The notes under the pieces: model-generated
Databases searched by the model: none
What the model saw: only the letters and a program-made list of their open reading frames with translations
What the model was told of the DNA's origin: nothing
Source of the DNA: Stegostoma tigrinum
Lineage: Eukaryota
Direction: 5' to 3'
DNA: 64,000 nucleotides
Assembly: GCF_030684315.1 (NCBI RefSeq)
Contig: NC_081382.1
Coordinates: forward strand, 9,611,267 to 9,675,266
Position numbers and translations under genes: made by a program
Shown: positions 1 to 64,000 of the stretch, in pieces
How the letters are laid out: every line of letters begins with the position of its first letter
How positions within the stretch are numbered: the first letter of the stretch is position 1

Positions 1-20
1 CTTAACACGTCAGTGCAGTT

Positions 21-623
21 ACATAGAACATAGAACATAGAACAGTACAGCACAGAACAGGCCCTTCAGCCCACAATGTTGTGCCGACCATTGATCCTCA
101 TGGATGCACCCTCAAATTTCTGTGACCATATACATGTCCAGCAGTCTCTTAAATGACCCCAATGACCTTGCTTCCACAACTGCTGCTGGCAACGCATTCC
201 ATGCTCTCACAACTCTCTGCGTAAAGAACCTGCCTCTGACATCCCCTCTATACTTTCCACCAACCAGCTTAAAACTATGACCCCTCGTGCTAGCCATTTC
301 TGCCCTGGGAAATAGTCTCTGGCTATCGACTCTATCTATGCCTCTCATTATCTTGTATACCTCAATTAGGTCCCCTCTCCTCCTCCTTTTCTCCAATGAA
401 AAGAGACCGAGCTCAGTCAACCTCTCTTCATAAGATAAGCCCTCCAGTCCAGGCAGCATCCTGGTAAACCTCCTCTGAACCCTCTCCAAAGCATCCACAT
501 CTTTCCTATAATAGGGCGCCCAGAACTGGACGCAGTATTCCAAGTGCGGTCTAACCAAAGTTTTATAGAGCTGCAACAAGATCTCACGACTCTTAAACTC
601 AATCCCCCTGTTAATGAAAGCCA
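21..623 (-). mobile_element. CR1 LINE, 5'-truncated 3' end (ORF2 C-terminus, 3' UTR, (ATAGAAC)n tail on + strand)
   Basis: ORF 112..678 contains LYKTLVRPHLEYCVQFWAP, LERVQRRFTRMLPG, RRGDLIEVYKI and FFTQRVVRAWNALP, typical of the CR1 ORF2 C-terminus. Tandem ACATAGA tail at 21-45. Confidence 0.95.
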
Positions 624-1339
624 GTTCTGAGACAAAAACCAATTTAAAATTATCAATGGAGCTTACAGTGTGATTCATTTATGCATGTTGGAAGCCACAT
701 ATAATTACACACAGGACACATGCTCTGTCAAGACAAGAGGTATTTGAGGATGCATTTTTTTTCATTGAGAAAAGGATTATGGGGACTGCAACACTCTGCT
801 GCATTTCCCTGTCCAGACCAATTATGATCTATGGTTCTGGTCTGAATTTGAACAGCTAACCAAAAGTGATAATTAAGGATTTCTACTATATCTCCATGCC
901 AACCATGATTCAACCAACCAGGACCCTTTTCTCAAGCTGTGTATGTTGGTATCTCCTTTCTACATTTGGTTTCTTGCACTTCAGTCCTGATGAATACTAA
1001 ATGCGGAACTTTGATTTTATATTTCTGTTTAATAATGTTTGAGTTGTAAAAAAGTTATCCAGGAATTCTGACTGGCATTTGGCTGTTGACTGACAACACC
1101 GTACAACAAATTATATGATCATTGAACTTATGGCTGGCTGTGTTTTGTTAATGTACACAAACCAATGATCTGTTATCGATTGGCAGCTCTGACAGTACCA
1201 CACTTCAAATAGTACTTAAGTGATGGTAAAGGGCTTTGAAACAGCACATGATTCTGAAATCTTTTCTGTACACAAAAGTTGTTTAGTATTGAATTGATAT
1301 TCATAGTGAAATGTGTAAGCTGAAGATCCTTTCTAATTA

Positions 1340-1555
1340 GCGAGTTTTGAGAAGATTTGTAGCTCAGGTTGAGGTTCTGGATGTGAGTTTGTTCGCTGAG
1401 CTGGAAGGTTAGTTTTCAGACGTTTCGTCACCATTCTAGGTAACATCATCAGTGAGCCTCCGATGAAGCTCAGTCTATTTTACAGTGCTAGAAGCTAGAA
1501 TGGTGACGAAACGTCTGAAAACTAACCTTCCAGCTCAGCGAGCAAACTCACATCC
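1340..1555. mobile_element. Palindromic mini-insertion made of Penelope-like element termini
   Basis: Inverted arms 1379-1439 and 1495-1555 (60/61 match). Flanking direct repeat ATCCTTTCTAATTA at 1326-1339 and 1556-1569. Confidence 0.88.
1416..1455 (-). ncRNA. Minimal type I hammerhead ribozyme motif (PLE-associated)
   Basis: Minus strand reads UCA-CUGAUGA-U-GUUACC-UAGAAU-GGUGAC-GAA-ACGU-C-UGA: intact core, 6-bp stem II, palindromic ACGU stem III, 3-bp stem I. Confidence 0.8.
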
Positions 1556-1689
1556 ATCCTTTCTAATTATTAAACCAATTTGTTTCCCAATAGCCACATC
1601 ATAGTACAGAGCTCAAATCTTGCTGAGAGAAGAGATGCACTTAATCAGTCCATGCTTGCAAACAAGAAAAAAGACAAAATAATTTCTGT

Positions 1690-1860
1690 TAGATATGATT
1701 CTGTGATTGGGCAGCACTTCCTGAGTATGCAAATAACTTGGCTTCCTGAGTGTGCACTAATGTCCAATTTAGGAAAATCCTTAAAAATGGCTCATTTGTA
1801 CTTACTGGAAGCAAGACATTCTCATATGCGGAGACCTACTGTCTTAAAACGAAAGGATGT
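1690..1860 (+). mobile_element. Degraded PLE GIY-YIG C-terminal fragment
   Basis: Translation DSVIGQHFL...PECA...AHLYLLEARH...PTVLKRK resembles the PLE endonuclease C-terminus (SAIGQHL...LLEA..I...P.L..QK). Confidence 0.55.
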
Positions 1861-1865
1861 GACGT

Positions 1866-2030
1866 GTCACAAAAACAGAAATTGCTGGAAAAGCTCAGCA
1901 GGTCTGGCAGCATCTGCAGAGAGAAATCAGAGTTAACAATTCAGGCCCAATGACTCTTCATCAGTTCTGAACTTTTCCAGCAACTTCTGTTTTTGTTTCT
2001 GATTTCTCTCATCATAAGTTACTTCATTTT
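1866..2030. mobile_element. Palindromic PLE-terminus fragment (second family) with decayed hammerhead
   Basis: Arms 1869-1898 and 1967-1996 are reverse complements. The minus strand at 1932-1967 has CTGATGA-A-GAGTCATTGGGCCT-GAA. The same terminus recurs at about 8920-9020. Confidence 0.7.
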
Positions 2031-2513
2031 TTATTCAGAAAATGTCTTGTATCTGTCCTGATATACCCAGGAGTTTGCCAGTCTATTATTTGCCATTTCT
2101 TTTACAATGGCAAGATTATGACCAATCAGAGCCAATTTAAGAACGAGCCAGCTTTATTTTCTCTCATAGGATAAATTATTCTAATCATTTGTCTTGTTGG
2201 GATTCTTGCAATTATACTATGATTGTAGGCAAACTGACTGGGAAGGGTTTGCAGCAGTGAGAATCACTGTAAAATAGACTGAGCAAGGGAGAAGATGAGT
2301 CCATCTTTCCTTAACAAAGTGATTGAATGAGTGGCTTAAGAAAAAGAGAGTGCACCATAGTTTCCTAAAGAACAGGAGAGAGGTGGAATCAATAGTATGA
2401 AATGAAGGAGAGGGTCAGTAGATTCATAAAGAGAAAAAGGGAACTGCATGAGAGGTGCATTGATGGTTAGAGATAAAACCTGGGAGCAAAGAAGCTCTTC
2501 AACTTGTTTCTAT

Positions 2514-2778
2514 ACATTCATTCATGGGATGAGGGTGTTTATTGCCCATCTCTAATTGACCAGAAAGCAGTTAAGAGTCACCTGCATGACTGTGGGTCTG
2601 GAGTCATGTATAAGGGTGGCAGTTTCCTTCCCTAAAGGTCATTCGTGAACCAGATGGTTTTTTCTAACAATCATTATTAGGTTCATGGTCACCATTTGAG
2701 TCTTTATTCCAGATTTTTATTGAATTCAAATTCTACCATCAGCTATGGCAGGATTCAAACCCAGGTCTCCGGAACATG
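2514..2778 (-). mobile_element. tRNA-derived SINE with LINE-derived tail (head truncated)
   Basis: Matches the copies at 9695, 18567, 34855, 44206 and 55528 (GCAGTTTCCTTCCCTAAAGG, GAACCAGATGG, B-box-like GGATTCAAACCC). Confidence 0.8.
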
Positions 2779-2780
2779 AG

Positions 2781-3417
2781 AGATAACAAGATGTAGAGCT
2801 AGATGAACACAGCAGGCCAAGCAACATCAGAGGAGCAGGAAAGCTGATGTTTCATTTCTGGACTCTTCTTCAGAAATGGGGGAGGGGAAGGGGATTCTGA
2901 AATAGATAAAGGGAGGGGAGAGACAATGATGGAAGACGGATAAAGGAATAGATGTGTGGAGAGGAGACAGACAGGTCAAGGAGGTGGGGATGGAGCCAGT
3001 CAAGGGAGGGTGGACAGGTCAAGGAGGCGGGAACGAGCTGAGCTGATTTTGGGGTGAGGTTGGGGGTGGGGCCATTTTGAAGCTTGCAAAGTCCACATTG
3101 TGAAGTCCATGTGGATATCACAAGCTTCAAGATCTCCCCACCTCCGAACTCATCCCAAAACTAGCCCAACTCATCCCCGTCTCCCCAACCTGTCCATCTC
3201 CTCTCTGCCTATCTGCTCCCCTATCCATCTTCCATCTGCCTCCCCCTCTGTCTCTATTTATTTTGGAATCCCCTTGCCCTCCTCCATTTCTGAAGAAGGG
3301 TACAGACCTGAAACATCAGCCTTCCTGCTCCTCTGATGCTGCTTGGCCTGCTGTGTTCATCCAGCTCCACACCTTGTTATCTCAGATTCTCCAGCATCGG
3401 CAGTTCCTACTATCTCT
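2781..3417. mobile_element. Two PLE 3' ends joined head-to-head (about 630 bp imperfect palindrome)
   Basis: 2781-3100 is in minus orientation and 3108-3417 in plus orientation of the terminus seen at 41283. Decayed hammerhead CTGAAGA-A-GGGT-ACAG-ACCT-GAA-ACAT-C at 3290-3319. Confidence 0.85.
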
Positions 3418-3419
3418 GG

Positions 3420-6400
3420 CAGATACATGTGACTTTGTTTTAGCCATTAATGAGATGCAGAGAGATCATTTGGGTAGTGGGATTAAGATGTAACCAGGCA
3501 AAACTGCCAGCTGAAGCCAACTGGATTTTAAATAGGCACTATAACTGGCTTAATCAATGGATAATGAGGCAAATGGAACTTATGAGTGTAGGGTATTCTG
3601 ATCGAAGCGGACATCCTCGCCAGTGCACTCAAGCTTAGGGAACACCACGTGAGTGAAGACAATTGCATAGCCTCACTCAGGACATATCCTGAACAGAGGG
3701 ACTATGGGTCAGCCCACAGCAAAACCCCAAACAAAGCTAAGTCTCTGCCAAACAGTTAAAATTTTCTTCAGGAACCAGGCCAGCAAGCCGCTGTGGTTGC
3801 TGCCCATATGCAGACTCCAGGCAGCAAAAGGGTCTTACTAAACCCGAACTGAGTAAAAGAATTCATAGGCTGGTATCCAGGAAAGTGCACACCCTGGGTA
3901 GTGCACCTATTTGGAACAGTGAAATCACTTTCCAACATCCAAGTCAGAACAAAACAAAATAAATGTCCAGTTAAACAACCAACAGTCCTACTGGAAGCTG
4001 ATACCAGTGCAAACATATCAGTGATTGCAGAAGCAGCCTTCAATAAGATTCACTCTGGACTCCGACCCTTAAGTTTGTGCAAGACCTTAGCTGTACTGAG
4101 AACATGTACCAGGGAACCTTTACAGATAAAAGTACAACTTTGGTTCCGGCCCCATATGAGAAGTACTTGGTTCAGTTACCACTGACTATAGTCAAAGGCT
4201 TGAGCTCCATCAAGCCATGATGGGGAAACATTGGTTGAGAAAGATTTACCTGGATTCAGTCAACATTTCTCAATTGGAAAATGGCTGCCTGAGTGAAGTC
4301 CAAATTGAATACCCAAACGTTTTTCAGGAAAGCCTAGGGGCATCAAAGCAGCCAAGGCCATCTTGCATGTTGACCAAGAAACAATTCCATGATTCTGAAA
4401 GGCCTGCCTAGTGCCATTTGCTCTAGGGGCAAAAGTAGAGGGAGAAATCAGAAGGCTGGAAAGCAAAAGAGCCAGCAAACCAGTCCAGTTTGTGGAATGA
4501 GCAGCACTGATCGTACCAATTGTGAAACCCGAGGGGTCGGTTCACTTAGGTTGTGGTTTTAAACAAATGGTAAACAGCTTTCCACAGCTGGATAAATACC
4601 CAATCCCTCACAAAGATGATTTATATGCAAAGCTGGCAGTGGAGCTGTCCTTCACGAAACTGGACACGAACCATGCAAACTTCCAATTATGGTTAGACGA
4701 CGATTCCCAGAAGTATGCTACAACTAATATCCACAAGGGTTTGTACCAATATATGAGACTGCCATTTGGAGTGTGCGAGTGCAATAAAAAGAAGATGGAG
4801 AACATTTGACAAGACATACTCCAGGTCAACATTTATCCAGATGATGTGTTAATAACAGGGAAGAAAAACAAGGATCATTTAGCGGTCTTGGACATAGTCC
4901 TTTGAGTTTTCTCCCAAATGGAAGTCCGCCTCTGAGGTGAAAAATGTGTGACCCAAGCACCATGGGTCTACTTGCACTACAGCATTGACAAGACCAGGTT
5001 ACACATGTTGGAAGATAAAGTGAGGGTGAGCAAACTTGCCCTGGCTCCCACATTTGTATTGGAGCTTAGATCTTTCCTTGGGCTGGTGAATTCTTACAGA
5101 AAGTTCATACATAACCTGGCCTCCATCCTGGCACCCTTCCATCAACTCTTGAAAAAAGATCAGCCTTGGAAGTGGTCACGTAGCTAAGACATAGCTTTCA
5201 GGAAAGTGAAGAAACAGCTATCATCCTCTAGGGTATTGGCACACTATGATGACAAGTGAGATCTGGTATTGACACGCGATGCCTCCTCATATGATATCGT
5301 GGTAGTATTAGCTCATGGGTGGTTCAATGGAGAGGATCGTTCAATAGGGACTATGGTTAATGCAGAGTGCTCCGAGATAGAGAAGGAAGGCTTGGCAGAC
5401 ATGTTTGGAGTTAGGATTTTCCACCAACACCTTTATGGATGTAGATTTGTAATAATAACAGACAACAAACCCTGCTAGGTTAACATAAATACAAACAGGA
5501 ATTTCTTCCAAGACACCCTGGGTGCAAGAGATAAATACAAATATGCCCGTAGCTTCAGGCTAAATTCAGCGGTGGGCTCTAATATTATCCGGGAGGCCAA
5601 GTAGCAAATGCAGATGCATTGAGCTGCCTCCCGCTGGTAGATACACCCCGAGTGGCAACGCCACTGGAAGAGACTGTAATGGTTTTAAATTTTCTGGACA
5701 CACTTCCAGTCACAGCCGACAAAATAGCGGAAGCAGAAAGATCCGGTCCTGGCAAAACTGAAACGGCTGGTGGCAATGGGGGAGACTGAGGGTACTTCAC
5801 AACCAGAACTGAAACCTGCAGCTGGAGTGACAAGATCACCGCAGAGGATGGCATATTATTATGGGGAGCAAGAGTGATTGTCCTGTGCAAAGGCCACTGA
5901 TAGTTACTGGCTTAACTCTACCACGGTCATTCAAAAGTTTCCAAAATGAAGATGCTAGCAAAGTGTTATGTCTAGTAGCCACTATTGGATGCAGACATAG
6001 ATGCATTGGTGGGGCAGGTCACAGAGTGCCAACAAGGATAGACATTACCAGCAGTGTCTACCCCCATTGGTGGAAAGGCTGGGAAAGCCTGGATTTAGTT
6101 ACATGTCAGCTATACAGATCCTTTCATGGGTTCAATGTTCTTAGTCATGACAGACATCCTCTCCAAGTGGCTGAATGCGCATAGAGTTCATTAGTCAAAC
6201 ATGGGGGCAGCAATAGAAAAGCTGCGCATATCTTATGCGACACACGGATTCCTGGAAGTCCACGACTCCAGCTCCATAGCATCGATCATCCAGTGGCCTG
6301 GCAGAAGGGGCAGTCCAAACTCTGAAGGCAGGAATAAAGAAATAACCTACAGCTTCACAAAATGCCAAACTGTCCCGGTTCCTATTTGCGACTGTTTTGG

Positions 6401-6898
6401 AACCTATGGGTTCTCTCTCTCTGTCAATTCGAATATACCTTGGAACTTGGGATGGACGCAGCAGACTTTGCCAACTCAATGCCTTTGCCACCTGTAGAAG
6501 AGAAGGAGTTTCTTCCAAGACACCCTGGGTGCAAGAGATAAGCTACTGTGTGTTACATGTCGCCAGTATCACAGGTAGACCAGGACAAACCTTATCCTGC
6601 ACTAAAACAACCTAGGAACAGCAACAAAAAAAAAGAACAAGCCTATATGCTTGGACTCAATGGGGGAGGGATGTAGTGATTATAACGAGGTCAGCCAGGT
6701 AGACCTCATAGAATATAAGATCCCTGAGTGGGGATATTAATCTGGTCCAATCAAGGAGCCCTGGCTGACAGATAAGAAGAAGAGTGTCAGACATATTCGC
6801 ACTCTGACAGCTGGCTCTGAGGGAGCTGGAGCAATGTCAAGGGCTCTCCACATGTATATAAAGGGTAACTTGGTGACCAGATATTTTGGTGTTTTCTC
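3420..6898 (+). mobile_element. Decayed Ty3/Gypsy LTR retrotransposon (gag-pol remnant, PPT, 3' LTR); 5' LTR not seen
   Basis: Protease-like LEADTSANISVI. RT motifs DKYPIP..DDLYAKL, FTKLD, TNIHKGLYQYMRLPFGV and YPDD. ELRSFLGLVN. RNase H motifs DASSY, EIEKEGLA and ITDNKP. Integrase remnant downstream. Many stops and frameshifts. Confidence 0.9.
6662..6898 (+). repeat. Polypurine tract (6662-6671) and 3' LTR of the Gypsy element
   Basis: GGGGGAGGGA is immediately followed by TGTAGTG at 6672. A related LTR piece lies at about 12575-12670. The right boundary is approximate. Confidence 0.75.
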
Positions 6899-6972
6899 AA
6901 AACCTAGTGGAAAACTCTTATTTAAAACCTGATATAGATAAGGTATTTAATTGGTCACCTTTATAACTCTAC

Positions 6973-7182
6973 AAAAATAATGCAGTGTGGAGCTGGAGGA
7001 ACACAGCAGACCAGGCAGCATCAGAGGAGCAGGAAAGCTGATGTTTCGGTTCAGGACTCTTCTTCAGAAATGAAGAGGGAGGGCCACGACTGGAAACGTC
7101 AGCTTTCCTGCTCCTCTGATGCTGCTTGGCCTGCAGCATTCCTCTGGCTCCACACTGTGTCATCTCTGACTCTTACAATCTC
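6973..7182. mobile_element. Palindromic PLE-terminus mini-insertion
   Basis: CAGTGTGGAGCTGGAGGAA...GGAAAGCTGATGTTTC is mirrored by GAAACGTCAGCTTTCC...GGCTCCACACTG. Direct repeat TAACTCTAC at 6964-6972 and 7183-7191. Confidence 0.85.
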
Positions 7183-8369
7183 TAACTCTACCCAAATGTG
7201 TTACGGTGTTTAGCCATGAGTCATAATGTTGTGAAACTAGAGCAATGATGCACTTCCCCAGTCTCAGTCGTGTCACTATCCATTTAATACATTCTTAGAC
7301 AGGACACAGAAATCTCTCACTAACATACCTGCAGATGATCATTGTTGTATTTATATCAGCTCATCTGATTTTAATCATCTAACACAAAACACATGTAGAA
7401 ATTAATATTCAGTAATGATGATCCAGGATAATCTTTGGAGTATCTGTATCAGGAAACACAATATAGCAATATCTAAATTGAGAATTTTCAGGAAATAGAA
7501 GTATAACAAAGAAACATAAAAGAAAAAATATCAGAACAATTATCAATGCTATGAATCTTCTTGCTAACTGGCCTCCACCTATCTTGGACAATATGCTGGT
7601 TGATAAACAACCTTTCTTGAATCTTTCAAGTGAGATTATTTGAAGAGTATCTCAATTCAATGCCGTAATGGGTCATATATCAGAATAGGATTGTGGATCT
7701 CTTTGATTCTGAGATGGTGCCAGATAGTAAATTTTCATTTAAACCCCATTGTCTTCGTGCTTCCAGTCCAAGGTTATGTTATCAATATTTGTCTTCCACT
7801 CTTACTTTCAATTTGTTTGGAGTTTAAGGACAGATTGTTTGTCCAAACAACCTCTTCAATCAAAGCATTGCATTCTCTTGCCTTTTCAATGTGGAGCTAA
7901 GTACTTTGCAGCAGGGAATCACCCGCTACACAAAAAAATTCCACTCCATTTTGTGAGCTGTTTTCTCTGAATTCACATATTTCTCTCCCTCCTTATAAAT
8001 TGACCAAGTCTGAATTACCCAGAAGGCCCCTGTGTGGGAAATAAATTCACTTTAATGGATAGGGGCTCAATCAAGTCTGCTATGCTTCTGCTCAGAGAAG
8101 TGTAATTTGTACTGAGCCATCTGTTGTATATTTTATACATCTCAGCACATTGAGAGTTGACATTAGTTTCAAAGTGTGGTACACAAGAGTTTTGAAATAT
8201 CTTTATGATCACAAAATGTTTATACTCAAAGCTCTACAACACCAAAGCAGTCAAGCTGCAGCTTGGATTTTTCCATTAAGGCAAAAGAGCAGAACCTCGT
8301 GGCTCTTAAACTGCCAGCACATTGCAATAACAGATAGAAGTAATGCCAGGACTATTAATTAAACAGTTA

Positions 8370-9520
8370 TAGATTGGGGATTGTTAATGTACAATTTAGA
8401 CCTAAGTATCCTTATACCAGTTACATAAAGCAAGCATGCAGGTGCAACAAACCCTTTGGTAGTTCTGTCCACTAAAATGAACTTCCAGTTGCCAGCTACT
8501 TCAATACACCTCTGTGTTCCTGAGCTAAGATCTCTGTCTCAGCCTTCTGCAGCGCTCCAATGAAGCTCAGTACAATTCGGAAGAACAGCACTCATGTTCC
8601 TCTTGGGAACACTGCTGCCTTCTGGGCTCAATTTCAAGCTCAACAATTTTAGGCCTTGAGGCACCTTGTCCCATGTCCTTACCCCAACCCACATGCACCA
8701 GGCCTTGACATTACTCGGGCTGCCACCATAAACACCCATTGTCAGTGACTAATGATCCATAGTAACAGTTATTCTTTGCCCCAGGCTAACCTTTACCCAT
8801 TCCTTTGTCTGTCCAACTGTTTTTCTCTGCCTTTGGGCCCTATCTCCACCTATCAAGTACCCACACTGCCTCTCCGCCTCCTCATTTTCTGCATAAATAC
8901 CAACAATTTCCTAGCCACCATCAGGAAGAAGGTGTCACTGGACCCCAAACATTAATTCTATTTTCTCTCCCCAGCTGCTGCCAGAGCTGCTGAGTTTCTC
9001 CAAAAATTTCTGTTTTTGTTTGTAGGCAAATGGTATGTTGGCTTTCATTGCAAAAGAGTTTTGATTGTAAGTGCAAGAAAAGCTAGCTTGAGTCATAAAG
9101 GCCTTAACAAGGCCATTCTTACTGTGTAGTGTGCAGTTCAAGTCTCCTTGCCTAAGAAAGGATATGCTTGCAGCAAACAATCTGCTGTAATTTTTTTACC
9201 AGACTGATTCCTGGCTAGGCAACATTGTCATCTGAGTTGGCATTTAGCTCCCTAATAAAGGACTAGAGCAATGGGTCAGTCTCAAAACGTAAGGTAGGCC
9301 TATTTCGGATTTCTTCACTGAGGAAGACTACCAAAGAATCCTGTGAAGATCAATTCAGTGAATATATTTCAGAAAAAAATCAGGATTCGTGACACAAAAG
9401 ACAACAAAGTGTTATTGGGAAAAGGTATGGCATTGAGATAAAAGATCAGCCATGATCATATTGAATGGCGCAAAAGCTTTGAAGGGTGAATGGCTTACAC
9501 TTGCTCCTATTTTTGAAGTT
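8370..9520 (+). mobile_element. Old CR1 3' fragment interrupted by a PLE 3' fragment (about 8455-9020)
   Basis: CR1-like AAGCAAGCATGCAGGTGCAACAA resumes as GGCAAATGGTATGTTGGCTTTCATTGC after an insert encoding ELPVASYFN (GIY-YIG C-terminus) and a PLE terminus. Confidence 0.65.
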
Positions 9521-9694
9521 GATGAAGCTTCCATTTCTGCACTTCCCCTGGCGCCAATTTCACAGGCACATACTTGGAGCAATAATCTTTCTGTCTCATT
9601 CAGATAATTTCTTTGCATTGAATAGACTCCTTCTAAAAGAAAGTAAATTACTTAACTGAGAAACTTGGGTTAGAGGCAACATCATTTAACTTTG

Positions 9695-9985
9695 TGGAGG
9701 TGATGGCCTAGTAGGATTATTGCTGGACTGTTAATCCAGGGACCCAGGTAATATTCTGTTTACCCAGGTTTGCATCCTGGCATGGCAGATGGTGGAATTT
9801 GAATTCAATAGGAAGCTGGAATTAGAAGTCGAATGAACAACCTGAAGCCATTTTTGATTGTTAGGAAAACTCATATGGTTTACAAATTTCTGTGTAAATG
9901 TGGCTGACTCTTCACTGTCCTCTGAGCAATTAGGGATGGCGATAACTGCCAGACAACAAATGCCCTCATCTCATGATTTTAAAAA
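9695..9985 (+). mobile_element. tRNA-derived SINE with LINE-derived tail
   Basis: A-box-like TGGCCTAGTAGG, B-box-like GGTTTGCATCC, and the body shared with other copies in the window. Confidence 0.75.
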
Positions 9986-12574
9986 AATCTTAAAGAAGGA
10001 TGACTTGTTGGACTGGACTAGGAAGAGAGTTCAGTAGAAAAGATGTTTGAGGAGCATTGGCAGACTCTTAAGAAAATTGTTTGTGACTTACAGCTGAAAT
10101 ATATCCCCGTGACAAAGAAAGATTCTTTGGAAAAGGATAAAGTAACCATTGGTCACAAGTTCAATCACAAGTGAAGGATAGAATGAAAGAATACTTATTG
10201 ACAGGCCAAGACGTTTTGGCACAGATTTGTGTCACCAAGGCGAATTGTCACTGCAATTGGGGTTCAACCACAAAATTGACTGGAGCCAAACTAAAAAAAA
10301 AACGAGTTGTAAGCAATGAACCATTCCGATTTAATTGCCAGAAACTTCTGACTGTGCTCTTTGTGTGTGGAGGGGTTCTGTCACCATTCCTCTTTGCTTG
10401 AATGGGTCAAAAACCTATTTATTTTACAGTGGTAGACCAACAGCTATTAGTGAGTCTTAACAAAAAGAAGCTGTTCCTTTAACCAGGTGTAGTATATATT
10501 GCAGGACAGTATCAGGTACAAGTTACATTAACTGGTTAAACACTGTCACCAAGACCATTGGAAGACGGTGATGCCACATCCATTATCATTGATATCTGGA
10601 GCCATTGTCCTGATTCCCCCACCCAAGGCTTTATTTTTTTAAAAATCAGATAAGGTGGAGCAGAATGCAGGTTTGCAGCCTGTAACATTAATCATTTCAG
10701 AACTGTCACCTTGTGCAACATTTCTCCCAAGTCTTTATTTTTCCCCATTGTTTTACCCTGATACATTACTATGATATCCTAAAAGTCTTTAAATACTCAA
10801 ATTCCGGGAGTCTGGAGGCTTCCTACTTCTCCTTTATGCACTTGGAATATTGGCACGACTTTGGCTTAAGGACTGTTGATTTTAATTCTAATCTTAGCCT
10901 CGCAATGTCTATCAATTGTCTCTCCACTGGAAGACCTTTCATCTCTTGAATGTTCTTCACCTAGGATGGGTGGTGTGCTGCCCATAATTTTGGCCTCACC
11001 CCTTACGAGCAGAGGGTCTTGACTCTGATTGCTATAGTAGGACCTGGACTGGTATTAGAGGCTACCCTTAACTTAATGTGCTAAATGGGCACGGCAGGTT
11101 CGCTCTTAACATGAGCCGAAAGTCTCTGGAAAAGGGGAAAGTGTGCAAAAAGGCATGGCAATGCAAAGTAGAGATAGTTTGAGTACCCAGATAGGTTTAG
11201 AGCAAAAAAATAGGCTGGATATGCAACCTGGCCATGTCTATGAGCTGAGTGAATGTTTCTGAGCACCAAGTTTCATTATTGCAGCATTATAATTTGTCAG
11301 TGCAGCCCAAGGTGCGGCACCAAAATGCAAAACCATCCTTGCCAGGAGGGGCCATGAAAACAAGTAGATGTCACATGTAAATATGTGTAGAAATGGTGAC
11401 GTGTAGAAATTGCATGTGCTAGAGTCCTTGGTGCCCGGTGTCCAACTTTGATGCCTTTTTGAGCAAGTGTTGAGTTGAACCCCCGCTCAAGAATCCACTT
11501 TTATTTCCATGCTCCTCATTTCCAATGACCAGGTTGTATGGCAGGTTTGGTAAGATTGCAGCCCCTAGTGAGTTAAGCTGTAACCAGACCACCTACCAAG
11601 AAATAATTAGCATCAACTGGGAACTCACCACAGTCTATTGAGAATCTGGCCACACAACTTGTGTAACGTGCACATGATATGGCACTGTGATCCTGGCATT
11701 GAGATTGATCTTGCTAAGCGTCTCACTCACTTATACCATCCATGTCACCATAGCCGATGCTGTTCAGCTTGTGATTTAGTAGCCAGCTCTGAAGCAATTC
11801 CATATAAAAGAGTACAGCATCGGAACAGGCCGTTCAGTATTGCAAGATTTATTTTTACCAGGATGTCTAACCTGTGTTTCATTTTTCCTATGGAATATTT
11901 GATAAAGTGCTTAGAGGTGATTATTTCTTCCACCATTGCTTCTGAATATGATTTTTTTTAAGCTTTAAAAATCTGAAGTGGTTCCAAGTTGGTGTAATTT
12001 CTTCACTTGACAGCTTTTAATTTTTTACATTTTCTTTAGTTTTCCTTGTCTTAACGCTCGTAAATTGTAAAATATAATAATGCTGCATTTTTTTCCTTTC
12101 TTTTACAACTTTTGATTATGTTCAGAAGTAACACTGTGTATCTGAACTTCTCACTTGGAGTTTCCTTGTGTTCTGTAATCAAAATGCTGGTTCTGGAGGC
12201 AAAATGGATGAGTTCCCGTTTTTCACTGTCTAATACTCAATGTCCATTTTTTTCATGATTTTCAGAATAAAGCCTTGTGCTGTCAGTCTTAATAAATTCT
12301 TGCTACTAGCTTCACTATTACAATTATGGACTTTTCATTCTTATCATGGCCTCGGATTCCTTTAGATGCATTAATTCTGATTCATGACATTCCCGATGCT
12401 ACAACTTTGGCAAAATGTTACTCTCTAGCCCTGGATTTTCCTATCATGGCTGTGCTTCATGGGTCTACTTTCTATGATGGTGGTATTAAACACCGTTGAC
12501 TAAGACTGATCACCAGGTATTATTTGTGAATAGCCCAATGCTGCCACCATTCCTCTTTCCTTCACCATGTACTA

Positions 12575-12670
12575 TAGTGAATATAGTTTTATGAGTCAGC
12601 TGGACCTCATGGAATTTGAGTTCCCTGATTGGGGCTGTTAATCTGGTCCAAACAGACGGGTAATATTTCA
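12575..12670 (+). repeat. Internally deleted solo LTR related to the Gypsy LTR at 6672
   Basis: GGACCTCATGGAATTTGAGTTCCCTGATTGGGGCTGTTAATCTGGTCCAA aligns to AGACCTCATAGAATATAAGATCCCTGAGTGGGGATATTAATCTGGTCCAA (about 6701-6750). Confidence 0.7.
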
Positions 12671-12699
12671 AAAATATGTTTAGCCATTCGCAACAGAGT

Positions 12700-13020
12700 C
12701 AAAATCGGGCTCTCTTTTTGGATGTAACATTAAATGAAATCCCCTCTGTCTGCCTCAGTGGTTTTCAAAATTCTCATGGCTCCATTTCCATCTCAAACAG
12801 GGAAGATTTCCTTGGTGTCCTGACCAATATCTGCACGTCAAAAAGCAGCACCACTAAATGGATGTTGCATTTATTATCAAATTGCTGTTTGTGGGATCTC
12901 ACTGTGCACAAACTGGCCACCAGCTTGGTACATGTCAACAGTGATAGACCTCAGAAAGTATTTCAATGTGTGTGGAATACTCTCCTATTGAACTCTGAAA
13001 GATACAATACAACTTCTTTT
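12700..13020 (+). mobile_element. Old Deu-domain SINE (SacSINE1/AmnSINE1-like)
   Basis: GGTGTCCTGACCAATAT...TTGCTGTTTGTGGGATCTCACTGTGCACAAACTGGC resembles the Deu core and L2-like tail. Confidence 0.65.
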
Positions 13021-14394
13021 ATTTTCGCATTGTTCAAGTCCTTTCAAAATATCAGCTGCTGGCTAACACCCCATCACCAAGAGTTGGTTTAATACCGAAC
13101 TACGGTATGCAGCCTCATATTCAGACTTGTATTGCATTATTGCCACATTTTTGTTCCGGTGTGCCAACTTGCAGTGTGACTTGGACCGAAGACAACATGC
13201 TTTTCTCACCGGATTTTCACAGCTGCTGGCAAGAAAGACAGATACTTCCCCGTAAGTGCTTCACAGCATTTTGTGACTGAGCAGCTTGCATCCGCAGTTG
13301 TGCCAAAGTAGGGGAGAATGCTGAACAACAAAATAAACACAAAAAGCAGCTGCCACTGCAATGGCAAGACCTGCCTCCCAGTCTCCTTGAAATTGTTCAG
13401 TGCTGACGTGCTCTAGATTGTGTCAACTAGCCTGCTGCAGGATCTTACTTGAGTGAAACTCATAGAAAGGTGGAAGCAAATGAACTGAACAGTTTCCACA
13501 ATTGAACAGGAGTCCACACCAGCCCGGCTTTGCCTTTCAATGCAAGAAACTTATAGTTATTCATGATGCGCCGAGATAATTCTCAGAGCTAAGAATTTGA
13601 AACTTCCCCTTGCTTATGTTAGATCTTCATTGAAGAATGAATTTTCTTCATCATACATTACAGAAATAAGAGAATCTGGGTTGGCTATGCACATTGTCAG
13701 AAAATAATCATCAACAGAACTGTACCTTTCAGTGAGACTTGATTCAAACAGATAGTGGAAAGATGGCAAAAATGATGCCTTTCTTTCAAGCCTCCCCCTG
13801 ACCAACCTCAACCGTATGCATTTCTAAGGCATGTTTTTTTTGTAAGTTGTGCCTCTTGAGAACAGACTACTGAATTTCTTTTGTGAATTTGGAAATAGAG
13901 GAAAAGTTAATGATTATTTTTCAATATCCTCATTATAGCTGCAATATTATTACACGGATCCGTAAAAGCACTATGCTGATAGGAGAGAAAAATTACATCA
14001 CGACATGGGACATACTGGTTTCATAAGCCTTCATCTTAATCTGAGTGGTTAATGAGTTAATTTGTAACAGTCAGTCCAGTCAGTCTGATCAGTCACCAGT
14101 TCATTCAGCTCACCAGCCTCCTGACTGTGTATATAGTGGGAAATTAATCTAAGTGACCATATTGCCCTGACTAAGTCTGAGATATCATCTCAATGCATAT
14201 AATTTGTGGGGTTAATGAACTTTAAGACACCTGTCTCAACAATGGAAATTAGACACTGCAGTTTCACAAAGAACGTACAGGTTTTATTTTGAAACTTGCT
14301 GGTTAAAAGTATAAATGTGCAATGTTCCTTTGTTCATTTCGCAAGGTCATGTGGCTTCTGATGAGAAGATGGATTTGATATGTTTGTGAGACAA

Positions 14395-14710
14395 TTAGAT
14401 TAGATTCCCTACAATGTGGAAACTGGCCCTTTGGCCCAACAAGTCCACACCGCCCTTTTCAACATCCCACCCAGACCAATCCCCCTATAACCCACACACC
14501 CCTGAACACTATGAGCAATTTAGCTTGGCCAATCCACCGGGCCTGCACATCTTTGGACTGTGGGAGGAAAGCAGAGCACCCGCAGGAAACCCACGCAGAC
14601 ACAGGGAGAATGTGCAAACTCCACAGAGACAGTCACCCGATGCTAGATTTGAACCCGGGTCCCTGGTACTGTGAAGCTACAGTGCTAACCACTGAGCCAC
14701 CGTGCCACCC
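14395..14710 (-). mobile_element. HE1-type V-SINE
   Basis: tRNA head (GGTGGCTCAGTGGTTAGCAC; GGTTCAAATC), V-domain GTCTGCGTGGGTTTCC...TCCCACAGTCCAAAGATGTGCAGG, and (TCTAA)n tail. Confidence 0.92.
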
Positions 14711-15854
14711 CACCAAGTGCTTTTGGGTTGAAATGTTAGCCAGCAACAGGTTTTGGAGTTTTAAGCTACAGTTTACCATGGACCTCCGAAGTAGAGTTGA
14801 ACACAGTCCTACAGGAAGCCTGCAAGCGAAGACACCTCCCTCTTCTCCTCAACCTCTGTGAGATAGGATAAAACTCTTAAAATCTCCAAAAAGAAGAACT
14901 TCTAAATCTAGTAAAGATCTAGCTGTAATTGATTGTCTGCCCTTTTCCAGCTTTACAGTTTGGACACTTGAACTACAGAATTTGTTTCTTCTTTTATCAA
15001 TGTTTTCCACCCATGATCTTCCCTTTCTGCAAAGCTCTCTGCATTGTCTAACTTCTTTGTTAATGAACTGGTTGCATTTGCATTTAAAGCAACTATTGTT
15101 TATAATTACATAACAATATTTAATAACTCACTTTATCCACATGTTAAAGAATAAGTTTGTTCAAAATGAATGCATTTCTTTTTGCTTACTAGTAAAACTT
15201 CACTTAAGTTTCTTTTGTCCTAAAAAGCTGTCAAGGTCAAGCAAGTTAACCACTTTGATGATTCAATTGTACTTTTCTACCTGTGTGATTGCTTGTGAAA
15301 TGGTGGAGATTGATTAATGGCACACACTTCCCATCAGGACTATAATGTAAACATTTTCTCAACACTATACTGTAGCATCAGGCAGGATTAAATACTCACA
15401 TCCTGGGAGTAGCAGCCATCAACATTCTGACTCAGAGCTAAGAATGCTTTCACTGACCCTGGGTCATAAACATGAACTGCCTTTGGATTTCGAGAACAAA
15501 AATCAGCCTGCTCTTTGCTGAAGCTTAACATTTCATCAGTCATCAGCAGGCAGCTTTTTCTTTCGCTACTTTGAGAGGAATATAAATCATTCCCATATCT
15601 CGATATTTCATGGTATTGAAATTAAAGACCATTAGTCAGTCTTGTTTTCTTGCTGTCTTACAAAATCTCACGATTGGCAAACTCTTCACCTTTGTCAATG
15701 TCCCCCTTCCTTCTGCATGATTTTAAAATGCATGCTCAGCAAATGTGAGTTAGCACCACTGGATCAATTTCAACTTGCTTCCTGCCTTCTTCAATCACTC
15801 TCATGGGCCTTGGCCTTCTGAATAAAAATGAATAAAAAACAAAAAAATGATGAT

Positions 15855-16135
15855 AACACAGGCATCAACATGCAAATGGCCAGAAAATCCACATCTATAA
15901 TGTTGCTTGAAGGATAAACATTTGCTTGGACACTGGGGATAACTCCACTGCTGTTATGAGTGAAATGGCATCTTTTACCTCCACCTAAATAGGCAACTGG
16001 GGCCACTACTTTAACATTTGACTGAAGAGGCAGAATTTCCAATGATGCAGCTTTCTTTCACTACTCAGGCTTGAGCATGGGAACTGAACACAGAACCTTC
16101 TGATAGTGAGGCAAGAATGTTACCAGTAGAGCTGT
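15855..16135 (-). mobile_element. Old Deu-domain SINE
   Basis: GAAGGATAAACATTTGCTTGGACACTGGGGATAACTCC...GGCATCTTTTACCTCCACCT is the reverse complement of the Deu core. tRNA-like head near 16080-16135. Confidence 0.6.
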
Positions 16136-16347
16136 GCTTTCATATGTCCTAACAAACAAAAATGGGTAGAGATATATTAGGTCACAAGCTGCAAGGAGAT
16201 TGTCCTGGAGGCTTATGTTGGTTTATAACTTCCATCAGCCTGAAAGGAAACAATGAGTTTCACTACCCTAGGACCTTCAGGGAGATCTGGCTCTTGATGA
16301 CAAACCCTAGTAGAGTCTTCACTATCACCAGCAGCTCTGTAGACCAT

Positions 16348-16686
16348 GGCATAGCAGCTTAGTGATTAGCGCTGCTGCCTCACAGCACCAGAGACCTGGG
16401 CTTGATTCCGCCTCAAGAAACTGTACCTGTGGAGTTTGCATATTCTCCCTGTGCCTGTGCAGCTTTCCTTGGGATGCTTTGATTTCCTCCCACAATCCAA
16501 AGATGCCCAGGTCATGTGGATTGGCCATGGGAAATTGCTCATATTGTCTAAGGATGTGCAGGATATGTGGATTAGTCTTGGGGGATGCAGTGTTACAATA
16601 AGTGGGTCTGGATAGTCTGTTCTTCAAAGTGTCAGTGTGCACTTGATGGGCTGAATAGCCTGCTTCCACAGTGTTGGGATCCTAGG
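16348..16686 (+). mobile_element. HE1-type V-SINE (diverged)
   Basis: TTAGTGATTAGCGCTGCTGCCTCACAGC head, V-core TTTCCTCCCACAATCCAAAGATG, and CR1-like tail. Confidence 0.85.
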
Positions 16687-18566
16687 ACCACTGCAGATTT
16701 TGAATTTTAAATAAGTTTATATATAAGGCCTTAACAAAGCACATTGATTTGAGGTGTCACCATTATCCCTCTCCATTAGTCCTTTTACTACTTCAGGAGG
16801 TTTTGCAGTAGTGCAGAAAACTTACCATTGACACTGAGGGAACACCATACACCAGCCCGGCAAATTGGTTAACATCAGTTGCAAAAACTCCCTCAGGGAG
16901 TAACCCTGCTGCTTTAGCAAGGGTGCAGACTCTAAAAACTTGTTGAAGTTTGGCCATCATACCAGTCTTGGAAATAACTTAGATGGTAGAGTGTTAGTTT
17001 ACCTGAGAAAAATATGTAAATACAGCACATTATTTTCAATAAGCCTGCAATTTTGGTAATGTACAGACCTAGCTGCAAGGCCAAGAAAAGTCCATTATGA
17101 TAACCCACAAGAAAGATTCAATCATTCTTCAACATGATTGTTTATAGAATGGGCATTAAATAAACCATGTGGAAAGGCAGAGAAAAGAAAAGAACAATCA
17201 AGATTGATGCCCATAGCTGAACAGACAATCCCGTGATCATCCACACTAATAATGCAGCTGTCAACCGCTTACTAATTCCTCCAGTCCATCAGACATTTCC
17301 ACACATTCACCAGTATGTTCGATGTTTCCTTGGGAGACTTTCGGATCGAAGAGGTAATAATGCAGAGTCTGATGTTTCTGAAATGACCTTTAGCAAACTG
17401 ACTAACACACAGGAGTGCTGGAGCGTGCACACACAATTTAAACAGCAGCTCAGCAGTTTGGAGTTGAACTGAATCAGATAGTGATAGACACTGGCAGTTC
17501 ATATTCTGAACATATGGAGGAGATTTGAGATTGTACACTTCATTTGCCACCAGCTGACATCCAAAAACTTGCTTTGCTGATTGAAGTTTTGTGAGAACAT
17601 ATGCCAAAAGCACTTATTTTGACAAGACAATCTTTCATTTTGTGGATTCCTATGTTACAGCCGGTCTTTCACCGATCCAAAGGTTCTGGGAAAACAAAAC
17701 CTGCAGGTTGCATGTGACTGTTAGAAAGAGGTTCAGATTCCTGCACTTTACTTAACTTTATTTTGAACCTGTTCATTCTTGGGCTTTTATTTCAAAGAAA
17801 CAACCTCTAGGAGATTCTCAGACTATTGATTTCTTTTGAGTTGCTTTCAGTTTTGTTTTATGACTGTTTGCAATACATTACTCATTCAAACAAGAACTCA
17901 TCAAAATTCCTACAATGTCTGTTCCTTCTGTCTCAAATGGAAGATTTCACTTCTATGAGATCAACTTAAAGCAATTGAGAATTGCTTCATGGATCACATG
18001 TCGATTTAAATGTCAGACATTTCTTTGTTCACCGAACTTCTGGCACTTACTGCAGCTTTGTAAGGATACAAGCAGATCTACAGTAGATTTCCATTAACTG
18101 TTTGACACCCGTAAGTCCAAAATGCTGGCTGGACATGGGAAGCTCACAGCAGATCCTCAAGTAGGGTTCCAATATAAACATACAGTTGCAGGAACAGAAA
18201 CCCTGGGGTATATGAGGCATTGTTCTGTCTCGGTCGCTGCTCTCAGTGGTTGTCATTTTAAGTGGTGGATCACTTATTTAGTTATAAACTTAACATCTGT
18301 TTCCCATGTGCTGATGTTAATAGAGTAGACATAAATAGATTTGTAATGAGCAAGGGATGGAAGTGTGTCGGGGGAAGACTAGAATGTGCAAGTTGACACT
18401 GCAGTCAGATCAGGTGTGATCTATTTGAGTGTCGGAGCAGGCTCAAAGAGCCAAGTGGCTAACTCTAATTCCTAATTTGTTGGTAAAAATTAACATGATC
18501 ATTTTGGCCTGCTAGGGTAGACACGAAAGATCCTGTGACAAAGATCCCATGACATTTGATTCTGAC

Positions 18567-18912
18567 AGGGAAGTGATGGCCTCGTGGTATTATCACTAGA
18601 CTCTTAATCCAGCAATGGAGGTAATGTTCTGGTGACCTGGATTTGAATCTCAGAGCAGCACATGGCTGAATTTAATTGGGAAAGAAAAATCTAGAATTAA
18701 GAGCTTACCAATGGCTAAGAATTAGTTGTCAGGAAAAACCCATCTGGTTCACTAATATCCTTTAGGGAAGGAAACTGCCATCCTTACCTGGTCTGGCCTA
18801 TATATGATTCCAGAACCACAGCAATGTGATTAACTCCAAACTACCCTCTGGGCAATTAGGGATGGGCAATAAGCCAGCAAAACCCTCATTCTGTGAATGA
18901 ATGAAATAAAAA
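18567..18912 (+). mobile_element. tRNA-derived SINE with LINE-derived tail (near full length)
   Basis: TGGCCTCGTGGTATTATC head; AAAAACCCATCTGGTTCACTAAT...GGGAAGGAAACTGCCATCCTTACCTGGTCTGGCC; GGGCAATTAGGGATGGGCAATAA tail. Confidence 0.85.
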
Positions 18913-19381
18913 ATCCAAATGAAGATTCACATCCACAGCTCCCAATCTTTGTTTCCTTAACATGTGGTGCCAAACTAATGAGTTCCAAAGTGACGGAAAG
19001 GTTTGTAGTTATTAAATACATCAAAGGATAGGGCAGAAAAGTGCCATTGAAGATCACCCATGATCGAGTTAATAGTAAGCAGGTTCAACAGGCTAAATGG
19101 TCCATTCTTGCACCTAATTCCTAAGCCCACTGGACTGTTCCATTTCAATTCCATTACTGTTTGCTGTGTTATGATGTCCTGATAAATGCATCATCGGCAT
19201 TTTGGCTGCTTATTTTAATTACTCTACACTGTGGGTATTTTCTTTAAACCCCGAAAAGGAGTATCTTTAATTTGCGACTTGCATCTCCTGCTCTGCCCTG
19301 TAAAAGAGAGATTTGGCTGCAAAACATACTTCCAACAACCTCTGGACATTCCAAAGGCCCTTATTGCTAATGCAGTAATTA

Positions 19382-22322
19382 TTGAACAATGAACAATACA
19401 GCACAGCACCAGGCCCTTTGGGCCCTCCAAGCCTGCAAGCTACATTCTGCTATAACAGTCTTCACTTACAGGATCCATACCCCTCTATCCTCACTAGTCC
19501 CTTCCTATTCATGTATTTGTCCGGATGTTTTTTAAATGCTGCTATCGTGTCTGCTTCCACCACCTCCCCTGGCAATGCGTTCCAGGCACTCACCACGCTT
19601 TGAGTGAAAAACCTGCTTCGCACACCTCTTTTAAACATCCCCCCTCCCCACACTTCAACCCATGTCCCCCTAGTAATTGACCCCTCCACCCTGGGAAAAA
19701 GCCTCACACTTTCTATTCTATTCATGTCATTCATAATCTTATAAACTTCTGTCAGGTCACTCGTCAACCTCCTCAGTTCAAGTGAAAACAAACCCAGTCT
19801 ATCCAACCTTTCTTCATAGCTAAAATCCCCAATACCAAGCAACATCCTGGTAAACCTTTTCTGTTCCCTCTCCAAAGCATCCACATCCTTCTGGTAGTGT
19901 GGTGATGAGCACTGTATGCCATATTCCAAGAGTGTCCTGGCTAAAGTTCTATATAGCTGCAGCACAACTTGCCTATCCTTATTTTCAATGCCCCTTCCAA
20001 TCAAAGTAAGTGTGCCATAGGCCTCCTGCACTAGCTTATCTGTCTACTCCTCCATTTTCAGTGACCTGTGGACCTGCACACCAGATCTCTCTGCATATCA
20101 GTACTCTTAATGAATCTGCCTTCAATGAATAATTTCCACCTGTACTTGGCCTTTTAAGATGCGTTACCTCACAGCAGGCCAAGCAGCATCTTAGGAGAAC
20201 AAAAACTGACATTTCGGGCATAGAAACATCAGCCTTTGTGCTCCTAAGATGCTGCTAGGCCTGCTGTGTTCATCCAGCTCTACACTTTGTTACCTCTGAC
20301 TCTCCAGCATCTGCAGCTCCCATTATCTCTGCATTACCTCACATTTGTCCGGATTAAACTCCATCTGCCATTTTCCTGCCCATGCCTCTAACTGATCTAT
20401 CCAGCTATATCCTCTGACAATCCTCCTCAGTGTCTGCAACTTCACCAATCTTTGTATCATTCACAAACATACCACATTTTCCTCCAAATCATTTATGTAG
20501 ACTGTGAGCAGCAGAGGTCCAGCGCTAATCCCTATGGTACACCACTGGTCACAACCTTCCATTCTGAAAAAAACATCCTTCCATTGCTACTCTCTGTCCC
20601 CTGTGACTAAGCCAGCTGACCCCTGATACCATGTAACATCACCCTTTATACCAGTCTGCCATGGGGTACCATGTCAAAGGCTTTATTGATGCCCATGTAG
20701 GGAACATCAACTGCTTTTCCATCATCAATCACCTTTGTCACCTCCACAAAAAAAACTCCATCAAGTGAGTGAGGCATGACCTCCCTTGCACAAAATCATG
20801 CTATTGCTAATGAGTCCATTTTTTCTAAATGCTTCCAGATGGTGCCCCTGAGAATGTTTTCCAATAATTTCCCGACCACTGATGTGAGGTTCACAGGCTT
20901 GTAATTTCCTGGATTATCCTTGCTGCCCTTCTTAAACAAGGGGACAACATTGGCTAGTCTCCTGTTCTCTGGGGCCTCATCTGTGGCCGAAGACGATATA
21001 AAGATACCTGTCCATGCTCCAGAAATTTATTCTCTTGCCCTTCTCAATATTTCAGGGTAGATCCCATTAGGACCCAGTGACTCATCTACCTTAGTACTTT
21101 TTAAGATTCACAACATTTCTTCCTTTTTAATAGCAATTTAGAAATTTGTCACTCCTTCCCTGAGATTATCCTCCACCAATTCCTTCTGTTTGGTGAATGT
21201 TGACATAAAGTATTCATTTAGGACCTCGCCCATCTCTTCTGGCTCCATGGATAGATTGCACCCTTTATCCTTGAGTGGGCCAAACCTTTCTGTGGCTATG
21301 TTCTTTTTTTATATATATATATAAAAAGCTTTGGGATTGTCCTTTATCTTGTTTGCTAACCATTTTTCATGGCCTCTTTTAGCCCTTCTAGTTCCTTGTT
21401 TTTTCCGACTTTCTTACTTCAATGACTTTGTCAATTCCATGCTCCTAGACCTAATTTATGTTTCCTTTTTCTTTTTGACCAAGGTCATAACATCCCAGTC
21501 TTCTAACGTTCACATAACTTGCCCATATCTATCCATCATTCTCACAGGAACATGGTGCTGCTGATCTTATATCAACTGCCATTTGAAATACTTCCACACA
21601 TTTGATGTGGATTTACCCTCGAACAGTTGCCTCCAATTAATATTCTATAGTTCTTGCTTGATATTGTTGTCATTCACCTTGCCCCAATTTAACACCTGCA
21701 CCTGAGGACCCCTATTACCCCTATCCATGTGTACCTTATATCTCATGGTATCATGATCACTACCCCTGAAATGCTCCCCATTGATACTTCAGCCAATTGA
21801 CTGGGTTCATCTACCAAAGTTATGTCCAGTATAACCAGTTCCCTGTTTGGACTGTCAAGAAACCCTTCTGAATGGTCCTTACAAATTCTGCCCCATTCAA
21901 GACCCTATCGTGTCGTGAGTCCCAGTCAATATAAGGGAAGTTAAAATCACCCACCGCAACAAGCCTGCTGCTTTTATTATATCTTCCCAAAATCTGCCTA
22001 CATATCCTCTCTTCTGTCTCCCATTGGCTGTTGGGAGGCCTATAGTATACTCCCAGCATTATACTTACCCCAAATTGCCTCAGTGCATGAGTCCTCTGAA
22101 TGATCCTCCCTCAGTTCAGCTGTGAGATAGTCCTTTATGTGTGATACAACTCCCCTACCCCTTTTCTAACCTTTCCTATCATACCTGTAACATCCAAATC
22201 CTGGGACAATCCTATCCCTCTTCCAACCAAGCCTCTGTATTTGTAATAATGTCATAGTTCTAAGTGCTAACCAAAGCTCTCCGTTCGTTTACCTTGTCTA
22301 TTACACTTCTCACATTGAGATG
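19382..22322 (-). mobile_element. CR1 LINE, nearly complete but decayed ORF2 (APE endonuclease to 3' tail)
   Basis: ORF 21820..22059 has GVYYRPPNS and VGDFNFPYIDW (endonuclease). ORF 19462..20031 is the CR1 C-terminus. Tail near 19382. Confidence 0.92.
20174..20329. mobile_element. Palindromic PLE-terminus mini-insertion nested in CR1
   Basis: GCAGGCCAAGCAGCATCTTAGGAG...CTCCTAAGATGCTGCTAGGCCTGC. Direct repeat TGC(G/A)TTACCTCACA at 20160-20173 and 20330-20343. Confidence 0.88.
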
Positions 22323-22329
22323 TAGTCAG

Positions 22330-25300
22330 TGTTGTAATATCAGAAACCAGTGGCAGGAGTGGTGAGAGCGCGAGCCAAGGGGCAGCCAGGAAGGTAAAGT
22401 TTTGGGATAAAAAATCTTGCTTTTTGAAAAGGTGGAGCGAAGGCTGCGCAGAAGAAAATGCAGAACAGGGACTGCTGGGTGAATGAACTAATATATTCAG
22501 GCAGCGGTTACACCCAAAACATGACATGTGTAGTGTCTCCCACCCATCCTCTTTCTCTAAGCTAAAAAAAGGACTCTGCATGGAGGGTAGGTAAGGTGAG
22601 CTTGTTTTATACCTTCCTCTTTATCTCTTGGCAATCTAGAGCAGAGGGGATGGAAGCTAAGGTATTTGCATGCTTTTCTTGTAGGATATGGGAGGCAAGG
22701 TTCACTACCAGTGTCCCTTTGACTTCACCTTGAGAAGTGCACCTAACCCCAGCTCCTCGCAGACAGCGTTAGGGAACTGGAGCTGGAGCTGGGTGAACTC
22801 CGGATCATTCGGGACGCTGAGGGGGTGATAGAGAGGAGTTATAGGGAGGTGTTCACACCCAAGGTACAAGAAAAAGGTAGCTGGGTAATTGTCAGGAGGG
22901 GGAAAGGGAATAGGCAGACAGTGCAGGGATTTCCGGTGGCTCAGTAAGTATACTGTTTTGGATACTATTGGGGGGAATGAACTTTCAGGGGAAAGCCATA
23001 GCGGCAAGGACTCTAGCACTGAGTCTGGCGCTGTGGCTCAAAAGGGAAGTGGGGTGAATAGAAGAGCGATAGTGGTAGGAGATTCACTGGTTAGGGAAAC
23101 AGTTAGGTGGTACCGGGCGAGACTCCTGAATGATATGTTGCTTCCTGGGTGCTAGGGTTAGGGATGTCTTGGATTGAGCCGACAGGATTTTTAAGGGGGA
23201 GGGAGAGCAGCCAGAAGTCGTGCTATAAATCATTACTGAAGACATAGGTAGCAAATGGGATGAGGACCTGAAAAGTAAATATAGGGAGTTAGGATGGAAG
23301 CTAAAAGCCAGGGTGAGCAGGGTAGTAATCTCAGGATTACTACCGGTAACATGGGCTAGTGAGGCCAGGAATGGAGAGCGAATGCAGCTGAACACATGGC
23401 TACAAAGCTGGTGTAGGAGGGAGGACTTCAGGTTTGTGGATCATTGGGATACCTTCTGGGGAAGGTGGGACCTGTACAGGAAGGACGGGTTGCACCTGAA
23501 TAGAGGGGCAACAATATCCTGGGCAGGGGGTTTGCTCGCGCTCTTCAGGAGGGTTTAAACCAGTTTGACAGGGGGATGAGAACCAGAGCTACAGATCAGA
23601 GGACGGGGTAGACAGTTGACAGGTAGATACAGCATGCAGAGAGTCTTTGAGGAAGGATAGACAGTTGATAGGGCAAAGTTGCAGTCAGTGTGATGGGTTG
23701 AAGTGTGTCTACTTTAACACAGGAAGTGTCAGGAAAAAGGGTGACAAACGTAGAGCATGCATCAGTACTTGGAACTACGATGCTGTGGCCATTATGGAGA
23801 CTTGGGTGACACAGGGGCAGGAATGGTTGTTGGATCTTCCAGGGTTTAGATGTATCAAATCAAATGAGGAAGGAGGTAAAAGATGTAGGGGAGTGGCACT
23901 GCTAATCAGGGATGGTATCACAGCTGCAGAAAGAGGGGTCATGGAGGAGGGTTTCTCCATTGAGTCAGTATGGGTGGAAGTCAGATACAGGAAAGAAACA
24001 GCCACTTTATTGGGAGTTTTCTATAAAGCCCCCAACATCAACAGAGACAGTGAGGAGCAGATTGAGAGACAGATTTTAGAAAGGTATGGAAGTATTAGGG
24101 TTGTTGTCAAAGATGACTTCAACTTCCCCCACATTGACTGGAGCCTCCTAAGTGCAGATAGTTTGGATGGAACAGATTTTGTCAGGGGTGTCCAGGAAGG
24201 ATTTTTGACTTAATATGTAGATAGGCCGACTAGAGGGGAGGCCATATGGATTTGGTGCTTGGCAACGAATGAGGCCAGATATCAGATATCTTGGTGGGAG
24301 ATCATTTCTATGATAGTGATCGCAACTTCCTGACCTTTACTATAGACATGCAGAAGGATTGGAACAGATGGTATGGGAAAGTATTTAATCGGGGGAGGAG
24401 AAATTACAATGCTATTAGGCAGGAACTGCGGATCATAAATTAGGATCAGATGTTCTCAGGGAAATGTGCAACAGAAATGTAGAGGTTGCTTCGGGAGTAG
24501 TTGCTACAGGTTCTGAATTGGTTTGTCCCACTGATGCAAGGAAAGGACGGTAAGGTGAAGGAACCTTGGATGACAAGACATGGGAACATCTAGTCAAGAG
24601 GAAGAAGGAAGATTACTTAAGGTTGAGGAAGCCAGGATCGGACAGGGCTCTAGAGGGCTACAAGGAAGCCAGGAAGGAACTGAAGAATGGACTTAGGAGA
24701 GCTAGAAGTGGGTATGAGAAAACCTTGGTGGGTAGGATTAAAGAAAATCCCAAGGAGTTTTATGCTTATGAGAGGCACAAGAGGATGGCCAGAGTGAGGG
24801 TAAGGCCAATTAGGGATAGTGGAGGGAACTTGTGCACGGAGTCAGGCGAGGTAGGGGAGGTCCTTAATGAATATTTTGCTTCTGTATTCACAGGGAGAGG
24901 GACCTTCACGTTTGTGAGGACAGCATGAAACAGGCAGGTATGCTCGAGCAGAAAGGAGCCGTTCGTTTCCTTCCTGTTTGTCCGGTGTAGTGTTTCTCGC
25001 AGTCTCTGCAGGAGATCTTGTAGATGACATTGGTCTTGTCCATGCTGGGGAGTGGATCTTAAGTTTGGGTGAGCAGTGTCATAGGGTTGACATGGGCTTG
25101 CATGCCACTCTGATGCCCAGCGGTCGTTGGAGTCTTGTGGTGAGTTCCGACATGTTCCTGACGCAGGGTAGTGTGATGAGTCGTGTCTTGAAGAATCTTT
25201 CTGATGCTGTTCCTGTAGGCATCTTCTGACCCAGTTATTTGGCTATCCATTATCCTTGAACACTTGGAAGAAGTATTCCTTCTCCTCTTGGCGTAGTTCC

Positions 25301-26000
25301 ATGTTTTTGCAGTGTGTTGTTGCCCTTTTAAATAGTGTTCGCACGCAGCTTCATTTTTGTGTGCTGGGATGGTTACTACTGAAGTTCAGTACCTGGTCTG
25401 TGTGTGTGGCTTTTCAGTGTACACCAACCTTAACACCTACAACCCGAGCTACAGTTCTCCTCCAAAACCTTAGACACAATTGGAATATTGTGTTCAGTTC
25501 TGGTCACCTCATTATAGGACGGATGTGGAAGCTTTAGAGGGTGCAGAGTAGATTTACCAGGATGCTGCCTGGACTGGAGGGCAGTTCTTATGAGGAAAGG
25601 TTGAGGGAGCTAGGGCTTTTTTCATTGGAGTGAAGAAGGATGAGAGGTGACTTGATAGAGGTGTGCAAGATGAAGAGAGGCATGGATAGAGTGCACAGTC
25701 AGAGACTTTTTCCCAGGGTGGAAATGACTGTTGCTAGGAGGCATAATTTTAACATTATTGGAGGAAGGTATAGGGGAGACGTCAGAAGTAGGTTCTTTAC
25801 ACAGAGACTGGTGGATGTGTGGAATGCGCTGCTGGTGGTGGTAATGGAGTCAAATACATTAGGGGCATTTAAGTAACTCTTGGGTAGGCACATGGGTGCT
25901 AGTAAAATGAAGGGTGTGCAGAGTAGTTTTGATCTTAGAGTAGGGTAATAGGTTGATGCAACATTGTAGGCTGAAGGGCCTGTATTGTGTTGCACTGTTC
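22330..26000 (+). mobile_element. CR1 LINE with 5' UTR, ORF1 (zinc finger/coiled coil plus SGNH esterase-like) and an ORF2 lacking most of RT
   Basis: ORF1 remnants: ELELGELRIIRDAEGVI, RRAIVVGDSLVR, RVVISGLLPV, DLYRKDGLHLN. ORF2 endonuclease: CVYFNTGSVR, AIMETW, GVALLIR, DFNFPHIDW, then IKENPKEFYAY. C-terminus at 25475-25900. Confidence 0.92.
24955..25470 (-). mobile_element. PLE fragment (RT thumb/linker plus GIY-YIG N-terminus) with an inverted terminus, nested in CR1
   Basis: Minus strand translates to KATHTDQVLNFSSNHP...CVRTLFKRATTHC and DKTNVIYKISCRDCEKHYTGQTGR. 25425-25470 matches the family terminus seen at 1340 in the opposite orientation. Confidence 0.85.
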
Positions 26001-26004
26001 TCTG

Positions 26005-26310
26005 GTCTATGGCAGCCAGCTAGTATACCACAAGTTCTCAGAAGCTGTGCCATGCTGAATGCAAGAATATCTGTATAAATAATGTCAGTTGAGAGATAAA
26101 TAATGACGTATTCAGTAGGGGAGTGCTCTTTGTTCTTCCTCAGACCAGTCCCATGGAATGGCTTGCACTCAAGAGAGAACACATGCTCTTGACTTATATT
26201 TGCATCTGAAAGGTAGCAACACTGATAGTGCAGCATTCTGACAGTAGTGCACTGGAGAGCAAGTTTATGAGTTGTACTTGAATTTCTGAAACAGGACATG
26301 ACATGAACAG
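26005..26310 (-). mobile_element. Old Deu-domain SINE
   Basis: GTTGAGAGATAAATAATG...TTTGCATCTGAAAGGTAGCAACACTGATAGTGCAGCATTC resembles the reverse-complemented Deu SINE. Confidence 0.55.
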
Positions 26311-26569
26311 ACAGCCCATGTCCTGGTTTTTTATATTAATTATTTCTGTGGTGTTGACATTCACTTGCTGACACCTTCCTGGACTTTCCATTCTTCATCT
26401 GTGAATCAAGGCACTGAGTTTTATCAGGCATTTGGTTCCAATGAATTTGCAAGTGGCCTTCTTTCTGTCCTTAACTAATGTCCATTTATGACTTTTTAGA
26501 GCAGGGAATGAGTTGAACTCTGGAGCTCTATGCCAATTTCTCTCTTTCTTCTTTTACTGATTGTGAACA

Positions 26570-27610
26570 AGTGTGCATCATTGGCAAAGCATGTGTGGCC
26601 TATTTCTAAAAATCATTTGGAAGCACTGAAGTTCACCTGGTTTGGGTCCATTCATTCTGCTGTTAGAGAAGGTGTTCCAAGATCTTAACGCAATGACAAT
26701 GAAGGAACGTGTATATAGTTACAAGTTAGAATGGTGTGTGATGTGGAAGGGAATTTGCAGGCCATGGAGCTCCAATGTGCCTCTGCTTTTCTTCGTGTGG
26801 CAGAAGTGATGGGTTTGGAAAGAGCTGTCAAAACAGCCCTACTGCAGTGAATCTTGTAGGTAGTACAAGCAATGGCTACTATGCATGAATTTTGAAAGTG
26901 TTGGATAAGGTGACAATCAAACCAGATGCTTTGACCTGGATGGTGTCAAGTCTCTATGTGTTGTTGAAGATTTAGTCACTCAGGCAAATAAAGATTTTTC
27001 CATCACACAACTGGCCTGTGCCTATTAGATGTTGGACAGACTTTGGGGACACAAGAGCTGTGTAACACTACACAGAATTCATGGCCTTTGACCTACTTTC
27101 ACAGCCACTGTATTTATATGACGAGTCAATTAAGTTTCTCTTAAGTAATAACCCACAGGAAGTCGACGGTGCAGGATTTACCATTCACAAAGTCGTTAGA
27201 TATCAAGAGGAAAATAGTTTGATTTTCTTTTCGAAGATGGCTATTGCCAGGCATCTATGTGAAGTAAATAATGGTTGCACAGATGAATGATGCTTGAATG
27301 ATTTCCGGGCCTCGCTGTTTTTAGACTTGGATTCCCTCAATAAGATGTTGCAATGAACCAGAGCACTGTGCAAATTATCAGCAAACATTCCCACTTCTGA
27401 CCTTATGATGGAAGGGAGTTCAATGATGAGCGATTGAGAAGTTTGGTTTTTGGAAAAATCTCTGAGGAGTTATGGCAATGTTGACTCGACACTGAGATGA
27501 TTGGACTCCAGCTAGTGGAGAGTTTTTCTCCTGTTACCCATTGATTTCAACGTTGTTTGTGTTCCTTAAAAAGAACAACTGCTGCCTAGATTTCAAAGGC
27601 ACTTACTTTC
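26570..27610 (-). mobile_element. Old CR1/L2-group LINE 3' portion (probable partner of the tRNA SINE tail)
   Basis: Degraded sequence related to 35330-35760 and 52305-52450. The latter encodes FKKAAHHHL on the minus strand and shares its tail with the SINE. Confidence 0.55.
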
Positions 27611-29629
27611 ACATGTAAATAAAATCACCAAATTAATTCAGCAATGAATGTGTTCAATTTATTGCAAAACTAAGCAATATGACAATCTGAAATTTTGCCA
27701 TGAGTATGCCCTTAGAAACCATTGCAGATGGATAGGGAGGAGTAAAAGGCCTTTTACCTGTGATAGGGTTGAAACTGCAATTTAAGTTTTTTGAAAAAGG
27801 ATTTTTATGATTCATCACTTATTCTGCCTTCCCTAAAATGTAATAATAAATAGTAACAGTTCTTCTTTAAAGCAAGAGACAGTGATAAAGGTTTTGAAGA
27901 TCATTGAGTTAGACCAGGACAGTCATACCCTGATTCTGCACAAATTGATATCATCAAAAATCTGTTCTGTATCTTAAAACAAGATTAAGATAAAAACACC
28001 ACATCCTCGTAAGATATTGAACTGGACTGTTAGTACATTATTCCTTGCATTTCTTTTGAACATACTTTTGTTTTCTTTAAATGAGCTTGAAGATTGCCTT
28101 CAAGTTTAACATAAACTATCTTTGACTGACTACATGCTATACAACACAGTATACGTTAGTAAGATATAATCCAGACCTAATTATTCTAATAAATGTTCAT
28201 AATTTACCACCAAGAGTGTTTTTATTTGCCTCAAAATAATTCTTCAAGAACCACAGAAAGTAATAATATCATACATTCTTAAGGTAGGATTCTATGTGCT
28301 GATAATAGTAGTAAAATACTGTGGATGTTGGTAATCCCAAATAAGAACAGAAAATGGTGGAGATATGCAGGACCTGTAAAGAGGGGAAGACTGTTAGTAT
28401 TTTGAGTGCAATATGGCCGTTATTCCAAATTTTCAAAATTCAAAATCATCATGCTACTAGTTCAAAACCCATGCTCTAAAATAACATTTTATATATACAT
28501 GAATTGTTGAAAAATTAGCCTCAATTCACTTTCATTAATTTGATTTTTGGTTGTATGAAGTAGTGTGGATCAGAATATATGTGCTATTTTCCCTAAGTAG
28601 ACGGTATGGTAACAGATAAATGAAGTAAAAAAAGCCCCACCTTATTTATATTCCAAAACTCAGTTGCTGCAATTCACATGAGATCAAAGCTTACATCATA
28701 TAAAACTTTTCACCATATTAGAGATATGCTAAAGAACTTGAGAATCAAATGTGTACTGTATATACTGTTATAATGTATAATGGTGCTCCTCCTTTGTTGT
28801 TTATCAGGTACACTGAAAGCCAGCTAAACAGATGTGCATGGCTTGAAATGTCCTCAAACATCCAATTTGAGTGAATTCTAAGAGCATTCTTTATCCTTAA
28901 TCTTCTCATACTTCACTGATATTATAAAAGATTTACTCAAATATCCTGCTAACTCTTTATTTTTGCTTCGCTATAATACCTCTTTAATATGATAACACAA
29001 GGAGGAATTATGAGCACCATTTATCACAACAAATTTCATTACCTTGCAGCATCTATAGTAAAAGCTGTTTTCTCATATTTAATCTATCTTTGGAACATTT
29101 CTAAAATTCTTTGTAATCATATAAGGCTCAACATGATACAAAATATGTTTCTCCTGGCTTTATGTTATCAGCAAATAGGCCAATTTTGTTTATAATTCAA
29201 ACTTAAGATCAATGTGAAGATAATGGATGTAAGGCAAAGATTGCTTGCTTTCTGTTCATTTAATTGAAATGCCTTACACAGTAATCATTTTTTGCTTCCT
29301 GGGTTTACTCCTCTTTAATATTCTCTCTTTCTGAAAAAGTTACTTCTCTGCTGCAGAAGAATTGCATCAACCCAGATGTTCATCTTTGACTGGCAGGTCA
29401 GGCAATTCTTCAAAGCCGTAATTCTAGCACCTGACCAGTAGTGCCTACCTGTACCAGGTTCATGTCAGGATGGGTTGGAGTCAGGGCTATCACTTCCAGA
29501 ACCAGAACGGAAGTAGAAATTGAGGCTGGCTGCTGCCAAATCCAATAAGATAATTCACTGCGAGTTCAGCTTAATTCCACAGATAGGTTTAAGACCTCAG
29601 TAGCCCTTACTCCATGCCCTTTTTCCTTC

Positions 29630-30005
29630 AAATCTGATTGTGAACCCAATCAATGATTGCTGTAAAGGACCTTCTGGTTCACCAATGTCCTTTGGGGAAG
29701 GAAACTGTCATCCTTACCTAGATAACAAAGTGTGGAACTGGATGAACACAGCAGGCCAAACAGCATTTTAGGAGCACAAAAGTGCTCCTAAGATGCTGCT
29801 TGGCCTGCTGTGTTCATCCAACTCCATACTTTGTTACCTCTGATTCTCCAGCATCTGCAGTTCCCATTATCTCTGTAAACCTTACCTAATCTGGCCTCCA
29901 GAATGACAGCAATGTGTTTGACTCTTAACTGCCCTTGGAGCTATTATGGGCAGGCAATAAATGTTGGCCTAGCCAACGATGTCCTCATCCCAATGAAGAA
30001 TAAAA
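29630..30005 (+). mobile_element. tRNA SINE body/tail interrupted by a PLE hairpin
   Basis: CTGGTTCACCAATGTCCTTTGGGGAAGGAAACTGTCATCCTTACCT|...|TCTGGCC...GGGCAGGCAATAAATGTTGGCCTAGCC. Confidence 0.8.
29721..29879. mobile_element. Palindromic PLE-terminus mini-insertion
   Basis: Hairpin centred on GGAGCAC-AAAA-GTGCTCC (29771-29788). Direct repeat CCTTACCTA at 29712-29720 and 29880-29888. Confidence 0.9.
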
Positions 30006-30853
30006 CAAAAATCATCTGTACATCATTTCTTGCTCCTGTTGTCCACGATTACTCACCAATGTCCACAGTGTACAGAATGCTGAAGCACTATTGTGACATT
30101 CGGAAGCCTACCTACTTCTGAAAAGTTGTATCCTATTCTGGGAGTATAAACTGTCAAAATAAACAATTATTCCTTCCAACATCTCTTTCAAAAATGTATT
30201 ATCCAATAAATGGCCATAAGGTATTTAACTAAACAAATAGTAATAAAGAAATTCTACATGAAAAATATATTAAGTAGTTATTAAAGTGTAGATAAGCAAA
30301 TTCATAGACCCCTTTAAGCTGTACAAATAACCCACGCTGAGCTATGGCCATTGTTGAGGTTAAGAACTCATTTAAACTTCATTATGCATTCCACTCAAAA
30401 CTGTTCGAAAACAAAGCCTCCAGAACTAAATATTGATTAGACCTTAAAACAGTGCAACAGGTCTCTGAAGTAATATTCAACTAAAACAGTTAACCACAGA
30501 AGGCAATTGGCACAATAAAGTTTGAATTTTACTATTCCTACAATGCAGGGAACTACTTTATCCATTGAAAAATGTAATCTGCTACATCTGAATGATTTTT
30601 TACATTGCTGGTCAACTGAATACTCACTTATCTTTGAAGAACAATGCCTTACCAACAACTACTACATTAAAATACATATTTAAAAGACCACACGGAATGG
30701 TACTGAATATATGAAGTTGGTCACAATCTTTGAAAGTACTTGTCAAAATGTTCTAGACTTCAGATATGATTGCTTCTTAGATCACAAATTCTCTGACCTG
30801 ATATAACCTACACCAACTGCAGAAGCTGGTACAACAGGTCGGTGAGAGTAAAC

Positions 30854-32055
30854 TGACCAAACAGGTAGATGAGAGTAAACCGGTTGATGTGGTGTCTATG
30901 GATTTCAGCAAGGCGTTCGATAAGGTTCCCCACAATAGGCTATTGTACAAAATGCGGAGGAATGGAATTGTGGGAGACATAGCAGTTTGGATCGGAAATT
31001 GGTTTGCTGAAAGAAGACAGAGGGTGGTGGTTGATGGGAAATGTTCATCCTGGAGACCAGTTACTAGTGGCGTACCGCAAGGGTCGGTGTTGGGTCCACT
31101 GCTGTTTGTCATTTTCATAAATGACCTGGATGAGGGCGTAGAAGGATGGGTTAGTAAATTTGCAGACGACACCAAGGTCGGTGGAGTTGTGGATAGTGAC
31201 GAAGGATGTTGTAGGTTACAGGGAGACATAGATAAGCTGCAGAGCTGGTCTGAGAGGTGGCAAATGGAGTTTAATGTGGACAAGTGTGAAGTGATGCACT
31301 TCTGTAGGTGTAACTGGAATGCAAAGTACTGGGCTAACGGTAAGATTCTTGGTAGTGTAGATGAGCAGAGAGATCTTGGTGTCCATGTACACAGATCCTT
31401 GAAAGTTGCCACCCACGTTGACAGGGCTGTTAAGAAGGCATACAGTGCTTTAGCTTTTATTAATAGAGGGATCAAGTTCCAGAACCAAGAGGTTATGGTG
31501 AAGCTGTACAAAACTCTGGTGCGGCCGCACTTGGAGTATTGTGTACAGTTCTGGTCACTGCATTATAAGAAGGATGCGGAAGCTTTGGAAAGGGTGCAGA
31601 GGAGATTTACGAGGATGTTGCCTGGTATGGAGGGAAGGTCTTACGAGGAAAGGCTGAGGGACTTGAGGCTGTTTTCATTAGAGAGAAGAAGGTTGAGAGG
31701 TGACTTAATTGAGACATATAAAATAATCAGAGGGTTAGATAGGGTGGATAGGGAGAGCCTTTTTCCTGGGGTGGTGACGGCGAACACGAGGGGGCATAGC
31801 TTTAAATTGAGGGGTGAAAGATATAGGACAGATGTCAGAGATAGTTTCTTTACTCAGAGAGTAATAAGGGTATGGAGCGCTTTGCCTGCAACGGTAGTAG
31901 ATTCGCCAACTTTAGGTACATTTAAGTCGTCATTGGATAAGCATGTGGATGTACATGGAATAGTGTAGGTTAGATGGGCTTGAGATTGGTATGACAGGTT
32001 GGCACAACATCGAGGGCCGAAGGGCCTGTACTGTGCTGTAATGTTCTATGTTCTA
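30854..32055 (+). mobile_element. Young CR1 LINE, 5'-truncated within RT
   Basis: Uninterrupted 359-aa ORF 30889..31968 with DFSKAFDKVPH, SGVPQGSVLGPLLF and SKFADDTK, followed by 3' UTR and GTTCTAT tail. Confidence 0.97.
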
Positions 32056-34854
32056 TAACTCTGTCAGAACTGTGCTGGAGGAATCCAAACACATGTAATG
32101 GAATCAGCATGTTCAGAAAAATAGAGTTCAGGCTCATTACCTACCCTTATCGTGCCATTTTAATTTTGAAAGCTTCCTGCAATGGGGCTGCGGAGATGTA
32201 TTATTGAATCCAGTGCCCCTCACCATGTATTTTCCAGCTTACTTCTTTCCAATGTGGACAGAGGAATGAAAATCTAGCTTTGGATTTCTTTACAAATTGG
32301 GCAATTGATTGTTCTACATGAGTGACCACTTATACCGCTGAGTAAATTCGTCAGAAAGGAGCTTTGGACAGAGCAAATGCCATTCTTGTCAACCTTGGTG
32401 CATATTCACAGCATTTTGGCAGATATCACTCACATGTGAGGACCCAGGCTGCTGAGACCTCTCCCACTTTTGGTATTCAGATGCAACTTGTGAAAATATT
32501 CCCAGCCCAGATCAATTAACTCCATACTAGCTGATAATCAGGTCTGTAAGCATTCTACCCTGTACAATTCAGCCACTCACTGAATAAATCTGGTGAGGCA
32601 CTGTTCGGTCCAGGTACAGGCTGATGATCACTTCATTTGCTACAGGCACTCTTCCCTAAATTGCATCTCTTCTATTATTATGTTTCCTGCAGTTTCTTCT
32701 CCTCTTAAAGCATACACAAGATTACACAAAGGACACTGAAAATAATGTTTACATGATAAAGTAAGCTTGAAATGTTTCTTGAAAAATAAGCAAGGGATAA
32801 TTGGTATACTGCAAACTATAATAATCTTGTTCATCTACAAGATTACAAAACTGTGGGTATTTTAAACTGAACCTGAAGGTGATTGAAAATTGAATTATTT
32901 TCTGATAAAAGCCGTCAATGTCTGCTTCTTGCATAAAGAACAATGGGTTAAAGATGGTTTCAAAGAACAACCATAAACATTATTGCCATCTGACAGGATT
33001 CAGAGGATTGAATTGAAGACACCATTTACCTGTCACTTTTAACATGCCTGTGAGGACTCTAGTGAGACATTGATAAATGATCTCTATTGATAAGAAAACT
33101 ACATAACCCATAAACTGCAGTGTGCATCAGGTGGATTTAATGGAACTCATGAATGCAAAATCTGATAGGATATTCACAGCCTGAGCCCTCTAGCTGCTCC
33201 TGAAGTGCTGTAAAGTGTGCTGTACATTTATATAGTCATTTACATAAGGTTTAATATGTTCTATGTAACACACAATTCAAACAAGGATATGTACTGTCAA
33301 TGTCCAAAATACTGAGCAACATGTTCCATTAGCTGTGCTCATTCCAAGCTCATCCATAGCCACTCATATTGTATGTTGATCATTGCTCAGGTGAGCTTTA
33401 AGTGCCAACTCATATCCACACAGAGTTGTTTATTTTAATCTCCTTAGCGAGCACCTGTGCATCTCCATTATGAGACCAGGAAATGTTAATGGAAATAGGA
33501 CAAGGCCTTTATCTTCACCTTCCATGCTGCAGAAACATTCTGCTCAATGAATATCCCTGCTCATAGCAACCTGTAGTGACTCCCAGTCTTCACCAGATGC
33601 AGATCTCCACTCGATCTCTTAATTCTCCATTTACATAACCCTTCTGAAATCTAAATGATGCAACCAAGAGGTCACTAATCTCTGCTGTTCTTTTATCCAC
33701 TGGTTGGGGCATTTTTGTTTTTGACCTGTTCTGTTTGTGGAGTACCTTGTGACTTTTTTTATTACGTAAGGCCACTATAGAAAAGCACATGTTTGACGCT
33801 ATTCTTGTTACTAACATACCTACCTTTACCAATTGGTTGTGCGCTGTTTATATTTTTCCTGCTTTTAATCTAATATAAAGACATAAATTGAAAATCACCT
33901 GGCACCTTTCTTAGAAAAGAATGCAGTTAGGCGATAGATGCAGGCAAAATCATATTGTGAATTTGCAGTAAAAAAGGTTACCAGTGACAAGTATGGATCA
34001 GTATGAATTGCTGCAGGTTTAAATTTAAGTATTGGCTAAACTGCTCAACAACTGCAACACTCTCCAACTTGCTGTAGCCAGATCTTGTAATTGGTTGCTG
34101 TGAGCATGAATTTATACAGCTGTTCAGTGGCTCGAGAGCTTTAAACTTGTGATTGTATTAAAAATTCATAGTTCTCAAAAATACTGAGAGGAAGTGAATT
34201 CATTTCCATCTGAAGATGATGGTAGTTTGATAACCTCCAGCTCCACTGTTATTTATTGCCCAGTAAATTTTGTAATACATATTAATGCCTCTGTTATTAT
34301 CACACTTCAACATGTTTACTCATTTCCATTTGGATTTAATGGCACATTTTTATCAAGAGGCTTGTAAACTGTTTTGATGAAATTGGGTTTGTTACTTCTT
34401 TCCAAACTTGTTTGGAGGGCAGGATAAGGGTGGGATTAAGACTTTAGTTGTTACTAGGGCTCTGCCAATGATTAAAATGCATTGAAAAACATAATAAATA
34501 ATCACTCATAATGCACAGAACAATGTTGTTTATGTTTTGAATAACAGAGGCTATAAAAATCATCAGGAAGCTCTTTTCTTTTAACCTCCAGAAGCAAAAG
34601 ATGACTCTAAATATTACAGACGTCACCCTGTTTCACACCTTTAAGCATAATCCCCCAAATGCCTCTGGACCACCCTAACCCTATTCCTAAATTCTGTTAT
34701 CTTCCAAAACCTTTACTGAAGCACCTTCGCCTTAGCCCCATGTCCTGCCCCTCAGTGTCCAGGCTTACTGCAACCCATGAACTTATTTCTAATCTCAAAA
34801 CATGCTTCACATTTGTAAAAAGCACCTTCTTGCTTTTATTGAGGTCGTGATTTT

Positions 34855-35280
34855 TTTTAAAAATTCACTTTTGGGGCATGGGCATCACTGAGTAGGACAG
34901 CATTTATTGCCCATCCCTGATTGCCCAGAGACCAGTTAAGATTCAATCACATTGCTGTGAGTCTAGAGTCACATGTATCCTAGACCAGATAAGGATGACA
35001 GATTTCCTTCCCTGAAGGACATTATAGAGCCACATGGATTCGTTTCTCCCTCCCGCAACAGTTTCATTCTCATCATTAGACTCTGAATTCCAGATTCTAT
35101 TTATCAAATTCAAATTTCACCATCTTCCATCACAGGTTTTGAACTAGAACATTAACTGAGTTGTTGGACAAGTAGATTAGATTAGATTCCCTACAGTGTG
35201 GAAACAGGCTGTTTGGCCCAACAAGTCCATACTGCCCACTATAGGATAGTGACATTACTATTAGGGCAGTGCCTCTACCA
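34855..35280 (-). mobile_element. tRNA SINE with a short HE1-tail fragment (about 35172-35235) inserted near its head
   Basis: CAGCATTTATTGCCCATCCCTG...TTTCCTTCCCTGAAGGAC, then TAGATTAGATTAGATTCCCTACAGTGTGGAAACAGG. Confidence 0.75.
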
Positions 35281-35845
35281 CCCTAAGTTCTTGTAGACTG
35301 TAAAATATCCCTCCTTTTCTTTTGCTTCAGATTGAGAAGTAGATGTTGCTGATGAAGCCAAAATTTGTTGTCTATCCTTAGTTGTTCTCGAGAGGCATTG
35401 GGCTGCTTCCTTGAACATCAGCAGGAGATGAGCTGTAGATGCACTCTCAATGCTACTGAGAGGAAGTTCCTAAGTTTTGACTGAGAAACAGTGAAGTAAA
35501 TATGATATAATTCCAAGTCAGAATGCTGAATGTGTTGGAGGGGAAATTGGAGATGATGGGGGCCCAATGTGACGACTAACCTTGTTCACCTGAGGCCTGA
35601 AAGGTGGCATCAAAGGGTTTTTGTTTAGGTTGCTGCAGTGATGGTTGGAGACAGTACCAACAGTAAAAAGAGATAGTGTTAAAAATGGCCAATGCAATGT
35701 CAACCACATGGGTAGCTATGTCCTGAATGATATTTAGATTCTTGAGCGTTGTTGGTTAATCCATCAGCACTGAACTGATCTGCAACCAGGCTGACCCACA
35801 CGCATAATACATTCAGGCCTTAATTGGATCAGAGTGGGACTTTTT

Positions 35846-38235
35846 CATAGAACATAGAACATTACAGCACAGTACAGGCCCTTCAGCCCTCGATGTTGTG
35901 CCGACCTGTCATACCAATCTCAAGCCCATCTAACCTACACTATTCCATGTTCGTCCATATGCTTATCCAATGACGACTTAAATGTACCTAAAGTTGGCGA
36001 ATCTACTACCGTTGCAGGCAAAGCGTTCCATACCCTTACTACTCTCTGAGTAAAGAAACTACCTCTGACATCTGTCCTATATCTTTCACCCCTCAATTTA
36101 AAGCTATGCCCCCTCGTGCTCGCCGTCACCATCCTAGGAAAAAGGCTCTCCCTATCCACCCTATCTAACCCTCTGATTATTTTATATGTATCAATTAAGT
36201 CGCCTCTCAACCTTCTTCTCTCTAATGAAAACAGCCTCAAGTCCCTCAGCCTTTCCTCATAAGACCTTCCCTCCATACCAGGCAACATCCTAGTAAATCT
36301 CCTCTGCACCCTTTCCAAAGCTTCCACATCCTGCTTACAATGCAGTGACCAGAACTGTATGCAATACTCCAAGTGCGGCCGCACCAGAGTTTTGTACAGC
36401 TTCAACATAACCTCTTGGTTCTGGAACTTGATCCCTCTATTAATAAAAGCTAAAACACTGTATGCCTTCTTAATAGCCCTGTCAACGTGGGTGGCAACTT
36501 TCAAGGATCTGTGTACATGGACACCAAGATCTCTCTGCTCATCTACACTACCAAGAATCTTACCATTAGCCCTGTACTTTGCCTTCTGGTTACTCCTACC
36601 AAAGTGCATCACCTCACACTTGTCTGCATTAAACTCCATTTGCCACCTCTCAGCCCAGCTCTGCAGCTTATCTATGTCTCTCTGCAACCTACAGCATCCT
36701 TCGTCACTATCCACAACTCCACCGACCTTAGTGTCGTCTGCAAATTTACTAACCCATCCTTCTACGCACTCATCCAGGTCATTTATAAAAATGACAAACA
36801 GCAGTGGACCCAACACTGACCCTTGTGGCACACCACTAGTAACTGGTCCCCAGGATGAACATTTCCCATCAACTACCACCCTCTGTCTTCTTTCAGCAAG
36901 CCAATTTTCGATCCAAACTGCCATATCTCCCACAATTCCATTCCTCCGCATTTTGTACAATAGCCTATTGTGGGGAACCTTATTGAACGCCTTGCTGAAA
37001 TCCACATCAACCGGTTTACTCTCATATACCTGTTTGGTCACCTTCTCAAAGAACTCAATAAGGTTTGTGAGGCACGACCTTCCCTTTACAAAACCGTGTT
37101 GACTATCCCTAATCAATTTATTCTTTTCTAGATGATTATAAATCCTATCCCTTATAACCTTTTCCAACACTTTACCAACAACTGAGGTAAGGCTCACTGG
37201 TCTATTATTACCAGGGTTGTCTCTACTCCCCTTCTTGAACAGGGGAACCACGTTTGCTATCCTCCAGTCATCTGGCACTATTCCTGTAGACAATGACGAG
37301 TTAAGTGGCAAAGGCTCGGCAATCTCCTCCCTGATTTCCCAGAGGATCGGAGGATAAATCCCATCCGGCCCAGAGGACTTATCTATCTTCACCCTCTGAA
37401 GGATTTCTAATACCTCTTCCTTGTGAGCCTCAATCCCACCTAGTCTAGTAGCCTGTATCTCAGTATTCACCTCGACAACATTGTCATTTTCTAGAGTGAA
37501 TACTGTTGAAAAATATTCATTTAGTGCTTCCCCTATCTCATCTGACTCCACACACAACTTACTACTACTATCCTTGATTGGGCCTAATCTTACTTTTGTC
37601 ATTCTTTTATTCCTTAAATACCTATAGAACGCCTTAGGGTTTACCCTGATCCTGTCCACCAACAACTTCTCATGTCTCCTCCTGGGTCTTCTGAGTTCTC
37701 TCTTTAGGTCTTTCCTGGCTACCTCGTAGCCCTCAAGTGCCCTAACTGAGCCTTCATATCTCATCCTAACATAAGCCTTCTTCTTTCTCTTGACTAGAGC
37801 TTCCACCTCCTTCATAAACCACGGCTCCCGCACTCTACAACTTCCTCGCTGCCCGACAGGTACATCCTTATCTCGGACATACAGGAGCTTTTCCTTGATT
37901 AAGCTCCACATTTCTAATGTGCCCATCCACTGCAGTTTCCTTCCCCATCCTATGCTCCCTAAATCTTGCCTAATCTCATCGTAATTGCCTTTCCCCCAGC
38001 TATAACTCTTGCCCAGTGGTATACATCTATCCCTTTCCATCACTAAAGTAAACATAACAGAACTGTGATCGCTATCACCAAAGTGCTCACCTACTTCCAA
38101 ATCTAACACCTGGCCAGGTTCATTGCCCAGTACCAAATCTAATGTGGCTTTGCCCCTTGTTGGCCTGTCTACATACTGTGTCAGGAAGCCCTACTCCACC
38201 CACTGGACAAAAACTGACCCATCTATAGTACTCGA
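35846..38235 (-). mobile_element. Young CR1 LINE, 5'-truncated in the endonuclease domain; 733-aa ORF2 remnant
   Basis: ORF 35935..38136 has HFGDSDH, KSSGPDGI, WRIANVVPLFKKG, QHGFVKGRSCLTNL, GVPQGSVLGP and FADD. CATAGAACATAGAAC tail at 35846. Confidence 0.97.
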
Positions 38236-38491
38236 ACAAAGGATGTTCCACGCTAAAGACATGCCCTGCCATTCAAATTGGCTGCTGCTCTGTATCCTCA
38301 ACAGTGCCAGAAGACAATAGTGATGATTGCTGGGCCTACAACTAGTCCTCAGAAATAAAGGCATCTCCCTGATTTCAAGTAAGGGTCATGTATGTTTTGG
38401 AGAATCAAGGGGAAGGTGTTAGATTTGAGAACTCAACACGGGGGAGTGGGGGTGGGGTTCAGGGGAACAACTTAGATATTCACCTTGATGA

Positions 38492-38675
38492 GTCATGATG
38501 TGGAGGTCCTGGTGTTGGTCTGGGGTAGACAAAGTCAGAAGTCACATGACACCAGGTTATAGTCCAACAAGTTTCTTTGAAATTACAAGCTTTAGGAGTG
38601 ACTTCACCTGACGAAGGAGCAGCGCTTAGACAGCTTGCGATTTTAAACAAACCTGTTGGATTATAACTTAGTGAT
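38492..38675. mobile_element. Palindromic PLE-terminus fragment (third family) with decayed hammerhead
   Basis: GTTATAGTCCAACAAGTTT...ACAAGCT is mirrored by AGCTTGCG...AAACCTGTTGGATTATAAC. Motif CAC-CTGACGA-A-GGAGC-AGC-GCTTA-GAC-AGCT-T-GCG at 38605-38639. Confidence 0.7.
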
Positions 38676-38676
38676 C

Positions 38677-39100
38677 AGAGATAACGGGAACTGCAGATGC
38701 CGGAGGATCTGAGATGACAAAGTGTGGAGCTGGATGAACACAGCAGGCCTAGCAGCATCTCAGGAGCATAAAAGCTGACGTTTCGGGCCTAGACCCTTCA
38801 TCAGAGAGGGGGATGGGGAGAGGGAACTGGAATAAATAGGGAGAGAGGGGGAGGCGGACCGAAGATGGATAGAGGAGAAGATAGGTGGAGAGGTGAGTAT
38901 GGGTGGGGAGGTAGGGAGGGGATAGGTCAGTCCAGGGAGGACGGACAGGTCAAGGGGGCGGGATGAGGTTGGTAGGTAGGAAGTGGAGGTGCGGCTTGAG
39001 GCGGGAGGAGGGGATAGGTGAGAGGAAGAAGAGACGACAAGAGAGTTGCAGTGGGAGAGAGATCCCCTAAGATTGGTCCGGAGGGAGGAGGGGACAAGAC
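38677..39100 (-). mobile_element. PLE 3' end (same family as 41283)
   Basis: Near-identical to 41283-41560, including the terminus and the purine-rich tract. Confidence 0.9.
38775..38806 (-). ncRNA. Minimal hammerhead ribozyme motif
   Basis: CU-CUGAUGA-A-GGGU-CUAG-GCCC-GAA-ACGU-C-AG. Stem I is only 2 bp. Confidence 0.65.
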
Positions 39101-39569
39101 ATTTGACTTCACTTCTGTGAGGGGGAAGGGAGTATTGACCATGGGACATTCACTTTCCCTGATCCCTGCCTGCCAGTCAGCCCATGCAGTAAAAGTTGAT
39201 GGTCGATCCTTTTTTCGTTCCACCCTTTTCAACAGACCAGAAAATGTTAATGGAGATAGGACAAGGCCTTTAAAAAAAGCTGTCCACTTGGGGGCTTCCA
39301 AAGCTCTGAAGGTTGGAGATGGGGTCATTTTCTGTCTGGCACTTTCCCGAGAAGCTTCCTTTAGGTTGATTTGCCTAATAGGCAATGCTTATGTTCGTCC
39401 TGTCATGCAGGATCTAGGTGTAGCATTAAAAATTCCAATAAATTTTTTTTGCAGCTATTATATACAAACATTCAATTTCTCAGGTACGTAAATCTCTTGG
39501 GTTAACGTTAAGTTGTGAGGTTACATGGTGAAACACGGTTCTGGTAGAATGTCACATCTCAAGTGGTAT

Positions 39570-40000
39570 TACGCAAAATGGAGTATGAGAGGGGGATGGA
39601 GGGACATGTCATTGAAATTTATGGAATTGTCACAAGACTAGACAGGATTATTGCAGGGAGGATGTTCCTGATGAACAGGAGGTCATGAACTAGAGGCTAG
39701 CAGTTTAAGGGTACAAGGTAGGCTATTTGGGATTGAGATGAGGAGAAATTTCTTCACCCAGAGAGTGTGAGGCTAGGGTATTCTCTGCCATGGAAAGTGG
39801 TTGAGGCCAAACATTGAAAGCTTTCAAGAAGGAGTTGGATATGGTTATTCGAACTAAAACAATCAAAGGGAATGGGTCAAAAGTGGAAACAGGGGACTGA
39901 GATAACTGAGCTGCCATGATTGTATTGAAGTGTGGAGCAAGCCCAAAGGGCTGAATGGCCTGCTCCTGTTTTTATTTTCTTTGAATCTTTGTTTCTATGA
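39570..40000 (+). mobile_element. Old CR1 3' fragment
   Basis: AGTATGAGAGGGG...GAGATGAGGAGAAATTTCTTCACCCAGAGAGTG...AAGGGCTGAATGGCCTGCTCCTG. Confidence 0.75.
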
Positions 40001-40344
40001 GACCTTTATACCTTTAGGTGACATATTATAATACGCTGATGACATTGTAAGCATGTGGCTTAAAGGTACACCGGCTTACTGACCATGAGACAAAATACTA
40101 CATTGCCCAGCCAGTAGGGCAAAAATGTTGGGAGCAGATGGGAAAACAGCAAGCTTGCTATCCAATTAAATGTAAATTACATGCCACACCATTTTCAAAT
40201 ATGTTGGTAGTTTGCGGCAAACTCCATTTCAAATGTAGTTATTGATTGACATTTTAAGACTTCAAAAATTGACACTGTTTTCTCCATATATTAAGCTATG
40301 ATTGTGTCATTTAATGTACCTTTTAAAATTGAGACGAATAATTG

Positions 40345-40745
40345 CAATGCAGCACTGAGAGATAGGCGTGATCTTTGGGAGTGTTGTCTTTCAGGTGAGA
40401 CGACCATAGTTCTATCCAATCTCTCAGGTCAAGGTAAATCAGAAAGTTGAAGCAGGTGAAAGTTTTATTTCTGTCTGCAAAGAACAAGAGCCTATGTATT
40501 CAAATTGAAGAGAAAGAAATTTATCCCCAATGTTTTGAAGAATATTTATCCCCAAGTAACTTCACTGAAAGAGATGAGCCAATCATTATAGTATTGCTGT
40601 CTTTGGGAGTGAGTTGAATGGAAAATGGCTGTTGGTTTTCTTATATTCCATCAGTTACTGTGCTTCACAATGTTGCTCAGTGACTTTGAGGCATTTTAGA
40701 ACATCCTGAAGATGTGAAAGACATTATATAAAATGTGCTTCTTTC
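40345..40745 (+). mobile_element. Old Deu-domain SINE
   Basis: GTCTTTCAGGTGAGACG...AATATTTATCCCC...TATTGCTGTCTTTGGGAG...CATCCTGAAGATGTGAAAGACATTATATAAAATG. Confidence 0.65.
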
Positions 40746-41282
40746 TCACTTTCCTGATTGCATCTCAATGGTATGTGTTGTGCTTAGGCAATGAAAGATT
40801 CTGCATTCTATCCTTATATGGCTAACAACTTTATTTTTAACTCATTATGTTAAAGTTATGAACTAATGCTTACATTATTCAGGAGCACCATACCAGTTCT
40901 AGCTGAAGGCTCTGGACATCTGTTTAATGAAGCTTCCTGTATATGTTGGGGAAATGGCAAATGAATTAAACAGTTCTGCAGCAGTTTAACTCTGAACATT
41001 GAACGTCAAATTGTACGATATTTCAACCATTTGTATAATTGGCTGACCAAACTGCTAATCACATTTTAATTAAAAACTTTCATTGGACCACGCAGTTCTT
41101 AATATCTCAGAATACATTTTTAAAAATAAAAGTTACATTAATTTTAAAAATGATTCCAAACATTGCGGATCATTGATTAAAAGCATTCTTGCGTAGTGCA
41201 CCCTCCCTGCTGCCTTGCTGAGTAATTCTGCAGATCATGTTGCATTCTGTTGTAATTCAGATGCCAAACCTACTCTTTTGCT

Positions 41283-43038
41283 AGATAATAAAATGTGAGG
41301 CTGGATGAACACAGCAGGCCAAGCAGCATCTCAGGAGCACAAAAGCTGACGTTTCGGGCCTAGACCCTTCATCAGAGAGGGGGATGGGGAGAGGGAACTG
41401 GAATAAATAGGGAGAGAGGGGGAGGCGGACCGAAGATGGAGAGTAAAGAAGATAGGTGGAGAGAGTATAGGTGGGGAGGTAGGGAGGGGATAGGTCAGTC
41501 CAGGGAAGACGGACAGGTCAAGGAGGTGGGATGAGGTTAGTAGGTAGATGGGGGTGCAGCTTAGGGTGGGAGGAAGGGATGGGTGAGAGGAAGAACAGGT
41601 TAGGGAGGCAGAGACAGGTTGGACTGGTTTTGGGATGCAGTGGGTGGAGGGGAAGAGATGGGCTGGTTGTGTGGTGCAGTGGTGGGGGGGAGAGGATGAA
41701 CTGGGCTGATTTAGGGATGCAGTTGGGGAAGGGGAGATATTGAAACTGGTGAAGTCCACATTGATACCATATGGCTGCAGGGTTCCCAGGCGGAATATGA
41801 GTTGCTGTTCCTGCAACCTTCGGGTGGCATCATTGTGGCAGTGCAGGAGGCCCATGATGGACATGTCATCTAAAGAATGGGAGGGGGAGTGGAAATGGTT
41901 TGCGACTGGGAGGTGCAGTTGTTTGTTGCGAACTGAGCGGAGGTGTTCTGCAAAGAGGTCTCCAAGCTTCCGCTTGGTTTCCCCAATGTAGAGGAAGCCA
42001 CACCAGGTACAGTGGATGCAGTATACCACATTGGCAGATGTACAGGTGAACGTCTGCTTAATGTGGAATGTCATCTTGGGGCCTGGGATAGGGGTGAGGG
42101 AGGAGGTGTGGGGGCAAGTGTAGCATTTCCTGCGGTTGCAGGGGAAGGTGCCGGGTGTGGTGGGGTTGGAGGACAGTGTGGAGCGAACAAGGGAGTCACG
42201 GAGAGAGTGGTCTCTCCGGAAAGCAGACAGGGGTGGGGATGGAAAAATGTCTTGGGTGGTGGGGTCAGATTGTAAATGGCGTTAGTGTCGGAGGATGATG
42301 TGTTGTATCCGGAGGTTGGTAGGGTGGTGTGTGAGAACGAGGGGGATCCTCTTAGGGCGGTTGTGGCGCGGGCGGTGTGTGAGGGATGTGTTGCGGGAAA
42401 TACGGGAGACGCGGTCAAGGGCGTTCTCGATCACTGTGGGGGAAAGTTGCGGTCCTTGAAGAACTTGGACATCTGGGATGTGCGGGAGTGGAATGTCTTA
42501 TCGTGGGAGCAGATGCGGTGGAGGCGGAGGAATTGGGAATAGGGGATGGAATTTTTGCAGGAGGGTGGGTGGGAGGAGGTGTATTCTAGGTAGCTGTGGG
42601 AGTCGGTGGGCCTGAAATGGACATCAGTTACAAGCTGGTTGCCTGAGATGGAGACTGAGAGGTCCAGGAAGGTGAGGGATGTGCTGGAGATGGCCCAGGT
42701 GAACTGAAGGTTGGGGTGGAAGGTGTTGGTGAAGTGGATGAACTGTTCGAGCTCCTCTGGGGAGCAAGAGGCGGCGCCGATACAGTCATCAATGTACCGG
42801 AGGAAGAGGTGGGGTTTGGGGCCTGTGTAGGTGCGGAAGAGGGACTGTTCCACGTAACCTACAAAGAGGCAGGCATAGCTGGGGCCCATGCGGGTGCCCA
42901 TGGCCACCCACTTAGTCTGTAGGAAGTGGGAGGAGTCAAAAGAGAAGTTGTTGAGTGTGAGGACGAGTTCAGCTAGGCGGATGAGAGTGTCGGTGGAGGG
43001 GGACTGGTCGGGCCTGCGGGACAGGAAGAAGCGGAGGG
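41283..43038 (-). mobile_element. Penelope-like retroelement, 5'-truncated (RT C-terminal half plus GIY-YIG endonuclease), young but disrupted
   Basis: RT: MAMGTRMGPSYACLF, RYIDD, FLD, RPTDSHSYL. GIY-YIG: NVVYCIHCTWCGFLYIGETKR..FAEH..PVANHF..EQQLIFRLGT..GIN. TSD CCTACTCTTTTGCT at 41269-41282 and 43039-43052. Confidence 0.96.
41346..41377 (-). ncRNA. Minimal hammerhead ribozyme motif in the PLE terminus
   Basis: CU-CUGAUGA-A-GGGU-CUAG-GCCC-GAA-ACGU-C-AG on the PLE sense strand. Confidence 0.65.
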
Positions 43039-44205
43039 CCTACTCTTTTGCTGTTCCTTTTCTCAAACTGTTCAGCGACATGCTTCACTTCAACATTCCT
43101 CCATGGTGTTACTTTTCATTTTGATTGCCTCTAAAGCTGTATTTATTTTTCTATTGCCCCTTCCTCTTTCTGTTACCGTCCCCTCCTCTTAAATTAACCC
43201 TTTCTACTGCACTGTTCATCATGCTGCTTAAGGCTTCTGCAATGCTAGATAATCAATCTTAAAGACAGCTTTAAAGACGCTCAATATAATTCAAGGACCA
43301 TTTAACATCTGAAATGAACATCGTCTCCTCATGCAACATCCTTCTAAGGAAGTAACGCATAATTACAGTGTGTAAAACAAAGGCAATGTATTAATCGTGG
43401 TGGACTTCATATAGGCTGCTCAAAACAAATCACTGAAGACAGTCAGGAGGATGAATTTGCAGAACCAGAAATGGTAAAATTACTTTAGATCTTGATCTGT
43501 GAAATGAGGCAGGTTTAACCACTATCCTCATCGCATATACTCTTGGGAAAATGTTGTCACAGTAAAATTGAACTCCATATTAAATTTAAAACACAAGACT
43601 AAGAAAATTAAATGTCCAGGTTGGCTTTGTTGGTGAAATGAATACATTGTGGTGATGCAGAATTGGGGGGTTTATTCAATGCTGGGGAAAAGGAGCAGAA
43701 AACTGGTTGAGGAGGCATCAGGAATTGTGATGGAGCGAAGCTCAAGATATAAAGGAGGGAGTTGGCAGTAAATGAGAGGGCATGGGAAATGATGGAACTG
43801 GGGATGTTATCAATCATCACCACCACTTTGACCTACATGGGGTGGGGTGGGGGAGTCAGTGGGGGTACAATGAAGCATAATGGTAGATTTTACCAAACTA
43901 CAGTGCCAGGGCATATGGGCAAGGAGAAATGTTGGGGTATTCTTTAATGTGGTGGGTGATGACATATTGAGGTTTAAGGGAGATAGACTGTCCAGAGGCA
44001 GGAAATGGAACAGGACGTAGAGGCTCTGGGGAGGTACATGCTGACCAGGCCAAGCCCCATTCTGAGGCTGTTCCATGTCATGACTTTCCAATTGCTTGAA
44101 GTGACCTGCAACTGGAAAAATACCCAAGGTGGACAAAATCAGTTTCAGCTTGATGGGCAAAAGCACAGGCTTCACTTCTGCTTGATAGAACTGCATTGAA
44201 GTTTG

Positions 44206-44530
44206 ATTCATTCATGTGCTGTAGGTGTTATTGTTGAGGTCAGCATTTATTACCTAACCCTAATCACCCAGAGAGTAATTGAGAGTCAACTGTATTGCTG
44301 TGGGTCTGGAGTCAGATGTCAGTCAGACCAGTTAGGAACAGCAGTTTCCTTCCCTAAAGGACATTGTTGAACCTGATGCTTTTCTTCCCGACAATCATTT
44401 CATGGCTATTATTAGACTCTTTATTCCAGATTTATTTATACTGAATTCAAATAATCTGGCAGGACATGAACCTATTACCTGGGTCCCTGAATTAATGGTC
44501 TAGCAATGACACCATTAAGCCATCAACTCT
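44206..44530 (-). mobile_element. tRNA-derived SINE with LINE-derived tail
   Basis: Homologous to 55528-55852 and 2514-2778. Confidence 0.8.
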
Positions 44531-44531
44531 T

Positions 44532-45050
44532 GAGAAAGGGTATACTCGCACTGGACAGAGTGCAGAGGAGCTTCACTAGGTTGTTTCAGAGTTGAGGGGG
44601 TTGGCTTATGGGGAGAGATTGAGTAGACTGGGAGTATATTCATTGGAATTTAGAAGAATGCGGGGAGATCTCACAGAAACAGATAAAATTATGAAGGGAA
44701 TAAGTGAGATTGAAGCAGAGAGGTTGTTTCCACTGGCAGGTGTAACTAGAAGTATGGGTGAAGTCTCAAAATAAGGGGGAGTAGAATGAGGACACAGTTG
44801 AGGAGAAATGTCATCACCTGTGAATCTGTGGAATTCCCTGCCCAATGAAGCAGTTGAGGATATCACTTTGAATGTTTTTAAGGCAAAAATATATAGATTT
44901 TTGAACGGTAAAGAAATTAAAGGCTATGGAGATCGGGTAGGTAAGTGGAGCTGGCTCCATGAGAAGATCAGCTATGATCTTATTGAAAGGCGATCTGGCT
45001 TGAAGGGTCATATGTTCTACTCCTGCTCTTATTTCTTACATTCCTATGTT
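44532..45050 (+). mobile_element. CR1 3' fragment
   Basis: ORF 44592..44774 reads GLAYGERLSRLGVYSLEFRRMRGDL, followed by VNLWNSLP. Confidence 0.85.
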
Positions 45051-45799
45051 CTCCTGGCCCAGCAGTCTTGCACTTACAGAATGGAATTTTACCATCATTT
45101 GCAATGATTCCCTTGTATCTGAAAAGCATGCAATAGACACATACATGATGTGCAAATGTTGATACTGCTTGCAAACCACGTATGAGATATTTCCATAAAG
45201 CTGAAACAATCATAGCTGACATTTAAAGAGCCACCTGTGGGACACAACAAACTCAGTTCTTGTGAGAAATCCAAGGCAGCAGTGGGAAATGAACCTGAAT
45301 CCCTTTCTCCCTGAAATCCAGGTATTATGTTTTATGCATATATTATCTGAAATACATGAATAACTTTTGTGGGTTATGCAGAGATGGGGGAGGGATTGGC
45401 TTAGTATGCATGAGACACTTCCACTAGATTGGTGCCACATGACCCTTAGACCAATAGTAAAAGTGAGTTCCTATCCAGTTCAACACCTCGCTACCTTGAG
45501 GGTATGATCCATGTCTTCTTGTATGGAGGAGAGTGTTCAGCCAACATCAGTACAGCATGTGAGCACCATCTCCTCTCATAGATAATAGTGTTCTGATTCT
45601 TATGTTCCCAACACAGGTTCATTGCAAGATGGGGATCCAGCTGCATGCAGTGTGAGAGCTGCAGTGATTGCCTTGCAAAGAACTCACCTTCTTGGTGAGA
45701 TGGAAAATATGCGGATGTGCCAGCAAACCTGGGAGCAGCAGCAACCTGGTACAGAAGCGATGGGCCTCCTGCACAGGAAGAGGTTACAGATGCAGAGCC

Positions 45800-46470
45800 C
45801 TTCAGGATTCATGGGGGCACAGGAGGTTCAGTGTATTTCAGCCTCAAAGCCATTTCTTCCAAATGTGTGAGGCATAGTGTTGACACTGGCTCCCTATGTC
45901 CCAGTGACTGAATCATGCCAACAGCTGAATTGGTACCTGTGAGGCCATTCTATCTCAGGGGCTGTGAATGGGGCAATTATACTGAACTCTATATGACATT
46001 CTCCTTCCATGGAGCTGCCTGTGCATGGGATCTCTCAGTCCCCTATCCACAACTGCACCAAGAGGGTGATCAATGCTATTTATATAAGATCAGACCAGAT
46101 CATTTTATTCCCTCAGGACATGGTCAACCCTGCCCATAGGATTTGGAAACTGGCATCCTACAGTTGCAGAGTGCCATTGATTGTACACGTCATGCGGAGA
46201 GGGCTGGCTCACAATGTTGTGGATTTATTACGCAACTTTCCATCCCAGCAATTTGCAAGCAGTCTGTGATCACTGGTTCCTCTTTGTATGTTAGCCTTAT
46301 ACCCTGGCAACTGCCAAGACCCCTGTTTCCTGGAGAACTCCCATCACCCTGCTGTACTTGAGGGTCCAGGTGCCATACAATGCTGGTCACAAGGGCTTGC
46401 AACCATGACTGATGATGATAACTGACATGTGTGTGTCACAACATCCTAGCATGGTGTGACCTTTGTAACT
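45800..46470 (+). pseudogene. PIF/Harbinger (HARBI1-like) DDE transposase remnant
   Basis: Across frames: VFQPQSHFFQMCE, HGISQSPIHNCTKRVINAIYIRSDQIILFPQD and GILQLQSAIDCTRH (cf. GFP.V.GAIDCTHV). Frameshifted and internally deleted. Confidence 0.75.
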
Positions 46471-48279
46471 GGACGAGTCCACCAGGGATTGTGTTGAATG
46501 CTGAGGAACTGGGAGAGCAGAAGTGGTTTATGGAGGAGAAAGATATGAACACTGAGAAGGAGGAGGAGCCTCTGCAATACAGGCTAAACATGATGAGCAA
46601 TTAGTTTTGTGGATACTTGTAGCAAGCAATCTTTGATTGAAAATAGGGGCTGGTCAACTTGTTCAAGATTTTCTTGCGTCATGGGAACAAAATGCAACTT
46701 GTGTTTTCTTTATTGCTGTTTGCTTTTGGAGTTTATAATTAAAATATAATTTCTGAATCTGTTTTAAGGCTTTCCTGCATATGATGATCCCCACTGAGCA
46801 ATGATAAAATGCTGGGCTACATTGGGTTGCAGTGACTTTGAGATGGAAGTAACATGAGATATAGGTTAAGGACAGTTAAACAGTGGGTCCTGGTGTTTAA
46901 CTAATAACTAAGGTAAAAAAAAGTAAATGCCTGTGTATGTGGAAGTGGCTCTGTGCAAGCTATATGGCATGAAATACATTGGCCTGTGGGAGCTGACAGT
47001 GATGGGTAACCTCACAATGCCATCTCTTCTTCCACTAGTCTTAAAACAAGGCATTGACATTAGAAATATTGATATGTCCTGGGATGCTCAGGCCCTGGCA
47101 AATTCTTTCAGCTACAGTAAATGGGAGAATCCAACAGATGACAGGGGCTCCACAAGGTCCAACGGCCTACCTTGTCTTTAGCCACATCCCATCTCACCAC
47201 CCTCCCTAAGTCATTGCAACTCATTTTCCAAGGTGAATAGTTAATGACATGAGTTTGGGACAATTGTACCAGAAAACTCATGAGGCGTCAAGGAGAGAAT
47301 CCCTCCATGGATTTCAAAGAAGTTGACACTTAGCCAAAAACGTAAAGCTTGTCATTACACTTTCCAGCATTAAACATCAAAGAGCAATCTGTCAAAAAAA
47401 AACACAGTAAAACAGTTTGTTTTCATCCTTGTTAAAAATGTCTCCTAGTGCATTTGGGCTGATCACCTGAGTGAGAGCATGTTGCAGCCAATCTGTTGTC
47501 ATTGCTTCTGTTGTTGATTACTGGGCTAAGGTTAGGGTTAGAAGATGATGTTATTCCTTGTCCAACTGAATATTTAGTGGCCCAACCTATTTGCTACAAC
47601 AATTTCACTTTCTGGCGAGATTGGACTGGAGGTAGGACTGTTCTCTGCTTGAGCTGTCTTGAAACAGTTATCCCTTAGACATTGTGATAGATGACATTCT
47701 GAACAGAATGCCTGCTGGTCTGACTGTTCCAAGATGCTTGTTTTCTGCTACAGAATGGTTGACAAATCTGAAGTTTCTTTGGCAATGTCTATATTGTTTT
47801 GTTTGGCACTCATTGCATCAACTTCATTTTGTCTCCAGTCGACAGCACTTTAAACTTTCTCACAAGTTTAATGTCACTTGTATGTTTTCTCAAAAAGATC
47901 TTGGTGCCAAATGATAACATGCCTGCAGTTCTTTAATTTTGTGCTCTGATTCAGTCTAACTCTGCTTTGGTTGGTTCAATCACACAGTATTAAAACACAG
48001 AAAAAGGCCATTTAAGCATTTTGTCCGTATCCATCATGAAACACCTATCTACCTAAATCCTATAACCTGCATTTGGCCCATAGCTTTGAAAGCTATGGCA
48101 TTTGAAGCATTCATCTAAATACTTCTTAAATGCTGTAATGATTCATCACTCCACCATCCATTCACGAGTTCCAGGTACCCAACATATTCTGGATTAAAAG
48201 AATAGTTCTTATATCCCACCTAAACTTCCTTTCCCTTACCATAAATCAATGCTCCGTAATAATGGACCCCTCTCCTTGT

Positions 48280-48572
48280 CATAGAATCCCTACAGTGTGG
48301 GGACAGGCCCTTTGGTCCAACAAGTCCACACAAAGCCTCAAAGCATCCCAGCCCACTACAACCCATCGAATCTACATAGCCCTGAACACTACAGGCAATT
48401 TAGCATGGCCAATCCACTTAGCCTGCACATCCTTGGACTGTGGGAGGAAACCCACACAGACACAGGGAGAATGTGCAAACTCCACACAGACTGTTGCTGA
48501 AAAGGGCAGAATCGAACCTGGGTCCCTGGGGCTGTGAGGCAGCGATGCTAACCATTGAGCCACTGTGCCGCC
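48280..48572 (-). mobile_element. HE1-type V-SINE
   Basis: GGCACAGTGGCTCAATGGTTAGC head, GGTTCGATTC B-box and V-core. Confidence 0.9.
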
Positions 48573-48689
48573 CTATATGCCTTATGGGGAAGGTTTATTC
48601 TTATCCAAATTACTTATGCCCTTAATGATTCTGTACACCTCAGTCAGACCCCCTCACCCTTCTCTGCTCCAAAGAAAACAATCCTACCA

Positions 48690-48830
48690 TCGTCTCCAAT
48701 GAAGGGTCTGGGCCCGAAACGTCAGCTTTTGTGCTCCTGAGATGCTGCTTGGCCTGCTGTGTTCATTCAGCTCCACACTTTGTTATCTTGAATTCTCCAG
48801 AATCTGCTGTTCCTATTATCTCTGATCTCG
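48690..48830 (+). mobile_element. Short PLE terminus insertion (hammerhead core mutated)
   Basis: CCAATGAAGGGTCTGGGCCCGAAACGTCAGCTTTTGTGCTCC... Imperfect flanking repeat AATCC(T/G)ACCA. Confidence 0.8.
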
Positions 48831-49689
48831 AATCCGACCAATGTAATCTCTCTTCATAGCTGAAGTATTCCTGCCTGGGAACTTTCTCCTGGAAAATTAG
48901 TTTAAACTGCTCCACTAATAGATCTAGCAAATTTCCTGCAAGCACGTTGATTCCAATCCATTTCAAGCGCAATACAGTGGACCTGTGTTTGTCCCACCTT
49001 ACCCAGAATTGGAATCAATAATCCAGGATTCTAAAGCCCTCCTTTTCTCACCAAATCTTCAGACAGATATTCATCCACTCCATTCATCTATTTCTACACT
49101 CACTAGCACACAATGCTGGGAGTAAACTAAAGATTCCAGACTTTGAACTCTTGCGTATGAATCTTAGTATCCTGAAAGTTTGTTGCAGGGCCTTATCTCT
49201 CTTTATAATATGAACCATAACCTGTTACTATCTTCTCTCTTCAGGATGCCCTGCAGCTGTTCAATGTTATCATTGACCCTAGGAGAGGCTGCATATCATC
49301 CTGGAGTCACATCTGTGGTTGCAGAATTGCCTATCTTTCACAGTTGAGCCTTCTATCTCAATCACTCTTCCGCTCTTTCTCCTCCCCGCAATGTGCAGTG
49401 GACCTGGGTGTATGCTCCAGTACAACTGTGTCTCCTACTGTTTTCCAGCACAAGACAAGATTGTTCGAGTTCAGCTAATTTGGAGTTCCAGTCAGAGCTC
49501 CAAATAATTACAGGCCCACCATAATTGGATTTCCTGCTCCCATGACACAAATGTCTAACACGTAGAATTTCAATTTACCTGCATTGATTTAGTACTATTT
49601 CACAATACTTTAAAATGGGCTTTTTAGTCATGCAAAGATTTGGAGTAAACTTGAGGAAACGTGAAATTTTAGGAATCAATAAATAACAC

Positions 49690-51150
49690 CGAAAAATTGG
49701 TGATTGAAAAGGAGAAAAATAGAATGAGAGTAAACTAATGAAGAATATAAAAAATGGAGCTTGTAAAATACTGTCAGTGCAATACTACAGGAAGTGACAG
49801 TGAAACTGGCCTAATTATTTGGGTCTTCTTCACAGCAAAGTTGAAAATTACATACCGGAAATAATTGATAACTAGTCGGCTAATGTGAGCAACAAATGTA
49901 AGCCAAATAATATGAGAAGTGAATATTATTGGAGAGATTTAATGAGCCAAAAACTGACAATGCTACAGAACCTGACGACTATGCCCTCACATTCTAAAGT
50001 AAATATTTGCAGAGATATAAATTGTACTGATTATAATTTCCCATAATTCTCTTGGAATTAGAATGGCCCCAGTTGATTGGATGTTAATGAAGGTAACACT
50101 GCTGTTCAAGAGAAAAGAGGAAGAATGGGAAGTGCAGGGTAGTTGACCTGATATCAGTCATTGGGAAAATTCTGGAATCTGGTGATAAGGATATTTTAAC
50201 AATGCATTTAGAAAATTAGAATACAGTTATATAGAGTCAACTTGGTTTTATGAAAGGGAAATCATATTTGCCAAATTTATTGGAGCGTTGTGAGGATATA
50301 ATTAGCATGATAGACAAAGGGGAGCGAGTAAATTTGCATTTATTACTTGTCCAAAAAACATTCAATAAGATGCCACAGAAAAGTTTGATGTGCAAGCTTA
50401 GGGATAGTGGAGTTGGGGTTTTACGTCAGCATGAATGGCGGATCATTTACAGACAGCAGAGAGTATAGATGAATGGAACATTTTGATGTTGTTTGCCTTA
50501 ACTCTTGGACTTCCACGAATATTTATGCTGTGCCTTCAACGCCTTATAATCTATATTCATGTCATGTGTCCACGCTCATTGACAATGCAAAGACCTGAGG
50601 GAATGTAAGTTGTAAATGTGCCTCTTGGAGGTTGAAACAAGATGTAAAGAGTTTAACTAAATGGGCAACAATGGACAGACAGAGTATAACGCAAACAAAT
50701 GTGATGTAATTCATTTCGGCGGTAGAACTAGTTGAGGTTTCCCAGTGGAGTGAAGCTGGGGCTATACTTCCTGATGTTCAGAAGAATATGAGCCAATCTC
50801 ATTGAAACATTCAAGATTCTGAAGGTAGGCACTAAGAGGTTACTTTGCTAAATCAAGTACATGAGAATGTTGTCTCACGATAAGGAATCAATTATATAGG
50901 GTTGGGATGAGGAAACATGTCGTGCTGTGAAACTTTGGAATGTCTACAACAGGTAGTTGATACATTATTATTATGTTTAAGGCGAAGATACATAGATTTT
51001 AGGTTCTTGAGGAAATCAAAATACGTAGGAACTGATAAAAAATGGATTTGATACTGGAGAGGAAGAAATATCATATTAAAGGCAGGGCCTTGTCAGCAGT
51101 TTTAGTTTTCTGTATATATCTGCTCTCGTTTCTTATCTTCTTAACTTAAG
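49690..51150 (+). mobile_element. Very old CR1 ORF2 remnant
   Basis: ORF 50250..50468 (MKGKSYLPNLLE...QKTFNKMPQKSL) resembles GF.KG.SCLTNLLE...FQKAFDKVPH. Confidence 0.7.
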
Positions 51151-52159
51151 TCATATCTATTGCTGACATATGTTTAAATTAGTGGATAAGGGTTCCGGCC
51201 TTAAATTAGTTTGTTTTTTATTTTAGTCAAGCTACAATGCAGATCAAGGCTGTAATTCAGTCCCGCTGTTCAGATCACATTGCATATACACTTTAATTCT
51301 CCTCCTTCTAACTTAGAATGTTAATACCGAAGACATAGAAGCAGGAGTAAGCCATACAATTAGATCTTAACATATGCTTTACATAGAATGGATTGGGCTG
51401 GGTGACAGTGTGTTGGAGGAAGGTTCAATTAGGAGGAAATTGGAATGTTATCAGAAAAGGAAGAAAGTGCTGGGCTGTGGGACAAAGGCATGATGTGGAG
51501 TGCTCCTGCATTGAGCTTGTGAAGAAACAATGTGTTGATTATCCTTCCTCTGTGCTGTAACCATAACATAATTCTATGATATGTTGCCTGCCATGGATAG
51601 AAACCAGACAAATGATGCAAATCTTTGGAGCAAAATATAGCCCCCATCAACCACATTGAATAACTGCAACATTTTCAATATCATTCCAAAATGATTGTTA
51701 TTATCCTTGTTTAAGAAAAATTGAGATCCCCATTCTTTGACCTGTTGCTGTTCTGAAACTTCTAAAAATTGAATTTAGTCTATTCTAATGTCAACAGTTT
51801 CAGACTCCTTTATGTAAAAGGTCATATTCTATCCCTCCTCACTAGCTCATGGAAAGTAAAGACGGTATACATTACAAAATATTACATGGTACACACAGAG
51901 CGAGAGGCCATTTGACCATTAGACAAAGCAGACGCTGGTGTTTTGAATGAACATCTTCCCACACATCGTTATCTAAACCCATCAACCTAGCTTTCTAATT
52001 TTATTTCCAACATGAGTTGACATAGCTGCTCCTTAAATGTTTGTGCTGTACGATGTAACTATTTCATGTTGTTCTTCAGTCAGAAAATGGTAATGAGACA
52101 ATTATGCAATATCTAGCATTGAAAGACTGAACCTTAAAAGGTCTGCACATTACGTTCAG

Positions 52160-52256
52160 AGGCCACAAGGTGTGGAGCTGGATGAACACAACAGACCAAG
52201 TGGCATCAGAGGAGCAGGAAGGCTGACATTTCGGGCCTAGACTCTTCTTCAGAAAC
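52160..52256 (-). mobile_element. Short PLE terminus fragment with decayed hammerhead
   Basis: Minus strand: CTGAAGA-A-GAGT-CTAG-GCCC-GAA-ATGT-C-AG, followed by the common terminus. Confidence 0.8.
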
Positions 52257-52569
52257 CATCTCCTTTCAAGTTGTATCATTTCTGTAAATCACACCGATTA
52301 TATTTTTGAATTCGCTCACATGAAACGGGTGTCACTGACTGGGCCAGCATTTATTCCCTCTGTGAAGGTGGTGGTGAGCTGCCTTCTTGAATTGTTGCTG
52401 ACCTTGTGTTGGAGGTACACTCACAGTGTAGCTAAATGGGTAATTCCAGATTTCAAGTTCCTCAGGAGATAGCGCACATTTGTATCACTAGGAAGCATGT
52501 TGCAAAAGTGGAGAATAAAATAAATCTTAGGCAGTTTTCCTTGCAAGCTTCCATCTTTATTTGAAAACC

Positions 52570-53900
52570 CAAAGTCAAACTATCCTTTCAACATTCTTCA
52601 CCTTTCTTCAGCCTCGGATATGAGGGATCACCTCATCATCTTCAAACACTTCTCCAGTATCATCAAACAAGTGAAGACTGCTTTTGTCTGGTTTCACTCT
52701 TATTTATCTAGTCAGAGTAAAAGAATTGCAATTAATGGTTTCTCTTCTAATTACAGAGTCATGGTTACACATAGATGAAAGTTTGTAACCAAATATTGAG
52801 GAATATGTGATTTTTCTAAAGGGCAAGCAGGAGTAAAAAGGTGGCGGGTTAGTTTTGTTTGTACAAGAAGCATTAATTATTATAGCAAGAAATAATCTTG
52901 GATGGGAAATTGCAGAGTCATAGGAATATAGGATCATAACATCATGAGTAGATCATTCAATCCCTCAAGCCTGTTTTGCTACTCAATGAGATTATGGCCG
53001 AAATCCACATACCTGCCTTTGGCCCATATCGCTTAATACCTTTACTTAACAAAACTTTATCTACTTAACATTAAAAACTGAACCAGCATCCACTGCCAGT
53101 TTGGAAGACAGTTCCAAACATCTACCACTCCTTATGTGTAGAAGTGTTTCCTAAAATTTTTCTGAATGGTCTGCCCCTAATTCTCAGACTATGTCTCACA
53201 CCCAAACAGCGGAAATAGTTTACCTTTATCTACACTGCCTTTTTCCATTGGTAAAGGGAGAAATAAAAAAGAGAAGAAGACACCGTTGGGAGCAGACTAA
53301 AAACCCCTTATCAGTAGAATACAACTAAACAGGGGGGTTAAATTTGAACAAGGAAAATCATGAAATTTTGGGGCAGAAATCCGCTGACACCCTCATCTGT
53401 CCAGATATCATTATTGCGTTCTATTCCTAGCTAACATTCTACATTTTAGCCTCTAAATTTGATATCATCCAAAACTCTGCTGCTTGTCTCCTAACTCACA
53501 ACAAGTTTCACGCATAATTCATGACCAACTCTAACTGACTAATAATAAGTACCAGTTAAGAAGCATTGCAATTTTAAAGTTCTCACCCTCGTTCTCAAAT
53601 CCCGCTATGGTCTTGTCACATTTTTTGTCTGCAAACTCCTCCAGTTTAACTGCTCTCAGCTTGGGCATCTTTGAGTTTAATGATTTTATACTGGGTAGCT
53701 GTGCCTTCAACTATGACTGTCCAACTATTTGAGTGCCCTTTCTAAAACTCTGCGTCTGTCTATCTCACTTTTCCCCTTTAAAGATGGATTCAAACCTTAT
53801 CTTTTGGGCCAAGTTTTCTATAGCTTTCCCTAATATTGCTCTAATGGTTCAATGTTATATTTTCTCACGTTGTGCCCCAGCGAAATGCAATCTTAGCATA
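52570..53900 (+). mobile_element. L2 LINE fragments (about 52570-52750 and 53385-53900) with intervening CR1 pieces
   Basis: Translations resembling WFHSYLS.QS.RIAING and IIQNSAACLLT...FKVLTLVLKS. Confidence 0.55.
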
Positions 53901-55527
53901 ACAGCTTATTGTCATGAGTATTTTTGCAAAAACAGTGAGAAGTTTAATATGTCACCATACCAAAGCACCTAAAATAATGACAGAAGTCATAAATTAGAAA
54001 GGAAAAAAAGTTAGTGAAAATTCATCACAATCCAAATAATACCTCCTATGTTCAGGGCATGCTGGAAAACCAGGCCGAAGCCACCACGTAAGGCTGGGCC
54101 GTGACCTTCCAACCTGCCACACCTAGATAAGACCTCCATGTTGAGATGGAGCTGGAAATTTGGAAGATCCCGGAATTTTCCTCTGAAGCAAGGATGAGAC
54201 TTCCACGCCAAGGCGAGACTTCCGCGCTTGGACTAGATTTTCCCAGTGGTCTGCCGGAATGTCCGGATGCTGCCGAAGAAGAACTCCACAATGGGTGTGG
54301 GCCTGCACCCCAGGACCAGAATGTCACCCCGCAGGTGGGGACAACCCCTCCAGGACAAAGCTGCCACACCGGGAGATCACCCTACACGGTGCCAGGCCTT
54401 TAACATCATTCCAAGTTTTGGAAACTACCTTGTTATTGGGCCTCAGCCAGGAGAAGACAACTTCCACAGAAGCTATTAAAAGAGGGCAAGGTACCATAAT
54501 AAATAGAAGCATTTAAAAAAGCATAGAAAGAAAAAAAAACTGTAAAGCAAGCAAAGTTAATGAGGTCTGGACTATTGTGCTGTATTAAAGGCGAAATATG
54601 AAAAGAAAAGCTGTTATGATTATTGGCATTTTTTCTTGCTCTAAGCACACCAGACTTTATGAGAGAGGAATCGGTCCGATTGATTGGCGTGAAAGGCTGT
54701 TTCACTCTCTTATGATCCCGGAAATACTGACACGTCAGAATGAAATCTGGCTGACAGATTTTTTTTCATTTTAGTTAACCTGGTGGTCACTTACTGAAAC
54801 ATAGTCACTTGAGGCTGCAAAGTTTTTCTTAATTTAAAAAAAAGGTATATTGTACAAAAAATGATTACAAAAATAATTGAACCATTGTGATATGTAACAC
54901 AGTTTGAAAAGCCTTAAAATACCCACAAAATGAAAGCCTTAACCTGATATCCAACACCATCATTTTACAGTAATTCAAATCTAGAGAAATTATGCATGGA
55001 AATCAAATATTTAAGTTTGACTTAACTGACTTTCTGCAGTTTTGTTTTTCCCCTGTGAACTTTGGTGTCTTCTTACATAAGCGCTCATAAAACTGAGAGT
55101 TTAAACTTTCTCAGTTTCTAATCATCTATAGCTTTCTTACCAAGCACTCACAATCAGGATATTGCAGGAACTGAACATTTCTACTGTTATAATATTTTTC
55201 CTGAACTGTCCTCAAAAAAGATCTTTCTCTACTTGTTCCTGATCCTGAGTCTCCTCAAATATGCCTTTTTAAAAAGTTTTTAATCTCTCAGTTTCCAGAG
55301 TTAAAATCAGTTCTTGATGATCCCAAACCAAAAACATTTGACTACTCTGAACCAAAAACAAACTAGTGGTCTTCAATATTTACTCTACCTGTAATGAACG
55401 ACCAAAAGTATAAGTAATTTTCCATTAACACTCCAGTAGTTCCAGCTTCCTGAACAAAAATAATAGGTTAGGTCTCTGTTCTTGAGGCACTATCTCATCT
55501 CAAAAGAAAGTCGTCAAAAAATCCCCT

Positions 55528-55852
55528 TTATTCATTAATGGGATGAGGACATCGCTGGGTAGGCAGCATTTATTGCCTATCCCTAATTAGAGGGCAATTA
55601 AGAGTCAAACACATTGCTGAAGGACTGGGGTCACTTGTAGGTCAGTATCTTTCCCAAAAGGACAGGAGTGAACCAATTGGGCTTTTTCCTGATAATTGAC
55701 TCATGGCAATCGTTAGATTCTTAATTCCAGATATTTATTGAACTCAAATTGCACCATCTACCATGGCAGGATTTGAACCCAGGTCCCCAGAACATTAGCT
55801 GGGTCTCTGATTTAACAGTCCAGTGATAATACCACCAGGCCATCACATCCCC
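55528..55852 (-). mobile_element. tRNA-derived SINE with LINE-derived tail (near full length)
   Basis: Head TGGCCTGGTGGTATTATC...GGGTTCAAATCC on the minus strand. Tail GGCAATAAATGCTGCC...CCCATTAATGAATAAA. Confidence 0.85.
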
Positions 55853-55974
55853 CTCATCAACAAGTAATCAACAAGCATTATGCCACTATTTTAAAATCCA
55901 AACTCACAACTTGATATTTATGTATTCTAAATCAAACACCTTCCATCATAGCTCACAAGCAGTGAATTTAGTGC

Positions 55975-56209
55975 TTTACGTTTTGAGCAAAATGTCTGTC
56001 AGGCTGTGGGTGAGGTTGTTGATTTGCTCACCAAGCTGGCTTGTTCTCATTCAAGCGTTCATCATCAAGATAGGTAACATCATCAGTGAGGCCTCCGATG
56101 AAGTAATGTTGTTCTACTCCACCTGGAGGCTTCGCTGGTGGTGTTACCTAGCACAGTGATGAAATGTTTGAACAAAAACAAGCCAGCATGGCAAGCAAGT
56201 CAACAACCT
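55975..56209. mobile_element. Palindromic PLE-terminus mini-insertion (relative of the 1340 family, older)
   Basis: GAGGTTGTTGATTTGCT..GCTGGCTTGTT...TAGGTAACATCATCAGTGAGGCCTCC is mirrored by GGAGGCTTCGCTGGTGGTGTTACCTA...AACAAGCCAGC..GCAAGTCAACAACCTC. TSD CAGTGAATTTAGTGC at 55960-55974 and 56210-56224. Confidence 0.88.
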
Positions 56210-57759
56210 CAGTGAATTTAGTGCACTTGCAATGCATAGGGAAGATGTAGAAAACATTGATTAGGTCTGTAGACAGACTAGCTCCTTAGATTTCAACTTG
56301 TACTACCAGTTTGACTTAAATGTCAGACAACTCCCTTTCTCAGTTTGAATGATGCTTGGGATGTATTCAATTTAAAAATGCCAGCTCTTGTTTTCAATCC
56401 TTCATTTTCATGGGCCTTTAAATTTTTACTTGCTCAAATCAGGCTCAGGCTAAGAGCAATGATTATTCAAAAAATATTGGAGAGTGGGGTGTTCTAAGTG
56501 ACGATTTGGGCTCTGGGTTTTTCATCATCAAAATTCTTCCAGGCGTTTGTCGATGCTATTTGACACTCCAATCCCTTCTTTCCCCTCATCACACCAATAG
56601 CCATCCATCCAACCCTTAGCTGCTGTAAAACTATCATTACACTAATTGGCAGAATTCAAACCCCAGGTTTCTGACTACAACCTTAACAACTTCATATATT
56701 ACTCCGACCTGCCAGATAGATAATCTCCCTGAGCGACTTCTTCTCTTCCACTGTCAACAGTCACTCTTTTGACCCTTCCTTTTCCTCTCCCTCTCGTTAT
56801 TCTCTCTACCAGGACAGAAAATTCACTTTTTGAACTGGAAATTTGTCGGTTTATTTTTCCTGAAAATGAGGTCTGTTGGAGAAGTTATTCCCTTGTATCA
56901 TTTAACTTCAGTGAATCAGCTTACCTGATAGCCATTGCACTGGGAAAAAAGTAAGGAAACAGACATTATTTCTTTTCTGTGATATTCAAGGATAGACTTG
57001 CTCAGTGATGAGTATGTTCCAATTCCTAGACCCTTGAATTATTTATAAATTTAAAAATTTCATAAATATATATTCAGTAACAACTGGGCATCCATTATCA
57101 AAGCTAGAGAGTAAACTGTAATGGGAATGAATGGAGTGGGGCCCTTTCCTTCATCCATGGTATTATCAAATTGTAATGATTTAAAATGGGAATAATTAAT
57201 AATTTCCACGTGCTCTGTTTATTCAATTCCTTCCCTTAGACTGTAGCTAGCAGGGTTAAAAATCCCACTGATCTCATTCTTGTTGCTCTCCACGTTCAAT
57301 CTGTCAATTTCCACCTAAGCTTGTTTTTAATGCTCACTAATTCTCACATGACCTTTTTCTGCTTCACGGTCTCCATAGCTTTACGACTCTCTGGGGTGAC
57401 GTTGCTCTTATCGCGCAGGCTAGGCTTTAATTGGGAGTTAAATCTTCTTCCCGTTTTCTTTAGTGGCCCATTTCCCTTTACAACTAGGTAGGCCAGCTGG
57501 TGCAAACAAAGGCATCTCCCCAGGGTATTGCATCTCCGAATCAACTCGCTGTACAAGCTGTGATAAAATACGCACACTCCCACCTTGTATATGCTGGTTA
57601 ACAAGCCTGTCCCGATCAACCCAATAACAGTTAACTAGCACACAGGGGGAAGCAAGGGAGCAGTGTCTTAAAGATGCTGTGGGCTGCAAAGCATCAGGAA
57701 TTGGGCAGGCAGTTGAAAGTAGGAGGAATACTAGGTAAACAGCCAGCAATGTCTGACAC

Positions 57760-59075
57760 GGAGGTGCTAGTGTTGGGCTGAGGTGGTCAAAGTCCGAAGT
57801 CAAAAGGCACCAGATTATAATCCAGCAGGTTCATTTGAAACACAAGCTTTCGAAGCATAGCCCCTTCGTTTAGGTGCAGTGAGAGAGAAGAGCACACAGG
57901 CCCAGAATTTATAGACAGGGAGATCAAGGGCAGATAGATCAAAAGATCGCACAATTGGTGTGAGTGGAATGTCAGGTTGTAAGTCTCGGCAGGTGACCAG
58001 GAATTTTCAATAGTTAGGAAAGTGTCAGCAGCTGAGTAATCAGTAAAGAGATACCCTATAATCCAATTAAATGAGGCAAAGGGATAATTACAACAATAAA
58101 TTAAAATAAGGTGTTACTGGAGGCAAACTAAATGACTGGAATAACATGATAAGTATAAAAGCCACATGCCGAGGGTCTAACCAAGGTAATGAGTAATTCA
58201 AAACTGTACAAACTAATTAAGGTAGAGAAATCATTAACATTTTTATCAAGGTGATTGTGTCAAAACAGAAGATTTTACAGATACAGAACAGAATGGTGGC
58301 ATCACATGTAGCTCAACATGAATCCAAAATCATGTTTGAAGCCATCTGTATGGGTGCAGAACTTGGCTATCAGCTTCTGCTCAGTGATTCTGCATGGTTG
58401 TGTATCTCAAAGTCAACCTTCGAGGATGCTTCCATGAAGATCAGAGGCTTAATGTCTTTGACAGCTGAAGTGTTCCCCAACTGGGAGGGAACATTCCCAT
58501 CTGGTGATAGCTGCCAATTTCCAGACACCATCCTACAACTCATCTGCTTCATCCTCAACCACAGCATCTTCACCTTTGAAAACCAGTTCTTCATCCAGAC
58601 ATGCAGAACGGCCATGGGGTCCAAACATGCTCCACAATATGCCAATGTTTACATGCACAAGTTCCAGTAAGACTTCTTTGTTGCACAGGACCTCCGGCCA
58701 ATGTTATACACCAGATACATTGAAGACATTTTCTTCCTTTGGACCCATGGTGAGGAGACAACTACATAGCAATATCAATAAGTTGCATCCCACTGTCAGA
58801 CTTATCATAGACTACTCTTTAGGAACAGTCTCATTCTTGGACACATGCATCTCCATGAAGGATGGACACTTCAGTTCCTCACTCTACTCCAAACCCATGG
58901 ATAACTTCATGATGCTGCATTTCTCTAGTTTCCAAGCTAAACTTATGCAAGAAGCCACCCCTTATGGACAAGACCTGTGCATACATAGGATCTGCTCAGA
59001 AGAGGAGGAACGCAACAGACACTCGGAGCAAGTCAACAACCTCAACCACAACACAAACTACAAATCTTTGCTAAA
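57760..59075. mobile_element. PLE with internal inversion: GIY-YIG C-terminus and terminus on minus (57760-58510), RT on plus (58510-59020)
   Basis: Minus: SLPVGEHFS...TEQKLIAKFCTHTDGFKHD. Plus: FILNHSIFTFENQFFIQ..TAMGSKHAPQYAN, RYIED, VSFLDT. Hammerhead-like CAC-CTAAACGA-A-GGGGC-TAT-GCTTC-GAA-AGCT-T-GTG at 57841-57876 (minus). Confidence 0.85.
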
Positions 59076-59299
59076 ATTTTAAACCTTAGACATTTTTCCA
59101 ATATCTAAAATATTGGACAAAACCTTGGACTTTTCAAAATTTTTATGAGGTAATTGAAAGCTGGGATGAGTCTATAGGAAATACACAGCCATGAGGCCTG
59201 GAAATGCAGATTGCTATCTGGGACTATTGTTCAGCCAGAAATCCCAGTTTACATCGCCCCTCCACAAGATCAAATCAAACCAACAGGCTCCAGCCCAAG

Positions 59300-59965
59300 T
59301 CAATACAGCATGGAGCTGGAAGATCACAGCATGGCAGGCAACATCAGAGGAGCAGGAAAGTCGATATTTCAGGTTTACACCCTTCATCAGGACGGGGAGG
59401 GAGAAGCCAGCTCAGAAATAAATGGAGGAAGGTGCCTGAGGCTGGGGGATTGTTGGTGGGATGGTGATAGGTGGATGCAGGTAGGGGTTTGAGGAAATTG
59501 GTCATGGGAAGTGTGAGGCAGATAAGGGAGAAAGAAAATGGACAGGTTGTGTCAGGTCAAAGAGGCAAGAATGAGAAGGAGGGTTGGACTGGGGATGGGG
59601 TGAATTTGAAACTGATGAATTCTATGTTCAGGCTGTAGGCTCCTGAGGCAGAGTATGAGGTGTTGTTCCTCCAGTTTATGAACAGGTTGGAGGACGTGTG
59701 GGAGTTGGAAAGATTGTTTGGAACCTTGGACAGAGGTGAGAGGGAAGGTATGGGGGCAGGTGTAGCACGTCCTGCAGTTGTAGAGAAAGGTCCCCAGTGT
59801 AGTGAGGTTGGTGGGCAGTACAAAGCGGATGAGGGAGTCGCGGAGACAGCGATCCCTATGGAAAGCAGTTACGGGTGGGAAGAAAAATATATCTTTGGCC
59901 GTGGGGTTGGATTGTAGGTCGTGGAAGTGGTGGGGGCGGGATGATGTGTTGGATTCAGAGGTCAA
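59300..59965 (-). mobile_element. Degraded PLE 3' portion (41283-like family)
   Basis: ORF 59552..59965 contains AFHRDRCLRDSL, CRTCYTCP and KLEEQHLILCLRSLQP. Confidence 0.85.
59360..59393 (-). ncRNA. Minimal hammerhead ribozyme motif
   Basis: GUC-CUGAUGA-A-GGGU-GUAA-ACCU-GAA-AUAU-C-GAC: 3-bp stem I, 4-bp stem II, palindromic AUAU. Confidence 0.7.
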
Positions 59966-60064
59966 TGGAGTGGAATTAGCTTCAGACCAAAGACTAGAAA
60001 CACAATATGAAACACGGGCTTAGAGCAAATATGAGGGCCCTAAAATCAGTGTCAAACCAAAACC

Positions 60065-60400
60065 CTACAAAGCCTTTCTTATTCATGTATCTGTCCAATT
60101 GTCTTTTAAATGTTATAACTATATCTACATCCACCACTTCCTCTATATGTACCACTCTCTGTGTGAAAAAATTTGTTCCTCAGGTCTCTTTTAGTTATTA
60201 CCATCTCACCTTAAACCTATGTCGTCCAGTTTTATACTCCCCTACCCCTGGGGAAAAAGGCCTTTGCAATTCACCTGATTTCTGCACTTCATGATTTATA
60301 AACATCTATAGGGTCATCCTCAAACTCCTGTGCTCCAGGGAAAAAAAGGTCCCAGCCTGTGCTGCCTCTCCTTATGACTCAAACCCTTCAGTCTCAATAC
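60065..60400 (-). mobile_element. CR1 3' fragment
   Basis: TTCTTATTCATGTATCTGTCCAATTG...ACCACTCTCTGTGTGAAAAA...CCTGGGGAAAAAG, homologous to the other CR1 3' ends. Confidence 0.75.
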
Positions 60401-60490
60401 CTGTGGAGGCAGAAACACAGTAAATATTTCAGGCCAATGACTTTTTGTCTGATTTGCTGATGATTTATGATTTTATTACTGCATGTATTT

Positions 60491-60814
60491 TAGATTAGAT
60501 TAGATCAGATTAGATTCCCTACAGTGTGGAAACAGGCCCTTCAGCCCAACCAGTCCACACCGCCCCTTGAAGCATCCCACCCCGACCCATCCCCCTATAA
60601 CCCACACACCCCTGAACACTACGGGCAATTTAGCATGGCCAATCCATCGAGCCTGCACATCTTTGGACTGTGGGAGGAAACCGGAGCACCCGGAGGAAAC
60701 CCAAGCAGACACGGGGAGAATGTGCAATCTCCACACAGACAGTCACCCAAGGGTGGAATTGAACCTGGGTCCCTGGCGCTGTGAGGCTGCAGTGCTAACC
60801 ACTGAGCCACCGTG
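60491..60814 (-). mobile_element. HE1-type V-SINE (young)
   Basis: A/B boxes GGTGGCTCAGTGGTTAGC and GGTTCAATTCC, intact V-core, (TTAGA)n tail at 60490-60515. Confidence 0.95.
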
Positions 60815-61751
60815 TTTTACAGAGAGAAAAACATGCAGTGTAGAGTGTTTCCACTATCACCACGATTGGGCGTCATTTTGAATAATTTTAAGAATCAAAA
60901 CAAAAGATATTGATTAAAGAAATCCATCAGTTCTGAGCCAGCTCATCACCAACAATGCCTGTAGTGCCAACCCTCCTCCACTACGTTGTTGCTATCTACA
61001 CCAGACCTGACCAACATTGAAGTGTGCCACTCTTCTGGCAGCATCTTTCACAATTGGGGTCAGATCCTCCACCAACACCTCGCAGCTGCCAGCGCCAAAG
61101 TGACAGCCGCGTCCCTCACCACTGGGCCCAGTTTGATGATGTCACTGTGACTTCCTTCCACCGCCACCAGTGCCGGACCCAACCAAATGTGGGTAGGGGT
61201 GATGAGGAACAAAGGAAAGGTTTGCGATGAAGGAGGGAGAGATGAATTGAAATAAAATGATGATTGTGCGAGGAATTAAAGTGATGATAACAGCTCAGGC
61301 AACAAATGAAATACATGCCCCAGAGACAGTGCACATATTAAAAGCGGAATGAGCACCAGCCTTTGTTGTTCACCAAAAAAAAGCATGCATCTACTTTATA
61401 ATTTGGATTTGTTGGCTTCAATGTGAAGTCCACAATATTGTAAAGACCTTCACCAAAAAGGATGTTTTTTTTTTCTTGTTCACTTGTGACTCTGATCCAG
61501 CTGAGCAGTTTCCTGACCCCTAACCTTTGTCACCACAGATGTGCAATGTCGTTACACCTCCAGTCACAATAACAATGGTATGATTTCCTCTTGAAAGCCC
61601 ATTGCCCAACGCAACGCTCCCACTTGCCTAAACCTGTTCCACAGTGACAGCATCTCCTCAACCTTGACTCTATTACCCTAAGTAAAAATACTTCGCTATG
61701 GAAACCCATATTTATCTTGTAGCAAAATGGCGCAGGAAACAGAGTTGGGGG

Positions 61752-62052
61752 GATGCAGCACAATGGTTAGCAGTGCTACCTCATAGCGCCAAACGCCCAG
61801 ATTCAAATTGTGTCTAAGTGAGTTTCATCTAGGTGCTCTGTGCTCTAGTTTCCTCCCACAGTGCAAAGATGTACAGGCTGGGTGATTTGGTGTTGCTAAA
61901 TTTCCCCAAAGTGTCCAGGGATGTGCAATCGACATTAATTAGCCATGGAAAATGCAAAGGTTATGAGGGTGGTTTGGCTGGGCTGGCTTTCAGAAGGCTG
62001 GTGCAGACTCAAGGGACCAAATAGCTGGTATCTGTACTATACGGGTTCTATG
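61752..62052 (+). mobile_element. HE1-type V-SINE (diverged)
   Basis: CAATGGTTAGCAGTGCTACCTCATAGCGCC head and GTTTCCTCCCACAGTGCAAAGATGTACAGG core. Confidence 0.8.
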
Positions 62053-62090
62053 ATATACCAGACTATGTGAGAAAATGTGAAACATTTCCA

Positions 62091-62192
62091 GTGATAATGG
62101 GAACTGCAGGTGCTGGAGAATCCCAGATAACAAAGTGTGGAGCTGGATGAACACAGCAGGCCAAGCAGCATCTCAGGAGCACAAAAGCACTG
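62091..62192 (-). mobile_element. About 100-bp PLE terminus insertion with TSD
   Basis: Direct repeat GAAACATTTCCA at 62079-62090 and 62193-62204. The insert is the terminus segment downstream of the hammerhead. Confidence 0.9.
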
Positions 62193-63199
62193 GAAACATT
62201 TCCAATCTGATTCAGGTCCTCGCAATCATCTTGTTTGACATTTTTTCGATGGCTTTATCAGTCCTATTTCCCTTTGTCATTCCGGATTAGAAACTTTTGT
62301 CAACTTTGCCTCAAACATCCAACATATTCTCTTCTTCACATGGCCCATTTCCAACTTTACTGTCTCTATTTCTGGACATCGAGTGGAAAGCTACCAATTC
62401 TGAGTCACATGGGCTACAGTGAGATGAATGTTAGATTCAGGCAAATGGCCATCTGGAGATTAAACTCATCTTGTCACAATTTCCCTACTCAGCTCAAGAT
62501 TCTCATCAAAAAGTAGTGACTTCCCATTTAATATCTTGCATTGTTTATTATGTGGCTTGATGACAGCCAAATTCATCACAGATGGTGATGTTAGCAAACT
62601 CACCATACAACCTCGTCACTGGGATAACTCAACATGGAATCCAAAGTGGTTTATTGGCAGTTTCAATTTGCCCCTTGCTCTTAAAGGTGTTTGTGTTGCA
62701 TGCCCAGGCAGCAATGTCTCAGGCATGCTCCATGGGCACTGGCCACATGACACTCAAGTCTGTGGGCATTGGCACCTGGCATGTGTCAGCCTCAATGAGC
62801 TGTTATGGCACATGCCCAATCTGTACACAGGCTGCTCCTGCAATTCAGTGCTATATTTTAAGCTTCACTGGAAACTACCGTTGTAACACTGCAGAAATGA
62901 ATTTGTGGACTCAAGTACATGGGCTGGACCAGACTGCATCTCAATATATTTGTTCATTATCAGAGTGCTGACTGAGCCCGAGCCTGCCTGGATGCTCACA
63001 GTAACCCTGCCTTGTCTTGTTTTTTGGCACTTTACCTCCTCAGCCAGAGATAACTGGGTCATATTAGTCCTGTTGCACTGTGTAGTTTAGTGTAGTCACA
63101 AAGCCAGGAGGTTTGCCATGGCCTTCAGCAAACCTCAGTCCATTCAAGAGGTTAGTCTTTACTCAGGTGGTCCCAGCAAAGTAAGGAAAGGGCAGCCTC

Positions 63200-63815
63200 A
63201 TCAACTTCTTGATCGTCTGCCCAGAAGAGCTGAGGAACCAAATGATAGTGCACACCATTCATCTTGACTTTCCCTGCCATATTTTAGGCTGGATTGTTCT
63301 TGGAATGAGAGAGAGAGACAGGAATTACCGCAGACAAAAGCGAGTGGCACAGCTGATATTGTCAGTGCAGGTGAAGATGTGTTGTGAGTGAGTGAATAGG
63401 CAGTGCAAAGGGCATGCTGGGGGTGAGGTGAGTTGAAGGTTGGGTGAGTAAGAATGAGTGGGGAAAGTGATGCATCATCACTGGGAATGGTAAAATAGGA
63501 ACCTTGGTAGGAGGTGGGCACAATACCAGAGATAAAGTGAATGTGAGGCATTGGAGAAAAATTGTGCCACTTATACAGTTGGGAAGGAGAAGTTTGTTGA
63601 CCTTCTCTTTACAGTGCATGAGCATTTGTTCACATGGCCGAGGCTGCATAAACCCAAGTAATGACACCAGACCAGGCTGGCATGGGCTGGTGTCTTGCTC
63701 TCGATTGTTAGTCCTGGGGCAGGAGGGAGTCCCACCTCTACACCACCCCATCCAGTAGGAGGTCCAGGACAAAGGCCTGCAAAGCGAGGGGCTGAGTTCT
63801 CCCTGTCTGCCATGC
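63200..63815 (-). pseudogene. Harbinger-associated Myb/SANT-like DNA-binding protein gene remnant (probably intron-containing)
   Basis: Across frames: MADRENSAPRF, LDLLLDGVV, RHQPMPAWSGVITWVYAASA and HCKEKVNKLL (cf. APRF...W..VA..V....QCRKKVNDL). Pyrimidine-rich segment and acceptor-like site near 63300. Confidence 0.6.
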
Positions 63816-64000
63816 CCAGGGCAAATGTCAAGGGCAGCCCCACGTTCATGATACTTGTCCTGATGTACAACAACTTTCGAACATGGCGCCAATGCCATAA
63901 ATACCAGTCCATTCTAGGATCTCCGGTGAGTGACAGGTGGTTCCAGGAAACACAAAGACAGAATTCAGCCATGATTTTGTTGAATGGTGACGCGTGCTGA

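Follow-up and report, generated by a model that had tools for sequence, protein, structure and literature searches.

The eight short fold-backs in the window (the whole 64,000-nucleotide stretch of Stegostoma tigrinum DNA analysed here) probably represent, in its shortest form, a published insertion pattern of Penelope-like elements (PLEs), made singly and not as a copied family. We consider it fairly probable that each consists of two head-to-head, 5'-truncated PLE ends laid down in one event, the element's protein having primed reverse transcription at both target nicks; they are probably scars that were dead on arrival and not members of a family that amplifies itself. In the window itself, family A is of PLE origin, one target-site duplication (TSD) surrounds both arms in five of the eight cases, only one arm carries a tail and every centre is unique.

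Eight fold-backs from four terminus families

All eight palindromes listed in an earlier, sequence-only reading of this DNA were recovered by self-BLAST of the 64-kb window, at the coordinates given there or a few bases off, and scored 49.7-356 bits; the best scores in three shuffled windows were 29.7-36.8 bits. Apart from an inverted pair about 1 kb apart (60605-61925), which we take to be two SINE-like copies and set aside, this search gave no further fold-back above the shuffled background. Signed positions are given from the predicted ribozyme cut, and the copy at 38675..39097 served as coordinate reference.

1326..1569, family B fold-back 1340-1555, TSD of 14 bp (1326-1339, 1556-1569), arms 98% complementary; left arm on the minus strand, tailed (1340-1377), with a complete hammerhead-like motif at 1419-1452; right arm on the plus strand (1495-1555), tail-less
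1869..2030, family C fold-back (called 1866), no TSD found; left arm on the minus strand, tail-less, extending to about -32; right arm on the plus strand, from about +37, with a tail of about 34 nt
2781..3418, family A (subtype 2) fold-back with arms of about 320 bp, no TSD found; a tail on the right arm (+101), none on the left (+65); the arms break off at positions no more than 2 nt apart in the final codons of the endonuclease, and an 8-nt filler derived from the arms separates them
6964..7191, family A (subtype 2) fold-back 6973-7182, TSD of 9 bp; part of a tail on the right arm, none on the left; the central 9 nt or so (7075-7083) can be aligned to both arms
20160..20343, family A (subtype 1b) fold-back 20174-20330, TSD of 10 bp exact or 14 bp with one mismatch; left arm stops early (+38), right arm tailed (+101), centre overlap of 2 nt
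29712..29888, family A (subtype 1b) fold-back 29721-29879, TSD of 9 bp; left arm +3 to +65, right arm +8 to +101, loop of 4 nt, without the ribozyme core
38492..39118, family D fold-back, no TSD found; left arm on the minus strand (38492-38598), tailed (37 nt); right arm on the plus strand (38602-38673), broken off at 38673, where a family A copy has inserted, with its probable continuation at 39100-39118 (random 50-nt windows score at least as high in 0.6% of cases)
55960..56224, family B fold-back 55975-56209, TSD of 15 bp; 36-nt tail on the left arm, none on the right, about 9 nt of loop at the centre

The at least four terminus families proposed in the earlier reading were recovered as families A-D, of which A and C are distant relatives. 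Both arms belong to the same family in all eight fold-backs (chance 5e-5 from window frequencies) and to the same A subtype in 4/4, which alone is not significant (p 0.086); arm complementarity ranges from 70 to 98%. The centres, too, proved to differ as had been suggested, all eight being unique within the window, including the four of family A, with positions read by eye from alignments between diverged copies. The palindromes are asymmetric, a tail of 34-38 nt lengthening the outer end of one arm only; and the statement that they are built only from termini fails for 2781, because its arms of about 320 bp extend into the last codons of the endonuclease ORF.

PLE origin of the arms

The terminus of family A directly adjoins a 1.76-kb body with RT and GIY-YIG parts (41283-43039), whose nearest named relatives are those of carpet sharks:

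41269..43052, minus strand, 5'-truncated family A PLE without an inverted arm, TSD of 13-14 bp; RT fragment at 42434-43039, Zn-finger linker and GIY-YIG endonuclease at 41740-42281, and 3' UTR; terminus with a hammerhead-like motif at 41348-41375 and a tail-less end at 41283

Because the terminus sits on this RT and GIY-YIG body, the fold-backs are PLE insertions and not MITEs; the earlier proposal of a retro-generated origin, as opposed to DNA-transposon MITEs, is thereby borne out. The RT fragment has 640 homologues with RVT_1, some of which also carry GIY-YIG, and the endonuclease region matches the C-terminal part of P0105, a protein carrying Pfam GIY-YIG, at 45% identity (E 3e-51). The PLE fragments of the window themselves gave no Pfam family at 1e-3 and 0 matches in a PDB search. 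Read directly, the translation of 41740-42281 contains the CCHH motif, whose two cysteines lie between GIY and YIG, a feature of endonuclease-bearing PLEs that is defined in PMC8557442. Its residues 48-56 form a CX4CxxC linker, in agreement with the Neptune/Nematis criterion (CX2-5CxxC between RT and endonuclease); judged by this linker, which Poseidon does not have, family A is Neptune/Nematis-type.

In the other families the link to a PLE body is putative: an endonuclease remnant lies upstream of the terminus in family D (E 2e-7) and a weak one is found in family C (E about 2e-4), while family B has no coding body within the window and its 42-residue peptide found no homologue in the search. 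A putative core hammerhead motif with stem II can be recognised in families A, B and C and is degenerate in D; the minimal hammerhead motif of PLE pseudo-LTRs has been described previously (PMC4209133). Rfam gave no hammerhead match over the window, only sub-threshold microRNA-type matches over the fold-backs, and a scan with the family A terminus pattern returned 0 matches in viral, prokaryote-genome and metagenome contigs.

Target-site duplications, tails and arm ends

Variable TSDs of 9-15 bp, as noted earlier for five fold-backs, were found exact and abutting both ends in 1340, 6973, 20174, 29721 and 55975, with lengths of 14, 9, 10 (14 with one mismatch), 9 and 15 bp, respectively; an exact direct repeat of at least 9 bp occurs in 0.13% of 1,500 random end pairs. 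No TSD was found flanking 1866, 2781 or 38492. Among the non-fold-back copies, two of the eight tested have TSDs (12 and 13-14 bp).

The tail is confined to one arm in all eight fold-backs, which has a probability of 0.004 if each arm is tailed or not at 50:50, and of 0.016 on the six cleanest; the two imperfect cases are 20174, whose left arm ends at +38, and 6973, whose tail is partial. Single-arm copies of family A are tailed in three cases and tail-less in three. Tail lengths are 36 nt in family A, 36-38 in B, about 34 in C and 37 in D (if the arm resumes at 39100). Family A ends cluster at two sites, +65 and +101; in a sequencing run of the same organism, each position from +65 to +67 recurs as a loose end, in 524-898 contigs, and a 5' boundary lies at -29 in 724 contigs. 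In six of the eight fold-backs the tail-less arm extends further 5', so that neither arm is a subset of the other or can have been wholly copied from it, and in both family B fold-backs the tailed arm covers everything in the tail-less one, as a simple snap-back predicts. A matching of arm lengths depends on 2781 (permutation p 0.014 with it, 0.11 without it), for which homologous end points were used, the raw offsets being -255 and -209 because of an indel. Placement of the centres at the ribozyme cut was considered and rejected: only 29721 (+3/+8) and the single-arm copy at 62089 (+2) come that close, and the remaining centre or start positions spread from -63 to +37, with 2781 at about -255.

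Other terminus copies and the share of fold-backs

The suggestion that fold-backs are the dominant insertion product is not supported, as they make up eight of the 18 insertions that bear a terminus (44%, Wilson interval 25-66%), that is, about half; they are the largest single class, and the other ten copies are not fold-backs. A weak family C match at 60399-60449 (E 0.004; 8/19 if included) and a family B match at 25434 (E 0.47, null level) were left out of this count. Besides the copy at 41269..43052, the following were counted:

8479..9021, plus strand, tail-less family C copy without an inverted arm, retaining a weak remnant of the endonuclease C-terminus
28312..28375, minus strand, short single-arm family C piece, tailed
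38675..39097, minus strand, family A copy with tail and 3' UTR that lies inside the family D fold-back and is not a fold-back itself
48693..48827, plus strand, single-arm family A terminus, tailed, beginning just 5' of the ribozyme core; possible TSD of 10 bp with one mismatch
52165..52254, minus strand, single-arm family A terminus, tail-less, start at -29, no TSD found
57754..59061, family D terminus and endonuclease C-terminus on the minus strand (endonuclease match 58317-58517), meeting a plus-strand RT fragment (58527-59061) near 58500 in a body-scale inversion
59026..59083, plus strand, short single-arm family B piece over the tail region
59295..60019, minus strand, diverged family A-type copy with an endonuclease remnant, tail-less, without an inverted arm
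62079..62204, minus strand, single-arm family A terminus 62089-62188 (+2 to +101), tailed, TSD of 12 bp

PLE copies insert into one another here, as seen for the family A copy inside the family D arm. Among the best 15 of 193 family A joints in genome contigs, where counts were saturated, no head-to-head centre junction was present; the family A terminus is also found joined head to tail in these contigs, and a tandem-type joint of -29 to +65 recurs in 15 contigs. Runs X5, X6 and X8 yielded no joints among 111-145 contigs each. Long forms with an inverted repeat enclosing the RT were found at 13 of 80 related loci, three of the 13 showing a TSD and a one-sided extension (33, 46-50 and 22 nt), which is too few and too weak as a test of the tail rule.

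How the fold-backs may have formed

A lizard PLE studied in vitro cuts and extends both target strands, and two nearby reverse-transcription start sites bound its tail (PMC11167929). Priming at both nicks from two start sites fits the tail and the arm asymmetry of the window fold-backs, and from this fit we infer the priming step. The PLE protein would prime reverse transcription at both target nicks, with the outer start site used at one nick and the inner at the other, the template RNA probably being shared; synthesis of either cDNA would usually halt before about 130 nt, close to the 5' border of the hammerhead, at which many copies start, and the two cDNA ends would then be joined across an overlap of 0-9 nt and repaired. 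More tentatively, and with somewhat less than an even chance of being right, a protein dimer on one RNA might couple the two reverse transcriptions, one per nick and start site, both running off at a fixed 5' end upstream of the hammerhead. A dimer is predicted for the lizard protein, start-site use was no different between strands, and the main text does not discuss inverted products (PMC11167929). If true, the coupled-dimer step would offer a single account of inverted pseudo-LTRs, the one-sided tail and short fold-backs; shark genomes would harbour in the order of 100 retro-made hairpins per Mb, and these would be a large unrecognised source of dsRNA.

Self-priming, in which one nucleic acid, either the first cDNA or a transcript in antisense, bends back on itself close to the hammerhead and is copied to a hairpin whose open end is resolved asymmetrically by the endonuclease, has been put forward to explain palindromic inverted junctions of rotifer PLEs (PMC3846280), with the tail attributed to endonuclease resolution (PMC8557442). 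The tight loops of 4-9 nt in 29721, 20174, 55975 and 2781 would suit it, and both family B fold-backs are compatible with a simple snap-back. We nevertheless regard it as unlikely, given that the tail matches the stretch between two start sites on the sense RNA in vitro (PMC11167929) and that snap-back from a single first strand is excluded because in six of the eight it is the tail-less arm that extends furthest 5'. This 6/8 asymmetry is compatible with a hybrid route that primes at both nicks and has one of the cDNAs snap back afterwards.

Deletion of the middle of longer PLE copies with inverted termini after insertion seems very improbable to us: such long copies exist (the 13 of 80 loci above), long palindromes are prone to deletion and the centre of 1866 could stem from a later deletion, but seven of the eight centres lie no more than about 65 nt from the ribozyme cut, where single-arm copies also begin, and a later deletion is not expected to give this shared boundary. 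That a few fold-back masters, mobilised by the PLE protein or a DNA transposase, spread as families in the manner of MITEs has still less to recommend it. The outline does resemble a MITE, and short PLE derivatives can recur, as the tandem-type joint in 15 contigs demonstrates; against this stand the eight different centres (4/4 in family A), the variable TSD length, arms that are PLE termini and, weakly in view of saturated counts, the lack of a well-supported head-to-head joint among the best 15 of 193. Two independent insertions lying head to head are largely refuted by the single TSD round both arms (5/8) and the shared family of the arms (8/8), even if PLE copies do enter one another, and so are assembly artefacts, since an arm divergence of 2-30% is unlike an assembly fold-back.

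Comparison with known elements and significance

The fold-back structure itself is not new: an inverted pseudo-LTR with tail and TSD has been published for endonuclease-bearing PLEs (PMC3846280, PMC8557442), and the formation of tandem and inverted PLE structures is called undefined in PMC8557442. The window fold-backs have in common with these insertions an inverted, 5'-truncated copy at the 5' end, a hammerhead in the terminus, a tail (30-40 bp in the published cases) at one end only and a short overlap or palindrome at the inverted junction; published TSDs round the whole unit measure 8-10 bp, those described here up to 15 bp. In contrast to the pseudo-LTR insertions, both copies are here cut down to roughly the terminus, which is why no ORF is left, and the fold-back form accounts for 8/18 insertions across four families.

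In LINE-1 twin priming, both nicks prime on the RNA, and a head-to-head junction with short overlap and one TSD is formed at each insertion. The resulting 5' inversions and the window fold-backs are alike in these respects and, despite the different family, similar in working; however, LINE-1 segments do not overlap in sequence and have a poly(A) end, whereas both arms here copy the same stretch, giving a hairpin. The copy at 57754-59061 does consist of non-overlapping segments, as in LINE-1-type twin priming.

PAc (Poseidon, green anole) shares with the window elements the start sites bounding the tail, extension on both strands and a hammerhead upstream of the start sites, and with family B, as seen in the sequence, an ATG at the start of stem II; its main text reports no inverted or fold-back products (PMC11167929). 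Non-LTR retrozymes are short, non-coding, hammerhead-bearing PLE derivatives, reported from one cartilaginous fish among 31 vertebrates, and form head-to-tail tandem families, unlike the head-to-head fold-backs with their unique centres; in the main text of that preprint, "inverted" appears only in a reference title (bioRxiv 10.64898/2026.07.22.740005). With MITEs of TIR DNA transposons the fold-backs share the short, non-coding form, inverted arms and a TSD (PMC8969392), but their arms are retroelement ends made unequal by the tail, the TSD length is not fixed, the family A arms belong to an RT-coding element and not to a transposase partner, and there is no homogeneous family in the window. 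Our literature search found no paper on short PLE fold-backs in sharks.

Such minimal insertions retain both start points and both stop points of reverse transcription from a single event, and a census of fold-backs could therefore separate twin priming from self-priming; mostly ordinary as they are, they offer a handy test of how the pattern forms. Hairpin RNA from them is plausible by analogy with Drosophila, where siRNAs arise from inverted Penelope copies, and fold-backs, if transcribed, might likewise feed small-RNA silencing (PMC3681739). Cruciforms from arms diverged by 2-30% appear doubtful on general grounds. Repeat pipelines could mistake fold-backs for MITEs or microRNA hairpins.

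Number and structure of the fold-backs

Searching the window with exact seeds and BLAST, we recovered all eight palindromes described in the sequence-only reading, with scores of 49.7-356 bits (sensitive BLAST settings) against best scores of 29.7-36.8 bits in three shuffled windows. One further inverted pair exceeds the shuffled background, two copies about 1 kb apart, which we take to be SINE-like. Exact direct repeats adjoin both ends in five of the eight elements (9, 9, 10, 14 and 15 bp, the 10 bp repeat reaching 14 bp with one mismatch), which bears out the target-site duplications (TSDs) of 9-15 bp claimed for five; among 1,500 random end pairs, 0.13% gave an exact repeat of at least 9 bp. 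At elements 1866, 2781 and 38492 (fold-backs are named by their start), no TSD was found. As had been claimed, each centre differs, all eight being distinct within the window.

Two other statements proved too strong. Profile searches yielded 18 terminus-bearing insertions in the window, a count that omits two weak terminus matches: the eight fold-backs and ten single-arm copies, of which five consist of the terminus only and the other five retain more of the body. With 8 of 18 insertions (44%, 25-66%) and 3.1% of the window covered, fold-backs were overstated as the dominant insertion product, and the description of elements built only from termini fails at 2781, whose arms extend over about 320 bp, as far as the last codons of the endonuclease. 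One of the omitted matches is a weak family C remnant over the hammerhead region at 60399-60449 (E 0.004).

Identity of the elements

Repeats are abundant in the animal DNA of the window. It includes several LINE-type reverse transcriptase (RT) fragments, presumably CR1-like, and the region of about 3600-6600 resembles by eye what we assume to be a decayed LTR-retrotransposon pol region.

LINE-type RT/endonuclease fragments of the window (two with Pfam RVT_1)
112-678
19462-20043
23620-24928
30802-31968
35935-38190

The family A terminus runs directly into a 1.76 kb copy (41283-43039), itself with a 13-14 bp TSD. For the RT fragment of this copy we found 640 homologues. Carpet sharks supply the best of those with a name (97%, 89% and 79% identity); RVT_1 is present in many of the others, in some together with GIY-YIG. 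The frame downstream of this RT shows 45% identity to the GIY-YIG end of P0105 and contains a CX4CxxC linker as well as a cysteine pair inside GIY-YIG. Both features enter the clade definitions in PMC8557442, by which the sequence of family A would point to Neptune or Nematis. An endonuclease remnant lies upstream of the family D terminus (E 2e-7); that of family C is weak. For family B the window contains no body, and a homologue search with its peptide gave none; its assignment is therefore by hammerhead-like motif, tail and TSDs only. A minimal hammerhead core, of a type described in PMC4209133, is present in families A, B and C, and was not detected by an Rfam search of the window.

Between 57754 and 59083, a family D terminus with endonuclease end (minus strand) meets an RT fragment (plus strand) near 58500. 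This join is a body-scale inversion whose segments do not overlap; a family B tail piece comes next, and no TSD was found there.

Arm anatomy and origin

Family A copies terminate at +65 or +101 from the predicted ribozyme cut, which gives a 36-nt tail; tails measure 36-38 nt in family B, about 34 nt in C and 37 nt in D, the last value assuming that the right arm resumes at 39100-39118 past a nested family A insertion. That nested copy occupies 38675-39097, within the family D fold-back's right arm. Every fold-back carries the tail on exactly one arm (8/8), and the single-arm family A copies are tailed in three cases and tail-less in three. Under an independent 50:50 choice, the one-tail pattern has a chance of 0.004 for all eight and 0.016 for the six cleanest, the less clean ones being 20174 (short left arm) and 6973 (partial tail).

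Fold-backs with terminus family and approximate 5' reach (tailed arm / tail-less arm, nt from the predicted ribozyme cut, read from alignments)
1340, family B: -50/-21
1866, family C: +37/-32
2781, family A: both arms end 2 nt apart
6973, family A: -26/-44
20174, family A: -8/-17
29721, family A: +8/+3
38492, family D: -12/-35
55975, family B: -63/-52

A lizard PLE protein offers a possible model: according to PMC11167929, it cuts and extends both target strands, begins reverse transcription at two sites bounding the tail and is a predicted dimer; no strand difference in start site was seen, and inverted products are not discussed in the main text. If both nicks primed on RNA, an antisense and a sense arm, 3' ends outward, would come to lie within a single TSD, as is observed. 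As the one-tail rule suggests, each nick would use a different start site, in the simplest case on a single RNA; synthesis halting near the RNA 5' edge (about -30) would give short arms, and end joining would afterwards trim the centre. These steps are our inference.

Judging from the 5' reaches, six of the eight fold-backs have arms of which neither lies wholly within the other; in the two family B elements, one arm does. Self-priming, proposed in PMC3846280, is a possible source of fold-backs and accounts for the tight loops as well as for the two family B elements; a hybrid of nick priming and self-priming is also possible. The arms overlap at the centre by 1 nt (29721), 2 nt (20174), about 3 nt (55975) and about 9 nt (6973), and their lengths match significantly only if 2781 is included (p 0.014; 0.11 without it). 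Chance adjacency of insertions fits less well than these routes; both arms belong to the same family in 8/8 fold-backs (chance 5e-5) and to the same A subtype in 4/4 family A fold-backs, the latter alone giving p 0.086. Later deletion from long copies and MITE-like spread likewise fit less well, and the best 15 of at least 193 joints among contigs placed on 38640-39120, which covers the tailed family A copy, include no head-to-head centre and weakly disfavour a single amplified fold-back junction.

The start of the single-arm copy 62089-62192 is 1 nt away from where the ribozyme is predicted to cut. Between this copy and its TSD lie 4 nt that are reverse-complementary to its other end and may be what remains of a second arm.

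Relation to known PLE insertions

Inverted 5'-truncated copies with a one-sided tail and an enclosing TSD are known from PMC3846280 and PMC8557442; in contrast to these, the shark fold-backs have both copies shortened to the terminus, and this terminus-level form is frequent in the window across four families. Our literature search, with repeat databases, subscription papers and supplements outside its scope, returned nothing on short PLE fold-backs in sharks. The fold-backs are real and a modest variation on published inverted PLE insertions, of value chiefly as natural data on the open question of the PLE insertion mechanism.

All eight elements have a strong predicted RNA fold (-48 to -403 kcal/mol, plus strand), an expected result of their symmetry and no evidence of use. 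Since siRNAs are reported to match inverted regions of rearranged Penelope copies in transgenic Drosophila (PMC3681739), hairpin RNA from the fold-backs is plausible by analogy. Self-cleavage of a fold-back transcript is unlikely, as its one sense hammerhead would pair to its antisense.

Contigs and related loci beyond the window

Contigs from four public runs were placed on reference 38640-39120, 179,418 of them from X1, a run of the same organism and perhaps the source of the window itself. Loose ends in X1 cluster at +65 to +67 (898, 875 and 524 contigs) and, immediately 5' to the hammerhead core, at -29 (724 contigs). This pattern supports a constant inner start site and a favoured 5' limit. 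The left arm of 1866 and the single-arm copies 48693 and 52165 likewise start near -29. In the genome's contigs, the far end of the nested copy (39036-39095) connects with numerous distinct 3' UTR positions; contigs from the remaining three runs match this segment too.

Among the best 15 of the at least 193 joints are head-to-tail repeats of -29..+65 (15 contigs), together with a single 3'-to-3' joint (38677/38709, opposite strands, 4 contigs) of a tail end (+100) to a tail-less end (+68). Joints of 38805-38808 to 38711-38774 look like such head-to-tail terminus repeats; among them are apparent head-to-tail repeats of the hammerhead alone (-30..+7 and -32..+3), the kind of joint being unstated for these shorter ones. 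Head-to-tail repeats of terminus or hammerhead would be retrozyme-like or ribozyme-dimer arrangements.

An RT search gave 80 related loci, mostly at about 45-65% identity. In 13 of the 80, an inverted repeat surrounds the RT match, a long form of the fold-back layout; the flank is long enough to show an enclosing repeat fully at only 25 loci.

Long PLE-type copies in other organisms (termini inverted on either side of the RT, arms containing hammerhead-like motifs)
L004, 2187-4561
L032, 24-2926
L040, 6112-7738
L054, 931-4372

In L040 the copy is flanked by a 7 bp repeat and has a one-sided extension of 33 nt.

Follow-up and report, generated by a model that had tools for sequence, protein, structure and literature searches.

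Three Penelope-like element lineages of a carpet shark with minimal type I hammerhead motifs in their pseudo-LTRs

A stretch of 64,000 nucleotides of Stegostoma tigrinum DNA (the window) very probably carries minimal type I hammerheads in the pseudo-LTRs (pLTRs) of three lineages of Penelope-like retrotransposons (PLEs), mostly in short, decaying copies, with self-cleavage likely only in the transcripts of intact tandem parents. Minimal type I hammerheads (min-HHR) were described in metazoan PLE pLTRs by Cervera and De la Peña 2014 (PMC4209133). The shark motifs share with these the CUGANGA core, the extra base before stem II, the G10.1-C11.1 pair and the absence of loop 3; the palindromes ACGU, AGCU and AUAU all occur in Fig. 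S3 of that work, and solo copies, opposite-strand pairs and several families per genome are likewise common to both. In contrast to the shark set, none of the 56 motifs of Fig. S3 comes from a cartilaginous fish. A described PLE feature is thus extended to sharks, with three lineages in 64 kb; the extension alone was to be expected.

Hammerhead motifs in the window

All six motifs listed in a preliminary description were confirmed in position and stems. That description was silent on strand; five of the six lie on the minus strand and only 38605-38639 on the plus strand. The recurring layout of CUGANGA, stem II, GAA and palindrome that it had reported is real: a descriptor with an exact core, a stem I of at least 2 bp and a stem II of at least 3 bp matched 5 times, against a mean of 0.02 (maximum 2) in 200 dinucleotide shuffles of 2-kb blocks. 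Exact cores number 8 in the 64-kb window (shuffle mean 1.03, maximum 4), and the core with both stems and the palindrome was found 4 times (mean 0.005, maximum 1). In the type I order CUGANGA ... GAAA ... UH, the core is exact in four of the six listed sites and in 8 sites overall. As had been noted for the two AGCU sites, both lineage D copies carry a core change, namely G5 to A with one extra base in 57841 and GAC instead of GAAA at the A14 position in 38605, and neither satisfies the exact descriptor.

The closing pair of stem II, 10.1-11.1, is G-C in A, B and 57841 (D) and G-U in C and in the motif at 3290, both G-U pairs being compatible with CpG decay. A G-C or G-U pair, with a single additional base following position 9, is present in 9 of 9 B/C rows that have letters there, and the 15.1-16.1 stretch is palindromic without a loop 3 (ACGU, AGCU and AUAU among the six listed sites). 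An Rfam scan of the window at E ≤ 10 yielded 24 matches, none of them to hammerhead families and only hairpin-like ones, below the gathering score; the minimal motifs evidently lie outside the Rfam models.

The core is better conserved than its surroundings, with differences at 2 of 106 core positions versus 121 of 948 non-CpG tail positions (Fisher p = 1.9e-4), a contrast in which subfamily differences and decay are mixed. Between lineages, the cores match at 10-11 of 11 positions and the 40-nt flanks at 6-16 of 40. Covariation, proposed earlier as a check, was no better within B/C than in the shuffle control (score 0.124 versus 0.125); pairs with a two-sided change numbered 3 versus 1.4 in shuffles, a value reached by 16 of 500 shuffles.

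Lineages, copies and coding remnants

The motifs had been assigned to four or more otherwise dissimilar families. The 59360 site aligns with 38725-38821 at 76% over 97 bp, and its downstream flank is identical to the 38775/41346 lineage at 29 of 40 bases, so that the six listed sites fall into three lineages (A, B/C and D), with 59360 as subfamily C of the B lineage; an unrelated family at 59360 was rejected. Stem I differs between the groups yet still pairs, as previously described (UCA/UGA in A, CU/AG in B, GUC/GAC in C and CAC/GUG in D), and C is separated from B by two compensatory pair changes in this stem. Profile searches of the window gave 23 pLTR arms (16 B/C-type, 4 A and 3 D), 22 of which were training rows. 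The preliminary description had overlooked further copies in the window (Table 1).

Table 1. Hammerhead motifs and PLE copies in the window (TSD, target-site duplication).
Feature	Positions	Strand	Description
Lineage A short insertion, complete	1340-1555	both	two head-to-head pLTR arms; plus arm from loop II, near 1497; ~40-nt tail on minus arm only; 14-bp TSD at 1326-1339 and 1556-1569
Lineage A hammerhead	1416-1455	minus	intact core; stem I UCA/UGA; stem II 6 bp; ACGU
Older lineage A head-to-head pair	55975-56209	both	two decayed hammerheads, ~56051-56089 (minus) and ~56132-56171 (plus); 15-bp TSD
Distant B-type subfamily pair	1870-1996	–	decayed; second copy 8888-9018 (plus)
B head-to-head pair	2769-3418	both	two exact-core hammerheads, 2846-2873 (minus) and 3290-3317 (plus), each with its palindrome decayed to ACAU
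B head-to-head pair	6971-7182	both	7040-7067 (minus, ACAU) and plus arm from G12 (7093, ACGU); 9-bp TSD
B head-to-head pair	20170-20333	both	both arms begin inside hammerhead (AUGU, ACAU); 10-bp TSD
B head-to-head pair	29721-29879	both	arms begin 3 and 9 nt past predicted cleavage site; 9-bp TSD
Lineage B hammerhead	38775-38806	minus	intact core; 2-bp stem I CU/AG; ACGU
Lineage B hammerhead	41346-41377	minus	identical to 38775; in 3′ pLTR of the longest PLE copy in the window
Neptune-type PLE, 5′-truncated	41283-43039	minus	RT, linker, GIY-YIG, 3′ pLTR; stops and frameshift
Solo B pLTR	48693-48815	plus	begins 3 nt before core; two core changes; ACGU
Solo B pLTR	52165-52255	minus	begins 3 nt before core; exact core; AUGU
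Solo B pLTR	62091-62189	minus	begins 2 nt past predicted cleavage site; 11-bp TSD by eye
Subfamily C hammerhead	59360-59393	minus	intact core; stem I GUC/GAC; stem III AUAU
Lineage D hammerhead	38605-38639	plus	AGCU; one core change; broken stem I; plus arm of head-to-head pair ~38482-38670
Lineage D hammerhead	57841-57876	minus	stem I CAC/GUG; AGCU; decayed core

The earlier assignment of the motifs to PLE pLTRs is borne out on the coding strand, where they lie 3′ of RT/GIY-YIG remnants in B, C and D; the hammerheads at 41346, 59360 and 57841 each follow endonuclease remnants on the same strand. The copies display the PLE hallmarks of head-to-head inverted arms, an optional tail of 36-40 nt and target duplications; of 14 elements tested, 5 had such duplications, with lengths of 9-15 bp. 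Counted from N17, the 3′ ends of copies lie at +65 or +101, a difference that corresponds to a 36-nt tail; an optional tail of this kind is described in PMC8557442 and PMC11167929.

In the Neptune-type element, the RT occupies 42431-43039 and the GIY-YIG endonuclease lies in frame at 41331-42281. The cysteine linker is C-X4-C-X2-C in B and C-X2-C-X2-C in C; a CX2-5CxxC linker between RT and EN is found in the Neptune and Nematis clades (PMC8557442), and judged by its sequence lineage B has a linker of this type. For lineage D, the window does not include the linker region. Its RT fragment is 97% identical to a Stegostoma protein (77% query coverage) and 89% identical to a Rhincodon protein, and the matched proteins carry RVT_1 and/or GIY-YIG matches. 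Against GIY-YIG, near-identical shark proteins scored above the cut-off in one case (P0002, E 8.6e-5) and below it in another (P0005, E 0.0019). A domain search of the window ORFs themselves produced one RVT_1 match, below the cut-off (41283-43039, E 0.005), and no GIY-YIG match. The copy that holds the 38775-38806 hammerhead (~38671-39033) is truncated at its 5′ end, and the end of its tail sits within the plus arm of the lineage D pair, which it interrupts. Upstream of the 59360 hammerhead, an endonuclease remnant at 59702-59929 is 57% identical to B. The 57841 hammerhead is located downstream of what remains of an endonuclease C-terminus (minus, ~58280-58517), next after which comes an inverted PLE RT segment (plus, ~58470-59060).

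The layout of lineage B is near-identical to that of the Acropora digitifera Neptune hammerhead (PMC4209133, Fig. S3), the two having in common CU before the core, a stem II starting with GGG, a 4-nt loop, ACGU, C17 and AGC after the motif, but shark B has only two of the three stem I pairs and different flanks. Stems I of only 2 bp, as in B, appear in the same figure for Drosophila and Culex. Lineage A resembles the Cercyon hammerhead of the liver fluke Clonorchis (PMC4209133, Fig. S3), to which it is identical at 33 of 40 nt when compared by eye. A reading frame opens inside the 1416-1455 motif and, as in Anolis Poseidon PAc (PMC11167929), ribozyme and ORF start overlap, with the tail falling within the first codons; the window contains no RT of lineage A. 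The frame matches Opisthorchis predicted proteins (best E 3.9e-10, 58% over 36 aa). A word-indexed protein search with the 38-aa frame found no match among 3 candidates, and the Opisthorchis protein gave only scores <0.9 in an atlas search and no alignment with a Neptune-type protein, neither of which linked it to a PLE family.

Cleavage and the 5′ ends of copies

Going by published work, the 4-bp palindromic stem III would join the two pLTRs of one transcript of an intact tandem parent, exchanged stem I strands would pair as well, probably with help from the element's protein, and the cut would fall after N17. Cleavage as dimers had been called established; for such motifs it is so only weakly, in vitro (PMC4209133). 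The activities in the literature are low or nil: one of nine Xenopus dimers cleaved (bioRxiv 10.64898/2026.07.22.740005). An Anolis PLE hammerhead required the element's protein for cleavage, insertion in vitro proceeded without it, and no read ends were found at the cleavage site in Anolis RNA-seq (PMC11167929). Neither as monomers nor as homodimers did any of the six motifs reach the full active structure in minimum-energy folding; the palindrome strand instead folds onto the 5′ core strand in A, B and C, and stem I is short (2-3 bp). No element in the window contains two same-strand ribozymes. The motifs at 38777 and 41348 were considered as a natural tandem pair and rejected, as each belongs to an insertion of its own, with 2.6 kb between the two and the first one truncated at 39033.

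In 9 of 14 copies the 5′ end lies within or beside the ribozyme, and the 5′ ends of short copies span the whole motif, from -41 to +9, rather than being confined to the cut site. One tentative interpretation, to which we give a minor share of our confidence, is that these ends are the genomic footprint of a working ribozyme and that the exchanged stem I, not the palindrome, blocks cross-pairing between lineages. Tail-primed reverse transcription would then stop at the cleaved RNA end in copies beginning at +2, +3 and +9, and would otherwise be held up by the ribozyme fold (-41 to -7). If this were true, thousands of genomic copies would report the function of PLE hammerheads in vivo. The very high shark copy number would permit a statistical test for a 5′ end peak at the cleavage site and for stem I covariation between subfamilies.

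The same spread of 5′ ends would also fit a motif that is kept for a non-cleavage role in vivo, for example as a protein-binding fold or as a pLTR signal at which reverse transcription stops or switches template, as would the loose ends of contigs, which among the matches listed gather at the 5′ edge of the motif and not at N17. Catalytic mutants are without effect on Anolis PLE insertion in vitro (PMC11167929), and canonical hammerheads are absent from Naiad PLEs, which proliferate nonetheless (PMC8557442). We nevertheless regard such a role as unlikely: all catalytic core positions are kept across the three lineages and distant animals, which counts against a purely structural role because structure alone would not need them, and the Anolis motif, when assisted by protein, does cleave and can be rescued at C3/G8 (PMC11167929).

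Palindromes, stem I and modes of spread

The preliminary description further proposed that each of four or more families has its own palindrome, acting as a code for compatible dimer partners. In this form the proposal is not supported. ACGU is common to the unrelated lineages A and B, and the 11 B/C copies that retain the stem III site are mixed (ACGU in 4, ACAU in 4, AUGU in 2 and AUAU in 1). The two arms of a single insertion differ at the palindrome (7040/7093 and 20170/20223), which indicates decay after insertion; ACAU and AUGU were rejected as family palindromes. AUAU rests on a single copy in the window, 59360, for which decay of both CpG sites in an ACGU offers an explanation: about 0.1 of copies should have suffered two such hits, and the chance of at least one in 12 is ~0.7. 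On the other side, the real compensatory changes in stem I of C mean that AUAU could be genuine there, and AUAU is published for families of Latimeria, Nematostella and C. remanei (PMC4209133, Fig. S3). ACGU and AGCU remain unpaired in the middle, with a duplex energy of +5.9 versus -1.7 and -2.5 kcal/mol for the homodimers. A code would hardly be needed, however, as the usual dimer would presumably join two copies in cis on a single tandem transcript. With ACGU in two unrelated lineages and each of the three palindromes on record from other animals, the palindrome serves poorly to tell families apart, and we consider a compatibility code of this type quite improbable.

Stem I would discriminate better, because it is also exchanged between dimer partners; in an A × B dimer geometry, stem III pairs at 4 of 4 positions and stem I at none. 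Partner choice, if there is any, would depend on stem I and stem III jointly, with ACGU versus AGCU setting lineage D apart from the other two, and stem I distinguishing A, B and C.

It is very unlikely that the short copies are non-autonomous, retrozyme-like units spreading as circular RNA. Non-LTR retrozymes (PMC7229834; bioRxiv 10.64898/2026.07.22.740005) carry, as here, a type I hammerhead in PLE-related short repeats, and the latter work reports retrozymes in one chondrichthyan genome; the summed contig depth over the ribozyme-plus-tail segment 59292-59403 is very high in four runs from two organisms. Retrozymes are head-to-tail tandem units, however, whereas none of the 23 arms in the shark window has an adjacent same-strand unit, and variable 5′ ends, inverted arms and tails are typical of truncated PLE insertions. 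Chance matches in repeat-rich DNA can hardly explain the motifs, for although the shuffles predict about one exact core per window and stems I and III are very short, matches that include the stems far exceed expectation (5 versus 0.02) and each strong match sits in register within a homologous pLTR.

Pattern scans for the motif gave no match in viral contigs and none in prokaryote genomes; a B-like motif with unrelated flanks is present in five metagenome loci, which comprise 3 distinct sequences.

Hammerhead motifs and the elements that carry them

All six sites of the preliminary description were found in the window, five on the minus strand in a type I reading and only 38605-38639 on the plus strand; both AGCU motifs (57841 and 38605) indeed have decayed cores, with one core change apiece. 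A scan of both strands with an exact descriptor (CUGANGA, 8-25 nt, GAAANNUH) yielded eight sites (1419, 2846, 3290, 7040, 38777, 41348, 52225 and 59363), compared with a mean of 1.03 in 200 dinucleotide shuffles of the window. Adding the stems left five (mean 0.02), and adding the palindrome as well left four (mean 0.005). An Rfam scan of the window gave no match to hammerhead families. The hammerhead motifs are real, and ordinary for Penelope-like elements (PLEs).

The reverse transcriptase (RT) frame of lineage B is followed 3′ by a C-X4-C-X2-C linker, a GIY-YIG region and then, on the coding strand, the ribozyme in the 3′ pseudo-LTR (pLTR); Neptune and Nematis PLEs likewise carry RT, cysteine linker and GIY-YIG (PMC8557442). 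The high identity of this RT frame to carpet shark proteins (table) makes the host a carpet shark; a match to a transposon does not by itself pin down the species. In lineage D, the minus strand encodes the C-terminus of an endonuclease, accompanied by an RT segment in inverted orientation; for lineage A, no RT was found within the window. Short copies are solos or head-to-head pairs of pLTR arms; relative to the predicted cleavage site, N17, they end 3′ at either +65 or +101, which marks the PLE tail. Target duplications of 9-15 bp accompany 5 of 14 elements tested. No element in the window has two same-strand ribozymes, and therefore no copy could form the dimer in cis alone.

Coding frames, nested copies and other repeats of the window
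Position	Strand	Feature	Remarks
1339-1452	minus	Open 38-codon frame	Starts within lineage A ribozyme
14394-14704, 16357-16588, 48282-48573, 60504-60814		Dispersed repeat of a second kind, ~300 bp	Presumably a shark SINE
30802-31968	plus	LINE copy, which we take to be CR1-like in appearance	Opposite orientation to the next, 95% identity over 1.2 kb
35935-38190	minus	LINE copy, likewise taken to be CR1-like	751-aa open frame, strong RVT_1 match
38482-39033		Lineage B copy nested in lineage D pair	Tail end of the B copy within pLTR arm of the D pair (PLE inside PLE)
42431-43039		RT frame	97% identity to predicted Stegostoma protein (77% query coverage), 89% to Rhincodon protein
59020-59075	plus	Short tail fragment, lineage A subfamily seen at 56011	3′ of lineage D inverted RT segment; contig loose ends continue into ACGU motif
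62080-62205		Solo B copy, 11-bp target duplication	Four extra bases at 5′ junction, complementary to target, suggest a template switch
62212-62391	plus	Decayed PLE RT fragment	37% to shark protein P0002; adjoins 62188 pLTR

Lineages and conservation of the ribozyme core

At least four families had been proposed; BLASTN of the motif neighbourhoods instead separated three groups with zero cross-group matches: lineage A (1419 and the head-to-head pair at 56058), B/C, and lineage D (57841 and the head-to-head pair at 38605). The 59360 site represents a subfamily, C, of lineage B, because it shares 76% identity with 38725-38821 across 97 bp, and because the endonuclease remnant of its copy is 57% identical to that of the 41283 element. 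A profile search found 23 pLTR arms (16 of B/C type, 4 of A and 3 of D), 22 of which are training rows of the profiles, made from in-window alignments.

Between lineages, 10-11 of the 11 fixed core positions match, as against only 6-16 of 40 in the 40-nt flanks. Within B/C, the core differs in 2/106 cells and the non-CpG tail in 121/948 (p = 1.9e-4; 14 of the 15 rows in the alignment, without the distant 1884 copy), a contrast that blends decay with subfamily differences; the core is better conserved than its surroundings, contrary to the refuting outcome named in the preliminary description. Two stem I pairs differ on both strands between subfamilies C and B, with pairing preserved; the overall covariation score (0.124) was not above the shuffle control (0.125).

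The lineage A frame had five protein matches (three Opisthorchis, one whale-shark model, one unnamed; best E 3.9e-10), reaching up to 58% with Opisthorchis predicted proteins. An ORF start within the ribozyme is also described for Anolis Poseidon (PMC11167929), and by eye the lineage A motif agrees at 33/40 nt with the published Clonorchis Cercyon hammerhead (PMC4209133). The shark-fluke likeness could reflect either deep conservation or parasite-host transfer.

Palindrome decay and the choice of dimer partner

The proposal that each family's palindrome restricts dimerisation to compatible partners is not supported as it stands, ACGU being common to lineages A and B. In 11 site-retaining B/C copies we read ACGU (4), ACAU (4), AUGU (2) and AUAU (1), with 8/22 palindrome cells changed; row 62188, whose letters there stem from the target duplication, was excluded. 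The arms of single insertions differ (7040/7093, ACAU vs ACGU; 20170/20223, AUGU vs ACAU), and the changes are therefore post-insertion CpG decay. About 0.1 of copies should have decayed twice, to AUAU, and at 59360 AUAU is probably such a product rather than a family palindrome; families with an AUAU palindrome are already published (PMC4209133, Fig. S3).

Starting from the dimer model set out in PMC4209133 (legend of Fig. 1A), we infer an exchanged-strand geometry: one copy would supply the 5′ half of each active site, and the partner would supply U16.1, N17 and the 3′ stem I strand, so that stem I would be intermolecular too. In the pairing matrix, self-combinations (A, B, C and the lineage D motif at 57841) form 2-4 stem I and 4 stem III pairs. 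ACGU with AGCU forms two stem III pairs; A with B forms all four, with none in stem I. Any compatibility rule would therefore depend on stem I no less than on stem III. Minimum-energy folding of six motifs gave a complete active fold in none; the 57841 motif alone formed intermolecular stem III and exchanged stem I, with core bases mispaired.

Copy 5′ ends and published cleavage

Among 14 B/C arms (2846, 3290, 7040, 7093, 20170, 20223, 29720, 29783, 38777, 41348, 48696, 52225, 59363 and 62188), nine begin at -41, -30, -30, -16, -7, -7, +2, +3 and +9 from N17, five begin beyond -130 and none between +10 and +55. Nine near-ribozyme ends of 12 correspond to p = 1.3e-5 under a uniform null from -250 to +55 (two longest copies omitted), a range picked post hoc, with paired arms non-independent, truncation non-uniform and very short copies escaping detection. 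In the distant 1884 subfamily one arm begins near +37. Contig loose ends with AT-rich, low-agreement flanks (24 of 4291 rows listed, four runs) cluster at the motif's 5′ edge (59390-59393), partly owing to upstream divergence of copy C; these 24 rows show no pile at N17. Only 3/14 B/C arms start as expected of a cleaved template. From the 5′-end positions and the loose ends, most short copies therefore seem uncut, with the motif retained.

The structure, location, conservation and decay of the motifs are directly observed. In intact tandem parents, the two pLTR motifs would pair and cut after N17, probably aided by the element's own protein. Published support for such cleavage is mixed: dimers of PLE minimal hammerheads are weakly active and monomers inactive (PMC4209133); the Anolis hammerhead shows protein-assisted cleavage, insertion in vitro works without cleavage, and no RNA-seq ends were found at the cleavage site (PMC11167929); and 1/9 Xenopus dimers was active (bioRxiv 10.64898/2026.07.22.740005).

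Fig. S3 of PMC4209133 already contains ACGU, AGCU and AUAU motifs, pairs on opposite strands and genomes with several families; none of the 56 motifs read there comes from a cartilaginous fish. The whale shark genome is on record as containing PLEs (PMC8455134), and the same preprint records retrozymes for one chondrichthyan; the preprint's supplements may list the present families. In a partial literature search, which covered papers and not Repbase or Dfam, no publication dealt with hammerheads of shark PLEs or with copy 5′ ends that cluster around the ribozyme. Five metagenome contigs (L001-L005, positions 401-434) carry a nearly identical B-type motif. Its flanks there are unrelated, the arrangements are short and inverted, and the CpG-type changes are those of the window copies.

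Follow-up and report, generated by a model that had tools for sequence, protein, structure and literature searches.

Within the 64,000-nucleotide stretch of Stegostoma tigrinum DNA analysed here at full length (the window), a short insertion derived from the terminus of a Penelope-like element (PLE; 62079..62204) has its 5' end next to the predicted cleavage site of the element's hammerhead ribozyme, and the question that it raises is whether the ribozyme made this end. The function of PLE hammerheads is called unclear in PMC8557442, and 5' ends piling up at the cut would have provided the first in-vivo evidence of cleavage for this PLE family. Positions in the element are counted on its sense strand, which is the minus strand of the window. 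The C of GAAACGUC, found at 41348 and 38777 in the intact copies, is taken as 0, and +1 is the first base of the 3' cleavage product.

Structure of the insertion

The insertion is bounded by two identical 12-mers (62079..62090 and 62193..62204, plus strand) which do not extend further outwards and have 102 nt between them; a repeat of at least 12 was reached by only two of 3000 random placements in the window, our chance control for the target-site duplication (TSD). The segment 62089..62188 (minus strand) aligns to +101 to +2 of the terminus, with 90% identity over 100 nt to the copy at 38676, 92% to that at 48693 and 93.8% over 64 nt to that at 41283. Thus the PLE-terminus retro-insertion with a 12-bp TSD that was originally predicted is borne out by the identical 12-mers and the 100 nt of homology. 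The segment is the 3'-terminal 100 nt of the PLE pseudo-LTR without the ribozyme, and it includes, at 62089..62124 (minus strand), the optional 36-nt "tail" (+66 to +101; for the concept see PMC11167929 and PMC8557442), which is absent from the 41283 copy and from the inverted partners. The last two bases of the left TSD also match the 3' end of the element, from which we infer a microhomology used in priming. Folding of the 100-nt insert gave a stability no better than that of shuffled sequences (z = -0.06).

On the 5' side, the original prediction had placed the cut correctly and had the homology stop one nucleotide short of it, and both points stand: the last aligned base is +2, +1 is missing, and the end of the insert adjoins the cut. 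The junction itself is more complex. Its 5-nt fill (62188..62192, plus strand) matches the reverse complement of the insert's own 3' end; more fully, 62188..62196 is the exact reverse complement of the left junction (62085..62093), a 9-bp inverted repeat which is made up of 62188..62192 (including the last "homologous" C) and four TSD bases, and which was reached by one of 400 random placements. Moreover the inverted piece carries the copy's private T-to-A change at +98. The fill may be a vestigial inverted partner, as in the two-armed insertions 20160..20343 and 29705..29888, or a snap-back fill. Since the five junction bases are an inverted copy of the insert's 3' end, it is not certain where the cDNA really stopped: the last "homologous" C could be part of the inverted piece, and the cDNA ends at +2 or +3, followed by fill-in.

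The parent element and its hammerhead

The surrounding window is repeat-rich shark DNA. It holds two LINE reverse-transcriptase copies (30854..32056 and 35847..37040), presumably CR1-like, which are 94.8% identical over 1.2 kb, lie in inverted orientation 3.8 kb apart and have long open frames, and a dispersed repeat of ~310 bp that is SINE-like by size (14394..14704, 60504..60814, 48282..48567 and 16357..16587; 74-89% alike).

The family reference is a 5'-truncated PLE (41283..43039, minus strand) with RT and GIY-YIG remnants, a tail-less 3' end at +65 and an exact 14-bp TSD (41269..41282 and 43039..43052); in the window and in contigs, 3' ends of the family fall at +65 and +101. The RT remnant (42434..43039) is 97% identical to a predicted protein named from S. 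tigrinum and 89% identical to one from Rhincodon typus, and RT and GIY-YIG motifs are visible in the window pieces 42434..43039 and 41334..42281. Searches of Pfam with the window pieces returned no match at E 0.001: the RVT_1 match was weak (E 0.0053 on the window piece, 6.8e-8 on the relative P0003) and that of GIY-YIG on the 97%-identical P0005 (E 0.0019) lay below the curated cut-off. The PLE protein had 640 homologues, several of them with both the RT and the GIY-YIG families, while a PDB sequence search with the RT piece found no match. The element has the features of an EN+ PLE, i.e., an RT followed by a C-terminal GIY-YIG domain, a hammerhead, a tail and inverted partners. The open reading frame 41331..42281 also has a C-x4-C-x2-C linker before the GIY-YIG motif, in line with the CX2-5CxxC linker between RT and EN that is a feature of the Neptune clade (PMC8557442).

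The minimal type-I hammerhead core is intact at 41348..41375 (minus strand; predicted cut between 41348 and 41347) and in a second copy at 38777..38804. By pattern match its parts in the intact copies are CUGAUGA, a 4-bp stem II and GAAACGUC, and the core was present by pattern in all eight copies examined; an Rfam search of the whole window at the gathering score found no match. The best predicted fold of the region is an alternative pairing, not the active one. Beside the core, stem I has two contiguous pairs in seven of the eight copies. The remaining one, the diverged 59311 copy, has three, and its two inner pairs are each changed on both sides, i.e., in a compensatory manner. These compensatory changes point to a hammerhead under structural constraint, and the stem I pattern as a whole suggests constraint but a weak fold. 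The diverged copy (59345..59390, minus strand) also has a GNRA loop on stem II.

Published data on such ribozymes concern both their activity and its consequences. In vitro, no cleavage was seen for monomers of minimal PLE hammerheads, and a low level for dimers (PMC4209133). The study of an anole PLE (PMC11167929) reports hammerhead cleavage only with protein present, insertion that was unaffected in hammerhead mutants (cleavage being dispensable in vitro), uncleaved RNA as the dominant template, and no RNA-seq reads with a start or an end at the cut. As to coding capacity, the ORF of the shark element reads through the hammerhead to a stop at about +14 (41331..41375, minus strand); in a transcript that begins at -31, the core ATG would be the start of an upstream ORF of 13 codons, and the main ORF of the anole PLE starts at the same core ATG region (PMC11167929).

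5' ends of other copies in the window

A profile of the terminus found 15 segments in the window at E below 1e-5, with four weaker matches set aside. Five of the 15 extend past -60; the other ten are short, with 5' ends at about -32, -30, -30, -27, -26, -17, -7, +2, +3 and +8, so that five of the ten end at -26 to -32 and three at +2 to +8. Under a uniform model over -40..+40, one of ten short segments would fall in +1..+3 with P = 0.31. When an eleventh segment (+35, read by eye) was included (n = 11), P was about 0.003 for five ends in -26..-33 (bins picked post hoc) and 0.11 for three ends in +1..+9 (also post hoc bins, +3 and +8 being arms of one insertion). Without the -30 cluster, P for the +2..+8 group was 0.04 per segment (arms taken as independent) and 0.14 per insertion. 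The +2..+8 group of window ends is a hint, not a result.

The commonest short type is exemplified by a mini insertion at 48680..48840 (plus strand; 10-bp TSD, one mismatch) that runs from -30 to +101 and contains the whole hammerhead. Most short copies keep the whole ribozyme, a data point that agrees with uncleaved RNA as the main template. Two further mini insertions are two-armed: that at 29705..29888 (16-bp TSD, two mismatches) has an inverted arm from +65 to +3 and a direct arm from +8 to +101, while that at 20160..20343 (14-bp TSD, one mismatch) has both arms past the cut (about -17 and -7). At 29705 the junction resembles a palindrome that lacks six bases and has the self-complementary AGCT (+1..+4) at its centre. 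A copy at 38676..39033 (minus strand) has the tail, the intact hammerhead (38777..38804) and a TATA-like run (38831..38838). Relative to the young-family majority the insert at 62079..62204 differs in five columns, three of them private; its base at +16, the only diagnostic site shared, is that of the long copies and of the -30 copy and not that of the +3/+8 insertion. No second copy with both ends as in the insert was present among the 15 window segments.

5' ends in contigs of sequencing runs

Contigs of four of 21 runs (X1, X9, X5 and X10) were matched to the reference 38673..38912 at 85% likeness; X1 alone had 124,765 contigs on the terminus, with some X1 events uncounted. Among the rows listed, the best-supported 5'-side loose end with long, unlike flanks was at 38805 (-28), with 578 contigs in X1 (median 255 nt, agreement 0.37), and it resembled the true 3' ends of that run at 38710, 38711, 38712 and 38717 (+67 to +60; 433-725 contigs each). 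Another X1 loose end, at 38893 (304 contigs), had short, alike flanks and corresponds to a difference of the reference copy. At the cut itself (38775/38776, +2/+1) there was no loose end among the best 24 of 536 rows in the four runs. Thus the pile-up of 5' breakpoints at the cut that the original prediction had called for was not seen among the rows listed, the main listed peak being at -28 to -31, upstream of an intact ribozyme; nor do the 5' ends listed for the family concentrate at the cut in the manner of R2 or Perere-3. A smaller peak at +1 could be present, given that the statement covers the best 24 of 536 rows and that some X1 events were uncounted.

The junctions had a similar distribution. 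Seven of the 12 between-letter junctions listed (58 in total) start at 38806..38808 (-29 to -31), and the remaining ones fall once each at +1 (38776, X1), +11, +20, -72 and -116. Among the best 15 of 30 joint rows, four of the seven go-back or strand-change joints involve 38806..38808; the joints listed include a tandem unit of 98 nt (+66 to -31), present in five contigs. The ends at -29 to -31 are real, as they occur in the TSD-flanked 48693 copy and in the tandem joints; the -28 count may in part come from clipped copies of older subfamilies, or of families with which only the ribozyme is shared, as in X10. Six listed junctions (reference 38766..38808) run from -29..-31 to +3..+11, and at least three of the six are same-strand, i.e., a bare hammerhead of ~35-43 nt doubled in tandem; it is in such an arrangement that minimal hammerheads have been proposed to function as dimers.

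Summed contig depth, which does not equal copy number, had no step down at the cut (5'/3' ratio of 1.24, 0.83 and 0.93 in X1, X9 and X5 respectively), while across the outer edge of the ribozyme, over a wider interval than that of the cut ratio, the values were 0.40 (X1), 0.17 (X9) and 0.12 (X5). Depth in X9 and X5 had already halved between +40 and +9, a stretch in which both the reference and older subfamilies also have mismatches; mismatches of the older subfamilies there can explain an X5 loose end at 38768 (+9; five contigs). Run X10 (38 contigs) was left out of the end counts and depth ratios because its matches are for the most part confined to the 35-nt ribozyme core. Contigs of this run, which is from another organism, have unlike flanks on both sides of 38770..38807 (reference), with 19 loose ends at each edge: either the hammerhead core is conserved across families or core-only inserts exist. 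Scans of metagenome_contigs, viral_contigs and genome_contigs with the terminus pattern returned no match.

A possible transcript start at -28 to -31

Upstream of the hammerhead lies a TATA-like A/T run (41402..41409, minus strand), a putative promoter. It starts at -61, and a TCT-initiator match follows 30 nt downstream, at -31 (41379). TATTTA is able to serve as a TATA box. The run at 41402..41409 is the only A/T run of at least six in 265 nt upstream, and in the two young long copies, over 236 and 265 nt of upstream sequence, the sole such run begins at -61; it lies at -62 in the older 3197 copy, and 33 and 30 nt before the core in the diverged 59311 and 8841 copies. In total, five of six long copies, belonging to several subfamilies, have an A/T run 30-35 nt before the core (41402..41409, 38831..38838 and the equivalents upstream of 3290, 59390 and 8930), the exception being the 2781 copy, without one that long.

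Initiator patterns coincide with the outer edge of the ribozyme. With the TCT-initiator pattern (YC+1TYTYY; PMC13532657), one of five matches within a pyrimidine-rich stretch would put the first transcribed base of both young copies at -31. With the Inr pattern (BBCA+1BW; PMC5287114), the same position would result in the two older copies, from the single match in one and from one of three in the other. The spacing from the A/T run to -31 is 30 and 31 nt in the copies, and 30-31 nt is the optimum TATA spacing reported in mouse (PMC1779604). Against a general rule of this kind, Penelope of Drosophila virilis uses a TATA-less internal promoter (PMC2377424).

A cap signature at this position was also considered, as capped 5' ends of LINE-1 and SVA are recognisable by an untemplated G (PMC4859970). 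On the cDNA strand, six of the seven listed junctions at -29..-31 carry an extra C that is absent from the reference, while the C of the seventh is the family majority base, and in both window copies ending at -30 a G precedes on the sense strand. The signature was downgraded, since the single +1 junction also has the extra C, which may therefore have been added without a template in the ordinary way. The possibility of a splice acceptor at -31 was discarded, as there is no AG there.

The RT of PLEs begins synthesis inside its RNA template (PMC11167929), so that a transcript from -31 would yield run-off copies of 96 and 132 nt, and the window and the contigs do contain copies of both types. 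This suggests that the short copies may be run-off cDNAs from a transcript 5' end near -31, as judged from their ends and the motifs upstream. Alternatively, the end at -28 to -31 could arise because the RT stalls where the G-rich tract of the cDNA begins, or because a protein occupies the pyrimidine tract. A more speculative scheme, which we regard as rather unlikely in its entirety, would have the whole swarm of 95-130-bp shark PLE copies consist of strong-stop-like run-offs (TATA-like run at -61, initiator at -31, RT start at +65/+101), with a few self-cleaved transcripts giving the +1 to +3 copies, this insert included. If this were so, the transcript would start four bases before the hammerhead, and the ratio of the two classes (ends at -28..-31 versus +1..+3) would be a genomic record of how often the PLE hammerhead cuts in the germline. 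The pattern of the family, a 5' end at -28 to -31 preceded at textbook spacing by a TATA-like run and an initiator, provides a lead on where transcription starts and on why tiny PLE copies are abundant.

Origin of the insertion

Taken singly, the insertion at 62079..62204 is real but ordinary, an extremely truncated PLE insertion. Its most probable origin, in our assessment, is 5' truncation of a PLE-terminus insertion made by what are likely the element's own enzymes, with an end that probably came to lie near the cut by coincidence, since the short copies of the family mostly end ~30 bases further upstream. The endonuclease would nick both strands 12 bp apart (as the observed TSD and the mechanism in PMC11167929 suggest), and the 3' end of the target would prime reverse transcription at the +101 start, where the insert's 3' end is observed. 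Synthesis of cDNA would stop after about 100 nt, the second nick would prime the 5-nt inverted piece (whose bases are observed) from the same 3'-end sequence, and the two ends would then be joined and repaired. At the preferred stop of the family, -28 to -31, the RT would likely run off the 5' end of an uncleaved transcript; the insert at 62089..62188 would be one of the scattered earlier stops. The 20160..20343 insertion, which crosses the cut in both arms, counts in favour of this origin. That the insert is evidence of in-vivo ribozyme cleavage, as had been proposed for it, is not supported, the main listed 5' peak not being at +1.

Reverse transcription from +101 on the 3' cleavage product up to its 5'-OH end (+1), with one or two bases lost at fill-in, is less likely, though it deserves serious weight as a minority route; it would record cleavage in vivo, the insert being a dead-end product. 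Several observations are consistent with it: the insert ends at +2/+3, both arms of 29705..29888 stop just 3' of the cut (+3 and +8), the anole hammerhead cleaves in the presence of protein (PMC11167929), ribozyme cuts set the 5' junctions in R2 and Perere-3 (PMC3774820, PMC8501958), and stem I of the 59311 copy has its compensatory changes. One contig junction lies exactly at +1, which leaves room for a minor contribution of cleaved RNA. On the other hand, neither a +1/+2 loose end among the rows listed nor a depth step at the cut was seen, one window segment in +1..+3 is expected by chance often enough (P = 0.31), and the self-complementary AGCT (+1..+4) could favour joining at this place without cleavage.

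Two other explanations fit less well than simple truncation. The cDNA might have passed the cut on uncleaved RNA and been joined by way of the similarity between target and ribozyme core, with later remodelling of the junction: the target agrees with the core at six of seven bases, the profile alignment continues through it to about -10, and variable junctions of R2 primed by chance microhomology have been reported (PMC3774820). However, that alignment needs two insertions and has low posterior support, while the inverted-fill reading covers the same bases with no insertions, and we consider such a join very improbable. The least credible idea, to which we attach hardly any probability, is that of a mobile RNA in its own right, tiny and non-autonomous, with a 5' end set by the ribozyme, which had been proposed from the sequence originally. 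Small hammerhead-bearing, non-autonomous PLE derivatives do exist in vertebrates (bioRxiv 10.64898/2026.07.22.740005), but the proposal was not upheld: the insert has neither ribozyme nor promoter-like region and so cannot regenerate its own 5' end; of the five differences that it shows, three are private and none is common to other near-cut copies; and the 15 window segments include no second copy with the same two ends. It thus has neither the own promoter nor the shared diagnostic variants of a SINE-like family. Ordinary truncation of a PLE insertion is our preferred explanation.

Comparison with known systems

Our literature search, in which subscription journals were poorly covered, found no mapping of PLE 5' ends against the hammerhead. 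The accessible descriptions of EN+ PLE insertions (PMC8557442; PMC11167929) agree with the shark family in the high degree of 5' truncation, the two 3' starts 36 nt apart, the inverted 5' partner and the hammerhead in the pseudo-LTR. The insert differs from them in its extreme shortness (100 nt) and in an inverted partner that measures only 5 nt, and the preferred 5' end of the shark family at the outer edge of the ribozyme is not described in those accessible parts. Like the metazoan PLE minimal type-I hammerheads of PMC4209133, the shark ribozyme has no real helix III, palindromic positions after GAAA and an unpaired base before stem II, and it occurs mostly as single motifs in truncated copies; it differs in a stem I of 2 bp beside the core and a stem II of 4 bp, and the insert itself is without the ribozyme.

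The non-LTR retrozymes (bioRxiv 10.64898/2026.07.22.740005) are likewise small, non-coding and derived from a PLE pseudo-LTR. However, they consist of tandem units each with a type-I hammerhead, an arrangement that 62079..62204 does not have, the insert being single and ribozyme-less. The reasoning is shared with R2 (HDV-like ribozyme, PMC3774820) and Perere-3 (twister variants, PMC8501958), where a TSD beside the cut records cleavage; in the shark family, by contrast, the dominant end lies 28-31 nt upstream of the cut.
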